Shown here: positions 1-64,000 of the stretch, one piece after another | Layout: each line of letters starts with the position of its first letter | How positions within the stretch are numbered: the stretch's first letter is position 1 | Assembly: GCA_963779415.1 (NCBI GenBank) | Contig: CAVZYA010000001.1 | Span: forward strand, 1,376,001-1,440,000 | From: an uncultured Acidobacteriota bacterium | GTDB taxonomy: Bacteria > Acidobacteriota > Thermoanaerobaculia > UBA5066 | Reading direction: 5' to 3' | Length of the DNA: 64,000 nucleotides | Program-made: the position numbers and the translations under genes | The notes under the pieces: model-generated | Seen by the model: the letters and a program-made list of their open reading frames with translations, nothing else | What the model was told of the DNA's origin: nothing | Database searches by the model: none

Positions 1-624
1 CCTGTCACCGCCGTCCAGACGAAGGAGTCGCAGTCGGCGCTGAAGCCTGCCGACGCGCTGAAGATGCTGAGAGACGGCAACCAGCGCTTCGCGACGGGCC
101 ATAGCCTCGGGCGGGACCTCACCTCGCAGGTGAAAGGGACCGCGAAGGGCCAGTATCCATTCGCGGCGATCCTGAGCTGCATGGACTCGCGCGCGCCCGC
201 GGAGCTTGTGTTCGACCAGGGAATCGGCGATGTCTTCTCCATTCGGGTGGCGGGAAACGTCGTGGACGGGGACGACCTCGGAAGCCTGGAATATGCCGCG
301 AAGGTGGCCGGCGTGAAGCTGATTGTCGTGATGGGCCACTCGAGTTGCGGAGCCGTCAAGGGCGCGATCGAAGACGTCAAGCTCGGCAACCTCACGGCGC
401 TCCTCGCGAAGATCCGTCCGTCCGTCAAGAGCACGGGCGGGAAGGCGGATGCGAAAAACGACGCATTCGTGACGAAGGTGGCCGAGGCTAACGTTCGCCA
501 CTCCATGAAGGAGATTCGGGAAAAGAGCCCGGTCCTCAAGGCGCTCATCGACTCCGGCGCCATCGGGCTCGTAGGCGCGATGTACGACGTCGAGACCGGC
601 AAGGTGACGTTCTACTCGGACTGA
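1..624 (+). CDS. beta-class carbonic anhydrase (5' end outside window)
   Basis: Open from base 1; CMDSR and HSSCGAV zinc motifs, FDQGIGDVFSIRVAGN. Confidence 0.93.
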   Translation, partial: PVTAVQTKESQSALKPADALKMLRDGNQRFATGHSLGRDLTSQVKGTAKGQYPFAAILSCMDSRAPAELVFDQGIGDVFSIRVAGNVVDGDDLGSLEYAAKVAGVKLIVVMGHSSCGAVKGAIEDVKLGNLTALLAKIRPSVKSTGGKADAKNDAFVTKVAEANVRHSMKEIREKSPVLKALIDSGAIGLVGAMYDVETGKVTFYSD

Positions 625-1194
625 GAGGCCGCACGGCAGCGGTTCGGCCCGGCCAAGATCGCAGGGCTCTTCGTCGGCTTCGCCGGGGCGGTCCTGGTGG
701 TCACACGCGGCAAGCTCGGCGCGGGCCTGCTGGCGCTCCCGGCGACCCGCGGCGACCTCCTGATCCTCGCCAGCACGGTCAACTGGGCGCTCTACACCGT
801 CCTCGGCCACTCGACCATCCGCCGTCTCGGCCCCACGCGGGCCACCGCCGGGACCATGCTCCTCGGCTGGCTGATGCTGGTGCCGCCGTTCGTCGCGGGC
901 GCGGGCTGGAAAGACTACGCGCGCCTCTCGCCGGCCAGGTGGCTGGCGGTCATCTTCCTCGGCCTCGCCTGCTCGGGCCTGGGCTACCTGTTCTGGTACG
1001 GCGCCCTGGAGCGCGTCGAGGCCTCGCGCGTGGCCGCGCTGCTCTACCTCGAGCCCCTGGTCACCCTGGCCGCAGCGGTCGTGCTCCTGGGAGAGCCAGT
1101 CCCGATCACCACAGTGGCCGGCGGCCTGCTGGTGGTCGGGGGCGTGTTGCTTGTCCAGACCGCCCGGAACGCGAGCCCGCCCGTGTCCCCCTGA
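625..1194 (+). pseudogene. 5'-truncated DMT/EamA family transporter
   Basis: Only the end of the first EamA repeat (KIAGLFVGFAGAVLV) and the second repeat (GLGYLFWYGAL..LEPLV) are present; begins right after the CA stop with no good start or RBS. Confidence 0.7.
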
Positions 1195-1243
1195 CCCCGT
1201 TCCGACTCGAGGCGAGCCGTATCATCGGGCCGGGGCAGATCAA

Positions 1244-3112
1244 ATGAAGCGCCTCATCCCAGCAATCGCGGCCTTGACGGCTTCGCTCGCGCTCGCGCAG
1301 ACGACGGACATCAGCTCGTACCGCTTCGACTTCTCCCGCCTTTTCCCGACGCCCGAGGCGGAGAAGGCAGACCGGCACTCCCTCGAAAAGACGCTCGGAG
1401 CGCTGGAGGAGCTGCGGGGAAAGGTCGGAAGCAGCTCGCAGAATCTGGCCCGGGCGCTCGAGCTGCGCGACCTCGCGAGGACGCAGTTCTTCCGGCACTA
1501 CATCTATCTGAACCTGCGCGATTCGGTCGATACGTCGAACGCGTCGTGGCAGAGCGAGGCTGAGTCGCTCGACGACGAGGTCAAGGAGAGGACGGCGTTC
1601 CTCGATGACGAGCTTCAAGGGCTGTCGGACGATCTGCTGACGCGATTGGAGCGGGAAAGGCCGGAGCTGGCGCGGTACCGATTCGCCATCGAATCACTTC
1701 GACGCTACCGCGACCATCACCTCTCGGCCGCAGAGGAGAAGGTCTTCATCGCGACCGCGCCGCTCGGCCGCGACTGGCAGTGGGACCTGCACGAGCTGCT
1801 CGTCGCGCGAACGGATTTCGGCACGGTCAACGTGGGCGGAAAGCCCCTCGACGTGCTGCGCGACCGCCTGGCCATCGCGGCGGCCCCCGATCGCTCCGCG
1901 CGCGAGGAGGGATTCCGGAAGCGTTACGCCGGATTCGCCGCACAGCGCGACCTCTACGCGTTCGTTCTCAGGAGCCTGGCGGCATCGCGCAACGCACTGG
2001 CCAAGGTCCACCGCTTCGAGGACGACGCCGCGTGCCGGTACTTCGCCCGGTACTGGACGAAGTCCGATGTGACCAGCCTGCTCGAACGGGTCGCAGAGCG
2101 CGCCGAGGTCTACAAGGGCTACCAGAGGCTGCGCGCCGAGCACATCCGGAGAACGATGAGGTACGAAGAGGTCAACGCTTGGGACATGGAGGCGCGCCCT
2201 TCCGACGTGCTGGTGCCCTGGTTCGGCATCGACGAGGCCCGCGACATCCTCCTGGCGGCGACCGGGCCGCTCGGCACCGACTACCACGGCGAGCTCGCCG
2301 GGCTCCTCGATCCGGCCAGCGGCCGGATGGACATCGTTCCCGGTCCTCACCGCAGATCCGGAGGTTTCAGCCAGGGTTATGTCGGTACAGACAGTCTCTT
2401 CTTCAGCGGCGGCTTTACGGGCTCGTACAACGACGTTCGCGTCCTCATGCACGAGTCGACGCATGCAGTGCAGCGCCAACTAATGAACGCCCATCACGTC
2501 CTGCCATCCTATTTCGACGGTCCGCACTACCTCGCGGAAGCGTACGCGATCTTCAATGAGCTGCTCCTTGCCGACTACCTCTACGCGCGCGAGAAGGACC
2601 CTCTGCGACGCGTCTTCTATGCCGAGCAGTTTCTCGACGGGAAGGGAATGGCGGCCTTCGTCGTGGCGCCGGAGGCGGAGCTGGAGCAGGCCGTCTACGA
2701 CGGCGTCACACGCGGGACCATCCGGAACGCCGACGATCTCGACGCGCTGACGAAACGCGTCTACGGCCGCTACTCGATCTGGCCGGCGAGGCACGATGAG
2801 CTGAAGTCGCAGTGGGCGATCGTGCCGTTGATGTACGAAGACCCTTTCTACGACGTCAACTACGTGTACGGCGCGCTGATCGGTCTGCGCCTCTATGCGA
2901 TGTACGCCAAGGACCCGGTGGCGTTCGCCCCACGCTATGTCGCTGCGCTCCGAGAGGGCTACGACGCGCCGCCGGCGACCTTGCTGCTTCGCAATTTCGG
3001 AATCGACCTGAAAGGGCCGGGCCTCGTCGGCGATGCGGTCACGATTCTGGAGGCCAGGGTCGACGCTCTCGCCCGTGACTACGGCATCGACGTCCGCCCG
3101 CAGAAGCGGTAA
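1244..3112 (+). CDS. M3 family oligoendopeptidase F-like peptidase with signal peptide
   Basis: MKRLIPAIAALTASLALA signal; HESTH zincin motif followed by AE..AIFNE; FYDVNYVYG. Confidence 0.85.
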   Translation: MKRLIPAIAALTASLALAQTTDISSYRFDFSRLFPTPEAEKADRHSLEKTLGALEELRGKVGSSSQNLARALELRDLARTQFFRHYIYLNLRDSVDTSNASWQSEAESLDDEVKERTAFLDDELQGLSDDLLTRLERERPELARYRFAIESLRRYRDHHLSAAEEKVFIATAPLGRDWQWDLHELLVARTDFGTVNVGGKPLDVLRDRLAIAAAPDRSAREEGFRKRYAGFAAQRDLYAFVLRSLAASRNALAKVHRFEDDAACRYFARYWTKSDVTSLLERVAERAEVYKGYQRLRAEHIRRTMRYEEVNAWDMEARPSDVLVPWFGIDEARDILLAATGPLGTDYHGELAGLLDPASGRMDIVPGPHRRSGGFSQGYVGTDSLFFSGGFTGSYNDVRVLMHESTHAVQRQLMNAHHVLPSYFDGPHYLAEAYAIFNELLLADYLYAREKDPLRRVFYAEQFLDGKGMAAFVVAPEAELEQAVYDGVTRGTIRNADDLDALTKRVYGRYSIWPARHDELKSQWAIVPLMYEDPFYDVNYVYGALIGLRLYAMYAKDPVAFAPRYVAALREGYDAPPATLLLRNFGIDLKGPGLVGDAVTILEARVDALARDYGIDVRPQKR

Positions 3113-3333
3113 ACCGGCTCCGACCTCCCAGAGCCGACCGCAGAATCGGGCCGCGGAAGATGCCAAAGAGCTCCTCGCCGCCGGAGGTCTCGGTCAGGAC
3201 GTGGTCGTCCTCCGTCGGCTCCTCCTCCACGGCGATGACGGATTCCTCGAAGCGGTCCTTGAATCCCCGGAGCGTCGCCATGAGTTCCCCGGGCGGGTCC
3301 CGTGCCACTCAGTATCGCGACGCTCCAGTAGAA

Positions 3334-3479
3334 GGGGTCTGAACGCTATGTAAGCATACTGCAGAAATGGGACCTGACCCCAACGCCACTTGACCCCAAC
3401 GCCACTCGCATCTTCGACGAGAGTAATCCGCCGGCCGGAACACACGAGGCGTCGCTCAGCATCATTGGGGTCTGACCCC
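3334..3479. repeat. REP-like cluster: GGGGTCTGA...GGACCTGACCCC, 2x16-bp tandem TGACCCCAACGCCACT, palindrome GGGGTCTGACCCC
   Basis: Read directly: tandem units 3375-3390 and 3391-3406; palindrome 3467-3479. Confidence 0.8.
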
Positions 3480-3487
3480 GCTTCCAC

Positions 3488-4462
3488 TTACACGTCATGG
3501 TGTTCGATGGTTATTACGACCTTACCTTTGGCATGTCCATCTTCGAGATAGCGGACCGCTTCAGCCACGTCGCCGAGCGGGTAGCGTCTGTCGATGACGG
3601 GAGCGACCTTTCCGGCCGCAAGAAGGTCGCCCAGAAAATCCAAGTCTTCCCTGGTTATCTTCGCGATGAAGAACGTCATCTTCCTGCTGTCGATCCATGA
3701 CAGCAGGGGTCCCAGGACCATTCCCTGAAGAATCTGGGGCCAGCCGCCTCCGACCATGACGTACGTCCCGTCCCGACCGAGAGCACGCCTGTAATCGAAG
3801 ATCGAGCGATGCGAGTTCGCGCCGATGATCAGGTCGTAACGAAGGCCGCTTCGCGTGAAGTCTTCCCGGGTGTAATCGATGACCTGATCAGCGCCGAGCG
3901 ATCGCGCCCTGTCCACGTTCCCCGTGCTGCAGACGGCCGTGACGTCGGCTCCGAACGATTTCGCGATCTGGACCGCGAACGTGCCCACGCCGCCGGACGC
4001 CCCCTCGATCAGGACCTTCTGGCCGGGATGGATGCCTCCCTTGTCACGCAGAGCCTGCAGCGCGCTCATGGCCGCCACGGGGACCGCAGCCGCCTCCTCG
4101 AACGAGAGGTTGGCGGGCTTCAGGGCCAGTTTGTCCTCGGCGGCACACGCATACTCGGCGAAGGCCCCCCGACATACGCCGAAGACCTCATCGCCCGGCT
4201 TGAACCCGGTTACGGACGGGTCAACCGCTTCAACCCGGCCTGCGACATCCACGCCCGGTCGTGTGATCTTCGGCCTGCGAAGTCCCCCGATCATCAGGCG
4301 GGTGAACGCGGGCTTGCCTCTCAGGAGGCGCCAGTCGAGCGGATTCACGGAGGCCGCCCGAATCCTTATCAGGACTTCGTGCTCCTTTGGGGTCGGTTCT
4401 TCGACCTCCGTGAGTTTCAGGACGTCCGAGGAACCGTATTCCGTATTTATGATCGCTTTCAT
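3488..4462 (-). CDS. NAD(P)-dependent alcohol dehydrogenase / quinone oxidoreductase-like MDR protein
   Basis: AASVNPLD, GVDVAGRVEAV, GASGGVGTFAVQIAK, GHAKGKVVI. Confidence 0.9.
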   Translation of the reverse strand: MKAIINTEYGSSDVLKLTEVEEPTPKEHEVLIRIRAASVNPLDWRLLRGKPAFTRLMIGGLRRPKITRPGVDVAGRVEAVDPSVTGFKPGDEVFGVCRGAFAEYACAAEDKLALKPANLSFEEAAAVPVAAMSALQALRDKGGIHPGQKVLIEGASGGVGTFAVQIAKSFGADVTAVCSTGNVDRARSLGADQVIDYTREDFTRSGLRYDLIIGANSHRSIFDYRRALGRDGTYVMVGGGWPQILQGMVLGPLLSWIDSRKMTFFIAKITREDLDFLGDLLAAGKVAPVIDRRYPLGDVAEAVRYLEDGHAKGKVVITIEHHDV

Positions 4463-4507
4463 AAGCCGTTGTTCCTGCCATCTCTACTTCGTCTTAGGTA
4501 TAGCAGC

Positions 4508-4517
4508 AGTCTGACCC
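4508..4517 (+). repeat. Short REP-motif variant AGTCTGACCC
   Basis: Matches the AGACCTGACCC core; lies between divergent genes; CTACTTC occurs both upstream and immediately after. Confidence 0.45.
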
Positions 4518-4559
4518 TACTTCTACGCTGTAATCTCGGCCGGGATGCAGCCAGAGCCG

Positions 4560-5741
4560 ATGGACGCGCACGCTTCTGGACCGCAGGGATGGGTGCTCTA
4601 CGACGGCGGCTGCGGCGTCTGCGCGAGGTGGGTTCCGTTCTGGGGGCCCACGCTGGGACGGCTCGGCCTCGCCGTCGCGCCGCTCCAGGAGCCGTGGGTG
4701 GCCGCCCGGGTCGGCGTCCCGCCCGACGCCCTGCTGACAGACATCCGGCTCCTGTTCCGCGATGGTCGGCAGCTCGCGGGCGCCGATGTCTATCGGTACG
4801 TGATGCGGCGACTCTGGTGGGCCACACCGCTCTACCTCCTGGCCGCCGCGCCCTGCCTCCGCCAGCTCTTCGACGGCGCGTACCGGGCCTTCGCCGACCA
4901 CCGGCACCGGATTTCCAGGGCCTGCGGCCTGGGTCCGGAGGCGCACGAAGCGTCGGATTCGCCGGTCCGTGGTGTCGTTTCCTTACCGTATCGAAGGGCA
5001 TTTCTCACCGCCGAGTGGCGCTACCTCGTCATGCTGAACTACGAGGTGGATCCCCGAATTCTCGAGCCGCTCGTCCCGATTGGCACTGTGCTCGACCTGT
5101 GGCAGGGGCGGGCGCTCGTCAGCGTAGTGGGATTCAGGTTTCTGAGGGCGCGCCTTTTCGGTGTCGCGGTTCCTTTTCACCGGAGTTTCGACGAGGTAAA
5201 CCTCCGTTTCTACGTCCGGCGCCATCTCATGGAGGACGAAGTGCGCCGCGGCGTCGTCTTCGTGCGCGAGTTCGTGCCGCGCTCGGCCGTCGCGCTCCTC
5301 GCGCGGCTCGCCTACAACGAGCCGTATCGTGTCGTCCCGATGCGAAGCACGCTTCCGGAAGCGACGGTCGAAGCCTCTGGGCGGATCGCTTATGAATGGC
5401 GGACCGGGGAGAGCTGGGAACGCCTCGGCGCGGTCGCCACAGGTGCGGGCACGGTTCCGGCGCCGGAGTCGGAGGCGGCTTTCATTACCGGACACTATTG
5501 GGGCTACACGCGGCAGCGCGACGGGGGGACCGTCGAGTACGAAGTGGCGCATCCCGCATGGCGCGTCTGGAAGGCGGAGCGTCCGGAGCTTTCCGCCGAG
5601 CACCTCGGGCTTTTTGGCGACCCCTTCGCCCGGTCCCTCTCAGGGCCGCCAGTCTCGGCTTTCGTCGCCGACGGCTCGGCCGTCGTCGTCTATCCGCCGC
5701 GACGGTTGACATGCGGCGTGGATCGCACTGGCCGAACCTGA
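4560..5741 (+). CDS. DCC1-like (DUF393) thiol-disulfide oxidoreductase fused to DUF2071/YqjF domain
   Basis: N-term LYDGGCGVC; C-term FLTAEWRYLVMLNYEVDP..FDEVNLRFYVR..FITGHYWGYT; start 4545 or 4560. Confidence 0.75.
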   Translation: MDAHASGPQGWVLYDGGCGVCARWVPFWGPTLGRLGLAVAPLQEPWVAARVGVPPDALLTDIRLLFRDGRQLAGADVYRYVMRRLWWATPLYLLAAAPCLRQLFDGAYRAFADHRHRISRACGLGPEAHEASDSPVRGVVSLPYRRAFLTAEWRYLVMLNYEVDPRILEPLVPIGTVLDLWQGRALVSVVGFRFLRARLFGVAVPFHRSFDEVNLRFYVRRHLMEDEVRRGVVFVREFVPRSAVALLARLAYNEPYRVVPMRSTLPEATVEASGRIAYEWRTGESWERLGAVATGAGTVPAPESEAAFITGHYWGYTRQRDGGTVEYEVAHPAWRVWKAERPELSAEHLGLFGDPFARSLSGPPVSAFVADGSAVVVYPPRRLTCGVDRTGRT

Positions 5742-5777
5742 CGCCGTGGCCAGGTCGCGTCCGTTCTCTTCGCCGCG

Positions 5778-6482
5778 TCACAACCCCAGGTAAGCCTCGC
5801 GGACGCGCTGGTTTTCGAGAAGCTCCGCGCCGGTGCCGGAGAGGACGACGCGCCCCGACTCGAGGACGAAGCCCCGGTGGGCGATGCGGAGGGCATGCTC
5901 GGTGTTCTGCTCCACGAGAAGCACCGTCACCCCCTGGCGGTTGATCTCCTCCACGACCTGGAACATCTCCTCTACGAGCACCGGCGCCAGCCCCAGGCTC
6001 GGCTCGTCGAGCATCAGGATCCGGGGCCCCGCCATCAGGCCGCGGCCGATGGCCACCATCTGCTGCTCGCCCCCCGAGAGGGTCCCGGCCATCTGCCCCT
6101 GCCGCTCGCGGAGCTTCGGGAAGATGCCGAAGACAGTCTCCAGCCGCTCCGCCTGACGGGTCCGCGCCGAGGCGTGGAAGCCCCCGAGGAGGAGGTTGTC
6201 CCGCACCGTCATCTCGGGAAAGAGCTTTCTCCCCTCGGGAACGTGGATGACGCCCCGCTCGACGATCTCCATCGTGGAGCGGCTCTCCAGCGGATCTCCT
6301 TCCAGCCGGATCGTCCCGCCCTCGGGTTTGAGGAGCCCCGAAATCGCCTTCAGCGTCGTCGTCTTCCCCGCTCCGTTCGCGCCGACGAGCGCCACGATCT
6401 CGCCGGGCTGGACATCGAAGCCGACGTCCCAGAGGGCGGTGACCTGCCCGTAGCGGACCTTCAGCCCCTCGACGTGCAGCAT
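5778..6482 (-). CDS. livF: branched-chain amino acid ABC transporter ATPase, LivF type
   Basis: GANGAGKTT, LSGGEQQMVAIGRGL, LDEPSLGLAP. Confidence 0.92.
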   Translation of the reverse strand: MLHVEGLKVRYGQVTALWDVGFDVQPGEIVALVGANGAGKTTTLKAISGLLKPEGGTIRLEGDPLESRSTMEIVERGVIHVPEGRKLFPEMTVRDNLLLGGFHASARTRQAERLETVFGIFPKLRERQGQMAGTLSGGEQQMVAIGRGLMAGPRILMLDEPSLGLAPVLVEEMFQVVEEINRQGVTVLLVEQNTEHALRIAHRGFVLESGRVVLSGTGAELLENQRVREAYLGL

Positions 6483-8164
6483 CACGCCACCCGTTTCCCG
6501 AAGTAGGCGGCCAGGACCGCGGGCTCCTCCACGACGCGAGCCGGGAGCCCCTCCGCGATCTTCTCCCCCTGGTTGATCACGACCACGCGGTCGCTGATCC
6601 GCATGATCGCCTTCATGACGTGCTCCACCAGGACGATCGTCACGCCCGATGCGCGGATCCGATTGACGAGATCCGAGGCCACGTCGACTTCCGTGGCGTT
6701 CAGCCCCCCCATCGGCTCGTCCAGGAGCAGGAGGCGGGGCCCCGTGGCCAGCGCCTTGGCCATCTCGAGGCGTTTCTGGTCCATCAGCGTCAGCCGGCTC
6801 GCGATCTCGTCCGATCGGTCCGCGAGGCCGACCCGAGCCAGCACCGCCGTGGCGGCCGCTTCGGCGTCACTTCGAGCCGGGTGGCGAAGAAAGGCGGCCA
6901 GCGTCACGTTCTCCAGCGCCGAAAGGCCGGGGAACGGCTGGACGATCTGGAACGTCCGGGCGATTCCCCTCCGCGCCACCGCGTGAGGCCGCATCCCCAC
7001 GACGCTCTGCCCGTCGAGCCGGATCGCTCCCGCGTGGGGGCGGATGAAGCCGGTGACGAGGTTGAAGACCGTCGTCTTCCCGGAGCCGTTCGGCCCGATG
7101 AGCCCCAGGATCTCCCCGTCGGTCACCAAGAAAGAGAGATCGGAGACGGCGCGTACGCCGCCGAAGTGTCGGGTCAGGCCCTGAACCTCGAGCAGCGCCA
7201 CGTCAGGCTCCCGCCTCGGAAGGCCGGTGGCGAGCCGGCGGACGCGGCCCCAGATCCCTTCCGGCATGAACCGGATCACCAGCATCATGAAGAGGCCATA
7301 GAGGATGAGATGGCCCATCGGGAAGCGGTCCCGGACCAGCTCGGCGACCGTCGTGAGGAAGACGGCGCCGACCAGCGGGCCGCCCACCGTTCCGAGCCCC
7401 CCGACGACCGCGATGAAGACCATCTCCATCGAGAGCCCGATGCCGGCGACGGCGTCCGGGTCGACGTACCGGAAGTAGAACGCGTAGAAGCCGCCCCCCA
7501 TGCCGGCAAGGAAAGCGGAAAGCGCCAGCGTGACGACCTTGGCACGGACCGTGTCGATCCCCACCGCCTCGGCGGCGTCCTCGTTCTCGCGGATGGCGAC
7601 GAGGTACGCGCCGAGCCGCGAGCGGCGCAGCCATCCGGTCGCGAGGAGGGCCACGACCGCGAGGAGCGCGGCCGCCACGTAAAAGGGGGTCTGCCCCTCC
7701 CAGTTCACCGCCAGGCCGAAGAGACGCACCGGCGGAAGCGTCGTGATGAGGTAGCCGACGGACCCAGCCGTGACGGATTCCCAGTTCAACGCCACGAGCT
7801 TGACGATCTCCGCCACCGCCAGAGTGGCGAGAGCGAAGTACGGGCCGCGCAGCCGGAAACAGAGGAGGCCGATCGGGACCGAGACGAGGGCCGCCATGAG
7901 GCCCCCGAGGGGAATTCCCCACCACGGCGCGAGGCCGCCCTTCAGGAAAAGGATGATCGTCGTGTAGGCACCTACCGCGAAGAGCGCGGCGTGCCCGAAC
8001 GAGACCTGTCCGGCGAAACCGCCGAGGACGTTCCAGGCCGCGCCGAGGAGCGTCCACATCAGGATGAGGATGCAGACGTGAAGGAAGAACGAGTTCCGGA
8101 TGGAAAGTGGAATGGCGACGAGGACGGCGACGCCCGCGAGCGCGGGCAGGAACCGGCGCGTCAC
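6482..8164 (-). CDS. LivM permease in frame with LivG ATPase
   Basis: GQVSFGHA and RLRGPYFALATLA, then GPNGSGKTT and LLDEPMGGL in one frame; GTG start overlaps the livH stop. Confidence 0.85.
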   Translation of the reverse strand: MTRRFLPALAGVAVLVAIPLSIRNSFFLHVCILILMWTLLGAAWNVLGGFAGQVSFGHAALFAVGAYTTIILFLKGGLAPWWGIPLGGLMAALVSVPIGLLCFRLRGPYFALATLAVAEIVKLVALNWESVTAGSVGYLITTLPPVRLFGLAVNWEGQTPFYVAAALLAVVALLATGWLRRSRLGAYLVAIRENEDAAEAVGIDTVRAKVVTLALSAFLAGMGGGFYAFYFRYVDPDAVAGIGLSMEMVFIAVVGGLGTVGGPLVGAVFLTTVAELVRDRFPMGHLILYGLFMMLVIRFMPEGIWGRVRRLATGLPRREPDVALLEVQGLTRHFGGVRAVSDLSFLVTDGEILGLIGPNGSGKTTVFNLVTGFIRPHAGAIRLDGQSVVGMRPHAVARRGIARTFQIVQPFPGLSALENVTLAAFLRHPARSDAEAAATAVLARVGLADRSDEIASRLTLMDQKRLEMAKALATGPRLLLLDEPMGGLNATEVDVASDLVNRIRASGVTIVLVEHVMKAIMRISDRVVVINQGEKIAEGLPARVVEEPAVLAAYFGKRVA

Positions 8165-9024
8165 TTCCCCGTCCCAAAGAGCCCCGACGGCCGGTAGAGG
8201 AGGACGGCCAGGAAGAGAACGAAGCCGATCCCGTCCTTGTAGGTGCCGGAAACGTAGACCGCGCCGAGCGACTCGACGACGCCGAGGAGGATCCCTCCCG
8301 CGATGGCTCCCGGGACCGATCCGAGACCCCCGAGCACCACGATGACGAAGCACTTGACGATGAGCAGCTCCCCCACCGTCGGGTAGAGGTAGAGCGACGG
8401 GGCGAGAAGAACGCCTGCGGCGCCCGCCAGCGCCGTCCCGAGGCCGAACGTGACCATCGACACGCGCTCCACGTCGATTCCCATCAGGACGGCCGCCTCG
8501 GCGCTCTGGCTCGTGGCGCGGATGGCACGTCCCAGATCGGTCCGCGAAAGGAAGAGCCAGAGCGCCACCGTGACGAGGATGGCCAGGACGAACGCGATGG
8601 CGAGCGGAACGGCGATAACGATCCCCAGCGGGCGGAGCGGTGTGATCCCGTACGACAGGGAGATCGTCCGGTAGTCGCCGGTCCAGACGAAGAGGGCGAG
8701 GTTGGCGATGAGAAGCGACAGGCCGGCCGTGTAGAGGAGGGTGTTCAGCTCTCCGCCGGGAATGATCTTCCGGAGGAGAAACCGGTAGACGAGAGTCCCG
8801 AGAAGGAACATGAGAGGGGTCCAGACGAGGATCGAGACGAAGGGGTCCAACTTCCAGAGCGCCTGGCCCCAGAAGGCCCCGAACATCCCCAGCATCACCA
8901 TCTCGCCGTGGGCGAGGTTGATGATCCGCATCACCCCGAAGACCACGGTGAGCCCGATGCCGATCATGGCGTAGAGGGCCCCCGTCAGGACCCCGCTCAC
9001 CAGGCTCTGGGCAAACGTCTCCAT
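8161..9024 (-). CDS. livH: branched-chain amino acid ABC permease LivH
   Basis: GLTVVFGVMRIINLAHGE, GRAIRATSQ, VLGGLGS. Confidence 0.92.
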   Translation of the reverse strand: METFAQSLVSGVLTGALYAMIGIGLTVVFGVMRIINLAHGEMVMLGMFGAFWGQALWKLDPFVSILVWTPLMFLLGTLVYRFLLRKIIPGGELNTLLYTAGLSLLIANLALFVWTGDYRTISLSYGITPLRPLGIVIAVPLAIAFVLAILVTVALWLFLSRTDLGRAIRATSQSAEAAVLMGIDVERVSMVTFGLGTALAGAAGVLLAPSLYLYPTVGELLIVKCFVIVVLGGLGSVPGAIAGGILLGVVESLGAVYVSGTYKDGIGFVLFLAVLLYRPSGLFGTGK

Positions 9025-9073
9025 CAGGTCAGGGTCGCCGGCCCGTCCCGCCGAAGACCGGCGGGCCCTGCCG

Positions 9074-10297
9074 CTACTTCTTCACCGGCTCGGGAAAGAC
9101 GAGCGCCGTTTCGGCGTAAGCCTTGGGCCAGACGTTCAGAAGCTGGCCACCTCTCCACTGGGCCATGACCGTCTGCCCCGGCGAGTAGATGTTCTGGTTC
9201 GTGTAGGCGTCGCCCATCGGGCCGGTCCAGTTTCCGAACTTCACCTTGCCGAAGACGGTCGTCATGTCGGTGGCGAGAAGGGCCTTGCGAATCGCCTCGC
9301 GGTCGGCGTCGAGATTGCCGGTCAGCTTTGCCCGCTTGATCGCGTCGGCCAGGATGTAGATGGCCGAGTACCCCTCCACCTCGTGCTCGTGCGGCCAGAT
9401 GTTGTACTTGGCATGGAACTTCTCGTAGAAGGCCTTCGTTCTCGGATCGTTCGGATTCCCGGACCAGGCGGCCGAGGAGAAGACGTTCTCGGCCTGGGGG
9501 CCGAGCTGGGAGGCGAAATCGGAGACGCCGAAGCCGCCGCCGAAGCCGACGAAAGCGCGCGGGGTGAGCCCCATCTCCTTGGCGTGGCGGGTGAGAAGGA
9601 TGGCGTCGGTGGTGGCCACCGCCACCATCAGGACGTAGTCCGGATTCGTCGCTTTCACCTTCGTCATGGTCGGCTTGAAGTCGAGCGTGTTGACCGGATA
9701 GGCCTCATCGGCCACGACGGGGACGTTCTTCGACTTCAGGATCTGGATCACCGCGCCGCCGATCGTCTTCCCGAAGAGCGTGTTGTCGTAGATGACGGCC
9801 GCCGACTTCGGCAACGCGCCCGGGTAGTTCGAGATGAAGTCCGAGAACGCCGCCGGGTAGATCGACCCGGTCGGGTTGTTGCGGAAGACCCATTCGAACC
9901 CCTTGGCCGTGATCATGTCGGCGGACGGGTGGTCGACGAGGTACGGGGTCTTGAGGCGCTGGCAGACGGAGGCGACCTCCATCGCCTGGCCGGACCCGCG
10001 CCCACCGGTCATCGCCAAGACCTTCTCCTGGGTGATCAGCTTCTCAGCCACCGTGGCCGCGAGCTGGTTCTTGGCCTGGTGGTCCTCGATGAGGATCTCC
10101 AGCTTCCGGCCGTTGATCCCTCCGGCCGCGTTGATCTCCTCCAGGGCCATCGTGTAGGCCTTCTTGAACTTGTCGCCGAACGGGGCGTCGGGCCCGGTCA
10201 TCGGCTGGGGGGCTCCGATCTTGATCGGCTGCGCCAGCAGGGACGTCGACGCCAGGACACCCAGGAACGTCAGAGCCGAGGACACGAGTCTGCGCAT
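9074..10297 (-). CDS. LivK/LivJ-family substrate-binding protein
   Basis: Signal peptide; IKIGAPQPMTG, EEINAAGGINGRKLE. Confidence 0.9.
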   Translation of the reverse strand: MRRLVSSALTFLGVLASTSLLAQPIKIGAPQPMTGPDAPFGDKFKKAYTMALEEINAAGGINGRKLEILIEDHQAKNQLAATVAEKLITQEKVLAMTGGRGSGQAMEVASVCQRLKTPYLVDHPSADMITAKGFEWVFRNNPTGSIYPAAFSDFISNYPGALPKSAAVIYDNTLFGKTIGGAVIQILKSKNVPVVADEAYPVNTLDFKPTMTKVKATNPDYVLMVAVATTDAILLTRHAKEMGLTPRAFVGFGGGFGVSDFASQLGPQAENVFSSAAWSGNPNDPRTKAFYEKFHAKYNIWPHEHEVEGYSAIYILADAIKRAKLTGNLDADREAIRKALLATDMTTVFGKVKFGNWTGPMGDAYTNQNIYSPGQTVMAQWRGGQLLNVWPKAYAETALVFPEPVKK

Positions 10298-10336
10298 CAC
10301 GTTCTCCCTCTCCCTTTATTCGATTTCGCCGCCGCT

Positions 10337-11848
10337 TCAGCCGAGCGTCGGCATGGTGAAGCCGGCCTTCCCCTTCTCCTCGGGCTCGGGCCAGCGTGTG
10401 GTGACGGCCTTCGTTCGCGTGTAGAACTTGACCCCTTCCCTGCCATGGACGTGGAGATCACCAAAGAGAGACTGCTTCCACCCGCCGAACGAGTAGAAAG
10501 CCATCGGGACGGGGATCGGGACGTTGATCCCCACCATCCCGACCTCGACCTCGTGCTCGAAGGTCCGGGCGGCATGGCCGGAATTCGTGAAGATCGCCGT
10601 CCCGTTGCCGTAGGGGTTTCCATTCACGATGGCGATTGCCTCATCCAGCGTGCGTGCCCGGAGGACCACGAGCACCGGCCCGAAGATCTCCTCACGGTAG
10701 ACGGTCATCGACGGCGTCACCTGGTCGAAGAGCGTCGGCCCGAGGAAGAAGCCTTTCTCCGAGCCGGGGACCTTCAGGCCACGCCCGTCGAGGACCGGCT
10801 TCGCCCCCTCGAGGACCCCTTTCTCGATCAGCCCGCGGACCCGGTCGCGGTGAGCGGGGGTGACGAGAGGCCCCATCTCCACGCCCGCCTCGGTGCCGGG
10901 GCCGACCTTCAGGGCTTCTGCTTTCTGTTTCAGCCGATCCACGAGGCGGTCGCCGATCTCTCCCACCGCCACCACCGCCGAGATCGCCATGCAGCGCTCC
11001 CCGGCGGAGCCGTACGCCGCGCCGATGAGCGCGTTGACCGTGAACTCCAGCTCGCAGTCCGGCAGGACGACGGCGTGATTCTTCGCCCCCGCGAGGGCCT
11101 GAACGCGCTTGCCCGAGCGGGCGGACGTCTCGTAGACGTGTCGCGCGATCGGCGTCGAGCCGACGAACGACACCGCATTCACGCCGGGGTGGCCGAGGAG
11201 GGCGTTCACCGTCTCGCCGTCCCCCATCAGGACGTTCAGAACGCCGTCCGGCAGGCCCGCTTCGTGGAAGAGCTTCGCGAGGAGAAGCGAACAGGACGGA
11301 TCCTTCTCCGAGGGCTTCAGGACGAAGGTGTTCCCGCAGGCGACGGCCACCGGGAACATCCACATCGGCACCATCGCCGGGAAGTTGAAGGGGGTGATGC
11401 CGGCGCAGACGCCGACGGGCTGGAGGACCGAGTGGCTGTCGACACCGCCGGCCACGTCCTCGGACTGCTCCCCTTTCAGGAGGTGCGGGATACCCTCGGC
11501 GAACTCCACCACCTCGATTCCGCGCTGAAGGGAGCCGGCCGCGTCGGGGAGCGTCTTGCCGTGCTCCTCGGTGATCAGGCTCGTCAGCTCCGACCGGTGC
11601 GCCTCGAGCAGCTCGCGGTAACGGGCCAAGATCCGGGCGCGGCGAAGGGGCGGCGTCCCTCTCCAGCCGGGAAGCGCCGCATGGGCCGCGGCCACGGCGC
11701 GATCGACGTCGGTGGGGCCGGCGAAGAAGACGCGGCGGATGACCTGGCCCCGCGCCGGGTCGAAGACGTCGCCGATCCGGCCGCTCGTCCCTGAGACCTC
11801 TTTGCCGCCGATCCAGAACGGAAGGACGGGTGCGGTCATTACGCTCAT
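10337..11848 (-). CDS. mmsA: CoA-acylating methylmalonate/malonate-semialdehyde dehydrogenase
   Basis: GITPFNFPAMVPMWMFP, GAKNH, GSAGERCMA, GINVPIPVP, FGGWKQSLFGD. Confidence 0.93.
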   Translation of the reverse strand: MSVMTAPVLPFWIGGKEVSGTSGRIGDVFDPARGQVIRRVFFAGPTDVDRAVAAAHAALPGWRGTPPLRRARILARYRELLEAHRSELTSLITEEHGKTLPDAAGSLQRGIEVVEFAEGIPHLLKGEQSEDVAGGVDSHSVLQPVGVCAGITPFNFPAMVPMWMFPVAVACGNTFVLKPSEKDPSCSLLLAKLFHEAGLPDGVLNVLMGDGETVNALLGHPGVNAVSFVGSTPIARHVYETSARSGKRVQALAGAKNHAVVLPDCELEFTVNALIGAAYGSAGERCMAISAVVAVGEIGDRLVDRLKQKAEALKVGPGTEAGVEMGPLVTPAHRDRVRGLIEKGVLEGAKPVLDGRGLKVPGSEKGFFLGPTLFDQVTPSMTVYREEIFGPVLVVLRARTLDEAIAIVNGNPYGNGTAIFTNSGHAARTFEHEVEVGMVGINVPIPVPMAFYSFGGWKQSLFGDLHVHGREGVKFYTRTKAVTTRWPEPEEKGKAGFTMPTLG

Positions 11849-12011
11849 GACGCTCTCCCCATTTCAGGCCCTGTCAGCGGCGATCCCCGGTCGGAATGTT
11901 CGCTGCGCGTAATCCCGGGCCGCCGTGATCGTTTCGATGCCAAAGCGGAGCGCATTCTACCCCGCCCGATGGAGGGTCAATCCCGGCCCACACGGCCACG
12001 TCGCCCACGGT

Positions 12012-12030
12012 GGGGTCGCGTCTCAATTAT
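12012..12030 (-). repeat. REP-motif variant GGGGTCGCGTCT
   Basis: Two mismatches to GGGGTCAGGTCT, followed by an AT-rich stretch; downstream of the kinase gene. Confidence 0.4.
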
Positions 12031-12054
12031 CTATTATAGTCACGTCGCAGGAAG

Positions 12055-14463
12055 CTATCGAGACGCGGCGCGGCGCTCCAGAAACGCCTTCTGCTTCCGG
12101 ATCGCCTCGGCCCGGATCGCCGCGAACTCGGGGGCCTTCCGGATGCCGTCGAAGAGCGGGTCGTTGTCCATGGCCGGATGGCAGAGATAGTTGCCTTCTA
12201 CGGCCCTGTTCAGCAAGCGCAGGGCCGCCTCGCCGTAGCCGCCGACGGCGAGGAAGCTCGCGCCGAAGTAATTCGGCTCCGGATCACGAATGGCGCTGAA
12301 CTGCGTCTCGACGCTCTCGGCCACGCGGTCTCGATCGGATCGAGAGCCGGTCCCGAGGATCAGCGTGGAGAATTCAAAGAAAGTGAACTCCGTTCCCTTT
12401 CCCTTACCCCTGGCGACCGCCTCGGCGATCCGGCCCTCCCTGAGCAGCAGATCCGCCTCGGCGCTTGCGGACCAGTCGGATCCGGCGTCGGGACGGAGAA
12501 AATCCCGGGCCCGGTCGTATCTGTTCAATTGCATGAACGTGATGTAACAGCCGCGGTAGTCGCGGCTCCGGGGGTCCACGGCGAGGGCCGCGTCACATTC
12601 CCGCGCGGACTCATCGAGCAGGCCGGCGTAGCGCAACACGTAGCCGAGCGTGAAGTGGGCATGCGCGCTCTCTGGACGCCGGCGGACGAGGTCGGCGGCG
12701 CGGGTATAAGCGTCCGAAAGCTCTCCCCCCTCGACCTGATCGATCGCGAGGTTGTCCGCGGCAGTGACGAGATTCGGATCGAGCGAGAGAGCCCGTTCCA
12801 ATGCCTCCCGGGAACGCTGCCGGGCGGCAGCGCCGCCTTTTCCGTAGTCCGCGTCGAGGAAATAGCGATACCCGAGCTCGTTCCAGGCTGGAGCGTACGT
12901 CGCGTCGAGCGCCACGGACTTTTCGAGAAGGGAGATGGCCTCCTTGTTGGGGAGGGGATCCCGCCCGATCGCGGTGCCCCGGAGATAGAGTTCGTAGGCT
13001 TCCGGGTTCCTGGGGCGTGTGGCCGCCTCCACCCCCCCGCCGGTGGCGCCGAGCAGCGGGAAGAGCCCCGACCTGAGCCGTTGTGAGATCTGCTCCTTGA
13101 GGGCGATCAGGTCGGTCGCGGCCGCGTTCGACGTGTCGCGCCAGAGGAGGCGGTTCGATTCGGTGTCCACGACCTCGAGGGTCACCTGCAGCTGGTCCCC
13201 CTCCCTGAGGAAGTGCCCGGTCAGAACGTCGGCGACCTGAAGCTCCCGCCCGGCCGCCTGCGGATCGACGTCGGGCTTCGCGTATTTCCGGCTGGAGGCG
13301 AAGGGGCGGATCGCGAGCTTCGGAATGTACGAGAGCGTGGTCGCGACCTCGTCGGCAAGGGCGAGGCGGAGATAGTCGGTCGAGGCGTCGGCGCTCAGGT
13401 TCTGGAACGGGAGGACGGCCAAGGTGACCTGACCGCGAGGGGCGGGAACGCTCCCTCGCCGATGGGCGAACCACCAGCCGGCGATGGCCGAAAGGCCGAG
13501 GATCACGACGCCGGCGAGGGCCGGCCGCACCCATGGGCGACGACGAACGGCAACTTCCGGAGCGGCGATTTTCTGGGCGGCGCTCGCACGGCCCGATTCG
13601 GAGTCGCGCTTCAGGCGCTTCAGGTCTTTCCTGATCTCGGACGCGCTCTGGTACCGCAGCTCCCGGTCCTTCTCGAGGGCCGTGCTCACGATTCTCGAAA
13701 ACTCCTCCGGAAGCTCGGGGTTCAGCCGCACGGGCGGCGTCGGGGCGCGGTTGAGAATCGCATCGAAGATGACGGCGGAAGCGTGGCCGGGGAACGGCTG
13801 CCGGCCGGTTGCCATCTCGTAGAGGACGGCGCCGAAAGAGAAGAGGTCGGTCCGCGGATCGAGCGCCTCTCCGCGCGCCTGCTCGGGGGACATGTAGGCC
13901 ACGGTGCCGAGGGTCGTGCCCGGGCTCGTGAGGTGCACTTCGGCGGCGGCGGTCGCGAGTGCCGAGGCCACGGGGGCCGGGGCGGCCTCGGCCGCGGAGA
14001 GCTTCGCCAGGCCGAAGTCGAGGAGCTTCGCCTCGCCGCGCCGCGTCACGAAGACGTTCGCCGGCTTGATGTCGCGGTGCACGATGTTGCGATCGTGCGC
14101 GGCCTGGAGCGCGTCGGCGATCTGGATCGCGAGATCGAGCAGGACGCCGGGCGGGAGCGCCCCCGCGGCGAGGCGGTCGCGAAGCGTCTCTCCCTCGAGG
14201 AGCTCCATGGCAATGAAAGGACGCCCTTCGTGCTCGTCGACGTCGAAAATCGTGCAGATGTTCGGGTGCGAAAGGGACGAGGCGGCACGCGCCTCCCTCC
14301 GCATCCGTTCCAGCGCCTGCGGTTCGTGCGGGAGGTCATCCGGGAGGAACTTCAACGCGACGCGACGGCCGAGCTTCTGATCCTCCGCCGCGTAGACCAC
14401 CCCCATGCCGCCTCCTCCGAGCTTCTCCAGGATGCGGTAATGGGAAATCGTCTTACCGGTCAT
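12055..14463 (-). CDS. Hanks-type Ser/Thr kinase with TM segment and TolB-like/TPR C-terminus
   Basis: [36 protein letters not shown]; LAVLPFQN module; TPR-like helices. Confidence 0.93.
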
Positions 14464-14484
14464 GAAGACGATCCCTTGGCTACA

Positions 14485-14512
14485 GGGGTCAGGTCTTGCA
14501 CCTGTAGTCTAC
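14485..14512 (-). repeat. Inverted repeat at the 3' end of the RAYT gene, GGGGTCAGGTCTTGCACCTGTAGT
   Basis: Reverse complement of 15483-15505 with 2 mismatches; also enclosed by the CTACAGG/CCTGTAG stem. Confidence 0.85.
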
Positions 14513-15471
14513 TCGCCGACGCCATCCGTCAGATCCCTGAGCCGCCCCTTCAGCTCCGCGTTCTTCCGAAGGACGGCCTCCCCTTCGGCGGCGAGCCGCG
14601 AGGCCTGCGCCTCTCCCACACCAAGGAGAGCCCCGATCTCCGCCAGCCTGACGAGACCCCGCCTCCGAAGTATCAGCGCCACGGCCTTCCGCTCACCGGA
14701 GAGCAGGCGCGTGCGGCTCGCCAGGCTCTTGCCGTCACATCCGAGGGCCTCGAGGCACTCCTCGAACAGCTCGCCCTTGGGCCGAGGTGCGCTCTGGCCC
14801 TGGGGCCTTGGCACCTCCCGCCCCTTTCGTCCGGTGGCCCCCCGCCGGAGGGACTCCTTTCGAAACTCCTCCGATCCGAGGTAGATCTGACCCTGGACCT
14901 CTTTCCACGGCTCGTAGCCCCCGGCCGCCCCTTCCGCCACGAAACGCCGATAGGCCACCACCGCCTTGGCCCGCGTCCTGCCGAACTGATCGAGCGTCCA
15001 GGCCGTCTCGAGCCACTCCGGGGCTTCCGTCAGCCCCGCCGTCGCGCGGTAGCTGCTCCAGCGCCACTCCTTCGCCCCCCGCACGACTCCGGCCCGGACG
15101 GGGTTGAGGACGACATACCGGCAGAGCTCGAGAAGGTGGGCTTCCTTCTCGACGAGGATGGCCTTGAAGCGCCCCTGGAAGAGATGACCGGCGCGCCTGT
15201 GGGAACGATTGAAGCCCTGCGTATAGATACCGTTGAGCTGCCGCATTCCACGGGAGAGGGTCGGCTCCGGCGTTTCGAGCAGCAGGTGATAGTGGTTTCC
15301 CATCAACACGTATGCATGGAGCCGCCAGCGGAAGAGGGAGACGGTCCGGCAGAGGACGGCGAGAAACCGATGCCGGTCGCCGTCGTCGCGAAAGACGTCC
15401 CGCCGCTCGTTCCCGCGGCAGGTGACGTGCCAGACGGCTCCCGGAAATTCCAGTCGAAGAGGTCGGCTCAT
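14509..15471 (-). mobile_element. RAYT-like Y1 (HUH) tyrosine transposase with C-terminal helical extension
   Basis: HVTCRGN, AYVLMGNHYHLL (HUH), GHLFQGRFK, YVVLNPVRAG (catalytic Tyr), WRWSSY; no tnpB. Confidence 0.92.
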
Positions 15472-15482
15472 GCCATGAGCAT

Positions 15483-15540
15483 ACTATAGCTGCAAGACCT
15501 GACCCTGGCGCGCTTTGGCGCGCTTGACCCTGGCGCGCTT
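15483..15540 (+). repeat. Inverted repeat at the 5' end of the RAYT gene plus tandem TGGCGCGCTT / TGACCCTGGCGCGCTT repeats
   Basis: ACTATAGCTGCAAGACCTGACCC then TGGCGCGCTT x2, GACCC, TGGCGCGCTT. Confidence 0.85.
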
Positions 15541-15811
15541 CACCGGGGGCCGACCGCCCCCGCCTAGGGCGGTCAGCATCCGGTATCGACGTCCGCCGTT
15601 CGGAAGCCCTTTTCGAGGAAGGCATTCAAGGCCTCGAACCAGCGCCGCCAGGTCGCTCCCCACCGCTCCATGCGACTGCTCGCGCGGCCATCGTCGCCCC
15701 CGACCCTGGATTCCCGCATGGCGTTATTCCCCCCGGAGAAAGAATACAGGCGTTCGGGACTCGCGTGCCAACGCGTCGTTCACCCGGCGGTCGGTGAATG
15801 CCGCCGTCCCG

Positions 15812-16465
15812 TCAGAGCTTCAGGCCGAGGAGAAGGCCGTCGGGAGTCGGAATGCAGGCGGTAGCGAAGGCGCGGGCGGACTCTTCGTGGAAGCGGCGCA
15901 TCGCGGCCGCCTCGGCGCTCTTTCCCATCAGCTTGCCGAAGAGGTAGACGTTGTCGGCGAGGAGGAGGCCGCCGGGCCGGAGGGCCTTCGCGGCCCACCG
16001 GCCGTAGGCGTCGTAGTTCCCCTTGTCGGCGTCGATGAAGACGGCGTCGAACGGCGCGTGACGATCGAGCGACGGGAGGACGGCGAGGGCCGCCCCTTCG
16101 AGAACCGTGGCACGGTCGGAGAGGCCCGCCGATTCGAGGCTTTCGCGCGCCACGGCCGCATGCTTCGGATCGGCCTCGATCGTCCAGAGCCGGCCCTCGA
16201 CGGGGAGCGCCCGCGCAATCCGGATCGCGGAGTAGCCGGCCAGGGTTCCAATCTCCACGACGCGCCGCGCTCCGGCGAGCCCGAGGAGCAGCTCGAGCAG
16301 CCGCGCCTCGGAGACGCCGAGATGGATCGGCGGCATCCGATGCCGCCCCGGGGCGTCGAACGCACTCTGGAGCGCCGCGTCGTGCGGCGCGTGAAGCTCC
16401 TCCAGCCAGCGGAGGATCGGCGGCGTGGCGTACGCCTCCCCGCCGCGTGAGCGGGGGTTAGCCAT
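15812..16465 (-). CDS. O-methyltransferase (caffeoyl-CoA OMT-like family)
   Basis: VEIGTLAGYS, FDAVFIDADK, LRPGGLLLADN. Confidence 0.9.
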   Translation of the reverse strand: MANPRSRGGEAYATPPILRWLEELHAPHDAALQSAFDAPGRHRMPPIHLGVSEARLLELLLGLAGARRVVEIGTLAGYSAIRIARALPVEGRLWTIEADPKHAAVARESLESAGLSDRATVLEGAALAVLPSLDRHAPFDAVFIDADKGNYDAYGRWAAKALRPGGLLLADNVYLFGKLMGKSAEAAAMRRFHEESARAFATACIPTPDGLLLGLKL

Positions 16466-16555
16466 TCTCGGCGCGGGATCCGGTCTTCCAGGTCGCGATC
16501 TTCAGCGATCGATTCTGGTCCCTGACGGCCGGCGCCGCTTCATGCAGAGCGCCGG

Positions 16556-17521
16556 TCATTCCTCTTCGACCGGGCTCCAGCTCTTGTCGGGGTTGAAGAG
16601 CTCCATGGTCTTGAAGTTCTCGAGCGTCTTCTTGGCGAAGTCCTTCTCCCAGACGACGCCGTCATTGGAGACCATGAAAGTCTTCACGCCGGTCACCCGG
16701 TAGTCGGCTGGCGCCGCGACGAGGGCGAAGCCGCCGATCATCGCGCCCTCCACGACGAAGTCCATCTGCCCCATCGGCGCCGCCGGGCCCTGCCCCTTCA
16801 GGACCTTGAAGTAGTAGCCGTGGTACGGCTCCATCTTGCTGTGGTACCCCTCGGCGATCACGCGCGCGATGTTCTCGCCGACCGGCCCTTCCCACTTCCC
16901 ATCGGCCGCCTGCCACGCGAGGCCGTCCTGTTTTCCCGGCGTCGAGATGATCCGCTGCGCGTACTGGTTCACGCGCGCGCCGTCGTGCTTCTTCGAGGCG
17001 TAGTCGTCCTGCGCCTCGACGTATCCCCGGCAGATCTGGATGGCGTCCAGCTCGTTCCGGCCGATCCGGCGAAAGAGGATCTCCTGGCGCCCCTTCTTCG
17101 AGTCGAACCGCCAGCCCGCCGCCGTCTTGACGATCGGGATCGGAAGGGGCCAGTCGTTCTCGCCGACGACGAGGGTCGCGGAGTTCGGATGCTTCGGGTC
17201 GATGACGACCGTTTTCTTCGTACGGGCCCGGGCCGCGAAATCCACGGCGTATTTCCTGTCCTGGACCGCGTCTTCGGAGGTGACGAGGCTGACGCCGTCC
17301 GGACCGAGGATCCCCTTCAGGGCGGCGACGTCGAACGACTCGGCCGCGGAGACCAGCGCGTCGGCCGCCGTCTCCGGGGTCAGGAAGAATTTCTGCTTCG
17401 CCAAAGGAACGGTGGCCGGTTTCACGGCATTCGCCGGAGCGGCGCCGGCGGCGAACGTGAAGGAGAGCGCGCACGCGAGCGCGCCGAGGAATTTCATCGT
17501 CTTCGAAGTCATGGCGCTCAC
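16556..17521 (-). CDS. DUF2950 family exported protein
   Basis: WPLPIPIVK..WRFD..RRIGRNE, PYHGYYFKVL, GFALVAAPADY. Confidence 0.88.
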   Translation of the reverse strand: MSAMTSKTMKFLGALACALSFTFAAGAAPANAVKPATVPLAKQKFFLTPETAADALVSAAESFDVAALKGILGPDGVSLVTSEDAVQDRKYAVDFAARARTKKTVVIDPKHPNSATLVVGENDWPLPIPIVKTAAGWRFDSKKGRQEILFRRIGRNELDAIQICRGYVEAQDDYASKKHDGARVNQYAQRIISTPGKQDGLAWQAADGKWEGPVGENIARVIAEGYHSKMEPYHGYYFKVLKGQGPAAPMGQMDFVVEGAMIGGFALVAAPADYRVTGVKTFMVSNDGVVWEKDFAKKTLENFKTMELFNPDKSWSPVEEE

Positions 17522-18947
17522 CTCCGTCCCCCGCGGCCGCCACCACCGCCGCGGCTTCCGCCGCCGCCGCGCGAGCCCATGCTGGAGGCCCCGCGCGAGC
17601 TGCTCGCCGAGGCGCTGCGCCCACTGTAGCCTCCGGATCCACCGCTGAATCCGCTGCCGCCGCCCCGGGAGCCGCCTCCGGACGACATGTCGCGGCTGCC
17701 GACACGGTCGGCGCCGCCGCCTCCTCCTCCGAAGCCTCCACCTCCGGCGGAGCGATCACTCACGCCGGCCCCGCTGCGGCTGCCCGAGCCTCCCGCGGAA
17801 CGGTCGCTGACTCCCGCCCCGCCCCGGTTCCCGCCGCTGCTTCCGAGGCTTCCCCCGCCGAGCGCCGCCTGGCCTCCGCCGCCGCGCGATCCCGCGCCTT
17901 GCTGCCGGGCGCTCGCCTGCTGCCGGCTGGAGAGAGAGTCGCCCCGGGCCGAGCCGCCGTACTTGTTCGCCGTGGCCTTGTTGGAGTAAGGCGTGCCGCC
18001 CCGGTGCGAGGGGTTGTGCGACCAGTTGTTTCCCCCCTGGCCCCGGCCGCCCTGGCCCCGATGCCCTGGCCCCGGTCGCCCTGGCCCCGGTCGCCGCGGT
18101 TGATGTCGGTGTTCCGGTTGAAGTTGTTGTTGTGGTTGATGTAGACGTTGTTCCCGCCGCCGCCCCAGCCGCAGCCGCAGCACGACCCGCCCCAGATCGC
18201 CGCGCCCCACGCCATGCCGATGCCGAAGGAGATCAGGGCGGTGCCGGGGTAGTACGGCGGGTAGTAGATGGGCGGATACGGGTAGTACGACGCGCCGTAG
18301 ACGACCGTCGGGCTATAGGAAGGGACGTAGACGACCTCGGGGTTCGCCGGCTGGATGATGATCGTCTCCTTTTGCTCGATGACCTTCGTCTCGACCTTCT
18401 GCTGCTCGTTCGAGGCGAGGCTCCCCTTGTCCTTCGCCTTCTTCCGCATCCGCTGGCAGGCGTCCATGACGTCCTGCTGCTGGTCGAGGAAGGCGTTTCC
18501 GAGGTCTGTCGTCCACTGGATGTCGTCCGTCAGCCGCTTCAAGGCCTCCGGAATCGCGGCCATCGACTGGACGGACGGATCCCACGGCTGCTTGGCCACG
18601 GCATCCGCGAGGGCCTTGTCCTTCAGCTCCTTGTGCTTCGCCAGCCACTGCTGAAGCTGCATCAGCTCGAGCGGGTAGGTCGATGCGGCGAGCACCTGCG
18701 CGAGGAGGTCGTCCGGGTAGAGCGCCACCGGCGCGACGAGGGAGTCGAGCTGGTCGGGCGGGAGCTTCGCGACCTCCTCGGCAGGTCCCCCTGCGGCCGC
18801 GACCGCCGCCGCGGCGGACGCCGTGGTCGGCACCTGTTGGGCCAGGAGGACGGCGTCCCCCGGCCCGAGGAGTGCGGCGCAGAGGACCGCGAGGGCGCCC
18901 CGAATCGTGGAGCCGAAGGCCCGTGGACGAAGGGTGAAGGGCTTCAT
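17518..18947 (-). CDS. DUF3300 protein with Gly/Arg-rich tail; frameshift near 18061
   Basis: LVAPVALYPDDLLAQVLAASTYP, WDPSVQS; one base missing in the third copy of a 15-bp GDRGQ repeat. Confidence 0.85.
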
Positions 18948-18961
18948 GGCGATCTTCTCCG

Positions 18962-19864
18962 TCAGCCCGGGATCAGGACGATGAGATAGCGACTCCCCTT
19001 CCAGAACGCCGCGGTGTCCTTCACCTTCAGCAGGCTCCAGCTCGGGGCCTGCGGGGAGACCTCGAAGCTCTCCTTCGGGTGGTCGGTCAGGATCCGGATC
19101 TTGTTCGGCGGCGCCGGGATCGTGATCTCGGTGTCGGTCCTGACGTCGATCTTCCGGAAGAGGGTCTCGTCGAAACGGCCGGTCTGCTTCCAGCTCCCGC
19201 CGAGGCCGAGGACGCTCCCCTTCTTCTCGATGAGGCCCGCCTTCTCCAGCTCGGCCTTCGTCCCGACGACGACGTACGCGATGGCGAGCTTCTGGTCGCG
19301 GTCGACGATCTCCGCTTCCTTCTGCGCCACGGTCGTCTTCAGCTCCTCGGTCACCTTCTGAAGCTCGAGGACCCGCTGCTCCAGCTCGGCGAGGGTCGCT
19401 TCCTTCTCTTCCAGGGAGCGCTTCAGCTCGCCGACGAGCCGCTCGAGGGCCGTCACCTGCGTCGTGAGGATGCCGGCCTTCTTCTCGGCCTCGTTTCTCT
19501 GGCGGGTGACCTGCGCGAGCTTGTCGAGGTTCGCCCGGACGGCCTTTCGGATCTCGTCGATCTCGGCCTTCAGCTCCTCGCGCTTGCCGGAAGTCTTCCC
19601 CTCCTGCATGACGACGAGGGAGGTCCGGATCGCCTGCAGCTCCTTGGAGCGCAGCTCCACGAGCGACCGCTGGACCTCGTCGATCGTGGCCTGGGCCTCG
19701 TCGCTGGCGGCCCCCGCGGCCATCGCCTGCGCCTTCAGCGTCTCGGCCTCCTTCTTCAACTGCTCGTTCTGCTTCTGGGACTCGTCGAGCTTGCTCTTGG
19801 CGACGCAGCCGGAGAGGGCGAGAAGGATCGCGAGGGAGCCGGCGACTGAAGATGAAACGCGCAT
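18962..19864 (-). CDS. coiled-coil lipoprotein (Cbp1 adhesin-like C-terminus)
   Basis: Lipobox LSGC; long heptad region; AYVVVGTKAELEKAGLI...ILTDHP...FW. Confidence 0.7.
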   Translation of the reverse strand: MRVSSSVAGSLAILLALSGCVAKSKLDESQKQNEQLKKEAETLKAQAMAAGAASDEAQATIDEVQRSLVELRSKELQAIRTSLVVMQEGKTSGKREELKAEIDEIRKAVRANLDKLAQVTRQRNEAEKKAGILTTQVTALERLVGELKRSLEEKEATLAELEQRVLELQKVTEELKTTVAQKEAEIVDRDQKLAIAYVVVGTKAELEKAGLIEKKGSVLGLGGSWKQTGRFDETLFRKIDVRTDTEITIPAPPNKIRILTDHPKESFEVSPQAPSWSLLKVKDTAAFWKGSRYLIVLIPG

Positions 19865-19875
19865 CGTCTTCCCTT

Positions 19876-20964
19876 TCATCGGACGGCCGGCTCCAGGAGC
19901 GTGAGCGTTCCCGCGTCGCCGTCCAGCTCGGCCATCGCTCCGATCGGGAGCGTGGCGTTTTCCGGAACATGCCCGAAGCTGAAGCCCGCGACGACCGGGA
20001 TGCCGAGCTTCCCGAACCGGTCCGCGCAGACTTCCTGCCAGGTCCAGGTGCCGAGGCCGCTAAAGGAGGGCTTGTAGAGCCCCGGGCGGCACCCCGCGAA
20101 TTTTCCGAGCGCGACGCCCGCGAGCGTCGAGAGCTTTCCCGAGAGGAGGAATCCCGTCAGCCACCGGTCCAGCCGGTAGGGGTCTTCCTCCACCTCCTCG
20201 AGGAAGAGGATCCGCCCGGCGAGCGGCGGCTCGTACGGCGTCCCGAAGAGAGGCGCCAGAACGCTGATGTTCCCGCCGACGAGGCGCCCTTTTCCTTTTC
20301 CCGGAGCCAGCTTGTAGATCCGGGTGTCCCGCTCGCCGCCGCTGCGCCGGCCCGGCTCTCCGGTGGCGTTCTCGGCGAGCTTCCCGGTCTCGCCGTTCAT
20401 GACGACGCGGCGGAGATTCTCCAGCGCGTACTCGTTCTGCGCCCCGGCCATCGGGCCATGGAACGTGACGAGGCCCGTAATCCGGTGGATCGCGTTGTGG
20501 GTCGCCGTGATGTCGGAAAAGCCGATGTAGGGCTTCGGGTTCTTCCGGATCGTCTGGTAGTCGAGGTACGGAAGGATCCGGGAGGAACCGTAGCCGCCGC
20601 TGATGCACCAGACGCCGGTGACGGCAGGGTCGGCGAAGGCGGCGTTCACGTCGGCCGCGCGGTCGGCGTCTCCGCCGGCCAGGTAGTAGGTCTTCTTCGC
20701 CGCGTTCGGCATCACCTTCGGGACGAAGCCCATCGCGGCCACCGCTTCGGCGGCGATCTCGTTCGACTCGTACTCGTACGACGGCGACGCGGGGCGGACG
20801 AGGGCGACCGTGTCTCCCTTCTTCAGCGCCTTCGGGAAGATCGGTTCGGGTGCGGACCCGGCAGGGGCGGCGGGCGCGGCGGACGAGGCGCGCGAAAGCC
20901 CGAGGAGCGAAGAGACGGAGGCGACTGAGACTCCCCCAAGAAACGAGCGCCTGCTGGTCGCCAT
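19876..20964 (-). CDS. S66 LD-carboxypeptidase with Tat signal
   Basis: MATSRRSFLGG; GGYGSSR, GFSDIT, GGNI, LEEV, FGH. Confidence 0.9.
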   Translation of the reverse strand: MATSRRSFLGGVSVASVSSLLGLSRASSAAPAAPAGSAPEPIFPKALKKGDTVALVRPASPSYEYESNEIAAEAVAAMGFVPKVMPNAAKKTYYLAGGDADRAADVNAAFADPAVTGVWCISGGYGSSRILPYLDYQTIRKNPKPYIGFSDITATHNAIHRITGLVTFHGPMAGAQNEYALENLRRVVMNGETGKLAENATGEPGRRSGGERDTRIYKLAPGKGKGRLVGGNISVLAPLFGTPYEPPLAGRILFLEEVEEDPYRLDRWLTGFLLSGKLSTLAGVALGKFAGCRPGLYKPSFSGLGTWTWQEVCADRFGKLGIPVVAGFSFGHVPENATLPIGAMAELDGDAGTLTLLEPAVR

Positions 20965-21067
20965 GCGGTGGATTCTAACCGCCGCCCGGTGCGTCCCCCA
21001 TCGAAGGCGGGCCGAAACGGAAGGGCGGCGAAGGGGATTCCGACTGGTCGTATCCCGGTCGCTCCCT

Positions 21068-21601
21068 TCAGTCGTCGGCGCCGGCCGGCGTCGGCGCGGC
21101 GGACGCCCCGGACGCCGCCATCGCGTGGACACCGAACGCATGGACGAGCTGCCCTCCCTGGTGGGCCGTGTTGGTCAGGACGGCCGCCCCGGCCCCGTAG
21201 AAGATCAGAAACGCGACGTGAAGGGCGACCATCGAACGCCGCTCGAGCTCCTTCCTGAAGACGAGGGGACCGAAGACGATGACGCCGAAGATGACCGTCA
21301 GCGCCGTGAAGAGTACGCGCGTCGCCTCGGCGAGCGCTTCATGGCGCTCCAGGGCCTGGTTGATCTGGGGGCTCCGCTCGGCCAGACGCCCCGCGGCCTC
21401 GCCCGTCGGCACGGCGACGTAGATCGCGATCGTGCCGAGGAGCATCAGGAGAAGCGCGGCCCGGAGAAAGGCGGGACCCGAGGCGCGGCGGACGAGCCCC
21501 AGGACGACAAACAGGGGGGCCACGAGGAGGAGCGCGATCGGGAAGTGGGTCACGAGCGGGTGGAGGCCATCCCAGGTCGGAAGCGGCGGCAGTGCGAGCA
21601 T
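21068..21601 (-). CDS. DUF2231 membrane protein
   Basis: LHPLVTHFPIALL, HEALA, TAHQGGQLVHAFGV. Confidence 0.8.
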   Translation of the reverse strand: MLALPPLPTWDGLHPLVTHFPIALLLVAPLFVVLGLVRRASGPAFLRAALLLMLLGTIAIYVAVPTGEAAGRLAERSPQINQALERHEALAEATRVLFTALTVIFGVIVFGPLVFRKELERRSMVALHVAFLIFYGAGAAVLTNTAHQGGQLVHAFGVHAMAASGASAAPTPAGADD

Positions 21602-21629
21602 CTTTCGTCTCTCCGTCAGGTTGAGAGCC

Positions 21630-21656
21630 CGCCCCGGCCCCTTCCGGGCCGGGGCG
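21630..21656. other. GC-rich intergenic hairpin between rubrerythrin and DUF2231
   Basis: CGCCCCGGCCC-cttcc-GGGCCGGGGCG; no U-tract. Confidence 0.5.
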
Positions 21657-21694
21657 TCTCGGGCTCCCGGGGATCGTCCGGCACGTGGCCGGGG

Positions 21695-22330
21695 CTATCC
21701 GACGAGGACGTACTTGTCCTTCGGGTTGAAGCAGGAGATGCACTTCTCGAAGTTCAGGTTCGTCGTGGTGTAGCCGCAGACCGTGCAGACGTAGAAGGTC
21801 TTCTTCGCCGTCTTCCAGGATTCGAGGTTCTGGGACGCGTCGCCGTAGAGCGCGGCGTGCTCGGCCTCGGCCGTCTTCGCGTAAGTGAAGGTCTGCAGGG
21901 CGTCGCGGTTGTTCTCGGCGCGAGCCTGCTTGATGAAATCGGGGTACATCGTGTCGCGCTCGTAGGTCTCGCCCGCGATCGCCGCCTTCAGGTTCTCCTG
22001 CGTCGACTTCACCTCGGGAGTCTTGATGTCGGCCTTCGGGACCGCGTTGAGCTTCTTGATGACGGCCGCATGGCTCGCGGCGTGGATCTCCTCCGCCCGG
22101 GCCGCGGCCCGGAAGAGCCCGGCGACGGCAGGGTACCCGTCCTGGTCGGCCTTCTTGGCGAACGCCAGGTACCGGGCGTGTGCGTTGCTCTCCCCGTCGT
22201 AGGCCGCCTGAAGGTTCGTCAGCGACTTGGTTTCCGGGGCTGGTTTCGTCATCTCGGCGGACGCGCTGAACCCGAGCCCCATGGCGAGGGCGAGGGCGGC
22301 GCCGATGAACGGGAGTTGCGGATACCGCAT
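21695..22330 (-). CDS. rbr: rubrerythrin with N-terminal signal peptide
   Basis: GESNAHARY, EEIH, GETYE, EAEH; C-term CTVC...CISC. Confidence 0.9.
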   Translation of the reverse strand: MRYPQLPFIGAALALAMGLGFSASAEMTKPAPETKSLTNLQAAYDGESNAHARYLAFAKKADQDGYPAVAGLFRAAARAEEIHAASHAAVIKKLNAVPKADIKTPEVKSTQENLKAAIAGETYERDTMYPDFIKQARAENNRDALQTFTYAKTAEAEHAALYGDASQNLESWKTAKKTFYVCTVCGYTTTNLNFEKCISCFNPKDKYVLVG

Positions 22331-22374
22331 TGAAGATTTCCTCCTTCAGGCCGGACTGGCCTCGCCTCACGGGG

Positions 22375-22391
22375 AGCAACAGCGATGCCTC
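22375..22391 (-). promoter_or_regulatory. sigma-54 -24/-12 promoter for rbr
   Basis: Minus strand AGGCATCGCTGTTGCT = GG-N10-GC; adjacent to an NtrC-family gene. Confidence 0.7.
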
Positions 22392-22462
22392 GCACCCGCG
22401 GCTCCCCAAGTGTTTGCCGCGGAGCCGCTTCCTATCGCGTCGAAAGCCCCAGCCCCCTCGGA

Positions 22463-22512
22463 CGTTCGAGAATTTCGACAGCCGGCCACCGTATCGTCGA
22501 AGGATTTCGACG
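22463..22512. promoter_or_regulatory. putative enhancer (UAS) sites for the sigma-54 activator
   Basis: Palindrome CGTCGAA-ggat-TTCGACG (22495-22512) and related GTTCGAGAATTTCGACA. Confidence 0.5.
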
Positions 22513-22528
22513 TCCCGGGGCGATCCGG

Positions 22529-23929
22529 TCAATTCGGGGAGCGAGGCCCGAGACCGTGCTTGCGGATCTTGTAGGCGATGTCGCTTCGGGAGATTCCCAG
22601 ACGGCGCGCCGCCTCGGCCTGGATCCCGGAGGCCGACTCGAGGGCGCGCCCCACCAGGCCCTTCTCCACCTCATCCAGCATCCGCCTCAGATCGACGGAG
22701 GGCGGAAGGGAGGAGAGCCACGCCTCGGCGCCCGCAGGAGACGGGACGCCGCTTCGGCCCGAAGCCCCGAGCGCGATCGGGAAGTCATCCGGCTGAAGCT
22801 CCGGCCCCGACGCGAGGATGCAGGCCCGCTCGACGATGTTCCGGAGCTCCCGCACGTTTCCGGGGAAATCGTAGTTCGAGAGGGCTTCGAGCGCGGCGGG
22901 CGAGATCCGCCGCGCCGGAGCCTTCAGCGCGAGAGCCACGCGCGCCAGAAGGCGGTCGACGAGGAGCGGGAGGTCCTCGAGCCGCTCGCGCAGCGGCGGA
23001 ACGAGCAGCGGGACGACGGCGATCCGGTAGTAGAGGTCCTCCCGGAAAAGTCCGTCGCGGACGCGCCCGGACAGGTCCCGGTGCGTCGCGACGAGAAGGC
23101 GCACGTCGACCTTTCTCGGAACGGTCGTGCCGACCCGTACGACCTCTCCGTCCACGAGGACCCTCAGGAGGCGCGCCTGCATCGCCGGGGCCATCTCACC
23201 CACCTCGTCGAGGAAGAGCGTTCCGCGGTGGGCCGCTTCGAAGAGTCCCTGCCGCGGCCGGTCCGCTCCGGTGAAGGCTCCCCGCTCGTGTCCGAAGAGC
23301 TCGCTCTCGAGCAGCGTCTCCGTGAAGGCGGCGCAGTTCACGGGGACGAACGGATGGAGTGCGCGCGGGCTGATCTCGTGGAGGGCCCGGGCGACGAGCT
23401 CCTTCCCGACACCCGTCTCGCCCGTGATCAGGACCGTGGCGCCGGTCGGACCGACGCGCGCGATCATCTCGCGGACCCGCCGCATCGCGGGACTCTCGCC
23501 GACGAGCTCGGTCCCCACCCTGAGTTGCCGGACGGCGCCTTTCAGGTTCTCGTTCTCGCGGACGAGGGCGCTCCGCTCCGACGCGCGACGTACGACCGCG
23601 CGGACGGTCTCCGCGACGAACGGCTTCGTGATGAAGTCGAACGCCCCCTCCTTGAGCGCCGCCACGGCGAGCTCCAAGGTGGCGAAGGCCGTGACGATGA
23701 CGACGGGGAGCGCCGGGTCGGCCTCGCGCGCGGCCGCGACGAGCGACAGCCCTTCGCCGTCGGGCATCTTCTGGTCGGTGATGACGAGGTCGAAGGGCCT
23801 CGTCTCGAGGAGTCGCCGCGCCTCCGCGACGCCGCCTGCCTCCACGGCGACGTGGCCGTCCTCGCCAAGGATCGCCGCGAGGATACGGCGCACGGAGACT
23901 TCGTCGTCGACGAGAAGGACTTGCGCCAT
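22529..23929 (-). CDS. sigma-54-dependent response regulator (NtrC family)
   Basis: REC domain (VDDE, DQKMP); GETGVGKE, GAFTGA, FPGNVREL; Fis HTH. Confidence 0.95.
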   Translation of the reverse strand: MAQVLLVDDEVSVRRILAAILGEDGHVAVEAGGVAEARRLLETRPFDLVITDQKMPDGEGLSLVAAAREADPALPVVIVTAFATLELAVAALKEGAFDFITKPFVAETVRAVVRRASERSALVRENENLKGAVRQLRVGTELVGESPAMRRVREMIARVGPTGATVLITGETGVGKELVARALHEISPRALHPFVPVNCAAFTETLLESELFGHERGAFTGADRPRQGLFEAAHRGTLFLDEVGEMAPAMQARLLRVLVDGEVVRVGTTVPRKVDVRLLVATHRDLSGRVRDGLFREDLYYRIAVVPLLVPPLRERLEDLPLLVDRLLARVALALKAPARRISPAALEALSNYDFPGNVRELRNIVERACILASGPELQPDDFPIALGASGRSGVPSPAGAEAWLSSLPPSVDLRRMLDEVEKGLVGRALESASGIQAEAARRLGISRSDIAYKIRKHGLGPRSPN

Positions 23930-23932
23930 CCG

Positions 23933-25219
23933 TCATCCCGCCGGACCGGGCAGGGCAAGCTCGAAGCGGATCCGCCCGGATTCGTTGGAGCCGAGCTTCA
24001 CGTCGCCGCCGTGCGCTCGCGCGATGCTCCGCGCCACGGCCAGCCCGAGGCCGGTCCCCCGGGGCTTCGTCGTGAAGAAAGGCTCGAAGAGATGGGCCCT
24101 CGTCTCCGGAGGAATCGGATCGCCTCCGTTTTCGACGCAGAGAATCGCGCGGCCCGCCTCGCCTCTCGCCCCGAGGGTCACGACGCCTCCTTCGGGGCTC
24201 GCCTCGAGGCCATTGACGACGAGATCGAGGAGAGCCTGGTAGAGCTGGAACGGATCGGCGAAGAGCGCTCCGTCGGCCGGGGCGTCGACCCGGAGGGTCC
24301 GCCCGAGCTCCGACGCGCGCGCCCGCGCCACGTCCGCGACGTACGAGAGGCAGTCCGCGATCGAAAGCTCCTTCTTCTCCGGCTCCCGCACGTGCGCGTA
24401 GGCGAGGAAGTCGGTCGTCAGCTTCTCCAGCCGCGCGGCCTCCGAGAGGACGATCTCCCGCATCTCCCCGGCCACGGGGTCTTCAGGCGGGCGCTCCTTC
24501 ATCAGCCTCGTCGAGCTGGCGATCATGGCCACGGGATTCCGGATCTCGTGGGCGATCGCAGACGACAGCCGACCGAGCGCGGCGAGCTTTTCCTCGCGCA
24601 CGAGGAGGTCCTTGGTCCTCTCCAGGGCGTCGAGGCTCTCCTGGACTCGCGCCCGCTCGCGCCGGATCTGGCCGGCCAGGGCCGCCACGACGATCGCGAT
24701 CACGAAGTAAGTCAGGGCGAGGGTGGCCGCCTCGTAGAACTCCAGCATCCTCGGGGGCGGGTGCTGCCGGTAGTAGAGCCAGAGCTCGACGAAGGTCAGC
24801 GCGACGGCCGCGCCCGCGACGGAGAGGACGCCGGCGAGCCGGAACCGGAAGGCGGCGGCCGCGATCGGAAGGACCATCAGCACCGTGTAGTGGCTGTCCT
24901 CGAACCCCCCCAGAAGCGCCACCCCGAAGGCGAGGAGAAGCTTGACCCAGACCGAGGCCCACCCGAAGAGCCGCACCCGCAGCCCGCTCAGCGGGCCCTT
25001 GAGCCCCTGGAGGGCGAGAAGCTCGAGCGTCTGGAGAAGGAAAAACGCCCCGATCGCCCAGAGCATCCGCCGGGAGGGGACGCCGAGCATCGGGCTGAAG
25101 CCCACGTGGATGACGAGCAGCGCCGCGAGGACCCCGAGGCCGAGGATCGTCAACGTCGACTCCTGGCGGCGGAACGAGAGAACGTCTGCGTCGGAGGAGG
25201 TCTCGAACGTCGGGAGCAT
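23933..25219 (-). CDS. membrane sensor histidine kinase
   Basis: Several TMs; AHEIRNP; FFTTK..GTGLGL. Confidence 0.93.
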   Translation of the reverse strand: MLPTFETSSDADVLSFRRQESTLTILGLGVLAALLVIHVGFSPMLGVPSRRMLWAIGAFFLLQTLELLALQGLKGPLSGLRVRLFGWASVWVKLLLAFGVALLGGFEDSHYTVLMVLPIAAAAFRFRLAGVLSVAGAAVALTFVELWLYYRQHPPPRMLEFYEAATLALTYFVIAIVVAALAGQIRRERARVQESLDALERTKDLLVREEKLAALGRLSSAIAHEIRNPVAMIASSTRLMKERPPEDPVAGEMREIVLSEAARLEKLTTDFLAYAHVREPEKKELSIADCLSYVADVARARASELGRTLRVDAPADGALFADPFQLYQALLDLVVNGLEASPEGGVVTLGARGEAGRAILCVENGGDPIPPETRAHLFEPFFTTKPRGTGLGLAVARSIARAHGGDVKLGSNESGRIRFELALPGPAG

Positions 25220-25274
25220 TCGTGGATCCTCCCGCGATTCTAGCGACCGAACGCGACGACCTGCCGGGAGCGCC

Positions 25275-27905
25275 TCAGGGAGGAAACGGGGACGGCGGAA
25301 GTGGGATGACCATCGGCAGGTAGCTCCCGTCGCCCGTCCCCTCCCCGGGCACGGCCCCGTCGTTGACGACGCCGTAGACGAAGATGGGCATCACGCCGAA
25401 GGACCCCGAACCAGAAGTGACCCTGACACGGACATAACCGCTGCTCACCCCGAAGCCCGCAAGGATCGAACTAAACTGAACCCAGTCGGGCAGCATTGGG
25501 TCCAGCGAGCAGGTCCGGGTGCCTACGAGTGTCCCGAAATGGCCGTCGAAGACGTCCAGCGAGAGATCCAGAAGTTGGTAGACGCCCGAAGGTATTCCTC
25601 CAGTGGGTGGGTCTATGACGCCAACGGCCAGATTCGAGCGGCTCAGATCATCCTGCCGGAGTCCGAAGATCCAGGCCTCCGGAAGGGGGGACTGCCCCGG
25701 AGTGAGCGCCGGGTATGCGACCCCGAAGCTCCCCCCGGAGGGCGGCGCGGACCACGTGCGAGCTCCCGCATGGAGCTCGGCCGTGTAGATGTTCGAAAAG
25801 ATCTGAAGCGGGCCTGACGCCGGCGCCGTCACGAGATATGAGACGACGTCGGGGATGAACCTCTGCTCGTGGGGCTGGAGAACGACGTCTTTGTCGGAAC
25901 TCGCATCTCGAAATGACACCGTGATTGCTTCCTCGCCCGAATTCGTCAGAACGAGATCCGTCACGAACCCGGCCGTGTGCGCCGCGACCGGCACCATCAG
26001 TCCCGAGACGGCCGGACCGGAGGAGGTGGGAGCGACGAACGACCCATCGTTCGTCACGTTGTCGTTGACGACGGCGTAAGCGTAGAAGGGGTCGACGCCG
26101 CCGATTCGTTCGATAGTCGCCCAGCCGTTCGACATCCCGGCCTGTGAGAGGACGTGGTTGAGCTGGAGCCACTGGCCGGGCCCGAGGCTCACGGGCGCGA
26201 GTTCGGCCGTCCGGGAATCGCCCGGGTCGCCGCTCGTCAAGGTCACCTTCAGCGTGATGGTCGACGTCCCCGCCGGATCGCCGGCGCTGAGAAGGGCGAG
26301 GTTGGTCCGGAAGGCGGCGTTCTCGCGAAGGCCGAAGAGGCGGACGGAAGACTCCGGCATCTCGTTTGGTCCGACGGCCGGATACGCGAGTCCCGCCTGT
26401 CCGGGTCCCGAAGGGGCGGTCGTCCTCGCCGCGGCGTAGACGACGTCTGAGTTCGAGGCGCCGGTGGCCCGGATCCGGAGCGTTCCCCCCTGCTGTCCCG
26501 ATGTCGGGATCGGAATCCCTTTCTGGCGAAGGTACGCGATGGCGTCCGGAATCGTCTTCTGCAGCCCCGCACCGAGCGCGTCCGACACGGTCCCGCCGCC
26601 AGACGCCCCGATCGACTCCGCCGGCGTGTAGGTCAGGTCGAGCGATACCGGGGTGGTGCCACGGTTAGCGAGTGTCAAGTCGGTCGTGTATCGGGCTCCG
26701 CCGCTGCCGGCCACGTCGACGACGGCGGGAACGGTCAGAACGCTGCTCGGCCCGGCGGCGTCGGCAACCTGGTAGAGAACGCCGCCACCGTAGTCGAGAA
26801 GATAGAGTTCCCCTGCTTCGTCCTCTCCGAAGCTCGAGATCGCGAAGCCCGCGTCGAGAAGCACGCGGCTCTCCCAGCCCGCCGCGGTCCGTCGAAGGCC
26901 CCGGATCCGGCCGGTGCAATAGTCACCGTAGAAGTAGATTCCCTCGAGTCCTGCGTACGAGAGGCCGCGGTAGACGAAGCCGCCCGTCACTGCGCAGTCG
27001 CCACCTGAATGCGTGTATTCAGTGACGGGCAGGACGAGACCGGTCGGATCGCAGTTCGGCGGGTCGTAGCAGGCGGTCCCCTCCATGATTCGCCAGCCGT
27101 AGTTCTCGCCTCCCGCGCTCGATGCCGGCTGGAAGTCGACCTCCTCGCGGGAATCCTGTCCGACGTCGGCGATGTAGAGGTCTCCCGTCTTCCGGTCGAA
27201 GGAGAAGCGCCACGGGTTCCGAAGCCCCAGCGCCCAGATTTCGGGCCGATACGCTGCATTCGAGACGAAAGGATTCGACGGCGGGACGCCGTACGTCGGC
27301 CACGCCCAAGGATCGATCCGCAGCATCTTCCCGAGGAGGCTCGCCGGGTTCTGGGCGTAGTTCTCGGGGTCCCCCTCCGAACCTCCATCCCCCATCCCGA
27401 TGTAGAGGAAACCGTCGGGGCCAAAGGCGATCTGGCCTCCGTTGTGGTTGGCGTAGGGCTGAGCAATTCTGAGAATGATCTGTTCGCTTCCAGGGTCGAC
27501 CAGATCGGGGGTCCGCCAGTCAACGTAGAACTGTGAGATCTTCGTGTCGCCGTTCAGGTCGGTGTAATCGACTAAGAAATACCCTGGCGTGCGGAAGCCG
27601 GGGGGGAAGGCGACGGAGAGAAGTCCCCTCTCGCCGCAGCAGCTCACGCGGTCCGTGATGTCGAGGAACGGCGTAGAAACGAGCGTTCCGTTCTTCACGA
27701 TCCGGATCCGGCCCTGCTGCTCCACGACGAAGAGCCGACCGCTCCGGTCGCCCGCGTTCGTCACGTGGACCGGTTTCGAGAAGCCCGAGAGCTTCGGGAC
27801 GAGAGCGATCTGAGGCCACCCCTGCGAGGTCGCGCTTCCGGCGGCCCCGAGCAGTACGCCGATGAGCGCGGCCTGGGAGAGGCGCGACCCGTGGTTCGAC
27901 GTCAT
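25275..27905 (-). CDS. PQQ-dependent sugar dehydrogenase family protein with duplicated C-terminal module
   Basis: ERGLLSVAF, NHNGGQIAFGPDG, GLRNPWRFSFD, NYGWRIMEG; C-term module present twice. Confidence 0.88.
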   Translation of the reverse strand: MTSNHGSRLSQAALIGVLLGAAGSATSQGWPQIALVPKLSGFSKPVHVTNAGDRSGRLFVVEQQGRIRIVKNGTLVSTPFLDITDRVSCCGERGLLSVAFPPGFRTPGYFLVDYTDLNGDTKISQFYVDWRTPDLVDPGSEQIILRIAQPYANHNGGQIAFGPDGFLYIGMGDGGSEGDPENYAQNPASLLGKMLRIDPWAWPTYGVPPSNPFVSNAAYRPEIWALGLRNPWRFSFDRKTGDLYIADVGQDSREEVDFQPASSAGGENYGWRIMEGTACYDPPNCDPTGLVLPVTEYTHSGGDCAVTGGFVYRGLSYAGLEGIYFYGDYCTGRIRGLRRTAAGWESRVLLDAGFAISSFGEDEAGELYLLDYGGGVLYQVADAAGPSSVLTVPAVVDVAGSGGARYTTDLTLANRGTTPVSLDLTYTPAESIGASGGGTVSDALGAGLQKTIPDAIAYLRQKGIPIPTSGQQGGTLRIRATGASNSDVVYAAARTTAPSGPGQAGLAYPAVGPNEMPESSVRLFGLRENAAFRTNLALLSAGDPAGTSTITLKVTLTSGDPGDSRTAELAPVSLGPGQWLQLNHVLSQAGMSNGWATIERIGGVDPFYAYAVVNDNVTNDGSFVAPTSSGPAVSGLMVPVAAHTAGFVTDLVLTNSGEEAITVSFRDASSDKDVVLQPHEQRFIPDVVSYLVTAPASGPLQIFSNIYTAELHAGARTWSAPPSGGSFGVAYPALTPGQSPLPEAWIFGLRQDDLSRSNLAVGVIDPPTGGIPSGVYQLLDLSLDVFDGHFGTLVGTRTCSLDPMLPDWVQFSSILAGFGVSSGYVRVRVTSGSGSFGVMPIFVYGVVNDGAVPGEGTGDGSYLPMVIPLPPSPFPP

Positions 27906-27963
27906 CGCGGAGTCCTCCCGGACGGAGTGTCTCGAGCCACGGACTATCTTTCGACGTGGGCCG

Positions 27964-28323
27964 TCAGCGGCCGGAGCCGACGGAGGCCCGGAACGACTTC
28001 AGGGCTTCCTTCTCCTCGTCGTGGACGTGGAAGACGGGGAGGAGCTGGGCGAGGTGGAGGCTCTTCTTGACCCGGTCGTGGAGGTTCAGGAGCTTCAGGT
28101 CCGCGTCGAACTTCTTCGCGACCCGGAGGCTCTGGACCAGCTCGCCGATGCCCGAGCTGTCGATCGACGTCACCTTCGAAAGGTTCAGGAGGATCTTCTT
28201 CCACCCTTCGGCGAGAAGCTCGTTGACGACGCCCCGGAGGATCTCGTCGCCGAGGCCGCAGTGAAGCGGGCCGTTCAGAACGACGATGACGACGTCCCCT
28301 GCCTTCCGGACCGTGACGTGCAT
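27964..28323 (-). CDS. STAS anti-sigma-factor antagonist
   Basis: ILLNLSKVTSIDSSGIGELV. Confidence 0.9.
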   Translation of the reverse strand: MHVTVRKAGDVVIVVLNGPLHCGLGDEILRGVVNELLAEGWKKILLNLSKVTSIDSSGIGELVQSLRVAKKFDADLKLLNLHDRVKKSLHLAQLLPVFHVHDEEKEALKSFRASVGSGR

Positions 28324-28416
28324 GGCCCCTCCATCCTAGCGCCGTCGGGCCGCGAGCGCACGCTGCGTCCTTTCCGGCTTTACGGGGCGGGAGCGGGCCC
28401 GCAGAATAGCGGCCCA

Positions 28417-29737
28417 GTGACCGACACGGAAATCTCGTTCCCCGACGCGCTTCGCGCCGCGCGCGCGAATCGCGCCGGCGAGGCGCCCGTCGCCCGCGCG
28501 CTCGCCCGGCTCGCCGACGACGTTCGGGACGCCCCTCTACGTCTACGACCGGAGGGAGATCGAGGAGCGGGCCGACACCCTCAAGCGCGCCTTCTCCGCC
28601 CGCTTCCCGCGCCTCCGGATCCAATACGCCGTGAAGGCGAACACGAACGTCGCCCTCATCAGGCTCCTTTACGCGCGGGGAATCGGGGCGGAGGTCGTCT
28701 CGGAGGGGGAGGTGTTCCTCGCGAGGAGGGCGGGGGTCCCGCCCGGCGAGATCCTCTTCACCTCCTCGTCGAAAGGGCCCGGAGAGATCGCCGGGGCGGT
28801 GGCGGACGGCATTCTCCTCAACATCGACTCCGAGGACGAGCTTTCGCAGGTCTCCGCCGAGGCCGTCCGCCAGAAGACGACCGCCCGGATCTCGTTCCGT
28901 GTGAACCCCGGCGTCGACCCCGTCACGTTTCACAAGGTCAACACCGGCATCTCGGAGTCGAAGTTCGGCGTCCACCTCGAAGGGGGGATCGCGCTTTCGG
29001 CCTACCGCCGCGCCTCCTCGCTTCCGGGCCTCGCCGTCGTCGGCCTGCACGCCCACATCGGGTCGCAGATCGTCGACCCGGCCGGCCACGTGGAGACGCT
29101 CCGCCGGCTTCTCGCCTTCGCCCTCGAGCTGAAGCGGTCGCTCGGGATCGTTCTCGAATTCGTCGACGCCGGAGGCGGGATCGGGATCCCGTACGAGGAC
29201 GGCCAGAGCGTGATGTCCCCCGACGGCCTCGCTTCGGCCCTCGCGCCCGTCTGGGCGGAAGGGACCCGGGCCCTCGGCTACGAGCCCGAGCTCCGGGTCG
29301 AGCCGGGGCGCTGGTTCGTCGGGCCGGCCGGGTATCTCCTCGCCCGCGTCAACACCGTCAAGCGGACCCCCGTCCGGCTCTTCCTCAACGTCGACGCCGG
29401 ATTCAACACGCTCATGCGCCCCTCGATGTACGGCGCCTATCACCGCGTCCGCGTCGTCGGACGGACGGATCACGGCGAGACGGTGGACGTGGCCGGCGAC
29501 GTCTGCGAGACGGGAGACCTCCTCGCCGAGGAGCGGCGGCTCCCCCGCGCAAAAGCCGGCGACCTTCTCGTCTTCCTCGACGCGGGGGCCTACGGATTCT
29601 CGATGACGAGCGAGTACAACGCCCGGCCCCTGCCGGCCGAAGTCCTCGTCGACGGCGACGACGCTTTCCTGATCCGCCGCCGCGGCACGTTCGACGAACT
29701 CCTCCGCAGCCAGATCGTTCCAGAGAGGATTCCATGA
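28417..29737 (+). CDS. lysA: diaminopimelate decarboxylase; +1 frameshift near 28518
   Basis: FGTPLYVYD, YAVKAN, SKFG, HAHIGSQ, EPGR, CETGD, GAYG. Confidence 0.9.
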
Positions 29738-31581
29738 GAAACAGCCGTTTCGCCCTCCTTCTCGCCGCCGCCGTCACCGCTTCCGCGTGCAGCTCGAGCG
29801 GGGGCGGGTTCGAGCCGATCGTCATCGACCTGACGAAGAAGAAGACGGAAGAGCCGCCGCCCGCTCCGGTGCCGGAGAAGGTGAAGGGCCTGACGCTCGA
29901 GGAGAAGGTGGGCCAGCTCTTCGTCGTCTCCGGGCGCGGAATCTTCCTGAACGAGGAGGCCCCGGCCTTCAAGGAGCTGGCCCGTCAGGTGACGCAGAAC
30001 AAGGTGGGAGGCGTCCTCTGGATGCGGTCGAACGTCTACGAGACCGCCCTCCTCAACCAGAGGCTCCAGCGGCTCGCGAAGATCCCGCTCCTCGTCTCGG
30101 CGGACCTCGAGGCCGGAGCCGGGATGCGCTTCGACGACGTGACCATGGGGCCGTGGGCGATGGCCGTCGGCGCCACCGGGGATCCTTCGCTCGAGGAGCG
30201 GCGCTCGCGCCTGACGGCGATGGCCGCCCGGGCCATCGGCATCCACCAGATCTACGCGCCGGTGGCCGACGTGAACGTCAACCCCGACAACCCGGTCATC
30301 AACGTCCGGAGCTACGGCGAGGAGCCGGCCGACGTCTCCCGTTTCGTGATCGCCGCAGTCAAGGGGTTCCAGGAGGGAGGGGTCCTCGCCACGCTGAAGC
30401 ATTTCCCCGGCCACGGGGACACCGCGGTGGACTCCCACCGCACACTTCCGGTCCTCGCCGTGGGACGCCAGCGCCTCGACGCCGTCGAGCTCGTTCCGTT
30501 CGTGGCGGGAATCAAGGCGGGGGCCCGGTCCGTCATGGTGGCGCACATCGCCCTCCCCGCAATCGACCCGACCCCGGCGCCGCCGCTCCGGGAAGGGGCG
30601 AAGGACGTCGAGTACGCCGCCACGCCGAAAGAGGTCTCCGCGGAGCCCACCGTTCCGGCGACGCTTTCGGCGCCGGTCGTGACCGAGCTCCTTCGCAACC
30701 AGCTCGGGTTCACCGGCCTCGTCGTCACGGACGCGATGTGGATGAATGGCGTCGCGGCTTACTACGAGCCGGGCGAGGCGGCCGTCCGCGCGATCCTGGC
30801 CGGCGACGACATGGTCCTGATCAAGAGTGACGCCGACGTGGCCGTGAAGGCCGTCATCGCCGCCGTGAAGTCGGGACGGATCTCCGAGAAGAAGATCAAC
30901 GACGCCGTCGAGCGGATCCTCGCCGAGAAGAAGGCCCTCGAGATTTCCGCCAAGCCCGGCCCCGACATGGCCGCCATTCCGAAGCTCGTCGGCTCCCCCG
31001 GGGAAGAGGCGCTGGAGGAGGAGATCGCCCGCCGCGCTCTCACGCTCGTCCGGGAGGAAGCGGGGGCGCTCCCGATCCGGAAGGAGGCGAAGCTCCTCTC
31101 CCTCGTCGTGGCGGACGAGGCGACGCTCACCGGGCCGGCCGGCCCGCTCACGGCCGAGCTGAAAGGGCGCTTCCCCGCCCTGAAGAGCGTCCGTCTCGAC
31201 CCGCGTTCCACTCCCGACGAGGTGAAGGCCGCCGTCGACGCCGCGCGGGAGTCGGACGCCGTCCTCGTCTCCCTCTTCGTCCGCGCCCGCTCCGGTCAGG
31301 GGCCCATCTCCGTCCCGGAGAGCGCGAAGGCCGCGGTCCCGCAGATCCTCGCGCTCGGAAAGCCCGTCTCCGCGGTCGCGTTCGGGAGTCCCTACCTCCT
31401 CCGCGACTTCCCCGACCTCAAGACGTACGTCTGCGCCTGGGGAGTGCAGGACGTCATCCAGAAGGCGGCGGCGAGAGCGCTCGCCGGCGAGGCGGGCTTC
31501 GAAGGAAAGCTCCCCGTCTCGATCCCCGGCCTCGCGAAGCGGGGCGACGGGATCGCGAAGGCCGCCTCGCCCGCGAGGTGA
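29734..31581 (+). CDS. GH3 beta-N-acetylglucosaminidase-type lipoprotein
   Basis: Lipobox ASAC; ADLEAG, KHFPGHGDTAVDSH, VVTDA. Confidence 0.9.
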   Translation: MRNSRFALLLAAAVTASACSSSGGGFEPIVIDLTKKKTEEPPPAPVPEKVKGLTLEEKVGQLFVVSGRGIFLNEEAPAFKELARQVTQNKVGGVLWMRSNVYETALLNQRLQRLAKIPLLVSADLEAGAGMRFDDVTMGPWAMAVGATGDPSLEERRSRLTAMAARAIGIHQIYAPVADVNVNPDNPVINVRSYGEEPADVSRFVIAAVKGFQEGGVLATLKHFPGHGDTAVDSHRTLPVLAVGRQRLDAVELVPFVAGIKAGARSVMVAHIALPAIDPTPAPPLREGAKDVEYAATPKEVSAEPTVPATLSAPVVTELLRNQLGFTGLVVTDAMWMNGVAAYYEPGEAAVRAILAGDDMVLIKSDADVAVKAVIAAVKSGRISEKKINDAVERILAEKKALEISAKPGPDMAAIPKLVGSPGEEALEEEIARRALTLVREEAGALPIRKEAKLLSLVVADEATLTGPAGPLTAELKGRFPALKSVRLDPRSTPDEVKAAVDAARESDAVLVSLFVRARSGQGPISVPESAKAAVPQILALGKPVSAVAFGSPYLLRDFPDLKTYVCAWGVQDVIQKAAARALAGEAGFEGKLPVSIPGLAKRGDGIAKAASPAR

Positions 31582-31585
31582 CGCG

Positions 31586-33385
31586 ATGAAGAGCCTGACG
31601 GCGCTCCTCCTCGCGGTCTCGACTCTCGCCTTCCCTCTCCGCGCCTCCGAGGCGGCGGACGTCGCCGAGGCGCGCGCCCTCTTCGAGCGGAACCTCGCGG
31701 CGATCCAGAAGCGCGACAAGGCCGCGTACCTCGCCTGCTACCTCGACGCGAAGAACCTCGTCCGTACGTCGCCCGAAGGGCCCGTCCTCGGATTCGAGGA
31801 GTTCGCCAGGCAGGCCGGCGACCGGTGGCCCGACGTTCTCGAACCGCAGGACCTCGAGCTGGTCCCCGTCCGCGACGGCGTCGTCTATGGCACGTACCGC
31901 TACCGCGTCCGCTACGGCGGCGACGAGCGCTTCGGGATCTCCGAGCGGCTCTTCGTGAAGACTCCGGCCGGCTGGAGGATCGCCGTCACCTCGGCGTTCG
32001 AGGCTCCGCCCGGCACGCCCCCTCCGCCGCGGGCGTTCGTCGGCGCCACGCTGATCGACGGAACGGGGGCGCCTCCGGTTGCGGACTCCGTCGTCCTCGT
32101 CCGGGGCGGGAAGATCGACTGCGCCGGGAGCCGCAAGGCCTGCCCGGTCCCCGACGGCGTCGCCGTCACCGACCTTCGCGGCGCCTTTCTCACTCCCGGG
32201 CTCATCGACTCCCACGTTCACTTCGCGCAGACGGGATGGGCCGACGGACGCCCCGACGCCTTCGACGTCCGCGCGACCCACCCGTACGACGAGGTGGAGA
32301 GCGGCCTCCGCGCCCACCCGGAGCGATTCTTCCGGTCGTATCTCTGCTCGGGGGTGACGGCGGTCTTCGACGTCGGCGGCTATCCGTGGTCGCTGGAGCT
32401 TCCGGCGCGCGCCGAGAACGACACGCTCGCGCCGCACGTCGCCGCCGCCGGGCCGCTCCTCTCGACGATCGACTTCTGGCTCAACGTCCCCGGCGAGCGG
32501 CAGTTTCTCTTTCTCAAAGACGAAGAATCGGCCCGGACCGGCGTGGCGTACCTCGCCTCGCGCGGCGCGCAGGCGGTGAAGGTCTGGTACATCGTGACGA
32601 AGGAGCGCCCCGTCGAGGCCTCCGCTCCGGCCGTCCTCGCGGCCGGCGCCGAGGCGAAGAAGCGGGGCCTCCCCCTGATCGTCCACGCGACGGGCCTCGC
32701 CGAGGCGAAGGTCGCCCTCCGCGCGGGAGCCTCGCTCCTCGTCCACGGCGTCTTCAGCGAGCCCGTCGACGACGAGTTCCTCGATCTCCTGAAGAAGAGC
32801 GGAGCCGTCTATTGCCCGACGATCACCGTCTCCGAGGGGTACGTGAACCTCGCGCGCGCGGCGGCCGCCGGGAAGCCCTTCGTGGCCGACGACCCGAACG
32901 GCTGCGTCGACCCGGCGACGCGCGCGCTCCTCGCCGAGACTCCCGCGATCGGCGCCGGCCTCGTCGCGGAGAAGGTGAAGGCGCGCGAGGCGCGCGTCGC
33001 CGAGTCGAAGACGGTCATGGCCGCGAACCTGAAGCGGGTCCGCGACGCGGGACTTCCGATCGCGATGGGAACCGACGCCGGAAACCCGGGGACTCTCCAC
33101 GGCATCTCCGTCTACGCCGAGATGGAGGCGATGCAGGCCGCGGGGATGGCGCCGATGGACGTGCTCGTCAGCGCGACGCGCGTCGGCGCGCGGGCGATGG
33201 GGCGCGAGAAGGAGATCGGGACGATCGAGAAGGGGAAGCTCGCCGATCTCCTCGTCCTCGGCGCCGATCCTTCGGCCGACATCGCGAACGCCCGGAAGGT
33301 GAAGGGAGTCGTCCGCGGCGGCGTCTATCGGACGAGCGACGAGCTGCGCGCGCTCGTTCGGGGCGCGTCGCACCCCGCGCCGTAA
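31586..33385 (+). CDS. exported amidohydrolase with N-terminal NTF2/DUF4440-like domain
   Basis: PGLIDSHVH, IVHA, GTDAGN, GKLADL. Confidence 0.85.
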   Translation: MKSLTALLLAVSTLAFPLRASEAADVAEARALFERNLAAIQKRDKAAYLACYLDAKNLVRTSPEGPVLGFEEFARQAGDRWPDVLEPQDLELVPVRDGVVYGTYRYRVRYGGDERFGISERLFVKTPAGWRIAVTSAFEAPPGTPPPPRAFVGATLIDGTGAPPVADSVVLVRGGKIDCAGSRKACPVPDGVAVTDLRGAFLTPGLIDSHVHFAQTGWADGRPDAFDVRATHPYDEVESGLRAHPERFFRSYLCSGVTAVFDVGGYPWSLELPARAENDTLAPHVAAAGPLLSTIDFWLNVPGERQFLFLKDEESARTGVAYLASRGAQAVKVWYIVTKERPVEASAPAVLAAGAEAKKRGLPLIVHATGLAEAKVALRAGASLLVHGVFSEPVDDEFLDLLKKSGAVYCPTITVSEGYVNLARAAAAGKPFVADDPNGCVDPATRALLAETPAIGAGLVAEKVKAREARVAESKTVMAANLKRVRDAGLPIAMGTDAGNPGTLHGISVYAEMEAMQAAGMAPMDVLVSATRVGARAMGREKEIGTIEKGKLADLLVLGADPSADIANARKVKGVVRGGVYRTSDELRALVRGASHPAP

Positions 33386-33421
33386 CATGACGACACGACG
33401 TCATCTTCACGAGACGGAATC

Positions 33422-33610
33422 ATGAAGAACATCACGGAGCTCGTGTCGTTCGCACTCGCCGCGCTCCTGCTTCTCTACGCAGGCCTGTCGCCGGCCCTTG
33501 AAGGCCGCCCACCCAATGTCGTCTTCCTCAGCCTCGCCGTCCTGTCCGTCGTCCTTTTCATCGCCATGTTGAAGAAGGCCAACCGTGATTCGCGGCCTCG
33601 GAGTCAGTGA
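33422..33610 (+). CDS. small two-TM hypothetical protein
   Basis: 62 aa, two hydrophobic segments, GGA upstream. Confidence 0.5.
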   Translation: MKNITELVSFALAALLLLYAGLSPALEGRPPNVVFLSLAVLSVVLFIAMLKKANRDSRPRSQ

Positions 33611-33711
33611 TTCGTTCCGTGGAAGTCCGACCGCTGCGTGTCTTCCCGCAGCGGTGAACGAGCGCACCGAAGAGCCAACCGACTTCTAAACCGACCTCGT
33701 CCGGCCCCGAC

Positions 33712-33740
33712 TTGAAGCGGCGGGCGCGAATGCGTAGGAT
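33712..33740 (+). promoter_or_regulatory. putative sigma-70 promoter for gltBD
   Basis: TTGAAG-17 bp-TAGGAT. Confidence 0.45.
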
Positions 33741-33849
33741 TCGTCGATGGAGACGATCTTCCCTTGCAGGGACCGATGCGCGGCGCGAAAGCGGTTCGCA
33801 TCGAAGGCGTGCCCTCGTCGGAAGATTCCGACCTGCTGACGGGGGTGAG

Positions 33850-36800
33850 ATGACCGCCCCCGGCCTTCCCCCCCGACAGGGTCTCTATGATCCGTCTTTC
33901 GAGCACGACGCCTGCGGGTTCGGCTTCGTCGTCGACCTTTCGGCCCGGCCGTCACACGACATCATCCGCAAGGCGCTCCAGGTCCTCTCGAACCTCGAGC
34001 ACCGGGGCGCCTCGGGGAGCGAGAAGAACAGCGGCGACGGCGCCGGCCTCCTGACGCAGATCCCCCACGCGTTCCTCTCCGCGAAATGCCGCGGCCTCGG
34101 ATTCGCCCTCCCGGAGCCCGGATGCTACGGCGTCGGGACGGTCTTCCTCCCGACCGAGGCTTCGAGCCGCCAGCTCTGCGAGAGGCGCTTCGAAGAGGTC
34201 GCGCGGGAGGAAGGGCTCTCCGTCCTCGGCTGGCGCGACGTCCCGATCGACGACGCGACGCTCGGGCCGACGGCGCGCGGGAGCCGGCCCGTCATCCGGC
34301 AGCTCTTCGTCGCGCGCGGAGAGTCGGCTATGGGCGGCGACGACTTCGAACGGAAGCTCTATGTCGTCCGCCGCCTCGTCGAGAAGGCCGTCAGCCGTTC
34401 GGCGATTCCCGGGCGCGCGGACTTCTACGTCGCGAGCCTGTCGCACCGGACGGTCGTCTACAAGGGAATGCTGAACGCCGACCAGCTCGCGGCGTTCTTT
34501 CCGGACCTCCGGGACGACGGGCTCGCCGCCTCGCTCGCGATGGTCCACTCGCGCTTCTCGACGAACACCTTCCCGAGCTGGTCGCGCGCCCACCCCTACC
34601 GCTACATCTCGCACAACGGCGAGATCAACACGCTGCGCGGAAACGTCAACTGGATGCAGGCCCGGCAGCGGATGTTCTCCTCCCGCCTCTTCGGGGACGA
34701 CCTGATGAAGGTCCTCCCCGTCATCGACGTCGAGGGGTCGGACTCCGCGATGTTCGACAACGTCCTCGAGCTTCTCGTCCTCGCCGGCCGGTCGCTGCCG
34801 CACGCCCTCGCGATGATGATTCCCGAGCCATGGAGCAAGCACGAGTCGATGAGCCCGGAGCTGAAGGCGTTCTACGAGTTCCACTCCTGCTTCATGGAGC
34901 CGTGGGACGGGCCCGCCTCGATCGCCTTCACGGACGGCCGGCGGATCGGCGCCGTCCTCGACCGGAACGGGCTCCGTCCCTCGCGCTGGCTCGAGACGAA
35001 GGACGGGTTCGTCGTCATGGCCTCGGAGGCGGGCGTCCTCGACATCCCCCCCGAGAAGGTGCTCCGGAAGGGGCGCCTCCAGCCGGGCCGGATGTTCCTC
35101 GTCGACCTCGCGGAAGGGCGGATCGTCCCCGACGAAGAGATCAAGAGCGGCCTCGCGAACGCGGCCCCTTACGCCCTCTGGCTGGAGGAGCACCTCGTCC
35201 GGCTGCACGACCTCCCCGAGCCTCCCGACGTCATCGAGCCCGACCACGAGACGGTCCTCCGGCGGCAGGAGACGTTCGGCTACACGCTGGAGGACGTCCG
35301 GCTCGTCATCGACCCGATGGCCGCGAGCGGGACCGAGCCGATCGGCTCGATGGGGACCGACATTCCGCTCGCCGTCCTCTCCGAGCGGCCGCAGCTCCTC
35401 TACGACTACTTCAAGCAGCTCTTCGCGCAGGTGACGAACCCGCCGGTCGACGCGGACCGCGAGACGATCGTCATGGACGTCGATACCGCGATCGGCCCGG
35501 AGGAGAACCTCCTCGAGCCGAGCCCGGCCGCGGCGCTCCACTTCGAGCTGCCGACGCCGGTCCTCCTGAACGTCGAGCTGGAGAAGATCCGCTCCCTCGA
35601 CGGGAAGGAGGGGTCGAAGGGGTTCCGGTCGATCACCCTCCCGATGCTCTTCAAGGTCCACGACGGCGGCAAGGGGCTGCGCAAGGCGATCGAGGATCTC
35701 CGGCGCCGGGCGAGCGAGGCGATCGCCGAGGGGCACAACATCCTGATCCTCTCGGACCGGGGACACGACGAGACCGACGCGCCGATCCCGGCGCTCCTCG
35801 CGCTGGCCGCCGTGCAGCACCACCTGCTGCGCGAAGGGTCGCGGACGCGGGTGGGGCTCGTCCTCGAGAGCGGCGAGCCGCGAGAGGTCCACCACTTCTG
35901 CCTCCTGATCGGCTACGGCGCGAGCGCGATCAACCCGTACCTCGCCTTCGAGACGATCCACGACCAGGTCCGGCAGGGAATCCTCGAGGGGTCCGCCGAG
36001 GAGGCCGAGAAGAGCTTCGTCAAGGCGGTGAACAAGGGGCTCGTGAAGGTCATCTCCAAGATGGGGATCTCCACGGTCCAGAGCTACCACGGGGCGCAGG
36101 TCTTCGAGGCGCTCGGCCTCTCGCAGGACTTCGTCGACGAGTACTTCACCGGGACGCCGACACGGATCGGCGGCATCGGTATTGATGCGATAGCCCGCGA
36201 GGTGCGGCTCCGCCACGAGTGGGCGTATCCGAATCGTCCCGTCTTCCACACGACGCTCGGGACCGGGGGGCCGCTACCAGTACCGGCGCGACGGCGAGGA
36301 CCATCTCAACACTCCCGAAGCCATCCATTTCCTCCAGTCCGCCTGCCGGACCGGGGACTACAAGCTCTTCAAGAAGTACAGCGATCTCGTGAACCGGCAG
36401 GGGAAGCACCCGGTCACCCTCCGGGGGCTGATGGACTTCCGCCCTCTCGCGAAGTCCGTCCCGCTCGAGGAGGTGGATTCCGTCCCGTCGATCCTCGCGC
36501 GCTTCAAGACGGGCGCCATGTCGTACGGCTCCATCAGCCAGGAGGCCCACGAGGCGCTCGCCGTCGCCATGAACCGGATCGGCGGCCGGAGCAACACGGG
36601 CGAAGGGGGCGAGGACCCGGCCCGGTACGAGCCGCTTCTCGGCGGCGACTCGAAGAACAGCGCGATCAAGCAGGTCGCGTCCGGGCGGTTCGGGGTGACG
36701 AGTCAGTACCTCGTCAAGGCCCGCGAGATCCAGATCAAGATGGCGCAGGGGGCCAAGCCCGGCGAAGGGGGACAGCTCCCGGGCCACAAGGTCTATCCGT

Positions 36801-38458
36801 GGATCGCGAAGGTGCGGCACGCGACGCCCGGCGTCGGCCTCATCTCGCCCCCGCCTCACCACGACATCTACTCCATCGAGGATCTCGCCCAGTTGATCCA
36901 CGACCTGAAGAACGCGAACGAGGGGGCGCGGATCAGCGTGAAGCTCGTCGCCGAAGCCGGGGTCGGGACGATCGCGGCCGGCGTGGCGAAGGCGCACGCG
37001 GACGTGATCCTCATCAGCGGCCACGACGGCGGAACGGGGGCCTCGTCCCTCACGAGCATCCAGCACGCCGGAATCCCGTGGGAGCTGGGGCTCGCCGAGG
37101 CGCACCAGGTCCTCGTCCTGAACAACCTCCGGAGCCGTGTCGCGCTGGAGGCCGACGGCCAGCTCAAGACGGGGCGGGACGTCGTCATCGCGGCCCTCCT
37201 CGGCGCCGAGGAGTTCGGCTTCGCGACGGCTCCGCTCATCGCCCTCGGCTGCATCATGATGAGGGCCTGCCACCTGAACACCTGTCCCGTCGGCGTGGCG
37301 ACGCAGGACCCGTACCTCCGGAAGCGCTTCCCCGGCGACCCGCAGCACGTCGTCAACTTCATGACCTTCGTCGCCATGGAGGTCCGGGAGCTGATGGCGC
37401 ACCTCGGCTACACCTCCTTCGACAAGATGGTCGGGCGGAGCGAGCGGATCGAGATGCGCCGCGCCGTCGACCACTGGAAGGCGAGGAACCTCGACTTCTC
37501 CCGGATCCTCTTCAAGCCGAGCGTTCCGAAGGACGTGAAGCGGACCTTCCGGTTCCCGCAGGAGCACGGCCTCGAGGAGGCGCTCGACCGGACGACCCTG
37601 ATCCCTCTCTGCCGCCCCGCCCTCGAGAACCGGACCCCGGTCTCGGCGACCCTCCCGATCCAGAACGGAAACCGGGTCGTCGGGACGATGCTCGGGAGCG
37701 AGCTGACGAGACGGTGGGGGGCGGAGGGGCTTCCGGACGACACGATCCGCCTCAGGTTCCAGGGGTCGGCCGGACAGAGCTTCGGCGCGTTCATCCCGCG
37801 CGGAATCACGCTCCTTCTGGAAGGGGACGCGAACGACTACATCGGCAAGGGGATCTCGGGGGGGAAGATCGTCGTCGTCCCTCCCGCCGGCAGTACCTTC
37901 GTTCCCGAAGACAACGTCATCATCGGGAACGTCGCGTTCTACGGCGGCACGGCGGGGGAGGCGTTCGTCCGGGGGGTCGCGGGAGAGCGTTTCTGCGTCC
38001 GCAACAGCGGCGTCACCGCCGTCGTCGAGGCGATCGGCGACCACGGCTGCGAGTACATGACCGGCGGGCAGGTCGTCGTCCTAGGGGCCACCGGCCGGAA
38101 CTTCGGGGCCGGGATGTCGGGGGGCGTGGCGTGGGTGCTGGATGAGAAGGGCGACTTCGCGATGCGCTGCAACACGGAGCTCGTCAGTCTCTCCGCGGTG
38201 TCGGACTCCACGGCGGAGGGGATTCTCAAAGAGCTGGTCCGCCGGCACGCCGCGGCGACGCAGAGCGCGCGGGCGAAGAGGATGCTCGAGGAGTGGGACG
38301 CCTGGCTCGGGAAGTTCGTCCAGGTCCTCCCGAACGACTACCGGCGCGTCCTCGAGGCGCAGGCCCGGATGCGCGAGCGCGGGCTCCCGGAGGACGAAGC
38401 CGTCCTCGCGGCGTTCGAGGAGAACGCGCGAAGCCCCGTCCGGGTGAGCGGGAGCTGA
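33850..38458 (+). CDS. gltB: glutamate synthase large subunit; frameshift in a G run at 36265-36270
   Basis: [24 protein letters not shown]; after the shift [33 protein letters not shown]. Confidence 0.95.
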
Positions 38459-38460
38459 AG

Positions 38461-39948
38461 ATGGGCAAGCTGACCGGATTTCTCGAGTACCGGCGCGAGT
38501 CCCCCGCCTCCCGCAAGCCCGAGGAGCGGGTGAACGACTGGGAAGAGACGCACCTCCACGTCCCCGAGGAGACCCTCCGCCGGCAGGGGGCGCGCTGCAT
38601 GGACTGCGGGACGCCCTTTTGCCACACCGGAAAGCTCATCGGCGGGATGGCCTCCGGCTGCCCCGTCCACAACCTGATCCCGGACTGGAACGACCTGATC
38701 TGGCGCGGCCAGTGGAAGGAGGCGGCCATCCGCCTCCACCAGACGAACAACTTCCCCGAGTTCACGGGGCGCGTCTGTCCCGCTCCGTGCGAAGGCTCCT
38801 GCACGGTCGGCCTCGACGGCGACCCCGTAACGATCAAGTCGATCGAGATGGAGATCGCCGACCGCGCCTTCGAGGAGGGATGGGTCGACGCGGGGGTCCC
38901 CGCGACGCGGACCGGGAAGAAGGTCGCGATCGTCGGCTCCGGCCCGGCGGGGCTCGCGGCCGCCTCGCAGCTGAACCGGGCCGGGCACACCGTCACCGTC
39001 TTCGAGCGGGCCGACAGGGTCGGCGGCCTCCTGATGTACGGCATTCCGAACATGAAGCTCGAAAAGAAGCTCGTCGAGCGGCGCGTCCGGCTGATGGCCG
39101 ACGCGGGGATCCGCTTCGTCACGGGGGTCGAGATCGGGCGCGACGTCCCGTCGCAGAGCCTCCTTTCCGACTGGGACGCCGCCGTCCTCTGCTGCGGCGC
39201 CGCCCAGGCGCGGGAGCTTCCGATCGAGGGAAGGAGCCTCTCCGGCATCCACCTCGCGATGGAGTTCCTCCACGCGAACACGAAGAGCTTCCTCGACTCC
39301 GGCCACGCCGACGGCGAGTTCATCAGCGCGAAAGGCAAGCAAGTCGTCGTGATCGGCGGCGGCGACACCGGGACCGACTGCGTCGGGACGGTCCTGCGCC
39401 ACGGCGCGGAGAGCATCGTCCAGCTCGAGATCCTCCCCCGCCCGCCCGAGAGGCGCGCCCCCGACAACCCGTGGCCGCAGTGGCCGAAGACCTACAGGCT
39501 CGACTACGGGCAGGAGGAGGCGGCCGCGCTGCAGGGCTCGGACCCGCGCCTCTACTCCATCCAGACGAGGCGCTTCGTCGGCGACGCGGAAGGACGCGTC
39601 CAGGAGGTTCACACCGTCGACATCGACTGGCGGCGCGACGCCGAGGGGCGGATCCACCTCGTCGAGATCCCGGGGAGCGAGCGCGTCTTCCCGGCCGAGC
39701 TGGTCCTCCTCGCCCTCGGCTTCCTCGGCCCCGAGAGGAAGGGGCCCATCCTCGACCTCGGCGTCAAGCTCGACGAGCGCGGCAACGTCGTCGTCGACGG
39801 CGAGCGGATGACCAGCGTCCCCGGCCTCTTCGCCGCCGGCGACATGGTCCGCGGCCAGTCCCTCGTCGTCTGGGCCATCGAGGAAGGCCGCAAGGCCGCC
39901 CGCGGCGTCGACAAGTACCTGATGTACGGGGAGACCTACCTCCCCTGA
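38461..39948 (+). CDS. gltD: glutamate synthase small subunit
   Basis: [43 protein letters not shown]. Confidence 0.95.
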
Positions 39949-39998
39949 CCGACCCGTTCTCATCTCTCCGAGGCAAGAGCCGTAAGATAAGGGCTGCC

Positions 39999-40256
39999 AT
40001 GAGTCGAGCCGCTGCGAGAAAGCCTCGAGCCTCCGTGAGCGAAACCGCACTAGATCGAGCTCTCCACGGCGAGCGGGTCGTCCTGCGTCAGGGGAACAGG
40101 GCTGTTGCCGCCGTCGTCCCCATCGCGGACCTCCGGCGGCTGCAGAAGCTCGAAGACGAACAGGACCTCAAGGACATCCGCTCCGCGCGCCTCGAGATGA
40201 AGCGGAAGGGGACGGTCCCCTGGGAAAAGGTCAAGACGGACCTCGGGCTGAAGTAG
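39999..40256 (+). CDS. type II antitoxin (Phd/YefM-like)
   Basis: GERVVL...VAAVVPIADLRRL...VPWEKVKTDLGL; directly upstream of the toxin. Confidence 0.8.
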   Translation: MSRAAARKPRASVSETALDRALHGERVVLRQGNRAVAAVVPIADLRRLQKLEDEQDLKDIRSARLEMKRKGTVPWEKVKTDLGLK

Positions 40257-40259
40257 TTC

Positions 40260-40520
40260 GTGGCGGCCTACCGGCTGGAACTCTCACCCCGGGCCATCCG
40301 TGACCTGAAGAAGCTCCCTCCCCAGGTCCAAGTCCGCCTGAAAGGGCACATCGACGCTCTCGCAGCGAACCCGCGTCCGCGCGGCATCTCGAAGCTCAAA
40401 AACGACGTTAACGCCTACCGCATCCGCGTCGGCGACTACCGCGTCCTCTTCGAGATTCACGACCCGGTGCTTCTGGTGATCGTCCTGAAGATCGCCGATC
40501 GAAAGGAGGCCTATCGGTGA
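40260..40520 (+). CDS. RelE/ParE family toxin
   Basis: YRLELSPRAIRDLKKL..NPRP..YRIRVGDYRVLFEI..IADRKEAYR. Confidence 0.9.
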   Translation: MAAYRLELSPRAIRDLKKLPPQVQVRLKGHIDALAANPRPRGISKLKNDVNAYRIRVGDYRVLFEIHDPVLLVIVLKIADRKEAYR

Positions 40521-40573
40521 GCACCCGACAGCGCCTCGCGGTCGTCAATGTCCAGCAGCAGAGTACCGATCAT

Positions 40574-40608
40574 GGACCTGACCCAATCGTCCGTGACCCT
40601 ATCGTCCG
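40574..40608 (+). repeat. REP motif GGACCTGACCC with 2x15-bp tandem TGACCC(A/T)ATCGTCCG
   Basis: Units 40579-40593 and 40594-40608. Confidence 0.8.
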
Positions 40609-40609
40609 C

Positions 40610-40693
40610 GTCGTCTGGGCCATCGAGGAAGGCCGCAAAGCCGCCCAAGGCGTCGACAAGAACCTCATGTACGGGGAGACATATCTGGCGTGA
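40610..40693 (+). pseudogene. second copy of the gltD 3' end
   Basis: Encodes [27 protein letters not shown] versus glt[28 protein letters not shown]. Confidence 0.9.
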
Positions 40694-40735
40694 GGAGCTG
40701 ACTTGTTGAGGACTCGGCCACTGAATCGCAACTTA

Positions 40736-40806
40736 GCAGACCTGACCCTACAAGCTACAAGTTTGCAGACCTGACCCTACAAGCTCTCTGACCCTACAAG
40801 CTCTCT
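40736..40806 (+). repeat. Triple REP motif: GCAGACCTGACCCTACAAGCT x2 plus TGACCCTACAAGCTCTC
   Basis: Read directly; 17-bp units 40772-40788 and 40789-40805. Confidence 0.85.
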
Positions 40807-40822
40807 CCGGCGGCCGCTGGCC

Positions 40823-41845
40823 CTAGTTGCAGTCGCACGCGGGGAGAGGGCGCCTCAGGGTGCCGCCAGTCCAGCTCGTCCGGCTGACCCCTTTGCCTCG
40901 CCTCATCTCCCGTCCCATCAACTTGACGGCGCAGCCGGATGCGTCCCTCCCGAACCAGAGCGTGTACATGGCCCCCTCCGGGCACCCGACGTAGAGCGTC
41001 GTCCACGCCTCCTCGCCCGCCAGAAGGTCCGCCAGGCTCTCTTTCACGGCAGACCGGGCTTGCTCCGGTTCTTCGCCTTTCGCGGCCAGAATCGCCACCG
41101 TCTGCTCCTCGAGCTCCGCGGCGCAGTCCGGCTTCCGCAGGTCGACTCCCTGGTCGTACCACGCCTCCGGAGGCCGGCCCGGCCCGGCTGAACAGTCCTC
41201 GGCCGCGGGATCGAGGAGCAGCGCCACCGAATCCTGCCGTTCCCAGGAACCGGAGGCCATGTCCCCCCGCTTCAGATCGCCACTCGCCCTGAAGCTGTCC
41301 GTCATGACGAGCCGCCCGTCGGCGAGCCGGAAGAGGCGGCTCTCGCGGTGCCGGCCGCCAAGATAGAGACTAGGCGAGTAGGAATCCGAATGGAGGATCC
41401 CGGCGAGGACGAGGCCCAGGACATTGCCCACAACATTGATACCGATCATCGCGCCGACGTTCGGGCGGACCTCCTTCCACGGGACGACGAGGGCACCTTC
41501 CTTCCAGCCTGCCTTGAACCTCGCCGGCAGGAAGGCCTCCTGGACCTCGACGCCGTCGCGGTTCGTGTATGTGAAGGAGACCCGCTCGGCCGTCGCCTCG
41601 ACGGAGACCTTCGTCGGCTCCCCGAGGGCCTCGACGTCGAGGAAGGGGATCAGCTTCGGATCTCGCCGGAAGGTCCGGAGATTGAAGTCGGGGCCGAAGT
41701 AGCAGAAGTCGCCGGAGAGCTGCTCGACGGTGGCCGCCTCTTTCGGCGAGGGAGGGATGAGATTCGGGGGCGGAGCGTCGGATGCACAGCCCGCCAGGGA
41801 AAGGGCCAGCAAGCAGCCGGCCGAAACGAGGCGGCGAGAGGTCAT
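40823..41845 (-). CDS. hypothetical lipoprotein
   Basis: Lipobox LAGC; GGAGG RBS; internal hydrophobic stretch. Confidence 0.65.
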   Translation of the reverse strand: MTSRRLVSAGCLLALSLAGCASDAPPPNLIPPSPKEAATVEQLSGDFCYFGPDFNLRTFRRDPKLIPFLDVEALGEPTKVSVEATAERVSFTYTNRDGVEVQEAFLPARFKAGWKEGALVVPWKEVRPNVGAMIGINVVGNVLGLVLAGILHSDSYSPSLYLGGRHRESRLFRLADGRLVMTDSFRASGDLKRGDMASGSWERQDSVALLLDPAAEDCSAGPGRPPEAWYDQGVDLRKPDCAAELEEQTVAILAAKGEEPEQARSAVKESLADLLAGEEAWTTLYVGCPEGAMYTLWFGRDASGCAVKLMGREMRRGKGVSRTSWTGGTLRRPLPACDCN

Positions 41846-42137
41846 CATTCACCTCCCCTCTCCCGATCGTCTCGGGGAAGGATTCGCCCGGCCCGCCGGA
41901 CGGAACCCCGGGCCTCTTGGGCGCCGCCGGCTCGCCGGACACTTCCAACGTAGCCTCCCGACGGCGCTGAATCCTCAGGATTTCGCAGGGTTTTTCCGGG
42001 ACCCGGGCCGTACCGCCGCCAGACGAAAAGTGGATCAGGCCTCGTTCCTGCATTCCGTTGACGTGACTTGCTCGACCCCCGGGATCGACGATCTTCACGA
42101 CCAGAGCGGCCGGGGGCAGCAACTATCATGGAACCCG

Positions 42138-42518
42138 ATGGCGGCCAAGCCGGAAAGTTCGTACCGGAAGATCTGGGCGGTCGTTTCGAAGATCCCGCGC
42201 GGCCGCGTCGCGACCTACGGACAGATCGCCCGGATGGCGGGCCTGCCGAACCATGCGCGCCTCGCGGGGTACGCGCTCCACGGCCTTCCCGCGGCGAGCC
42301 CCGTCCCGTGGCACCGCGTCGTGAACGCGAAGGGCGAGGTGAGTCCGCGCCGTGACGGCTCCGGCCACGACCGACTTCAGCGCGTGATGCTCGAGAGGGA
42401 GAAGGTCCGCTTCGACCCGAAGGGCCGAATCGACCTTGCCGCGCATCGCTGGCGGCCGGCCGACGGGCATTCGTTCCGCCTGGGGTCGGCATCTGTCTTG
42501 AAGGTCAAGGATCGGTGA
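42138..42518 (+). CDS. alkyltransferase-like (ATL, MGMT family) protein
   Basis: IPRGRVATYGQIA; PWHRV (Trp replaces the catalytic Cys). Confidence 0.88.
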   Translation: MAAKPESSYRKIWAVVSKIPRGRVATYGQIARMAGLPNHARLAGYALHGLPAASPVPWHRVVNAKGEVSPRRDGSGHDRLQRVMLEREKVRFDPKGRIDLAAHRWRPADGHSFRLGSASVLKVKDR

Positions 42519-42617
42519 CAGGCAAGGTTATCGGGGCCAAGCCGGCGCCTCGAATCACACCTTGGCAGACATGACCTCGATGGCTCAGGGATCGCCTCAA
42601 GCCATAATTGCTGGGAC

Positions 42618-43175
42618 ATGGACAGAGACACCGTGCGCCAGCTGGTCTTCATTGCGATCTTTTCCTCTTTCGCATCGAGAGCCGCGGGACAGGCCCAGCC
42701 GTCACCCGCGCCGACGCCGGACCCGACCGCGCCCCTTCGAGAGGAGGTGCAGCGGCTTCAGAAGGAAGTCGATTCCCTCGAGGCCAGGCTGCGCGAATGT
42801 TCTTCGAGCGCGCCTGCCCCGGCCGCCCTCCCGACCGCGCTCGAGATCGCCGAGTTCCGGTATCAGGAAGCGCTCGCCGCCGTGAAGGCCATCGAACAGG
42901 TCATCGGCGACCCGTACTCGAAATTCCACCGCCGTTACATCGAGGCCAAGGTGAAGATGGATGGGCTTTCGGGCTCGGGACCTCGCGAAGAGGGTCTCCG
43001 GAAGGTCATGCAGATCTTCGAAAAAGCCGATTACAAGATGAGCCTGGGGAGTGGAAACCCAAGCTCCTATGGCATGCAAGCCGGAATTGAACTCTGCGTT
43101 CGAGCACAGGCCGCGCTCGCCTCTCTGGTCGCCGCGCAGCCGAAGACAGCGGCACCCACGCAGACGACGCATTAG
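42618..43175 (+). CDS. hypothetical exported protein
   Basis: Signal-like N-terminus, coiled coil; no family recognised. Confidence 0.5.
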   Translation: MDRDTVRQLVFIAIFSSFASRAAGQAQPSPAPTPDPTAPLREEVQRLQKEVDSLEARLRECSSSAPAPAALPTALEIAEFRYQEALAAVKAIEQVIGDPYSKFHRRYIEAKVKMDGLSGSGPREEGLRKVMQIFEKADYKMSLGSGNPSSYGMQAGIELCVRAQAALASLVAAQPKTAAPTQTTH

Positions 43176-43235
43176 GAGTCGGGGCCGGCAGGTCTGACTC
43201 TCTCCGGCACAAGACCAGGTTCCTTCAGAAGCGAT

Positions 43236-43754
43236 TCAGGGACCGCTCTTGCCGCCGCTCCAGTCTTCTCGCGCGCCGGGGGGGAGTGAATCCATATGCT
43301 TCAGGAAGAGCGTCAGCTGCCAGATCTCCCCGTCGGAGAGGGAGTGGCCGTACGCCGGCATGCCGGTGAAGCGGATGCCGTGCGTGATCTTCCAGTGCGT
43401 CGTCGCCTCCGGATCGTCCTCGACGCCGTGCTTCGCCAGTTGCGGCGGGTCGGGCGTCAGGCCCTTCGCGATCGAAGAGGCCACGCCGTCGGGGCCGCCG
43501 TGACAGGTCCGACAATGCATGTTGTAGAGCATGATGCCCGCCGAGAAGTTCTCGGCGGTCGGCGGCAGCGGGTCGGTCACTCCTTTCGTCTGCCGGCCGA
43601 TCGCCGCCCGAAGCGACGCCTTTGCAACCCACCTCTCGAGCCTTCCCGGTTTCACGTCCTGTCCCATCGGCATGGCGCCGCCGGTGACGAAGAAGTAGGC
43701 GCCGGCGAGAGCCGCAACGATCGTGAGGAAGATCCCGAGAACAAATCCCTTCAT
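43236..43754 (-). CDS. membrane-anchored monoheme cytochrome c
   Basis: CRTCH; WKITHGIRFTGMPAY. Confidence 0.88.
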   Translation of the reverse strand: MKGFVLGIFLTIVAALAGAYFFVTGGAMPMGQDVKPGRLERWVAKASLRAAIGRQTKGVTDPLPPTAENFSAGIMLYNMHCRTCHGGPDGVASSIAKGLTPDPPQLAKHGVEDDPEATTHWKITHGIRFTGMPAYGHSLSDGEIWQLTLFLKHMDSLPPGAREDWSGGKSGP

Positions 43755-43813
43755 CCCGGACCCCCTTTCAAAACCTCTCGTCGGGCATCATATCGTTCAG
43801 CCTCGAAGGTCTC

Positions 43814-43883
43814 GGAGTCAGGTCTTGCACCTCTAGTCTGCGCGGTCACGGGCTTTCGCTGCTTCACACGAAAGCAGACCTGA
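43814..43883. repeat. REP doublet GGAGTCAGGTCTTGCACCTCTAGTCTG ... GCAGACCTGA
   Basis: Near-identical to the repeat at the RAYT 3' end, with an inverted partial partner. Confidence 0.75.
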
Positions 43884-43999
43884 GCGCTGGTCCTTCGCCG
43901 GCGGGCGATGAGAACGAGTCGCAGGCGCCTCTTCGATATGATCCGGCCGGTCCGTCTCCAGCCAGGGATTGAAGCCGTGAACGAACGACCGAGGTCACG

Positions 44000-45016
44000 A
44001 TGAAAACACCGAAGACGAGCTTCCCTCCGGCGACTCTCCTTCTCCTGCTGCCTCTCCTCTTGCCGCTCCGGGCGCTCTCCGACGACGCCCTTGGGACGCT
44101 GACGGTCCTCGGGAAGACGACGATCCTCAAGGAGGTCGCCGCCGCGGAGCAGTCCGACCCGGAGAGCGAGTCCGTCCGGTGGCTCGTCATCCTGGCGTCC
44201 GACCGGAAGGTCGAGGAAGGAGATCGCTCCCCCGCGCGGCTCCTCGACCTCGCGCGAGCCGGCAGGCTGCACGCCGTGAGGATTCTCTGGAAGGTGGGGA
44301 CGGACACCGTGCGCGCCGTGCCGTACGACGCGGCCTTTCCGCAGAGCGGCCGGATGGCGCTCGAGCGTCCGACGATCGACCTGCGCCGATTCGGCAGCGG
44401 GCGGGTCGACGCCGAGTTCCAGTCGAAGATGACCGGTCAGAGCTGGTTCTTCCACGCGAACGTGAAGGCAGCCGTCGCCTCTGGCGGCGTCGCGGAGCTG
44501 GAGCCGGAGGCCGACGAGACCGCCGAGGCTTCCGCGCCCGCCGGAGGCGCGGGCGGAAGCGGCGACACGCCGAAGAAGCTGGCCCTCGGGAAGCTCGGCT
44601 ACGAGTACACCGAGTCGATGTTCGGGCACGCCGTTGCCGACGGAAACCTCGACGCCGTCCGCCTCTTCCTCGAGATCGGGATGTCCCCGAACGCCCGCGA
44701 AAAGGGCGACGCGCACCCGATGCTTCTCGCCGCGCAGCTCTGCACGGACGAGTCCTCTCTCAAGCCCCGATCCGGAGTGCTCGAGGCGCTCGTCGCCGCC
44801 GGCGGAGACGTGAAGGCGAAGGACGACAACGCCTCGACGCCGCTTCTCTGGGCGGTGCAGACCGGCTGCTCGCCAGCCGCGATCCGGGCGCTCCTGAAAG
44901 CCGGCGCCGACCCGAACGCCCGGGCGAAGGCCGGCGCCACGCCCCTGATGTTCGCCGAGATCTTCCAGCGCACGGAGATCGCCGAGATCCTGCGGAGCGC
45001 CGGGGCGAAGAAGTGA
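44000..45016 (+). CDS. exported ankyrin-repeat protein
   Basis: Signal peptide; TPLLWA, LLKAGADPNA, TPLMFA. Confidence 0.8.
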   Translation: MKTPKTSFPPATLLLLLPLLLPLRALSDDALGTLTVLGKTTILKEVAAAEQSDPESESVRWLVILASDRKVEEGDRSPARLLDLARAGRLHAVRILWKVGTDTVRAVPYDAAFPQSGRMALERPTIDLRRFGSGRVDAEFQSKMTGQSWFFHANVKAAVASGGVAELEPEADETAEASAPAGGAGGSGDTPKKLALGKLGYEYTESMFGHAVADGNLDAVRLFLEIGMSPNAREKGDAHPMLLAAQLCTDESSLKPRSGVLEALVAAGGDVKAKDDNASTPLLWAVQTGCSPAAIRALLKAGADPNARAKAGATPLMFAEIFQRTEIAEILRSAGAKK

Positions 45017-45125
45017 GTCGGGGAAGGGCGCGGCCGCGCCAACTTCCAATGAGACTGGGTCTCGTCTTCCTATAAGATTCGCCTCCGGGGCCCGACGTTC
45101 CCGGAAGGAAGGCGATGGGTCTTTC

Positions 45126-46292
45126 GTGACGAGCGCCGCGAGGTTCGACGGGGCGGTCCTCTCCCGCGAGGAGGTGATGCGCTACTCGAGGCACCTCCTT
45201 CTCCCCGAGGTCGGGATGCGGGGGCAGGAACGGCTCAGGAAGGGAAGCGTCCTCCTCGTGGGGGCGGGCGGGCTCGGCTCGCCGGCGGCCCTCTACCTCG
45301 CGGCGGCGGGCGTCGGGCGGATCGGGCTCGTCGACTTCGACGTCGTCGAAGAGTCGAACCTCCAGCGGCAGATCCTCCACGACTCGCGCTGGCTCGGGAA
45401 GCCCAAGCTCGAGAGCGCGGCAGACCGGCTTCGTGCTCTGAACCCGCACGTCGAGGTCGTCCTCTTCCCCGAGCGGCTCACCGCCGGGAACGCCTTCCCG
45501 ATCCTGGACGGCTTCGACGTCGTCCTCGACGGAACCGACAACTTCGCGACCCGTTACCTGACGAACGACGCCTGCTTCCTCGCCGGAAAGCCGAACGTCT
45601 ACGGGTCGATCTTCCGCTTCGAAGGACAGGTCAGCGTCTTCTGGCCGGGGAAGGGGCCGTGCTACCGGTGCCTCTACCCGGAGCCCCCCCCGCCGGGACT
45701 CGTCCCGAGCTGCGCGGAGGGGGGAGTCCTCGGCGTCCTCCCGGGGGTCATCGGCTCGCTGCAGGCCACCGAGGCGATCAAGATCCTCCTCGGCGTCGGG
45801 CGGTCGCTCGCGGGGCGTCTCGTCCTCTATGACGCCCTCGACCTCTCGTTCCGGGAACTGAAGCTGAAGCCCGACCCCGCGTGCCCGCTCTGCGGAGAGA
45901 ACCCGACGATCACGGGGCTCGTCGACTACGACGAGCTCTGCGGCCTCGTCCGCGGGGAGGACGCCGCCCACGAAGGCTCGGAGATCTCCGTCGCCGTCCT
46001 GAAGGAGTGGCTCGACCGCGGAGAGAACGTCCGGATTCTCGACGTCCGCGAGCCCCCCGAGACGGAGATCTGCTCGATCGCGGGGGCGCGCCTGATCCCG
46101 CTGGCGAGCCTCCCGGAGCGGCTCGGCGAGATCGAGCCGGAGGTCCCGCTCGTCGTCTACTGCCACGTGGGCGTCCGGTCGGCCCACGCCGTCCGGTTCC
46201 TGAGATCGGCGGGGCTCGCGAGAACCTACAACCTGAAGGGAGGGATCCTCGCCTGGGCGCGGGAGATCGATCCGTCCCTCGCGACGTACTGA
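45126..46292 (+). CDS. moeB: MoeB/MoeZ adenylyltransferase-rhodanese (E1-like)
   Basis: RYSRH, GAGGLG, SNLQRQ, CYRC, SCAEGG, CPLC; rhodanese CHVGVRS. Confidence 0.92.
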   Translation: MTSAARFDGAVLSREEVMRYSRHLLLPEVGMRGQERLRKGSVLLVGAGGLGSPAALYLAAAGVGRIGLVDFDVVEESNLQRQILHDSRWLGKPKLESAADRLRALNPHVEVVLFPERLTAGNAFPILDGFDVVLDGTDNFATRYLTNDACFLAGKPNVYGSIFRFEGQVSVFWPGKGPCYRCLYPEPPPPGLVPSCAEGGVLGVLPGVIGSLQATEAIKILLGVGRSLAGRLVLYDALDLSFRELKLKPDPACPLCGENPTITGLVDYDELCGLVRGEDAAHEGSEISVAVLKEWLDRGENVRILDVREPPETEICSIAGARLIPLASLPERLGEIEPEVPLVVYCHVGVRSAHAVRFLRSAGLARTYNLKGGILAWAREIDPSLATY

Positions 46293-46337
46293 CCTGGGCG
46301 GCCACGACAGACGAGTCGCCAGCGGAAGGGAGGAAAC

Positions 46338-47516
46338 ATGAGCGGAGTCAGGGTGCTCGTCGGGACACGCAAGGGCGCGTTCGTCCTGACGTCGGACGGG
46401 AAGCGCAAGCGATGGAAGGTCAGCGGCCCCCACTTCGCCGGCTGGGAGGTCTACCACCTCAAGGGATCGCCGGCCGACCCGGACCGCCTCTACGCGTCGC
46501 AGTCCAGCGGCTGGTTCGGGCAGGTGATCCAGCGCTCCGACGACGGCGGAAAGACGTGGGAGGCGCCCGGAGGCGGCGTTACGAAGTCGCCGGAAGGCTT
46601 CCCCCAAGGCGAGAGCAACAAGTTCGTCTACGACGTCTCGCCAGGCACCGGACGGCCCCTGACGACCCACCAGTTTTACGACGGTACGCAGCACCCCTGG
46701 GAGTTCAAGCGCGTCTGGCACCTCGAGCCCTCGCCCACCGATCCGGAGACGGTCTTTGCCGGAGTCGAGGACGCCGCCCTCTTCCGCTCGGTCAACGGCG
46801 GTCAGACGTGGCAGGAGCTTCCCGGACTCCGCGGCCACGAAACGGGGCCGCGCTGGCAGCCGGGTGCCGGAGGGATGTGCCTGCACACCATCCTTCTCGA
46901 CCCGAGCAACCCCGGGAGGATCTACATTGCCATCTCGGCGGCCGGCGCTTTCCGGACCGACGACGGCGGCATCACCTGGCGGCCGATCAACCGCGGCCTG
47001 AGGTCCGAGCAGATTCCCGATCCGAACGCCGAGGTCGGCCACTGCGTCCACCGGATCGCGATGCACCCCTCGCGCCCGAACGTCCTCTTCATGCAGAAGC
47101 ACTGGGACGTCATGCGGAGTGACGATGCCGGGGAGTCGTGGCGCGAGATCAGCGGAAACCTCCCGACCGACTTCGGCTTCCCGATCGACGTCCACGCGCA
47201 CGAGCCGGAGACGATCTACGTCGTCCCGATCAAGAGCGACTCGGAGCACTATCCGCCCAACGGCAGGCTGCGCGTCTACCGGAGCCGGACGGGGGGAAAC
47301 GAGTGGGAGGCGCTCACGAAAGGGCTGCCGCAGCGGAACTGCTACGTCAACGTGCTGCGTGACGCGATGGCCGTCGACGCGATCGATCCATGCGGCGTCT
47401 ACTTCGGCACGACCGGCGGGCAGGTCTACGCCTCGGCGGACGCCGGCGACAGGTGGAGCCCCATCGTCCGGAATCTTCCGGCGGTCCTCTCGGTCGAGGT
47501 CCAGACGCTGCCATGA
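46338..47516 (+). CDS. BNR/Asp-box beta-propeller (sialidase-like fold) protein
   Basis: Repeated S.D.G.TW boxes; no signal peptide. Confidence 0.85.
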
Positions 47517-47809
47517 TCCGGGTCGTCCTCCCGCCACACCTCCGGACGCTCGCGCGCGTCGGCCGCGAGGTGACGCTCGACGTCGAGGGTCCGGCCACGC
47601 CGCGCTCCGTCCTCGACGCCCTCGAGGCCCGCTACCCGATGCTGCGCGGGACGATCCGCGACCACGTCACGCGGGAGCGCCGGGCGTTCGTCCGGTTCTT
47701 CGCCTGCGCCGAGGACCTGTCCCACGAACCGGCGGACGCCCCGCTCCCCGAGGCGGTCACGACCGGCAAGGAGCCCTTCCTCATCGTCGGGGCCATGGCG
47801 GGAGGCTAG
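47513..47809 (+). CDS. MoaD/ThiS ubiquitin-like sulfur carrier
   Basis: Beta-grasp pattern, C-terminal AMAGG; overlaps the BNR stop (ATGA). Confidence 0.88.
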
Positions 47810-47859
47810 GAAGTCTCGCCCGGACGGGAGACGAAAATCTGCGCCGCTAGAATCCGGGC

Positions 47860-48624
47860 GTGAGCGTCCGCTACGAGATCGAGGGGGCGGTCGCGGTCGT
47901 CACGATCGACCGGCCGGAATCGAAGAACGCCGTCGACGGCCCGACGGCCGCCGAGCTGGCCGAGGCGTTCCGGCGGTTCGAGGGGGAGGAGGCGGCCGCC
48001 GTGGCGGTCCTGACGGGGGCCGGCGGAACGTTCTGCGCGGGGGCCGACCTGAAAGCCCTCGGGACGGCCCGGGGGAACCGGCTCGAGACCGACGGTGACG
48101 GCCCGATGGGCCCGACGCGCCTTTCGCTCACGAAGCCCGTCATCGCGGCAATCGAAGGCTTCGCGGTGGCGGGAGGGCTGGAGCTGGCGCTCTGGTGCGA
48201 CCTCCGCGTGGCCGCGCGCGACGCCGTCCTCGGGGTCTTCTGCCGGCGCTTCGGCGTCCCTCTCGTCGACGGCGGGACCGTGCGGCTTCCGCGCCTCGTC
48301 GGCATGAGCCACGCCCTCGACCTGATCCTGACCGGGCGCCCGGTCTCGGGAGACGAAGCCCTCCGCATGGGACTCGTCAACCGGCTCGTCGAGCCCGGCC
48401 GGGCGCTTGCGGCGGCCGTCGCCGAAGCACAGGCGCTCGCGCGCCTGCCGCAGCGCTGCCTTCGGTCGGACCGGCTGTCGGCCTACGAGCAGTGGAATCT
48501 GGCGCTCCCCGCCGCCCTCGAGAACGAGCTGCGGAGGGGAGAAGAGGTCCTTTCTTCGGGCGAATCTGCCGCGGGGGCGGCCCGATTCGCCTCCGGCGCC
48601 GGTCGTCACGGCGAGCCCGAGTAG
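47860..48624 (+). CDS. enoyl-CoA hydratase/crotonase family protein
   Basis: FCAGADLK, KPVIAAIEGFAVAGGLELAL. Confidence 0.9.
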   Translation: MSVRYEIEGAVAVVTIDRPESKNAVDGPTAAELAEAFRRFEGEEAAAVAVLTGAGGTFCAGADLKALGTARGNRLETDGDGPMGPTRLSLTKPVIAAIEGFAVAGGLELALWCDLRVAARDAVLGVFCRRFGVPLVDGGTVRLPRLVGMSHALDLILTGRPVSGDEALRMGLVNRLVEPGRALAAAVAEAQALARLPQRCLRSDRLSAYEQWNLALPAALENELRRGEEVLSSGESAAGAARFASGAGRHGEPE

Positions 48625-48655
48625 CCCGCGAGCCGAGATCGGGCTCTCGTGCCGC

Positions 48656-49666
48656 TTACTGCATCAAGCGCCTGACTCCGGCGCAGATCCGCTCTCTGTT
48701 GGGGAGGCACTCGGTCTCCAGACGACGCGCGTACGGGATGGTCGTCTGCGTGCAGACCCGGGCATACCGGAAGGAGACCCCGGCCTCGAGGACCGCGGCG
48801 GCCACCTCCCCGGAGAGACCGAAGCCTTCGTAATCCTCGTCGACCACCAGCAGACGCCCGGTCCGCGCCACCGCTTCGCAGACGGTCCCCTTGTCGAGTG
48901 GAGCCACCGTCCGCAGGTCGATCACGCCGGCCGCAATTCCCTCCGCCTCGACCACCCGCGCCGCCTCCACGGCGCGGTGCACGCCGACCCCGACGCTGAC
49001 GATGGTCACGTCACTCCCCGACCGGCGAAACGCGGCCTTTCCGATCGGGAGAGGCTCCCATTCGTCCGGCACGTCGCTTCGGGTTCCCCCGGAGGGGACG
49101 TCGAACTCGACCGTGCGCCGCCCTCCCGAGCCGAGAAACTCGAGCCACATCTCGGACAGCAGCTTGTGCTCGAGAAAGACGGTCGGCCCGTCGTGCCGGA
49201 GCGCGGCCAGCATCAGCCCGCCCGCGTCGGCCGGCGTCGACGGCACCAGGACCGTCAGCCCCGGGATGTGCGCCAGCCAGCCCCACAGCGACTGTCCGTG
49301 CTGCCCTCCGTCGCCGTAGCCGCCGCCGCACCCAGCGCGCACCACGACCGGAGCGTTCCACCGGCCCCCGGTGAACGCCTCCACCTTGGCCGCGTGGTTG
49401 AGAAGCGCGTCCATGCACACTCCCAGAAAATCCACCATGTAGATCTCGACGACCGGGCGCAGTCCGGACATCGCCGCCGCCACGCCGGCCCCCAGAAGAG
49501 CGCTCTCGCTGATGGGAGCACCCCGGACGCGCCCGGGACCGAACCGCACGAGGAGGTTTCGGCGCAGAAGGGGGATGTCCTCGCCCAGGAGGACGACGCG
49601 AGGGTCCTCGGCCATCGCATGGGCCAGCGCGTCGTCGATCGCTTCCGTGAATGACATCTCCCTCAT
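48656..49666 (-). CDS. 2-oxoacid/acetoin dehydrogenase E1 beta-like subunit
   Basis: GEDI, APISE, GLRPVVEI, IDLRTVAPLD. Confidence 0.88.
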   Translation of the reverse strand: MREMSFTEAIDDALAHAMAEDPRVVLLGEDIPLLRRNLLVRFGPGRVRGAPISESALLGAGVAAAMSGLRPVVEIYMVDFLGVCMDALLNHAAKVEAFTGGRWNAPVVVRAGCGGGYGDGGQHGQSLWGWLAHIPGLTVLVPSTPADAGGLMLAALRHDGPTVFLEHKLLSEMWLEFLGSGGRRTVEFDVPSGGTRSDVPDEWEPLPIGKAAFRRSGSDVTIVSVGVGVHRAVEAARVVEAEGIAAGVIDLRTVAPLDKGTVCEAVARTGRLLVVDEDYEGFGLSGEVAAAVLEAGVSFRYARVCTQTTIPYARRLETECLPNRERICAGVRRLMQ

Positions 49667-50691
49667 GACGCCACCGGCTCCAAGGCCGCCTCGAGCGCGT
49701 CTCCCGCCTCCCTCTCGATCCTGCGTTCCAGCTCCTGCAGGCGGAGCGGGGCCGACTCCAGGTGCGCCCGCGCCCGCCGAAGCGGGTCGCTCGCCGGCTC
49801 GCGGCGCGGATCGCGCAGCGTCGAGATCACGGCCGCGAGAACCGTCCTGAGCCCCGCAAGGCGCTCTCGCACGGCCGCCCCGCCCGGACGCAGGATCGAG
49901 CGCGTGAGCGCGCCCGCGACGGCCGGCATCTCCCGGACCGGATCGCGCACCATTCGGATCAGCTGATAACCAAGGAAGTGGCCTTCGAAATGAATGCACC
50001 GCGCGTGAAGGAACGCCGGGCCCTGACCGGAGCGCGCGCGCTCGAGCGCCGCGTACGCCGCTTCCCACACCTCGGAGACGTCGCCCCCGTCGATCTCCGA
50101 GAAGGCGAGGCCAAGTCCGCGCGCCCGTTCGCCGAAAGACCCGCCGGTGACGCTCTCGGATCGTGTCGTGATGGCCCATCCGTCGTCCTTGCAGACGAAC
50201 AGCACGGGCAGGCGCCAGGCGGACGCGAGGTTCATCGACTCCATCAACATCCCCTGGTTCATGGCGCCATCTCCAAAGAAGGCGATGGCGACCGCGCCGG
50301 GGCGAAGGGACTCGGCGGACAGCGCGAAGCCGACGGCAGTCGGCCCCGCGGCGCCGACGATTCCCGAAGAGGCCGCGAGGTGCTGCCGCGAAAAGAGGTG
50401 CATGTGTCCGCCCCGGCCGCCGCAGAGACCTCGCGGGTAGCCGAGCAGCTCCCGAAGGATCAGGACGGGATCGACGCCGCGCATGAGCAGGGCCGCGGTG
50501 CCGCGGTGATCCAGCGCCATGGCGTCGCCGTCGCGTAACTGGCTCACGACCCCCGCGATGGTCGCCTCTTCGCCCGTTCCGAGATGCATCTCGCCGGAGA
50601 TCAATCCGTCATGCCAGAGCCGGGCAACGGCCTCCTCGACCACGCGGCTCCTGAGCATCAGGGGATAGAGGGACCAGAGGTCCGCCGGCAT
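49663..50691 (-). CDS. 2-oxoacid/acetoin dehydrogenase E1 alpha-like subunit
   Basis: HLGTGEEA, GRGGHMH, FGDGA. Confidence 0.88.
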   Translation of the reverse strand: MPADLWSLYPLMLRSRVVEEAVARLWHDGLISGEMHLGTGEEATIAGVVSQLRDGDAMALDHRGTAALLMRGVDPVLILRELLGYPRGLCGGRGGHMHLFSRQHLAASSGIVGAAGPTAVGFALSAESLRPGAVAIAFFGDGAMNQGMLMESMNLASAWRLPVLFVCKDDGWAITTRSESVTGGSFGERARGLGLAFSEIDGGDVSEVWEAAYAALERARSGQGPAFLHARCIHFEGHFLGYQLIRMVRDPVREMPAVAGALTRSILRPGGAAVRERLAGLRTVLAAVISTLRDPRREPASDPLRRARAHLESAPLRLQELERRIEREAGDALEAALEPVAS

Positions 50692-50735
50692 GATCTCCTC
50701 CCCGAGTCGTCCCCGGAAGAGGATATCGCCTTCTG

Positions 50736-50794
50736 GCAAGGCCGCCCGAGGCGTGGACAAGTATCTGATGTACGGGGAGACGTATCTGCCATGA
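50736..50794 (+). pseudogene. third copy of the gltD 3' end
   Basis: Encodes [18 protein letters not shown], identical peptide with 7 synonymous changes. Confidence 0.9.
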
Positions 50795-50834
50795 CCGACC
50801 CGTCCTGGTCTCGCGGAAGGAAGAGCCATAAGAG

Positions 50835-50978
50835 ATGGGCCGCACCGCGGACCGCCGGCGCCTGCAGAACCTCGAAGGCGAAGAAGACCTCAAGGACACC
50901 CGTTCCGCGCGCGTCGAGATGAAACGGAAGGGAACGGTCTCCTGGGAGAAGGTCAAGGCGGACCTGGGACTGAAGTAG
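50835..50978 (+). pseudogene. internally deleted copy of the antitoxin (47-aa ORF)
   Basis: MGRTADRRRLQNLEGEEDLKDTRSARVEMKRKGTVSWEKVKADLGLK* aligns with the C-half of 39999-40256; followed by the toxin start GTGGCGGCC. Confidence 0.8.
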
Positions 50979-50990
50979 CCCGTGGCGGCC

Positions 50991-51028
50991 GGAGTCAGCG
51001 AGCAGACTACAGGTACAAGACCTGACCC
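50991..51028 (+). repeat. copy of the RAYT 3' end plus repeat
   Basis: 34/38 identical to the reverse complement of 14486-14523. Confidence 0.85.
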
Positions 51029-51475
51029 TCTTACCCCGTGAGGTCACGGCGCCCACAACGCACATCCAAGACGTGGACCCTCCACGAAAGTCGCGGTCGG
51101 CCGGGAATCGAGCAGGGGCCGCCCTCCTCCTGATGCATATGCATTCTTAAGAGCCGCCTGATCTGGCCAAGGAATTGCACTTGCCGGTCGGAGCAGAGAG
51201 GAAAAGCACGAGAAGTGTCGTGTTGTGGCCCGGGCACGTCTGAGGAGGCGACAGTTTTTGCCGGTGAAAGAAATCTTTCGTGCCTGCAGGCTACTCGCGG
51301 AGTGTTCAGTGAGGATGGCCTCTCCGCGCATTTCCCGACTGCGACCTGTGTGGTAAATGGCGGGCATCGGATTGAAAGCGTTTCGAAGGATCACATTGCT
51401 CGAATTCATGCTTCCGTTACTGCGACCGCAAACCATCGCATGGCGATCGTCCGATAGGAATCTTCTGGAGGCACG

Positions 51476-53713
51476 ATGAAAATCTTATGCAGAAACGCCC
51501 TTCTCGCTGCATGCATCGTCCCGGTGGCCTCTATGATGCTCTCCCACGAAGGTGACGCCGCATGTCCCTCCTTTCTGAGCGGGAAGTACTTCTCGGCCGG
51601 CACAAACCCGAACGGGGGGGTCTATCCCCAAGCGGTGGCCGTCGGAGATTTCAACGAAGACGGGAAACTGGACGTTATCGTCGCAAACGACTATACGAAC
51701 GAGTTCGCGCTCCTGCTGGGTGATGGTACCGGCGGGTTCGCCCCGCCTGTCCTCTTCTCCACGACTTTGCATCCGCAATCGATCCTCGTCGCGGATTTTA
51801 ATCGTGATGGACACCTGGATGTTGCAATTGCGAGCAATTTCATCAGTGTCGTCTCTATTCACCTTGGTACTGGACAGGGAGGCTTCGGCTCAGCAGCGAA
51901 CTTCGCGGTGTCCGGACCCTCGAAGTCATTGGTCGCAGCAGACCTGAACGGCGACGGACTTTCAGACCTCGCCGTCGTGGGTTCCAGCAGTTTCGTATCG
52001 ATTCTTCTGGGGAATGGTCTCGGAGGTTTCGCACCCCAAGTGAACATTCCGGTGGCAGGTTCCTCCCGGATTCTCGCCGCCGATTTCAACGGCGATCAGA
52101 AGGTCGATCTCGCCCTCCTCTCGGGTGTGGGTGGTTCTCCAGGGTGGATCTACATCCTGACGGGGAATGGCTCAGGGGGCTTTTCGGTGACCGGATCGTT
52201 CTCAGTACTCTATGCCCCCACTGATATGACCATCGCAGACTTCGATGGGAATGGGACGCTGGACATCGTCGTTACATATCGGAGCGAGCCGTATTCCATC
52301 GGACTCTGGCTCGGAGACGGTGCGGGAACGTTCTCGTACGGCGGACAGTATCTCCTTGAGAGCGGAACCGGCATGCCTTTTTCCGTGACAGTCGCCAACC
52401 TGAACGGAGACACGCTTCCGGACGTGCTTGTCGGCTCATTCACGTATACATCGACGACTGACGGTATCACTTCCGCCACGTATCTGACGTCGTTTCTCGG
52501 TAACGCAGCCGGCAGATTCAGTATGAACTCGATCGGAACCGAAGGCGGACCTGCCCCGTGGACGTCTGGCTACCCATACGGAATCGCGGCCGGGGACTTT
52601 AATCAGGACGGCAAGACGGATGCGGTCCTCACCGATCTTGGTAGGGGTATCTGGGTGTTCCTGAACGACACGACACCTTACCCCTGCCAGGCCTTCCCGG
52701 TTCCGGCGGGCATTGCCGAGGATGCGTATGCGAGCGAGGACACGTCGTCTGACATGAACTCCGTCCTGGAACCGGGTGAAACCGTACTGCTCACGACGCG
52801 ATGGAAAAATGTCTTCGCGGGCCCAGTCTCACTGACGGGCACCGCCTCGAACTTCGGCGGCCCGGCCGGAGCTGTGTACACGCTACTGGATGCGACGGCT
52901 GGGTATGGCACGATTCCCCCCGGCGGCTACGGCGATAGTCACCGTTTCGGCCCCTCATACCGGGTGTCCGTCTCGAATCCACCGATCCGCCCAGCCCATC
53001 ACTGGGATGTAACACTCGACGAGACGATCTCCGCAGGTCTCTTGAAGACCTGGACGCTTCACGTCGGCAAGAGCTTCACCGACGTGCCCGTCTCCGACGG
53101 CAGCTATTGCTTCGTCGAGATCCTCCTCCACAACCTGATCACTGCCGGCTGCGGCGGCGGCAACTACTGCCCTGCCAGTGCCGTCACCCGCTGGCAGATG
53201 GCCGTCTTCCTCGCCACCGCCATGGTCGGTCCAACCGGAACCGTTCCCACAACCGGAACCGTTCCCAATGTCGGCGGCTACAACTGCACGCCGGGCGGTG
53301 TCTCCCTCTTCTACGACGTCCCGCCGACGGACGGCGGCTGTAAGTTCATCCATTACATTTATGCCCAGGGGATCACGGGCGGCTGTGGCGACGGGAACTA
53401 CTGCCCTGCCTCAAACATCACCCGCTGGCAAATGGCCGTCTTCCTCACCATGGCCATGGTCGGTCCGGCTGGTTTCGTGCCGACGAGTGGGACTGTCCCG
53501 AACGTTGGCTCCTACAACTGCGACTCGGGCGGCATCTCCCTCTTCGGCGACATCCCACCGACGGACTGGGGTTGCAAGTACATCCACTACATCTACGCGG
53601 GTGGCGTGACCGCCGGCTGCGGCGGCGGCAACTACTGCCCCGCAAGCAACGTCACCCGCTGGCAGATGGCGCCGTTCCTCGTCACCGCCTTCCAGATCCC
53701 TCTTCTTTACTGA
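51476..53713 (+). CDS. exported FG-GAP repeat protein with three Cys-rich SLH-like repeats
   Basis: DFNxDGxxD repeats; GCGGGNYCPAS.VTRWQMA x3; visibly more A/T-rich codons. Confidence 0.85.
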   Translation: MKILCRNALLAACIVPVASMMLSHEGDAACPSFLSGKYFSAGTNPNGGVYPQAVAVGDFNEDGKLDVIVANDYTNEFALLLGDGTGGFAPPVLFSTTLHPQSILVADFNRDGHLDVAIASNFISVVSIHLGTGQGGFGSAANFAVSGPSKSLVAADLNGDGLSDLAVVGSSSFVSILLGNGLGGFAPQVNIPVAGSSRILAADFNGDQKVDLALLSGVGGSPGWIYILTGNGSGGFSVTGSFSVLYAPTDMTIADFDGNGTLDIVVTYRSEPYSIGLWLGDGAGTFSYGGQYLLESGTGMPFSVTVANLNGDTLPDVLVGSFTYTSTTDGITSATYLTSFLGNAAGRFSMNSIGTEGGPAPWTSGYPYGIAAGDFNQDGKTDAVLTDLGRGIWVFLNDTTPYPCQAFPVPAGIAEDAYASEDTSSDMNSVLEPGETVLLTTRWKNVFAGPVSLTGTASNFGGPAGAVYTLLDATAGYGTIPPGGYGDSHRFGPSYRVSVSNPPIRPAHHWDVTLDETISAGLLKTWTLHVGKSFTDVPVSDGSYCFVEILLHNLITAGCGGGNYCPASAVTRWQMAVFLATAMVGPTGTVPTTGTVPNVGGYNCTPGGVSLFYDVPPTDGGCKFIHYIYAQGITGGCGDGNYCPASNITRWQMAVFLTMAMVGPAGFVPTSGTVPNVGSYNCDSGGISLFGDIPPTDWGCKYIHYIYAGGVTAGCGGGNYCPASNVTRWQMAPFLVTAFQIPLLY

Positions 53714-53740
53714 AAGGTGTACTGGAGGAGAGGAGAGGTC

Positions 53741-53771
53741 CGTATAATTGGGGTCCGACCCCTATTGTACG
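53741..53771. repeat. hairpin with REP core GGGGTC-C-GACCCC between convergent genes
   Basis: CGTATAATTGGGGTC-C-GACCCCTATTGTACG. Confidence 0.7.
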
Positions 53772-53802
53772 AGTAGCCGGCCCGTCCGATCGGCGGCCGG
53801 GA

Positions 53803-54366
53803 TCAGAACTGGATGCCGAACGTGACGGGAATGCTGACGAGGCCCTTCCCCTGCACCCTGAAATAGACCCCGTTGGCCTCCACGAAGAACCACTTCGTCG
53901 AAAAGCCGGCTCCGGCGTTGTACGAGATGTTCGATTCCGTCCCGGTCACGGTCCCGCAGCCGGGGCACCGCGTTTCCCCGCGAAGGCTCCGGGAGCCGAG
54001 CCCCAGGTCGACGTAGAGGCCGTCGGCTTCCTTCCCCAGCAGCCGGATCGCCACGTTCGCGTCGAAGCCGAAGAGCGTGCTGCTGCCGATCGCGGTGCTG
54101 GACGGATCCGACGTCTTGGGAGGGTTCTGGCCGTAGTAGCCCGCTCCCCTCACTCCGATGAAGAAGGACGACGGAAACCAGAGAGCCCGGACGGCCGTGC
54201 TCCAGCCCGACTTGTAGGAGTCAAAGAAAGTCCCCGTCACGATCGTCGTCCCACCCCCGATGCCGAGCTTGAAATCGTCGGCCGACGCCGGGTGCGCGAG
54301 CGTCAGGGCGAGCAGGACGACGGATGCCGGGACGAGAGGATTCCGAAGGCACGATCTTCGTCTCAC
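53803..54366 (-). CDS. outer-membrane beta-barrel protein
   Basis: Signal peptide; amphipathic strands; C-terminal IPVTFGIQF. Confidence 0.75.
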   Translation of the reverse strand: MRRRSCLRNPLVPASVVLLALTLAHPASADDFKLGIGGGTTIVTGTFFDSYKSGWSTAVRALWFPSSFFIGVRGAGYYGQNPPKTSDPSSTAIGSSTLFGFDANVAIRLLGKEADGLYVDLGLGSRSLRGETRCPGCGTVTGTESNISYNAGAGFSTKWFFVEANGVYFRVQGKGLVSIPVTFGIQF

Positions 54367-54938
54367 GGAATGGAGATCCTTCCTCCGACGAGCAGGATGG
54401 AGAAGTTCACACCCGGATTGTTCTCGCCGAAGTTCGCGTTGGAGATGTGGACCCAGCGCCAGCCGACGACGGTCGACCACGTCTTGCCTGTCTTCACCGC
54501 GATCCCGACGCCGGCCTGAACGAGGAAATTGAGCGCGGTTCCGGAAGGGGGTACGCGATCCGTCGAGCCGCAGAGGCCGAGGGCGAGTTCCGTGTAAGGC
54601 GCGATCCGGTCTCCCGTCTCCACCGGGAACCACCGCAGGATGCCGTCGCCGGCGAAGGCGACCGTCGTCTGGCGGTCCGTCCCGCCCTTCGTTCGCGGCT
54701 GTTCGATCCATAAGACGGGGTGCAGCTCGCCCCCCAGCTCCACCCGGGGGCCGAGCCTCCAGACCGCCTCGAGGTTCGGGACGAGCGTCTCCGAGAAGCC
54801 GTCGGGCGACGGGGAGAAGCTCTGCCCCGCCATCAGGGAAAACGAAACGCTCCTCGTCGCGACGGGCCACGCCCCTTCGTCGGCCGCTCCGGCAATGCCC
54901 GGCAGGAGCAGGAACGCGAGGAGCGGTCGAACTCCCAC
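54363..54938 (-). CDS. PagL-like lipid A 3-O-deacylase / acyloxyacyl hydrolase
   Basis: NFLVQAGVG, RWVHISNA..NPGVNF. Confidence 0.8.
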   Translation of the reverse strand: MGVRPLLAFLLLPGIAGAADEGAWPVATRSVSFSLMAGQSFSPSPDGFSETLVPNLEAVWRLGPRVELGGELHPVLWIEQPRTKGGTDRQTTVAFAGDGILRWFPVETGDRIAPYTELALGLCGSTDRVPPSGTALNFLVQAGVGIAVKTGKTWSTVVGWRWVHISNANFGENNPGVNFSILLVGGRISIP

Positions 54939-54963
54939 GTCCCCATTATTTTCCGCTCGGGCC

Positions 54964-55794
54964 TCACTTCGCGAATTCGGCGAGCTTTCGGAGGCGGAAG
55001 CCGGGGTCGCTCTCGAAGTCGCGACGCAGCCAGCCGAGGTGGCCGGCGCCGAAGATCGCGAGGATTCGCTCGCCGGGTGAGTCGACGAGCGCGGTGATGT
55101 TGGCGTAGATCCGCATGTTCCGCCGGAACCAGTCGGCAACGAGGTCGGCGCCGGCCCAGTTTCCCGGCTCGCTGAAGTGCGCCTGCCGATAGTAGAAGCC
55201 GACGTCCGCGGCCACCTTGTCGTCGGCGTTCATGTAGAGCAGCGTTTCGAGCACGGTGTGGGACGCGAGGTACTGGTTCTGCGCCTTCACCGTCTCGCCG
55301 ATCTCGGCGAGGAGTGTGTCGAGTTCCTTCTCGCGGCCGTGGGCTTTCGCGTAGTCCAGGAGGCGCGGGAACGGGAACTCGGCGGGCTCGTCGACCGCGT
55401 AGACGGCCTTCTGGTCCAGCTCTTTGGCCAGCCGGAACCCGATCTGCTCGGTCTCGTCGCGCGTGAGCCCGTGCGTGCCCGCGAGATAGTCCGCGTAGCG
55501 CTTCGCGACGCGGTCGTCGCCCGCCTCGGCCTCCACCGCGATCTTCGTCGGACGGAACCTCTTCAGGGCCGCGACGAGCGCCGCGATCTCGGCCTGCCGT
55601 CCGGGGGCGAGGACGTCGTCGGCTTTCATGTTGAAGACGTCGCGCCCGGGATTCGCCATGTGGTAGACGCCGAGCACCAGCACCTCCGCGCGCACGGCTG
55701 GGGTCCCGGGCCTTTCCGTCGCGGCCGCCTGCGCCCACGCGCCGTTTGCGGTCCCCATTGCCAGCGCGGCGAGAACGACGAGTCGATTCACCAT
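54964..55794 (-). CDS. DUF5694-type exported protein
   Basis: VLVLGVYHMANP, FRPTKIAVE, QIGFRLAK, WFRRNMRI, FGAGH. Confidence 0.75.
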   Translation of the reverse strand: MVNRLVVLAALAMGTANGAWAQAAATERPGTPAVRAEVLVLGVYHMANPGRDVFNMKADDVLAPGRQAEIAALVAALKRFRPTKIAVEAEAGDDRVAKRYADYLAGTHGLTRDETEQIGFRLAKELDQKAVYAVDEPAEFPFPRLLDYAKAHGREKELDTLLAEIGETVKAQNQYLASHTVLETLLYMNADDKVAADVGFYYRQAHFSEPGNWAGADLVADWFRRNMRIYANITALVDSPGERILAIFGAGHLGWLRRDFESDPGFRLRKLAEFAK

Positions 55795-55910
55795 TCGCAA
55801 GCTCCTTTCGCTCCGGTCTTCCGACAGGAACGGATTCTGCGCGGGAAAGGTTCCCGGGAGCCCCGCCGGGCGGGAACCGCCGCGTTATCCTTCCGACCTT
55901 CGGAGGATTC

Positions 55911-58193
55911 ATGCGCACATTTCGGTGGAGTCCCTGTGCTCTTCTCGCCCTTCTCTTCGCCCTCGGTCCGGCGCGCCTGGCGGACGCCGCGGAGACGGCG
56001 CCTCCGGCCCCGCTCCTCGGCTTCGACGCGGCGGGCTCCGCCGCCGAGCGTGCTCTCGAGAAGACCTTCGATGCGAGCCTCGACCCTTCGGAGCAGCGAG
56101 CCTGGATGAAACGCCTCACGGCACGTCCGCACCACGTGGGATCGGCGTACGACAGGGAGAACGCCGGGTTCCTCGCGTCCCTTTTCGGGTCCTTCGGCTT
56201 CGAGACGCGGATCGAGGAGTTCACGATCCTCTTCCCGGTGCCGAAGACCCGCGTCCTGGAGATGGTCGCGCCGTCGCCGTTCACGGCGTCTCTCGACGAG
56301 CCCGCGCTTCCCGAGGACGCGACGTCAGGGCAGAAGGACGAGCAGCTTCCGGTCTACAACGCGTACTCCATCGACGGGGAGGTGACCGCCGAGGTCGTCT
56401 ACGTGAACTACGGCATGCCGAAGGACTACGAAGAGCTCGAGGCGCGCGGCGTGGACGTCCGGGGCCGGATCGTCCTCGCGCGCTACGGGGGCTCGTGGCG
56501 CGGCATCAAGCCGAAGGTGGCCTTCGAGCACGGGGCCGTGGGCTGCCTCATCTACTCCGATCCGCGGGACGACGGCTACTTCCAGGGCGACGAGTACCCG
56601 AAGGGCGCGTTCCGCAACGAGTCCGGCGCGCAGCGCGGATCGGTCGCGGACATGCCGGTCTTCCCGGGCGACCCGCTCACGCCCGGCGTGGGTGCGACGA
56701 AGGACCAGAAGCGCCTCGACCGCAAGGAGGCGCCGACGATCACGAAGATCCCCGTTCTGCCGATCTCGTGGGCCGACGCGCTTCCCTTCCTGAAAGCTCT
56801 CTCGGGTCCCGTCGCGCCCGAGGCGTGGCGCGGCGCGCTGCCCGTCACGTATCACCTCGGGCCCGGCCCCGCGAAGGCTCACCTGAAGCTCGCGTTCGAC
56901 TGGCGGATGGAGACGGTGCGCGACGTCCTCGCGGTGATGAAGGGCTCGGAGCTTCCGGACGAGTGGATCCTGCGGGGGAACCACTACGACGCGTGGGTGA
57001 ACGGCGCGCAGGACCCGATCAGCGGCCTCGTGGCCGAGCTGTCCGAGGCGAAGGCGCTCGGCGCGCTCGCGAAGGCCGGCTGGAAGCCGAGGCGCACGAT
57101 CGTGTACGCGGCGTGGGACGGCGAGGAGCCGGGTCTCCTCGGCTCCACGGAGTGGGTCGAGACGCACGCCGCCGAGCTTTCGAAAAAGGCGGTCGTGTAT
57201 CTGAACACGGACAGCAACGGCCGCGGGTTCCTCGGCGCGGGAGGCTCTCACACTCTCGAACGGCTCGTGGACGAAGTCGCGCGCGACGTCGTCGACCCCG
57301 AGACGAAGGTGAGCATCGCCGAACGGCAGCGTGCGCGCCGGCTCGTGCGGGGCTCCCCCGAGTCGAGGAAAGAGGCGAAGGAGCATCCGGGGCTGAGGCT
57401 CGAGGCGCTGGGCTCCGGATCGGACTACTCGCCCTTCCTCCAGCATCTCGGCATCGCGTCCCTCGACCTCGGTTTCGGCGGGGAGTCGGCCGGCGGCTCG
57501 TACCATTCCATCTACGATTCCTTCGACCACTTCATCCGCTTCGGCGATCCGGAGTTCTCGTATGGCGTGACGCTCTCGAAGACGGCGGGCCGCGTCGTCC
57601 TGCGCCTCGCGAACGCCGGAGCGCTCCCGTTCGCGTTCGATCCCCTCGCCGAGACCGTGGCGCGGTACGCGAAGGAGGTCGCAACGCTCGCGGACGAGCT
57701 GCGCGAGAGGACCGAGGACGTCAACCGCAACATCGCCGCGAAGAGCTTCGAGCTCGCCGCGGACCCGACAAAGACGTTCGTGGCGCCGAAGCCGAAGGCC
57801 AGCGTGCCGTTCCTGAACTTCGCGCCCCTCCAGAACGCCGTCACCGCGCTGAAGAAGAGCGCGGCCCGATACGACCAGGCCGGGAAAGGGCGCCGGCCGC
57901 CCTCCACGGCCAAGGCGAACAAGGCGCTGGACGAAGCGCTCTACACGACCGAGCGCGCACTGGTGCGGAAAGAGGGCCTTCCACTCCGGCCCTGGTACGT
58001 CCACCAGCTCTACGCGCCGGGCTTCTACACGGGCTACGGCGTCAAGACCCTTCCGGGCATCCGCGAAGCCATCGAAGAGCGCCGCTTCGAGGAGGCGCAG
58101 AGGCAGATCGCCGCCGCCTCCGAGGCGATCGAGGCCTGTGCGGCGCGGATCGACTCGGCCGCAGCGCTGCTCGCAGGCGCGCCGGCCGACTGA
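55911..58193 (+). CDS. M28 glutamate carboxypeptidase II-like peptidase (PA and TfR dimerisation domains)
   Basis: GNHYDAW, GAQDP, WDGEE.GLLGSTEW, GSGSDY, YHSIYD. Confidence 0.92.
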   Translation: MRTFRWSPCALLALLFALGPARLADAAETAPPAPLLGFDAAGSAAERALEKTFDASLDPSEQRAWMKRLTARPHHVGSAYDRENAGFLASLFGSFGFETRIEEFTILFPVPKTRVLEMVAPSPFTASLDEPALPEDATSGQKDEQLPVYNAYSIDGEVTAEVVYVNYGMPKDYEELEARGVDVRGRIVLARYGGSWRGIKPKVAFEHGAVGCLIYSDPRDDGYFQGDEYPKGAFRNESGAQRGSVADMPVFPGDPLTPGVGATKDQKRLDRKEAPTITKIPVLPISWADALPFLKALSGPVAPEAWRGALPVTYHLGPGPAKAHLKLAFDWRMETVRDVLAVMKGSELPDEWILRGNHYDAWVNGAQDPISGLVAELSEAKALGALAKAGWKPRRTIVYAAWDGEEPGLLGSTEWVETHAAELSKKAVVYLNTDSNGRGFLGAGGSHTLERLVDEVARDVVDPETKVSIAERQRARRLVRGSPESRKEAKEHPGLRLEALGSGSDYSPFLQHLGIASLDLGFGGESAGGSYHSIYDSFDHFIRFGDPEFSYGVTLSKTAGRVVLRLANAGALPFAFDPLAETVARYAKEVATLADELRERTEDVNRNIAAKSFELAADPTKTFVAPKPKASVPFLNFAPLQNAVTALKKSAARYDQAGKGRRPPSTAKANKALDEALYTTERALVRKEGLPLRPWYVHQLYAPGFYTGYGVKTLPGIREAIEERRFEEAQRQIAAASEAIEACAARIDSAAALLAGAPAD

Positions 58194-58312
58194 AGACGAG
58201 AGACGGCGGTCAGGGCCCGCCCTCCGTCCCTTCAGCCGTGTAGCATGCTCCGCTCCGTGGAACGGATCCTCCGCACGTGGACCATCACGTTTCCGGTGGT
58301 AGGTGCCCGCCC

Positions 58313-59197
58313 ATGTTGACCATCTCCGGAGTGTCGAAGAGGTTCTCGAACGGCGTTTACGGCATCCAGGACCTTTCCCTGGACGTCGAAGGCGGAGTCC
58401 TGGGCCTCCTCGGCCCGAACGGCGCCGGCAAGACGACCCTGATGCAGATGATCGCCACGCTCACGAAGCCCACGGCGGGGCGCATTTCGTTCCAGGGGAT
58501 CGACGCCGCCCGCGACCCCGAGGCGATCCGGGCGCGCCTGGGATACCTCCCGCAGGACTTCGGCGTCTACGAGAACCTCACGGCGTTCGAGATCCTCGAC
58601 TACCTCGCTCGGCTGAAGGGCGTGAGAAGCAAGAGCCGCATCCTTTCCATGCTCGAGGTCGTGAACCTCCATGCCGTCGCGCACCGCGCGGTCGGGACGT
58701 TTTCGGGCGGCATGCGGCAGCGCCTCGGCATCGCGCAGGCCCTCATCGGCGAGCCCGAGCTTCTCATTGTGGATGAGCCGACCGCGGGACTCGACCCCGA
58801 GGAGCGGGTCCGCTTCCGGAACGTCCTTTCGGAGCTGGGCTTCGGGAAGCTCGTGCTGCTCTCCACTCACATCGTCTCGGACATCGAGTCGATCGCGAGC
58901 ACCATCGCCGTCGTGAAGGCGGGCCGCCTCGTGGCGCACGACACGCCCGAGGGCCTCCTCGGCAAGGCCGCCGGCTCGGCCTGGGAGGCGGTCATGCCTT
59001 CGGAGGAGTTCGAGCGGGTGCGCCCGACGCTGACCGTGTCGAACGCCGTGCGGAAGCCGGACGGCGTCCACCTCCGCCTCGTCGCGGCCAGCGCGCCGGT
59101 GGCGGGTGCCGTGGCGGTCGAGCCCAACCTCGAGGACGCCTATCTTTTCCTGATGAGGACAGCGGGCGGCCCGGCCGCGGACGTGCGCGCGGCATGA
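58313..59197 (+). CDS. ABC transporter ATP-binding protein
   Basis: GPNGAGKTT, FSGGMRQR, VDEPTAGLDP. Confidence 0.92.
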   Translation: MLTISGVSKRFSNGVYGIQDLSLDVEGGVLGLLGPNGAGKTTLMQMIATLTKPTAGRISFQGIDAARDPEAIRARLGYLPQDFGVYENLTAFEILDYLARLKGVRSKSRILSMLEVVNLHAVAHRAVGTFSGGMRQRLGIAQALIGEPELLIVDEPTAGLDPEERVRFRNVLSELGFGKLVLLSTHIVSDIESIASTIAVVKAGRLVAHDTPEGLLGKAAGSAWEAVMPSEEFERVRPTLTVSNAVRKPDGVHLRLVAASAPVAGAVAVEPNLEDAYLFLMRTAGGPAADVRAA

Positions 59198-60795
59198 GCC
59201 CGGTTCGCGTCCTGGCGGTCGCGCGGAGCGATGCCCGGGCACGCATGCGGCGTCCCGTTTTGGCGTTCCTCCTCGTCGCCGTCCCACTTCTCGTCTACGT
59301 CGCCATACCGGACCCGCGCACGGGACGGGGGATCCTCGAGATCGAGAAGGCGCGCGCCCTCTACACGTCGCCGGCTCTCGCCTTCGCGACGGCCGGGCTC
59401 CTCCCCTTCCTCCTCGCCCTCTTCGGCTTCTACCTCGTGAACGGAGCCCTCGAGAACGACCGCCTCACGGGGATGGGGCTCGTCGCCGGCTCCACTCCGG
59501 TCTCCGATGCCGAGTACCTTCTCGGCAAGCTTCTCGGGAACATCACCCTGCTCGCCGCCGTGACCTTCGGCTTCATGACGAGCGCCATGGCCATGCACCT
59601 CGTCCGCGGAGAAGGGCCGCTCCAGCCCCTGGTCTACCTAGCGCACTACGCGGTCCTGGTCGGCCCCTCCCTCGTCAGCGTGGCCGCCCTGGCTCTCTTC
59701 TTCGAGTGCGTCCCCGCCCTTTCCGGCCGCGGGGGCGACGTTCTCTACTTCTTCGTCCTCACCGGGGCGATCCCGCTGTCGGTCGAGCCCTGGCGAGCGC
59801 CCGGCACCACCGGGATCTCGCCGGGCGCCTTCTTCGATTTCTCGGGGCTCGCCTTCGTCATGCGGGAGGTGGCGCGGTCGGCCGGCACGACCCACTTCTC
59901 GCTGCACCTCGGCTCGTCCGAGGTCACCCGGGCGACGACGACGTTTCCGGGCCTGAGCTTCACGCTCGATTCCCTGGCCGTGAGGGCGGCGTCCCTGGCC
60001 CTTCCCGCGCTTCTCTTCGGGGCGTCCGTCGTCGCATTCCGGCGCTTCGACCCGTCGCGCGAGAGGGCGAAGCGCTCCTCACCCAAGCAGGGCCCGATTG
60101 CCTTTCTCAACTCCCTGGCACGCCCGGTGACCTCGCGCCTCCTCGCGCTCGCGGGACGGCCGGGCCGCGAGCATCCCGAACGCGCGCCTGGCTTCGGCCG
60201 TTTCCTCACCGCGGACGCCACCTTGACGCTGCGTCTCCAACCGGTCCTCGTCCCCACGGCCCTCGCCGGGGCCGTCCTCTCGTTCAGTCTGAAAACAGAC
60301 GGCGTCATGCGCGTCCTCCTGCCGGTCCTCTTCGCGCTCCTCGCCGCCACCCTCTCCGAGGTGTCGACCCGCGACGAAGCCGCCGGAGTCTCGAACGTCG
60401 TCTTCGCGGCGCCGCGCGTGCGCGCCCGCTTCGCCCTCTGGAAGCTCGCCTCCGCCACGGTCGTGGCGCTCGTCCTGACGGGCCCGCCGGCCCTCCGGCT
60501 CGCTTTCTCGCGGCCGGCCGCGGCCCTCTCGGTCCTCCTCGGGACGCTCGTGGCCGCGTCGCTCGCGGTTCTCCTCGGCCTCGCGACGGGAACGCCGAAG
60601 ACCTTCCTCGTCCTCTACCTCGCCTTCTGGTACGTCGTCCTGAACGACGGCGGGCACGCGCCCGCCCTCGATTTCGCCGGCTGGTACGGGCTCGCCACCC
60701 CGGGCGTCCAGGCCGCGTACTTCGCGGCCCTGATCCTGATGGCGGCTGCGGCCTCGGCCGTTCAGGCGGCGAAGAACCGGCGGCACTCCGGCTGA
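59194..60795 (+). CDS. ABC-2 type permease-like membrane protein
   Basis: Many TMs; STPVSDAEYLLGKL; translationally coupled to the ATPase. Confidence 0.8.
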   Translation: MSPVRVLAVARSDARARMRRPVLAFLLVAVPLLVYVAIPDPRTGRGILEIEKARALYTSPALAFATAGLLPFLLALFGFYLVNGALENDRLTGMGLVAGSTPVSDAEYLLGKLLGNITLLAAVTFGFMTSAMAMHLVRGEGPLQPLVYLAHYAVLVGPSLVSVAALALFFECVPALSGRGGDVLYFFVLTGAIPLSVEPWRAPGTTGISPGAFFDFSGLAFVMREVARSAGTTHFSLHLGSSEVTRATTTFPGLSFTLDSLAVRAASLALPALLFGASVVAFRRFDPSRERAKRSSPKQGPIAFLNSLARPVTSRLLALAGRPGREHPERAPGFGRFLTADATLTLRLQPVLVPTALAGAVLSFSLKTDGVMRVLLPVLFALLAATLSEVSTRDEAAGVSNVVFAAPRVRARFALWKLASATVVALVLTGPPALRLAFSRPAAALSVLLGTLVAASLAVLLGLATGTPKTFLVLYLAFWYVVLNDGGHAPALDFAGWYGLATPGVQAAYFAALILMAAAASAVQAAKNRRHSG

Positions 60796-60799
60796 GTCG

Positions 60800-60853
60800 A
60801 GTGCTCCGGGGTCAAGTGCTCCGGGGTCAGGTCTTGCAGCTCTAGTCTGCTCG
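60800..60853 (-). repeat. REP copy with 2x15-bp tandem (minus strand TGACCCCGGAGCACT)
   Basis: AGTGCTCCGGGGTCA x2 then GGTCTTGCAGCTCTAGTCTGCTCG. Confidence 0.85.
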
Positions 60854-61025
60854 GCCGAGCACCCGTTCTCCACGGCAGCTGAGCCTCTTTCTCGAACCAA
60901 CACGGCTTCCGAAAGCAATGCAAGCCCGGATGGTCTTCATTCGAGGCATCTTCAGGAGTCCTTATGGGTTCTTAACAAGCTGGCGGCGCCGAGGGGTGTA
61001 CGATTTCCGTCTCGGGAGACCCGGA

Positions 61026-61274
61026 ATGAATAAATGTCCCGTCTGCGGAAATGAAGCGGCGACGTTCGTCAGCCACGGGGGCAAAGCCAGCGGCGTGCGC
61101 CGGCGCTCCTGGTTCGTCCACTGTCCCTCGTGCCCGACGTCATTCAACATCTCGCCCGAGCTGGTCAACGAGCTCGACGGTCGTCCCGCTCAAGCCTCAG
61201 AGATGCGAGCCCGCTGGCTGCAGCGAATGACGGAGGCAGCCAGGCGGGGAGAGAAGATGACCATCCTCTATTGA
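61026..61274 (+). CDS. small zinc-ribbon protein
   Basis: MNKCPVC...HCPSC; GGGAGA RBS. Confidence 0.6.
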   Translation: MNKCPVCGNEAATFVSHGGKASGVRRRSWFVHCPSCPTSFNISPELVNELDGRPAQASEMRARWLQRMTEAARRGEKMTILY

Positions 61275-61316
61275 GGCTCTCAGGACCAGGCCCCATTTCT
61301 ACGGCCCACTCGGGAT

Positions 61317-62200
61317 TCAGCTCGTGATGATGGAATTGCGGATGTAGTCGCTCCACTGGGCGGCCGGGAACTTCGGCTCGGACGGGGCCGTATTGGCCTT
61401 CACGTTCATGTTCCAGGCGAAGTCGGAGAAGAGCCCCATCCTCTGGCGGAGCGCGGTCGGCGTGACGTTAAGGACCATCGCGTCCACGGCCCAGGCCAGA
61501 TCTCCCTTGGGATACGCCGCCCGGACCTCGTCGAGGGCGTGGATGAAGGTGTCCTCGTTGAACTGGCAGTGGGTGATCACCCCCAGCCTGGGCGAGGTCA
61601 GGGAGAGGATCTTGCCGAACAAGGATGCAGGCGTGTGGGAGTTGTCGATAATCGTCTGTGCGACCTGGACGGACTCGTTATAGGTGGAATCTCCCTGGTT
61701 CACGGCTCCGTTCTTCTGCGCCCAGACGTCCGCATCGAGAGCCATCTCGTGGATCAGGACGTCCGCCCCGGCCGCCTGCTGCGTCAGGAAGGTGTTCGGC
61801 CTCGTGTCACCCGAGAAGACGATGTTCATGCCGCCGTAGTTCAACTTGAAGCTGATCGCGCCGTCCCTGTCGTGCGCCGCCGGGAAGTGCGTGATGGTCA
61901 CCGGCGAGTTGACGCCCGGAGGCGGGTACGCCGGACCGCCCACCAGCATGTAGGGAAGCTCGTGAGGCACCAGGTCGTAGCCGTCCTGCGGGGTAGGGTC
62001 GGTGGTTCCCGTGGGGAGGAAGCTGAAGCTCTGGCGGTGCCATTTGGTCATCTTCATCACGAATTTGCAAAACTCCTCGGTCCCCTCCTCGGGGTGCGCG
62101 GTCAACGGGCCGTTGGGATACGGCTTCGGGAGGATCGGCCCGCTGGGTCCGTAGACGTGCAACGCGGTAAAGCGGTCGCCCGAGGGCCCGAAGCGCGCGA
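61317..62200 (-). pseudogene. 5'-truncated MBL-fold (RNase Z/arylsulfatase-like) hydrolase
   Basis: FSGDTRP, DVLIHE, SHT, ITH present; the HxHxDH N-terminal half is missing and there is an in-frame stop upstream. Confidence 0.75.
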
Positions 62201-62270
62201 TTAGTGTTCATTTCTTGTTACCCGATTGTCGCGCTCCCGATATCGTCACGGCACAAGGAGCGGAGAACGG

Positions 62271-62705
62271 ATGTCGACCGAAATCCCCGTGGAAGTGAGG
62301 CGGATCTTCGAGAGCGCGTCGTTCGGCGCGGATCTCGGACTCGAGTTGGAGTCCGTCGGCCCGGGCACGTGCTCGTCGGCGCTCTCCCTGAAGCCCCGGC
62401 ATCTTCAGCAGGACGGGTTCGTCCACGCCGGCGTCCAGGCGACGGTCGCGGACCACACGGCGGGCGGCGCCGCCGCCTCGCTCCTCCGGAAGGGACAGTA
62501 CGTCCTCTCCACCGGGATCGAGATCCACCTGCTTCGCGCGGCGAAGGGGGAGAGGCTGATCTGCCGGGCCCGGGTGCTCAAGTCCGGAAGGCAGATCACG
62601 GTCGCCGAGTCGGAGGTCTTCTGCGTGGCCTCCGGCGAGGAGCGCCTCGTCTCGAAGGCGACCGTCACCCTCGCGGTTCTCAACCGGCGCGAGACGGGTT
62701 CATAG
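62271..62705 (+). CDS. PaaI family thioesterase
   Basis: QQDGFVHAGVQATVADH. Confidence 0.88.
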   Translation: MSTEIPVEVRRIFESASFGADLGLELESVGPGTCSSALSLKPRHLQQDGFVHAGVQATVADHTAGGAAASLLRKGQYVLSTGIEIHLLRAAKGERLICRARVLKSGRQITVAESEVFCVASGEERLVSKATVTLAVLNRRETGS

Positions 62706-62802
62706 GGGTCGGGTCCCCCCCGCGCCGGGCGCACTCCCCTCTTCCGGAACCTCGCCGGTCGATAATCGGTCGCGATGCCCCACGGCTATATGGATAGGAC
62801 CC

Positions 62803-64000
62803 GTGCGCGAATTGGATGAAGTAGAGCCAGTCACGGCGTCGAGGCTGAGCCCGCTTCTCGCGGCTCTGCTTCTGGCCGCGGCCGCCCTCCTCGCCGTGAC
62901 CTCCCTTCTCGGGGACAGCGCGACCATCGACGAGCCCGTTCACCTGACGGCGGGTTATGTCCAGCTGAAGACGGGTGACCTGCGAATGGAGACGGGTCAC
63001 CCGAGTCTCGCGCGCCTCTGGGCGGCTCTCCCCCTCCTCGCCTTTTCGCCGGCGCTCCCCGACCCTTCCTCGAAGGACTTCATCGAATCCGCGGTTCTCG
63101 AGGTCGGCCGCGCCTTTCTCGCGCAGCCGGGAGGTGCCCGGCTCCTGACGGCGGGCCGCTGCATGATCGTCCTTCTTCTCCTCGCCACGGACGCGGCGGT
63201 CTACTTCACGTCGAAAAGGCTTTTCGGAGAAGGCGCCGCCCTGGTCTCGCTCGGCGTCGCGGCGCTCTGCCCGACTCTCCTTTCGCACGGTCACCTCGTG
63301 ACGACAGACCTGCCGGCTGCCTTCGCCTCGGTTCTCGTCCTCGTCGCCTTTGCCGCGATCTACCGCCGGCTTACGTTCCTCCGCCTGGCGGGTGCCGCGG
63401 CGTCCATGGGCCTCTTCAGCGTGACGAAGTTCTCCTGGCCGGTCATCCTCCCTTCGATCGTCCTGATGGGACTCTTCGTCGTCTTGCGTCGTCCTCCCTG
63501 GATGATCGGGCTCCCGCATCGTGCCGAACCGGTCCGGCTGGAGGGGCGGCTCCCGCGGCTCGCCGTCCTGTTCGCCGCCGGCGCCGTCGTCGCCGTGTCG
63601 ATCTGGGGCGCCATCTGGCTCTCCTCCGGCCTCTCGTTCTCCCCTTTTCGCTGGCACGTTTCCCCATCAGTGCACATGTTCGTGCCGCTCGACCCGCACC
63701 GGCCCGCGCCGACGAACCAGGCGGAGGCGTGGGAAGTGGTGCTGCTGGATGACCATGGAGAGCCGGCCCGCGGCCTCATCCCCGGGTTCGTCCGATGGGC
63801 CCGAGCCCGGCGCTTTCTTCCCGAGGCCTATCTCTACGGCCTCGCGCTCTTCAACAAGCTGGCGTCCCCGCGCGTCACCTACTTCCACGGGGAGATCCGG
63901 ATGACCGGTCAGCCCGCCTATTTTCCGGTGGCGTTCGCCATCAAGACACCCGTTCCCACCCTCCTTCTCATTGCGGCCGGTCTGGCGGCGCTTCTGACGG
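62803..64000 (+). CDS. ArnT/PMT (GT39-like) membrane glycosyltransferase, 3' end outside window
   Basis: Not in the ORF track; DSATIDEPVHLTAGY, HPSL, HGHLVTTD, TKFS, YFPVAFAIKTP. Confidence 0.82.
   Translation, partial: MRELDEVEPVTASRLSPLLAALLLAAAALLAVTSLLGDSATIDEPVHLTAGYVQLKTGDLRMETGHPSLARLWAALPLLAFSPALPDPSSKDFIESAVLEVGRAFLAQPGGARLLTAGRCMIVLLLLATDAAVYFTSKRLFGEGAALVSLGVAALCPTLLSHGHLVTTDLPAAFASVLVLVAFAAIYRRLTFLRLAGAAASMGLFSVTKFSWPVILPSIVLMGLFVVLRRPPWMIGLPHRAEPVRLEGRLPRLAVLFAAGAVVAVSIWGAIWLSSGLSFSPFRWHVSPSVHMFVPLDPHRPAPTNQAEAWEVVLLDDHGEPARGLIPGFVRWARARRFLPEAYLYGLALFNKLASPRVTYFHGEIRMTGQPAYFPVAFAIKTPVPTLLLIAAGLAALLT

Follow-up and report, generated by a model that had tools for sequence, protein, structure and literature searches.

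Short, one-sided tandem duplications in the genome of an uncultured Acidobacteriota bacterium begin exactly at the T of GACC^TGACCC (the caret marks the junction), the outer end of the inverted repeats (TIRs) on either side of a gene for a domesticated nuclease of the little-studied TIRYT type, and the observation is far beyond chance. The breakpoint statistics, the link between the enzyme and its repeats and the spread of the pattern across phyla are directly observed. The duplications, here called scars, probably mark the site of chromosomal nicking by the enzyme in vivo. The enzyme and the TIR family are known, whereas the literature search returned no description of the scar itself, in agreement with an earlier note on this DNA that had called the signature undescribed.

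Scar loci in the window

The window is the whole stretch of DNA that was analysed, 64,000 nucleotides long (GCA_963779415.1, CAVZYA010000001.1:1376001-1440000). Five loci in it read as the earlier note had described them and were all detected independently by Tandem Repeats Finder; at each, the head-to-tail copies begin at the T of GACC^TGACCC. The repeats, the gene and the scars are arranged as follows:

3350..3374, + strand: solo TIR body, GACC-terminated, adjoining scar 1
3375-3406, + strand: scar 1, TGACCCCAACGCCACT x2, exact 16-nt units; phase unambiguous; unit ends CT
12013..12046, - strand: variant solo TIR, TATAATAGATAATTGA GACG^CGACCC, without duplication
14486..14514, - strand: left TIR, outward ..GCAAGACC^TGACCCC; junction 14492/14491; no duplication
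14509..15471, - strand: TIRYT gene, 320 aa, RAYT-type Y1 HUH nuclease with a C-terminal DnaA-DBD-like helix-turn-helix
15477..15505, + strand: right TIR; junction C15499/T15500; scar 2 adjoins
15500-15540, + strand: scar 2, TGACCC+TGGCGCGCTT / TGGCGCGCT / TGACCC+TGGCGCGCTT, that is, TGACCC+10, 9 nt, TGACCC+10
40551..40578, + strand: solo TIR body, GACC-terminated, adjoining scar 3, within a 58-aa ORF (40517-40693)
40579-40608, + strand: scar 3, 15 nt x2, one mismatch (A/T)
40717..40771, + strand: solo TIR, type GAATCGCAACTTAGCA GACC, with a larger 29-nt repeat; adjoins scar 4
40772-40805, + strand: scar 4, TGACCCTACAAGCTCTC x2, 17 nt, exact; three phases possible, T among them
50995..51028, + strand: solo TIR without duplication (motif 51019)
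60800-60829, - strand: scar 5, TGACCCCGGAGCACT x2, 15 nt, exact; phase unambiguous; unit ends CT
60830..60857, - strand: solo TIR body, GACC-terminated (60833-60830), adjoining scar 5

No duplication follows the motif at 14486 (-) or 51019 (+), nor its variant GACG^CGACCC at 12013 (-), which makes three unscarred copies in the window. Scar 2 fits a 15-nt event from the T combined with a 10-nt event starting directly after TGACCC. Scar 3 is in frame in the small ORF 40517-40693, in which DPIVR is encoded twice. The larger-unit repeat of 29 nt at 40729-40785, missed by the earlier note, re-copies GCAGACCTGACCCTACAAGCT and includes part of the motif. By itself, TGACCC is no commoner in the window than expected (31 seen vs 31.5 expected); the 10-mer GACCTGACCC is enriched, with 20 matches at up to one mismatch against 7.6 +/- 2.3 expected, a number reached by none of 100 shuffles, and eight copies are exact.

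The TIRYT gene and its repeats

The 29-nt TIRs on either side of ORF 14509-15471 have GACC^TGACCC(C) as their outer end, and so do dispersed solo TIRs, about 55 of which lie elsewhere in the genome. The inverted-repeat arms, 14486-14514 and 15477-15505, are 29 nt long and 86% complementary, and the conserved repeat consists of a variable AT-rich body followed by GACC^TGACCCC. Three other paralogs, 60-73% identical, have the same TIR-flanked layout. The ATG of a kinase gene lies 22 nt beyond the left TIR.

The ORF matches Pfam Y1_Tnp (PF01797; E 6e-11; 42.9 bits, cut-off 23) and NCBIfam NF047646 (82.5 bits, cut-off 80, residues 6-139). Its translation contains the motifs NHYH (59-62), FQGRF and YVVLNP (119-124), and NHYH and YVVLNP are invariant in 10 of 10 aligned relatives. 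Foldseek searches with an AF2 model of moderate quality (pLDDT 69) gave TnpA-REP (4er8_A; E 2.5e-5, TM 0.66 on target) as the best match of the N-domain, followed by the IS608 and ISDra2 TnpA structures, and the DnaA DBD (3pvp_A; TM 0.73, 90 columns) as a match of the C-domain; in Pfam, the C-terminal region has an HTH match below threshold only (AbiEi_4, 18.8 bits, cut-off 25).

TIRYT proteins correspond to TnpA-Y1 subclass 2.1 (Quentin et al. 2018, PMC6006769), which a table in that paper equates with RAYT Group 1 of Bertels et al. 2017 (PMC5581495) and characterizes by the motifs NH[YF]H, FQ and Y[IV]xLNP. All three motifs are present in the protein studied here. Read as its reverse complement, the TIR end gives the published TIRYT consensus GGGGWSAS, which the left end, CTGACCCC, fits at 8/8 positions and the right end, CTGACCCT, at 7/8. 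ORF 14509-15471 is thus a TIRYT (subclass 2.1) and, together with its outward-facing flanking repeats, a TIRtron. As a Y1 HUH nuclease whose TIRs end in the motif, the protein is a good candidate for the agent, the role in which the earlier note had cast it.

No significant or shared hairpin was found in any of the seven window repeats (7/7; z -0.86 to +0.44), nor were GTAG-tagged REP hairpins found flanking the gene; GTAG occurs in some repeat bodies only. Single-strand-dependent Y1 elements are usually biased in orientation relative to GC skew, and no such bias was seen for these repeats.

Breakpoint positions

An unbiased scan of the 4.36-Mb genome yielded 299 non-simple exact tandem duplications with periods of 9-40. 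Throughout the genome, the exact duplications with periods of 14 (2/2), 16 (6/6) and 17 nt (1/1) all sit at (T/C)GACCC junctions, as do four of the eight with a period of 15 nt. Hexamer-X-hexamer-X arrangements, with at most one mismatch, were then counted after each hexamer class. Duplications follow 8 of 58 GACC^TGACCC, 3 of 29 TGACCC preceded by TGCC, TACC or GGTC (all three after TGCC/TACC) and 2 of 52 GAC(G/A)^CGACCC. Only 2 of 1554 other TGACCC are duplicated, both inside such arrays, and none of 6133 other CGACCC.

An unbiased start-offset scan of 659 loosely defined ends found 54 exact tandem duplications, 20 of which include offset 0. Among unambiguous cases, 10 of 32 start at offset 0, which bears out the fixed breakpoint GACC^TGACCC, and in five more cases a later unit begins at a TGACCC, again at its T. 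Another 8-9 duplications cluster at +5/+6, and this class duplicates X, the variable stretch, without TGACCC. The near boundary is exact (C^T), with the second hot spot 5-6 nt further on; the far boundary is 12-17 nt away and follows CT in 25 of 85 events, where the background is 7.2% (p 9e-10), and CT or CC in 38%. In most exact events the run length equals the period, and this absence of microhomology points to cutting and joining rather than slippage.

In three-unit arrays (C2 1648073; L055, L056, L071; L149), the proximal unit consists of the older one extended by the opening T, TG or TGACC of the unit that follows, a nesting expected from repeated copying out of one fixed start. Deletion counterparts were not found, TGACCC being kept by 31 of 31 real repeat bodies; nine other matches to the repeat-body pattern look like chance. 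The diverged repeat ends C2 1274430 and 1274759, 329 nt apart, have an identical 9-nt X. Some duplications have a left edge upstream of the junction (29 nt at 40729-40785; 19-27 nt in L166, L175 and C2 481601), and one lies on the body side (C2 1157069). Variant solos of the type GACG^CGACCC bear scars in this genome, and no cognate TIRYT gene for this type was found in the 92%-complete assembly.

The earlier note had read the pattern as the scar of a fixed nick followed by re-joining or re-copying of a short flap. Its fixed breakpoint, one-sidedness and candidate enzyme held up, but its unit range of 15-17 bp was too narrow, as unit lengths span 12-17 nt. It had passed over the existing description of the family (TIRYT/TIRtron), the second breakpoint 5-6 nt on and the CT^ far boundary.

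Distribution in related genomes and other phyla

Among 61 genomes of the same family, GACCTGACCC-N8-11-TGACCC has 123 matches in 27 genomes, and the reversed control has 0. X is repeated exactly in 58 of the 123 matches, with one mismatch in 27 and with two in 10, amounting to 85 with at most one mismatch. Spacers of N1-7 and N12-30 gave 16 and 94 matches, respectively; many of the N12-30 matches represent larger units or arrays of three. Counts of the end 12-mer are 0-7 in the seven family genomes without a TIRYT match and 2-137 in the 17 with one.

Of 142 TIR-like ends next to TIRYT genes, 14 bear strict scars; they come from 13 of 80 loci and from several phyla. TIRYT genes with scars occur in Proteobacteria, Nitrospirota and Desulfobacterota, cultured isolates among them. 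An AT-rich-flanked CTGACCC end is present in 67 of the 80 cross-phylum TIRYT loci, and the tetranucleotide 5' of the break varies between lineages: GACC, GACG, GACA, TGCC, TACC, GCTC, GAAC and GGCC.

Proposed mechanism and alternatives

The best reading of the scars, which in our judgement has an even chance of being correct, is nicking by the enzyme, short outward re-copying and rejoining; we infer the nick, the cut strand, the polymerase step and the rejoining from the pattern of the duplications. TIRYT would bind the repeat and open the duplex, and the outward-reading strand would be nicked at the C-T step, which lies 7 nt in from the outer end of the repeat, with a less frequent nick 5-6 nt further on, after the second GACC. 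The enzyme would remain joined to the 5' T via its tyrosine, and the freed 3'-OH would be extended outward by 12-17 nt by a host polymerase. The new 3' end would then attack the phosphotyrosine, preferably if it ends in C-T or C-C as the natural leaving group does, and the old strand would be rejoined behind a new copy of TGACCC plus 6-11 flank bases. The next replication would convert this product into a one-sided tandem duplication starting exactly at the nick, and further cycles at the same nick would add units. E. coli TnpA-REP cuts single-stranded DNA between C and T near the bound repeat, forms a 5'-phosphotyrosine and releases the 3'-OH side, and any 3'-OH can resolve the intermediate (Messing et al. 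2012, PMC3479197), a chemistry that counts in favour of nicking, copying and rejoining. The CT^ preference would not follow from the polymerase simply stopping, so a sequence-dependent capture step was added to the model. The simple model does not predict the duplications whose left edge lies upstream of the nick or on the body side. Also counting against it are the missing orientation bias relative to GC skew, the variation of the tetranucleotide 5' of the break between lineages and the scars at variant solos whose cognate gene was not found.

Two further schemes also create the duplication by cutting. The same enzyme could cut at C^T and at a weaker CT^/CC^ site 12-17 nt downstream, after which the TGACCC+X piece, or a sister-chromatid arm, would be ligated at C^T of that repeat end or of a different one, as a miniature IS608 peel-and-paste or an unequal sister-strand exchange. 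The sequence dependence of the far boundary favours this scheme, IS608-type Y1 transposases do cut two sites and rejoin them, and the 9-nt X common to the ends at C2 1274430 and 1274759 looks as if a unit had moved between them. Nevertheless, we consider it rather unlikely: unequal exchange or excision should leave bodies without TGACCC+X, and none of the 31 real bodies is of this kind; an excised piece of 12-17 nt is very small for a two-site synaptic complex; and CT or CC precedes only the 38% of far boundaries given above. A staggered double-strand break, nicked at C^T on top and about 15 nt downstream on the bottom, with 5' overhangs filled and blunt ends joined as in a target-site duplication without an insert, predicts the two defined edges without microhomology that are seen. 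However, because the repeat end is not palindromic, the second specific nick on the other strand would need to occur without a recognisable site, a lethal intermediate would be required at dozens of loci, and no Ku family match was found in the 92%-complete genome by a search whose control detected Ku in B. subtilis, all of which makes such a break very unlikely.

Two other explanations were considered. Replication slippage, with no part for the enzyme in creating the duplication, might be kept by selection if a second TGACCC, at about 1.5 helical turns, provides an extra protein site; there are arrays of at least three units, whose unit number might change in either direction by slippage after a first doubling, and the C-terminal domain resembles the DnaA DBD, a binder of repeated boxes. 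We regard this as quite unlikely, as the first duplication has no prior repeat to slip on and most events are without flanking microhomology. Selection for a second TGACCC would also tolerate any phase containing TGACCC, and the start is exact instead; the +5/+6 class copies X without TGACCC, and unit lengths within one array are nested, as expected of a fixed start. The sizes and sharp edges also resemble target-site duplications, as if an element or repeat inserted at TGACCC with a 12-17-bp duplication and later left precisely. Such an excision footprint is highly improbable: none of 75 repeat ends checked is an occupied site, other copies of TGACCC+8 nt within 20 kb lie only in arrays or larger whole-repeat duplications, the palindromic empty site GGGTCATGACCC has 0 occurrences, and Y1 transposases of the IS200/IS605 type make no target-site duplications.

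Comparison with known systems

The closest description is that of TIRYT/TIRtron by Di Nocera et al. 2013 (PMC3733652). As here, a RAYT-like Y1 gene lies between TIRs and not REP hairpins, with an end that fits GGGGWSAS; the protein is long, carries the motifs NH[YF]H, FQ and Y..LNP and has an HTH or DnaA_C-like domain at its C-terminus; and genomes contain several diverged paralogs and moderately abundant solo repeats. An Acidobacteria group is already recorded in the literature (PMC3733652/PMC6006769/PMC5581495). Unlike here, the portions of the TIRYT/TIRtron literature at hand give no cleavage site, activity or repeat-adjacent duplication, and the word 'duplication' has 0 occurrences in PMC3733652. 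Quentin et al. (PMC6006769) state that their own searches found no repeats around subclass 2.1 genes.

E. coli TnpA-REP is the closest solved fold (4ER8), and the break proposed here likewise falls at C^T. However, TnpA-REP requires a GTAG-tagged hairpin (PMC3479197), whereas the repeats here are without a significant hairpin; the present protein has twice the length and an extra DNA-binding domain; and the accessible part of PMC3479197 does not describe tandem scars at REPs.

The IS200/IS605 elements (IS608, ISDra2) have the same HUH/Y1 fold, and the traits counted as shared are a cut after a short specific sequence kept beside the element, the lack of a target-site duplication and single-strand chemistry. 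They differ in having subterminal hairpins, asymmetric ends, a one-sided 4-5-nt target, near-identical copies and often tnpB; the system here has inverted-repeat ends, paralogs that are 60-73% identical and a break inside the conserved end. An assignment to the IS200/IS605 insertion sequences was rejected on the lack of hairpins and the divergence of the paralogs.

For rolling-circle Rep proteins and conjugative relaxases, the normal cycle consists of a nick, 3' extension with displacement and rejoining, as proposed here, and the DNA-binding domain next to an AT-rich stretch resembles an origin. These enzymes copy a whole replicon before rejoining, whereas here copying on the chromosome would break off after 12-17 nt and the resulting duplication would be permanent.

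Significance

TIRYT (subclass 2.1) is the largest and most widespread RAYT-like group (PMC5581495, PMC6006769) and is present in about 15% of strains (table in PMC6006769); the activity, substrate and function of its proteins are not given in the parts of PMC5581495, PMC6006769 and PMC3733652 at hand. The scars predict, to the exact base and in a form open to testing, which site and strand are cleaved, and they are evidence of repeated past action on chromosomes in many phyla by the enzyme or by something linked to its repeats. They can serve as a genomic marker for recognising active repeat ends, and the gain of a unit at a repeat end offers a simple activity assay for cultured carriers. In the genomes concerned, they also alter the length of intergenic DNA, and of at least one possible small ORF, by small amounts at specific sites.

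A wider, doubtful reading is that TIRYT repeat ends are chromosomal 'write' sites, at which a duplex nick made by the domesticated nuclease at the fixed C^T primes outward copying of neighbouring DNA. The scars would be the abortive products, and runs to the next repeat end would copy or move whole flanking segments as solo-repeat-bounded cassettes. If true, engineered nickase-plus-polymerase editing would have a natural counterpart, and a new gene-mobilisation route would exist across many phyla.

Tandem duplications at the ends of a dispersed repeat

The five window duplications described in the earlier note were confirmed in the sequence as written there, and each was independently reported by Tandem Repeats Finder. 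Each is a scar, that is, a head-to-tail duplication of a unit consisting of TGACCC and a variable flank stretch X, and lies outward of the junction GACC^TGACCC (the caret marks offset 0) at the outer end of a repeat whose AT-rich part on the GACC side is here called the body.

Duplications and motif copies in the window (scars from sequence reading and Tandem Repeats Finder)
Scar 1: 3375-3406; 16-nt unit twice, exact
Scar 2: 15500-15540; TGACCC+TGGCGCGCTT, then TGGCGCGCT, then TGACCC+TGGCGCGCTT
Scar 3: 40579-40608; 15-nt unit twice, one mismatch
Scar 4: 40772-40805; 17-nt unit twice, exact
Scar 5: 60800-60829, minus strand; 15-nt unit twice, exact
Larger 29-nt repeat: 40729-40785; part of the motif itself re-copied
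Motif copies without duplication (n = 3): 14486, minus strand; 51019, plus strand; 12013, minus strand, variant GACG^CGACCC

TGACCC alone is not enriched in the window (31 copies against 31.5 expected). The 10-mer GACCTGACCC is enriched, with 20 copies at ≤1 mismatch against 7.6 ± 2.3 expected; alignment of the eight exact copies revealed about 20 more conserved bases upstream, as in AGCAGACTACAGGTGCAA followed by GACCTGACCC. Rfam returned no known RNA family in the window. The TATAAT-like body was also considered as a promoter and set aside; by eye, the seven window copies have a mixed downstream context, some pointing at gene starts and others at gene ends.

Scar 3 and its solo repeat (a dispersed copy without a gene) lie within a 58-aa ORF (40517-40693), in which the duplication is in frame, encodes DPIVR twice and carries its sole mismatch at a synonymous position. 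This ORF overlaps by 4 nt an 86-aa ORF (40260-40520), which may encode a RelE/ParE-type toxin, judging from features such as YRIRVGDYRVLFEI. A near-palindrome, GTATAATTGGGGTCCGACCCCTATTGTAC, found at 53741-53775 and near 249563 and 251123 on contig C1 of the same genome, resembles two repeat ends that face each other and overlap at the GGGGTC/GACCCC termini; it could represent either a minimal inverted doublet or the relic of joined ends. The 3' portion of the FG-GAP/SLH gene 51476-53713 contains a tandem repeat of 234 nt at 53138-53689 (2.4 copies, 75% matches), which probably codes for a series of SLH-type modules.

An unbiased scan for exact tandem duplications of period 9-40 across all 4.36 Mb of the genome holding the window yielded 299 non-simple cases. 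A repeat end, at its (T/C)GACCC junction, was the site of 6/6 cases of period 16 (five beginning exactly at the T and the sixth one base later), 1/1 of period 17, 2/2 of period 14 and 4/8 of period 15. In a hexamer census, in which hexamer-X-hexamer-X was counted at ≤1 mismatch, duplication followed GACC^TGACCC in 8/58 copies, GAC(G/A)^CGACCC in 2/52, and TGACCC preceded by TGCC, TACC or GGTC in 3/29, these three after TGCC or TACC. Other TGACCC copies were duplicated in 2/1554 instances, both within such arrays, and other CGACCC copies in none of 6133. The duplication is tied to the motif, on these two lines of evidence and on a third from other genomes (below). By hand count, scars occur at about 6 of 11 repeats beside the genes described below compared with about 11 of 47 solos, a difference that is suggestive only and carries no weight here. 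A palindromic target or empty site, GGGTCATGACCC, was also considered and discarded, the census containing no copy of it.

The associated nuclease gene and its repeats

The motif copies at 14486 (minus strand) and 15496 (plus strand) are the arms of a 29-nt inverted repeat, 86% complementary, that brackets ORF 14509-15471 exactly. The product matches Pfam Y1_Tnp and scores above the NCBIfam cut-off for REP-associated tyrosine transposases (82.5 bits versus 80); its NHYH, FQGRF and YVVLNP motifs are invariant across ten aligned relatives. The N-terminal domain of its AlphaFold model (pLDDT 69) is closest to E. coli TnpA-REP (4ER8, E 2.5e-5), and the C-terminal domain of the same model superposes on the DnaA DNA-binding domain 3pvp with a TM of 0.73. 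None of the 7/7 window repeats examined has a significant or shared hairpin (z -0.86 to +0.44). Hairpinless repeats together with a gene flanked by inverted repeats are therefore not a classical REP/RAYT pair.

The arrangement fits the TIRYT genes and TIRtrons (a RAYT-type nuclease gene between outward-facing terminal inverted repeats, TIRs) presented in the available text of Di Nocera et al. 2013 (PMC3733652), whose TIR consensus, GGGGWSAS, corresponds to CTGACCCC in reverse complement. The ORF also fits subclass 2.1 of Quentin et al. 2018 (PMC6006769), whose members combine the motifs NH[YF]H, FQ and Y[IV]xLNP with a tail of Bac_DnaA_C-like or HTH type, and around whose genes the authors report that their own searches found no repeats. 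The terms 'duplication' and 'target site' do not occur in the available text of Di Nocera et al. 2013 (PMC3733652), and in the 12 of 23 occurrences covered in Bertels et al. 2017 (PMC5581495) 'duplication' refers to gene copies. The term TIRYT itself was found in only two works of the literature searched. The earlier note's impression that the signature is undescribed agrees with the literature searched, which describes no tandem scars at the nick sites of RAYT, TIRYT or other HUH enzymes; figures and supplements may list TIRs with such scars. The gene, the inverted repeats and the GGGGWSAS end are already known; the scar, with the cleavage site that it implies, is taken as a new feature of this known kind of system.

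Four full TIRYT paralogs, mutually 60-73% identical, are present in the genome along with fragments; the repeat body is specific to each paralog and the GACC^TGACCCC end is common to all. Repeat ends number about 55 by eye and are mostly solo. Among the matches listed, the closest named relatives of the ORF are Acidobacteriota MAGs with Thermoanaerobaculia and Holophagales labels. The window is probably of acidobacteriotal origin. About 12 solos are of a variant type, TATAAT.GATAATTGA GAC(G/A)^CGACCC, located at 478654-500630 on contig C2, 1539667/1539782 on C1, 176571 on C3 and 12013 in the window; four of them are scarred, and no TIRYT gene flanked by such repeats was seen in the 92%-complete assembly. 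Many bodies, inspected by eye, consist of two direct 7-8-mers with the second running into GACC (GGATCAC GGATCAC A GACC; GGCAAAA GGCAAGA CC; GTAGAAC GTAGAAT GG). Also by eye, the body changes from lineage to lineage, whereas neither the TGACCCC end nor the N-terminal nuclease domain does, a pattern that would fit a variable C-terminal domain that recognises the body.

Anatomy of the breakpoints

An unbiased scan for exact tandem duplications covered offsets -30 to +70 at 659 loosely defined ends, a set that includes the genome's own ends and TIRYT-gene ends picked by protein rather than by scar, and recovered 54 events. The near boundary includes offset 0, the C^T, in 20 of the 54, and 10 of the 32 events with unambiguous phase start there; five further events are later units begun again at the T of a TGACCC. 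The starts of another 8-9 events cluster at +5/+6, just past the second GACC in GACC-T-GACC-CC; their periods of 7-13 place the far edge once more between +12 and +18. The fixed start at the T proposed in the earlier note therefore stands as the main start and not as the only one. Its one-sidedness was upheld, a body-side event being seen only once (C2 1157069). In a few larger units of 19-29 nt the left edge lies inside the body and the far edge is unchanged.

The far boundary is not random: it is preceded by CT in 25/85 events compared with 7.2% at neighbouring offsets (p 9e-10), and where a CT ending 8-11 nt past TGACCC was available (38 events) it was used in 25. The base following this CT^ showed no preference (C 11, G 5, T 5, A 4), which leaves the idea of CT^ as a CTG priming site for primase unsupported. 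In three-unit arrays, the body-proximal unit is the older unit extended by the initial T, TG or TGACC of the next one, a nesting that would be expected from repeated copying with one fixed start and a variable stop, other phases being formally possible. Two ends with clearly diverged bodies, 329 nt apart at C2 1274430 and 1274759, have TGACCC+TCAGCCCTC in common; a unit may have passed from one end to the other, or a segment may have been duplicated and its bodies diverged afterwards.

Possible origin of the scars

According to the available text of PMC3479197, E. coli TnpA-REP cleaves single-stranded DNA between C and T near a bound repeat, becomes tyrosine-linked to the 5' T, releases the 3'-OH side and can be resolved by any incoming 3'-OH. 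By analogy with this biochemistry, TIRYT may produce the scars by nicking, extending and rejoining, a proposal on which we are evenly divided. The AT-rich body would be held by the DnaA-like domain, the duplex would open, and the HUH domain would nick GACC^TGACCCC on the outward-reading strand, sometimes after the second GACC. A polymerase would add 12-17 nt to the 3'-OH, and the new end would attack the phosphotyrosine, preferably with a terminal CT or CC, as the natural leaving group has, to leave one additional unit beginning at the nick. Such a cycle would account for the exact start, one-sidedness and narrow length range, for the lack of microhomology, the gain-only pattern and the CT^ preference, and for the nested arrays and a distribution that follows the gene. 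Less well explained are the larger units with an upstream edge, the single body-side event and the missing strand bias (by eye, neither scarred nor unscarred repeats have a preferred orientation relative to GC skew).

A two-cut 'paste' variant of the same enzyme reaction would explain the CT^ preference more directly than the nick-extend-rejoin cycle, but it predicts deletion products and none were found: 31/31 real bodies retain TGACCC, and nine other pattern matches look like chance; we regard this variant as unlikely. Slippage combined with selection appears less likely again; flanking microhomology is absent in most events, in which the run length equals the period. Slightly below it we place a staggered break repaired by end joining, Ku not having been found in the 92%-complete genome. 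An excision footprint seems the most improbable of these readings, and among 75 ends no occupied site, with an insert between two copies of the same TGACCC+X, was found within 20 kb.

Distribution in the family and in other phyla

The pattern GACCTGACCC-N8-11-TGACCC has 123 matches in 27 of 61 same-family genomes and none in the reversed control. X is repeated exactly in 58 of these, with one mismatch in 27, two in 10 and three to eight in 28, several of the last being one-base shifts. Spacings of 1-7 gave 16 matches and spacings of 12-30 gave 94, many of them three-unit arrays or larger units also including (A)AGACC; units of 14-16 nt are therefore the commonest, and the distribution tails off at 12-13 and 17-19. 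The same-family genomes contain 1288 copies of the end 12-mer RGACCTGACCCC, so that about one end in ten is scarred; its copy number is 0-7 in seven family genomes without a TIRYT match compared with 2-137 in 17 with one.

In the relative G014, most copies of this 12-mer, spread over many contigs, form divergent pairs separated by 47-55 nt, and these inverted doublets are reminiscent of REPINs. An exact metagenome scan for the locus-1 junction returned a sole contig, L127, otherwise unrelated, in which a body AATCCAG AATCCAG A GACC is followed at 2438-2457 by TGACCC and a single copy of the 10-nt X of locus 1; the shared X is treated as chance. When window 2400-4500 was compared at DNA level with five same-genus genomes, only the flanking gene was recovered, at 72-85% identity, with synteny breaking at the repeat. 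In the best public read run 0.09 of sampled words matched, and the contigs obtained from four runs belong to relatives and cover genes only, not the copy number at scars.

Scanning one genome per species with the TIRYT alignment confirmed at least 575 relatives among the 600 candidate stretches listed, and the best 80 loci were taken for cross-phylum analysis. They belong to Acidobacteriota, several Proteobacteria orders, Nitrospirota, Desulfobacterota and others, and include isolates of Marinobacter, Marinobacterium, Duganella, Massilia, Rugamonas and Methylotetracoccus. The body varies among these 80 loci, of which 67 retain the repeat end ..CTGACCCC. Strict [TGACCC X]x2 scars were found at 14/142 TIR-like ends in 13 of the 80 loci; the unit length of 15-17 bp noted earlier is right for the window scars and too narrow beyond it, where units span 12-17 nt at TIRYT-gene ends and up to 19 nt in the family genomes. 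The 27 independently assembled genomes and the isolates argue against an assembly artefact. The scar is therefore a property of the enzyme-repeat system, and not of one genome or assembly method.

Follow-up and report, generated by a model that had tools for sequence, protein, structure and literature searches.

The closest described relatives of the locus reported here are the TIRtrons and their TIRYT genes, a class that includes a group from Acidobacteria and whose terminal inverted repeats share the motif GGGGWSAS; the repeat families, in the accessible parts of that description, are moderately abundant, their members occurring singly, as dimers or in groups (Di Nocera, De Gregorio, Rocco 2013, BMC Genomics 14:522). 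In the available portions of a later classification, TnpAY1 subclass 2.1 is marked by a C-terminal helix-turn-helix (HTH) related to Bac_DnaA_C, HTH_23 or HTH_28, and is equated by its authors with TIRYT (Quentin, Siguier, Chandler, Fichant 2018, BMC Genomics 19:475). No mechanism for TIRYTs is given in those parts of the published descriptions. Here we examine a Y1/HUH gene in a 64-kb stretch of DNA (the window) from an uncultured Acidobacteriota bacterium, for which the original prediction had proposed a RAYT-repeat system mobilising neighbouring genes; that interpretation was partly supported.

Element E1 and its protein

Two 23-nt inverted repeats at 14486–14508 and 15483–15505, identical at 21 of 23 positions, frame the Y1/HUH gene, in agreement with the imperfect repeats originally predicted. 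Gene and repeats together constitute element E1 (14486–15505, minus strand; 1,020 bp), which, judged by its sequence and by three paralogous elements of like build, is very probably a complete TIRtron, a TIRYT gene set between terminal inverted repeats of its own. The gene (14509–15471, minus strand) encodes 320 aa with a Y1/HUH core, a conserved middle region and a C-terminal HTH resembling DnaA domain IV. The 3′ repeat (GGGTCAGGTCTTGCACCTGTAGT, plus strand) abuts the stop codon and has its tip, GGGGTCAG, at 14486; the 5′ repeat (GGGTCAGGTCTTGCAGCTATAGT, minus strand) lies 12 nt upstream of the ATG with its tip, AGGGTCAG, at 15505. Outside the 5′ repeat, the tip TGACCC and its flank GGCGCGCTT are reiterated (15500–15540; found by reading and outside the algorithm-scored set), forming what we term a stutter. 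A sigma-70 promoter reading of the repeat was rejected by eye on misfitting hexamer spacing. Searching the whole window against Rfam gave 0 matches at gathering score, so no known RNA corresponds to the motif.

The protein matches Pfam Y1_Tnp over aa 14–120 (E 6e-11) and passes the NCBIfam REP_Tyr_transpos model (NF047646) with 82.5 bits against a cut-off of 80. Among 26–28 homologues, H60, H62, N123 and P124 are invariant and Y119 is at least 90% conserved; the protein has an intact HUH motif and catalytic tyrosine in a RAYT-like core. Profile comparison matched aa 230–319 to DnaA DNA-binding domains (3pvp at E 3e-6; also 8btg, 1l8q and 1j1v), and for this HTH a Pfam search with the single sequence returned a weak AbiEi_4 HTH match alone (E 0.0017). 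The AF2 model (pLDDT 86.6) found its best Foldseek match in E. coli TnpA-REP (4er8_A, TM 0.74), which with the NCBIfam score upholds the earlier assignment to RAYT-like enzymes rather than ordinary IS200 TnpA; 3pvp_A was also matched (TM 0.72, rmsd 2.9, 90 columns), as were IS200/IS605 TnpA folds including 2vic, 2xqc and others.

TIRYTs are a very large family, with more than 7,900 protein clusters at E <1e-10 among the 8,000 candidates scored. Many of the homologues lie on contigs of 1.0–1.3 kb, as occurs with assembly-breaking repeats, and one subgroup occupies a conserved locus adjoining the same downstream gene. Homologues from different phyla retain the repeat tip GGGGTCAGGTCT at both ends. 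Of 80 loci, 60 have a sense-oriented GGGGTCA in the 120 nt before the start codon; of 76, TGACCCC is found at or past the stop codon in 49 and both tips are present in 40, with a background expectation of 0.011 per 120-nt stretch. Upstream, the motif occurs at fixed distances before the ATG, with modes at −37 and −65. This spacing, together with the DnaA-like HTH and the syntenic subgroup, would suit a domesticated DNA-binding or nicking protein for which GGGGTCAGGTCT is an operator or promoter element and the solo copies described below are regulatory sites. We consider that reading very unlikely, as the motif recurs in inverted orientation at the 3′ end in the 49 loci, solo copies also lie between convergent genes, and stutters, mini-elements and empty sites are signs of rearranged DNA. 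The same subgroup does count against the TIRtron reading, since its conserved position fits a domesticated, immobile gene.

Repeat copies in the window and in the genome

The 23-mer occurs five times in the window at up to 3 mismatches, with no match of any kind in 100 shuffles, and the 11-mer AGACCTGACCC occurs 10 times at up to 1 mismatch against 1.47 expected, a count reached by none of 100 shuffles. One 11-mer match, at 14883, lies inside the TIRYT ORF and looks like chance. Nine further copy sites had been predicted beyond the element, and seven of these are real. The first comprises a solo repeat of E2 type (3351–3382), an inverted piece at 3338 that consists of the tip alone, and a stutter of 16 nt extending to 3400 (3338–3400 overall, minus strand), near a tip-to-tip palindrome, GGGGTCTGACCCC, at 3468–3480. 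At 12012–12039 (plus strand), a solo repeat of the variant type GGGGTCGCGTCTCAATTATCTATTATAG (GGGGTCGCGTCT...) turns its inner side toward the 3′ end of a kinase gene. A partial repeat tip (GGACCTGACCC; 40574–40584) with a 15-nt stutter (40574–40605, minus strand) stands downstream of a Phd-like/ParE pair, and two tandem solo repeats of E4 type (40729–40748 and 40758–40777) are accompanied by a 17-nt stutter (40729–40800, minus strand). Solo repeats of E1 3′ type are found at 43815–43844 (plus strand) and at 51006–51028, the latter joined to ~20 nt of TIRYT gene 3′-end remnant (50983–51028, minus strand; 46 nt, 85%). The last, a solo repeat of E1 type at 60824, is preceded by a perfect 15-nt stutter consisting of AGTGCTCCGGGGTCA twice (60801–60853, plus strand). 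The two remaining sites are weak: position 4508 holds TCTGACCC alone, which the orthologous site of the relative G003 carries too, and 53750–53762 is a tip-to-tip palindrome, GGGGTCCGACCCC.

On the ORF and Pfam map all copies in the window are intergenic, as had been predicted. Genome-wide, 32 of 38 copies fall outside coding DNA, as called by a crude procedure, in a genome that is ~81% coding overall (binomial p 7e-18). The motif scan likewise found no copy at 16–40 kb in the window, as the original prediction had it; this region is not uniformly core, however, given that G003 is without 20851–27963 at the syntenic place, and the borders of that segment carry no repeat.

Copies of the repeat were sought across the genome with the exact 11-mer, which occurs 31 times against 1 for the reversed control and establishes the cognate repeat family that had been anticipated, and with a profile scan, which gave 37–38 copies in at least four subtypes. 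The 11-mer is also enriched in the genomes of 18 of 21 relatives, where controls gave 0–2. Four elements are present in the genome, each with its own repeat subtype and with proteins 59–73% identical; the three paralogues of E1 lie at C2:1647062–1648083, C2:1690832–1691846 and C2:1273410–1274436. About 33 copies are solo repeats, 29 of 33 sharing just 19–46 nt with an element end, a length taken from lenient alignment scoring because blastn-short underestimates the homology. There are in addition one internally deleted mini-element of 272 bp and one mini-element that carries an AbiEii-family toxin gene as part of an inserted toxin-antitoxin pair. Most copies in the relative G019 are inverted doublets, 45–90 bp apart.

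REP-like hairpins were looked for and rejected: folded as single-stranded DNA, all nine repeats examined stayed within the range of their shuffled versions (z −0.97 to +1.5), and a stem of 5 bp at most exists in some copies only. As the repeats are not REP hairpins, E1 is placed as a relative of the terminal-inverted-repeat type (TIRYT/TIRtron).

A distinctive trait of the copies is the stutter, in which the repeat tip and ~9 flanking bases are often tandemly duplicated. It was scored in 13 of 37 genome copies, whereas GGGTCA sites elsewhere gave 9 of 1615 and random sites 90 of 20000; for other species the counts were 8 of 113 tips and 45 of 20000 random sites. This tandem duplication of tip plus flank is a new detail. 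Tip-to-tip palindromes number four in the genome.

These data bear on whether E1 is an ordinary autonomous insertion sequence, with solo repeats as decay remnants and a link to variable DNA that reflects tolerance of insertion. Such a view draws on the terminal inverted repeats, the four copies, the empty sites in relatives described below and the short contigs bearing homologues, and we regard it as unlikely. Near-identical copies are missing (the paralogues being 59–73% identical), no target-site duplication (~9 nt) was found at E1 or E2 by reading the sequence, and 29 of the 33 solo copies form discrete 19–46-nt units, not random-length remnants. The doublet mini-forms of G019 and the private repeat subtype of each paralogue, as in RAYT/REP pairs, also speak against it. 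The TIRtron reading is itself weakened by two of these points, the age of the paralogues, which gives no sign of recent self-copying, and the lack of a target-site duplication at E1 and E2.

Variable DNA, cargo and a possible mechanism

Empty and filled sites could be compared at E1, as the original prediction had suggested. In G003, the kinase and O-methyltransferase genes lie ~35 bp apart and the 1.34-kb block 14476–15811 is absent; a 14-kb contig of sequencing run X4 likewise joins window position 14475 to 15812 without it. The runs supplied contigs only, in small shares (≤0.11); a gap over 14474–15009 in runs X1–X3 carries no meaning. The absent block includes 306 bp of passenger DNA (15506–15811), inserted jointly with E1. 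This DNA holds a 32-aa ORF (15573–15671, minus strand) and a terminator-like hairpin, and its part at 15540–15683 is 82% identical to G003:C1:600527–600670, ~5 kb away in G003.

The placement of repeats in strain-variable DNA was examined by asking which intergenic gaps are aligned through by five congeners. Within the window alone, 1 of 10 repeat-bearing gaps was aligned through compared with 13 of 40 others (p 0.25, hand count); as this test was underpowered, 12 solo loci and four random control windows were added. None of the 12 solo copies was aligned through, against 11 of 16 control gaps of 40–400 bp (p 2.5e-4) and 22 of 30 control gaps overall, the controls resting on a crude ORF caller, DNA-level BLAST and MAGs of 65–99% completeness. 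The link of the repeats with variable DNA, part of the original prediction, is therefore real. At five of the 12 solo loci the flanks are close together in a relative, G000 being longer by 0.65–1.0 kb. Where insertions have empty sites, a repeat lies inside or at one edge, never at both edges; this, and some indel borders without any repeat, count against the TIRtron reading.

Several insertions contain genes. A two-ORF unit recurs in G000, G003 and G005, at a different locus in each; it starts with TAGAAT-N7-ATG and runs to a shared repeat tip, where its homology also stops. Its closing repeat is identical at 27 of 28 positions to the repeat at 12012–12039, which lies between the alignment ends of G002, G004 and G005 (11866–11880) and the start of the G003 alignment (12038). 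Elsewhere, genes that adjoin each other in G003, G004 and G006 are separated by an inserted 182-aa ORF plus repeat. Pfam assigned no family to the two-ORF cassette, the 182-aa ORF or the Phd-like ORF; on impression alone, the second ORF of the cassette may be nucleotidyltransferase-like. These cases, with the AbiEii toxin pair inside a mini-element frame, the repeat tip at 40574 after the Phd-like/ParE pair, the passenger DNA of E1 and the absence of solo copies from shared DNA, are what could be expected of a RAYT-repeat system that regularly captures and moves accessory genes as repeat-marked cassettes, an HUH counterpart of integron cassettes. We find this rather doubtful: the examples are a handful, toxin-antitoxin pairs are mobile by themselves, in most insertions repeats do not bound both sides, the passenger homologue in G003 has no adjoining repeat, and gene blocks past gltD in G007 are reordered, not as repeat-bounded units.

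The gltD region also bears on whether the repeats are passive, either as dispersed 25–30-nt homologies or as sites of other elements that collect in recombination-prone regions such as that downstream of gltD. The 3′ end of gltD is a synteny break in G003, G004, G009, G010 and G011, different repeats follow it in G000, G003 and G007, and its diverged duplicates, at 88% and 66% identity, suggest Campbell-type or homologous events. Passivity is nevertheless decidedly improbable in our view, given that 25–30 nt at ~90% identity is short for RecA-dependent exchange and that a stutter boundary fixed after GGGGTCA needs a site-specific process. Two other accounts of the region were rejected: an integrase-driven island at gltD, as the ORFs of 40.8–50.8 kb include no integrase, and a composite element (43815–51028) as one mobile unit, as G007 orders the same gene blocks differently.

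On the preferred TIRtron reading, a mechanism may be outlined. The HTH domain would probably bind the double-stranded repeat, and the HUH/Tyr core could, with a likelihood somewhat short of even, nick at the tip after GGGGTCA, where the duplications of tip plus ~9 nt of flank have their fixed inner boundary. The enzyme would then act in trans on repeat-ended DNA, moving or rearranging solo repeats as well as full elements and mini-elements, and now and then cargo that ends in a repeat. That the TIRYT mobilises repeat-ended DNA at all is an evenly balanced proposition, and cargo capture as its regular function is doubtful; that it moves or captures neighbouring genes is plausible. A broader version, which we also hold to be unlikely, has TIRYT and repeats as an HUH-based platform that shuffles small accessory modules, with toxin-antitoxin pairs and other small genes travelling as units of gene plus 3′ repeat. 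Such an enzyme would move or join any DNA ending in its cognate repeat, landing in intergenic DNA and leaving tip-plus-flank duplications and tip-to-tip junctions as traces. The genome and its congeners offer practical handles, namely sites that lack the element, a likely position of the nick, derivatives that are non-autonomous or carry cargo, and a measurable link to variable DNA; with these, movement of DNA by TIRYTs and their influence on accessory gene content become testable.

Comparison with known systems

An integron cassette consists of a small gene with one short 3′ repeat (attC), found in variable arrays and sites and moved by the tyrosine recombinase IntI. The gene-plus-3′-repeat units at variable sites described above may be likened to such cassettes by analogy. 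The enzyme belongs to another class, however, no integrase family was found by Pfam among the 51 window ORFs scanned, nor an attI in the window, and the repeats are not folded in the manner of attC.

With the TnpA of IS200/IS605 elements (IS608, ISDra2), E1 shares the HUH/Y1 fold and the Pfam Y1_Tnp match, yet it passes the cut-off of the NCBIfam RAYT model. Elements of that family possess hairpins in subterminal position and lack terminal inverted repeats, the opposite of E1 on both counts, and they occur as multiple near-identical copies with a TnpA of ~130–150 aa, whereas the paralogues here are 59–73% identical and the protein has 320 aa.

RAYT/TnpA-REP enzymes and their REP/REPIN repeats, reportedly treated by Nunvar in 2010 and by Bertels and Rainey in 2011, are closer. 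Shared traits are the catalytic fold (4er8, TM 0.74), the pairing of one enzyme with one cognate repeat family, inverted repeats beside the gene, and the doublet mini-forms in G019. A strict RAYT/REPtron has GTAG-tagged hairpin REPs recognised as single-stranded DNA, usually in more than 100 copies per genome; the repeats of E1 are neither palindromic hairpins nor structured, and number ~37 over at least four subtypes. The E1 protein is also twice as long as a RAYT, with an extra putative double-strand DNA-binding domain.

TnpAY1 subclass 2.1, as far as its accessible description goes, resembles E1 in its long protein, C-terminal DnaA-like HTH and lack of nearby REP hairpins, and the E1 protein fits this subclass by domain make-up and repeat motif. 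The agreement with TIRtrons, again within the accessible parts of their description, extends to a RAYT-like Y1 gene between non-REP terminal inverted repeats sharing GGGGWSAS, to the presence of several TIRYT genes in one genome, the repeats differing from gene to gene, to a sharply delimited group in Acidobacteria and to repeat families of moderate abundance; a dispersed repeat family, which holds for some TIRYT members only, is present here. Those parts of the TIRtron paper report no empty sites, strain-variable link, cargo derivatives or tip-plus-flank duplications, all of which are seen in this genome and its relatives. E1 is nonetheless a routine member of a described but barely studied class and not a new system.

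Element E1, its transposase and the repeat family

Between the genes for a Ser/Thr kinase (12055-14463, minus strand) and an O-methyltransferase (15812-16465, minus strand), only the ORF at 14509-15471 (minus strand, 320 aa) is convincing as a gene; it encodes a tyrosine transposase of the TIRYT type. Flanking 23-nt inverted repeats, 21/23 alike, directly abut its stop codon (14486-14508, 3′) and end 12 nt upstream of its ATG (15483-15505, 5′), gene and repeats together forming element E1. The 23-mer occurs five times in the window with up to three mismatches (any match in 0/100 shuffles), and an 11-mer with up to one mismatch occurs 10 times versus 1.47 expected, confirming the original observation that inverted repeats with further copies surround a Y1 transposase gene.

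Residues 14-120 match Pfam Y1_Tnp (E 6e-11), and the NCBIfam model ‘REP-associated tyrosine transposase’ scored 82.5 bits (cut-off 80). In alignments with 25-27 homologues (33-79% identity), H60 and H62 of the HUH motif, N123 and P124 were invariant and Y119 was conserved in at least 90%. A profile of the homologue alignment matched DnaA DNA-binding domains over residues 230-319 (3pvp, E 3e-6) and, weakly, E. coli TnpA-REP (4er8, E 0.008). The closest structural match of the AlphaFold2 model (pLDDT 86.6) was 4er8_A (target TM 0.74), with the C-terminal part resembling 3pvp_A (target TM 0.72, rmsd 2.9 over 90 columns). Based on these family, residue, profile and fold matches, the protein has three parts: an HUH/Tyr core of the RAYT type, a middle region that is conserved and a helix-turn-helix resembling DnaA domain IV.

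The genome to which the window belongs (G000; 4.36 Mb, three contigs, 68% G+C, 92% complete) holds 31 exact copies of GGGTCAGGTCT, versus 1 for the reversed control, and a profile search returned 37-38 repeat copies. Three more full-length TIRYT paralogues (protein identity 59-73%) and fragments were identified by tblastn. Each of the four elements is ~1.02 kb with inverted repeats at both ends; the tip, the outer end with GGGGTCA, is common to all four, and the inner repeat sequence behind it is specific to each. Among the 33 copies outside the four elements (solo copies), 29 have only 19-46 nt (median 27) in common with an element end, indicating that most are discrete units rather than random-length remnants, and four bear a gene remnant of 95-198 nt. 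Nine single-strand DNA folds of the repeats gave no hairpin signal (z -0.97 to +1.5), ruling out REP-type palindromes, and Rfam had no match across the window.

Tip-to-tip palindromes of the form GGGGTC-N-GACCCC occur four times in this genome, at C1:249557, C1:1379467 (window 3468), C1:1429750 (window 53750) and C3:256568. ATAAT(T/A) stands before three of the four, and two extend to ~27-nt palindromes; the four may represent abutted repeat tips, or else footprints or targets.

Empty sites, variable DNA and cargo

When relatives were compared for empty versus filled sites, as originally suggested, the E1 site was empty in G003, a genome of the same genus (~77-90% DNA identity), and in a 14-kb contig of sequencing run X4. 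The kinase-methyltransferase gap is ~35 bp in G003, window 14476-15811 being absent, and in the X4 contig window positions 14475 and 15812 are separated by 16 other letters. Besides E1, the absent block takes in flanks of 10 nt and 306 bp; a stretch of the longer flank (15540-15683) is 82% identical to G003 DNA ~5 kb away. At this site, relative G002 lacks the kinase gene as well as the element.

Twelve of the 33 solo copies, isolated, outside the window and picked before relatives were inspected, were compared over 3 kb with five congeners. None of the 12 aligned through, versus 22/30 crude intergenic gaps of at least 40 bp and 11/16 gaps of 40-400 bp from four random 20-kb windows (Fisher p 1e-5 and 2.5e-4, respectively), a comparison resting on a crude ORF caller, DNA-level alignment and relatives that are not independent. 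At loci L104, L105, L107, L108 and L111 a relative has the two flanks near each other and G000 is 0.65-1.0 kb longer; for most of the remaining copies tested, conservation ends no more than about 30 nt from the repeat. An alignment could be interrupted by the repeat itself, but the extra DNA is 20-30 times the repeat length. Some borders without repeats exist as well. The original interpretation as a RAYT-repeat system at variable DNA is partly right: it holds for the RAYT-type enzyme, its cognate repeats and the variable DNA (0/12 versus 11/16), but the repeats are not REP hairpins, and the class has been known since 2013.

Two derivatives were found in G000. A 272-bp mini-element (C2:1645680-1645951) consists of a 5′ repeat, TIRYT codons 1 to ~45, ~70 nt and a 3′ repeat; a second (C1:1171015-1172414) shares this frame, its two ends being 77-79% identical, and contains a 1.15 kb insert at ~codon 28 carrying an AbiEii-family toxin gene and a small ORF upstream. 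A unit of two ORFs, without a Pfam family, starts TAGAAT-N7-ATG and ends CTATAATTGATAATTGAGACGCGACCCC. It occurs in G000, G003 and G005 at three loci unrelated to one another, with homology ending at the repeat tip, and its G000 site is empty and repeat-free in relatives G004 and G002. Within the window, a repeat tip at 40574 follows a Phd-like/ParE pair. The mini-element cargo, the two-ORF unit and this pair lend support to the proposed mobilisation or capture of neighbouring genes as cassettes, as a possibility rather than as a rule.

Synteny breaks at the gltD stop codon (39948) in five relatives (G003, G004, G009, G010 and G011), and a repeat lies just downstream of gltD in G003 and G007 too. 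The last 65-88 nt of gltD are present three times, at 39861-39948 (native), 40606-40693 and 50707-50794, the extra copies being 88% and 66% identical to the native one; the copy at 40609-40693 is nearer to the G007 gltD end (92%) than to the native one. Part of the Phd-like gene (40118-40268) is duplicated at 50840-50990, truncated there by a solo repeat. This arrangement resembles a series of insertions, Campbell-type or island-like, at the 3′ end of gltD, where no integrase was in sight.

Other irregularities were observed in the window. A ~280-bp segment (33388-33676) with a 62-aa ORF (33422-33610), between an amidohydrolase gene and gltB, is 88-92% identical to unrelated places in G002, G003 and G004, the syntenic spot in G003 being only 31 bp; it resembles a small unit, mobile or repeated, without a TIRYT repeat. 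The 3′ end of the FG-GAP/SLH protein gene (51476-53713) contains three tandem repeats of 234 nt, and the gene has many paralogues in G000, G003 and G004 (67-83% identity). A 120-nt stretch (3145-3267) inside a doubtful 89-aa ORF recurs at G000 C3:257525 and on G007 C13 (86% each). For a DCC1-like/DUF2071 fusion ORF (4545-5741), the G003 alignment covers the DCC1-like part only (to 4928) and in G005 the DUF2071 part directly follows an aldehyde dehydrogenase gene, indicating rearrangement within the genus.

Tip duplications and conservation in other genomes

Outside the tip, a tandem duplication of its last 6-7 bases (GGGGTCA) together with 8-10 bases of flank is present in 13/37 copies, the units mostly 15-17 nt, versus 9/1615 other GGGTCA sites and 90/20000 random sites (p 1.5e-17); in other species, this stutter was found at 8/113 tips versus 45/20000 random sites. 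Because its inner boundary always falls directly after GGGGTCA, the candidate nick position is likely there. The 5′ flanks of E1 and the paralogous element E2 are alike for ~9 nt past the tip, so the mobile unit may extend slightly beyond the repeat.

Scanning one genome per species identified 370 relatives, and the best 80 loci were examined, representing Acidobacteriota, Desulfobacterota, Nitrospirota, Scalindua and others (33-81% identity). Among these best 80, GGGGTCA was present in sense in the 120 nt before the start codon in 60/80, TGACCCC at or just past the stop in 49/76 (its first three bases forming the stop codon in 23 of the 49), and both in 40/76, against a background expectation of 0.011 per such stretch. 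The 11-mer was enriched in 18/21 relatives’ genomes (controls 0-2), a tally including the unpublished G013 and G018, used here only.

Most 11-mer copies in G019, a genome of the same order, form inverted pairs with a spacing of 45-90 bp, resembling REPINs or MITEs. Its ~17 pairs (e.g., C1:73560/73638, C2:1446397/1446471 and C5:51424/51498), present beside one full 1,020-bp element (C1:432470-433500), are a REPIN-like expansion of mini-elements. A homologue subgroup (L014, L016-L019, L022-L025, L027-L030, L034 and L053; ~51-54% identical) shares a small membrane-protein gene downstream, a stop codon within TGACCCCATAAT and a 5′ tip ~65 nt upstream; it looks like a TIRYT that is inherited vertically and possibly domesticated. 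Many close homologues lie on contigs of 1.0-1.3 kb, about one element length, the expected outcome when a repeat breaks metagenome assemblies.

Comparison with TIRtrons

The names TIRtron, for a RAYT-like gene with flanking terminal inverted repeats, and TIRYT, for its protein, come from Di Nocera et al. (2013, BMC Genomics 14:522), and in the literature searched the name TIRYT appeared only there and in Quentin et al. (2018, BMC Genomics 19:475). TIRtrons have the common motif GGGGWSAS and a sharply defined Acidobacteria group, with several TIRYTs per genome whose repeats differ, and moderately abundant repeat families occurring as singles, dimers and groups (Di Nocera et al. 2013). Quentin et al. 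(2018) equated TIRYTs with subclass 2.1, whose proteins are long, carry a Bac_DnaA_C-like HTH at the C-terminus and have no REP nearby. As far as the accessible text of these two papers goes, neither gives a mechanism for TIRYTs. The REP hairpin that defines a RAYT in the strict sense is absent from the E1 repeats, whereas E1 shares each defining feature of TIRtrons and TIRYTs that could be examined and belongs to this class, already described in 2013. Beyond the accessible text of both papers, the present analysis adds sites that are empty in relatives, the stutter, mini-elements that carry cargo and a measure of the link between repeats and variable DNA.
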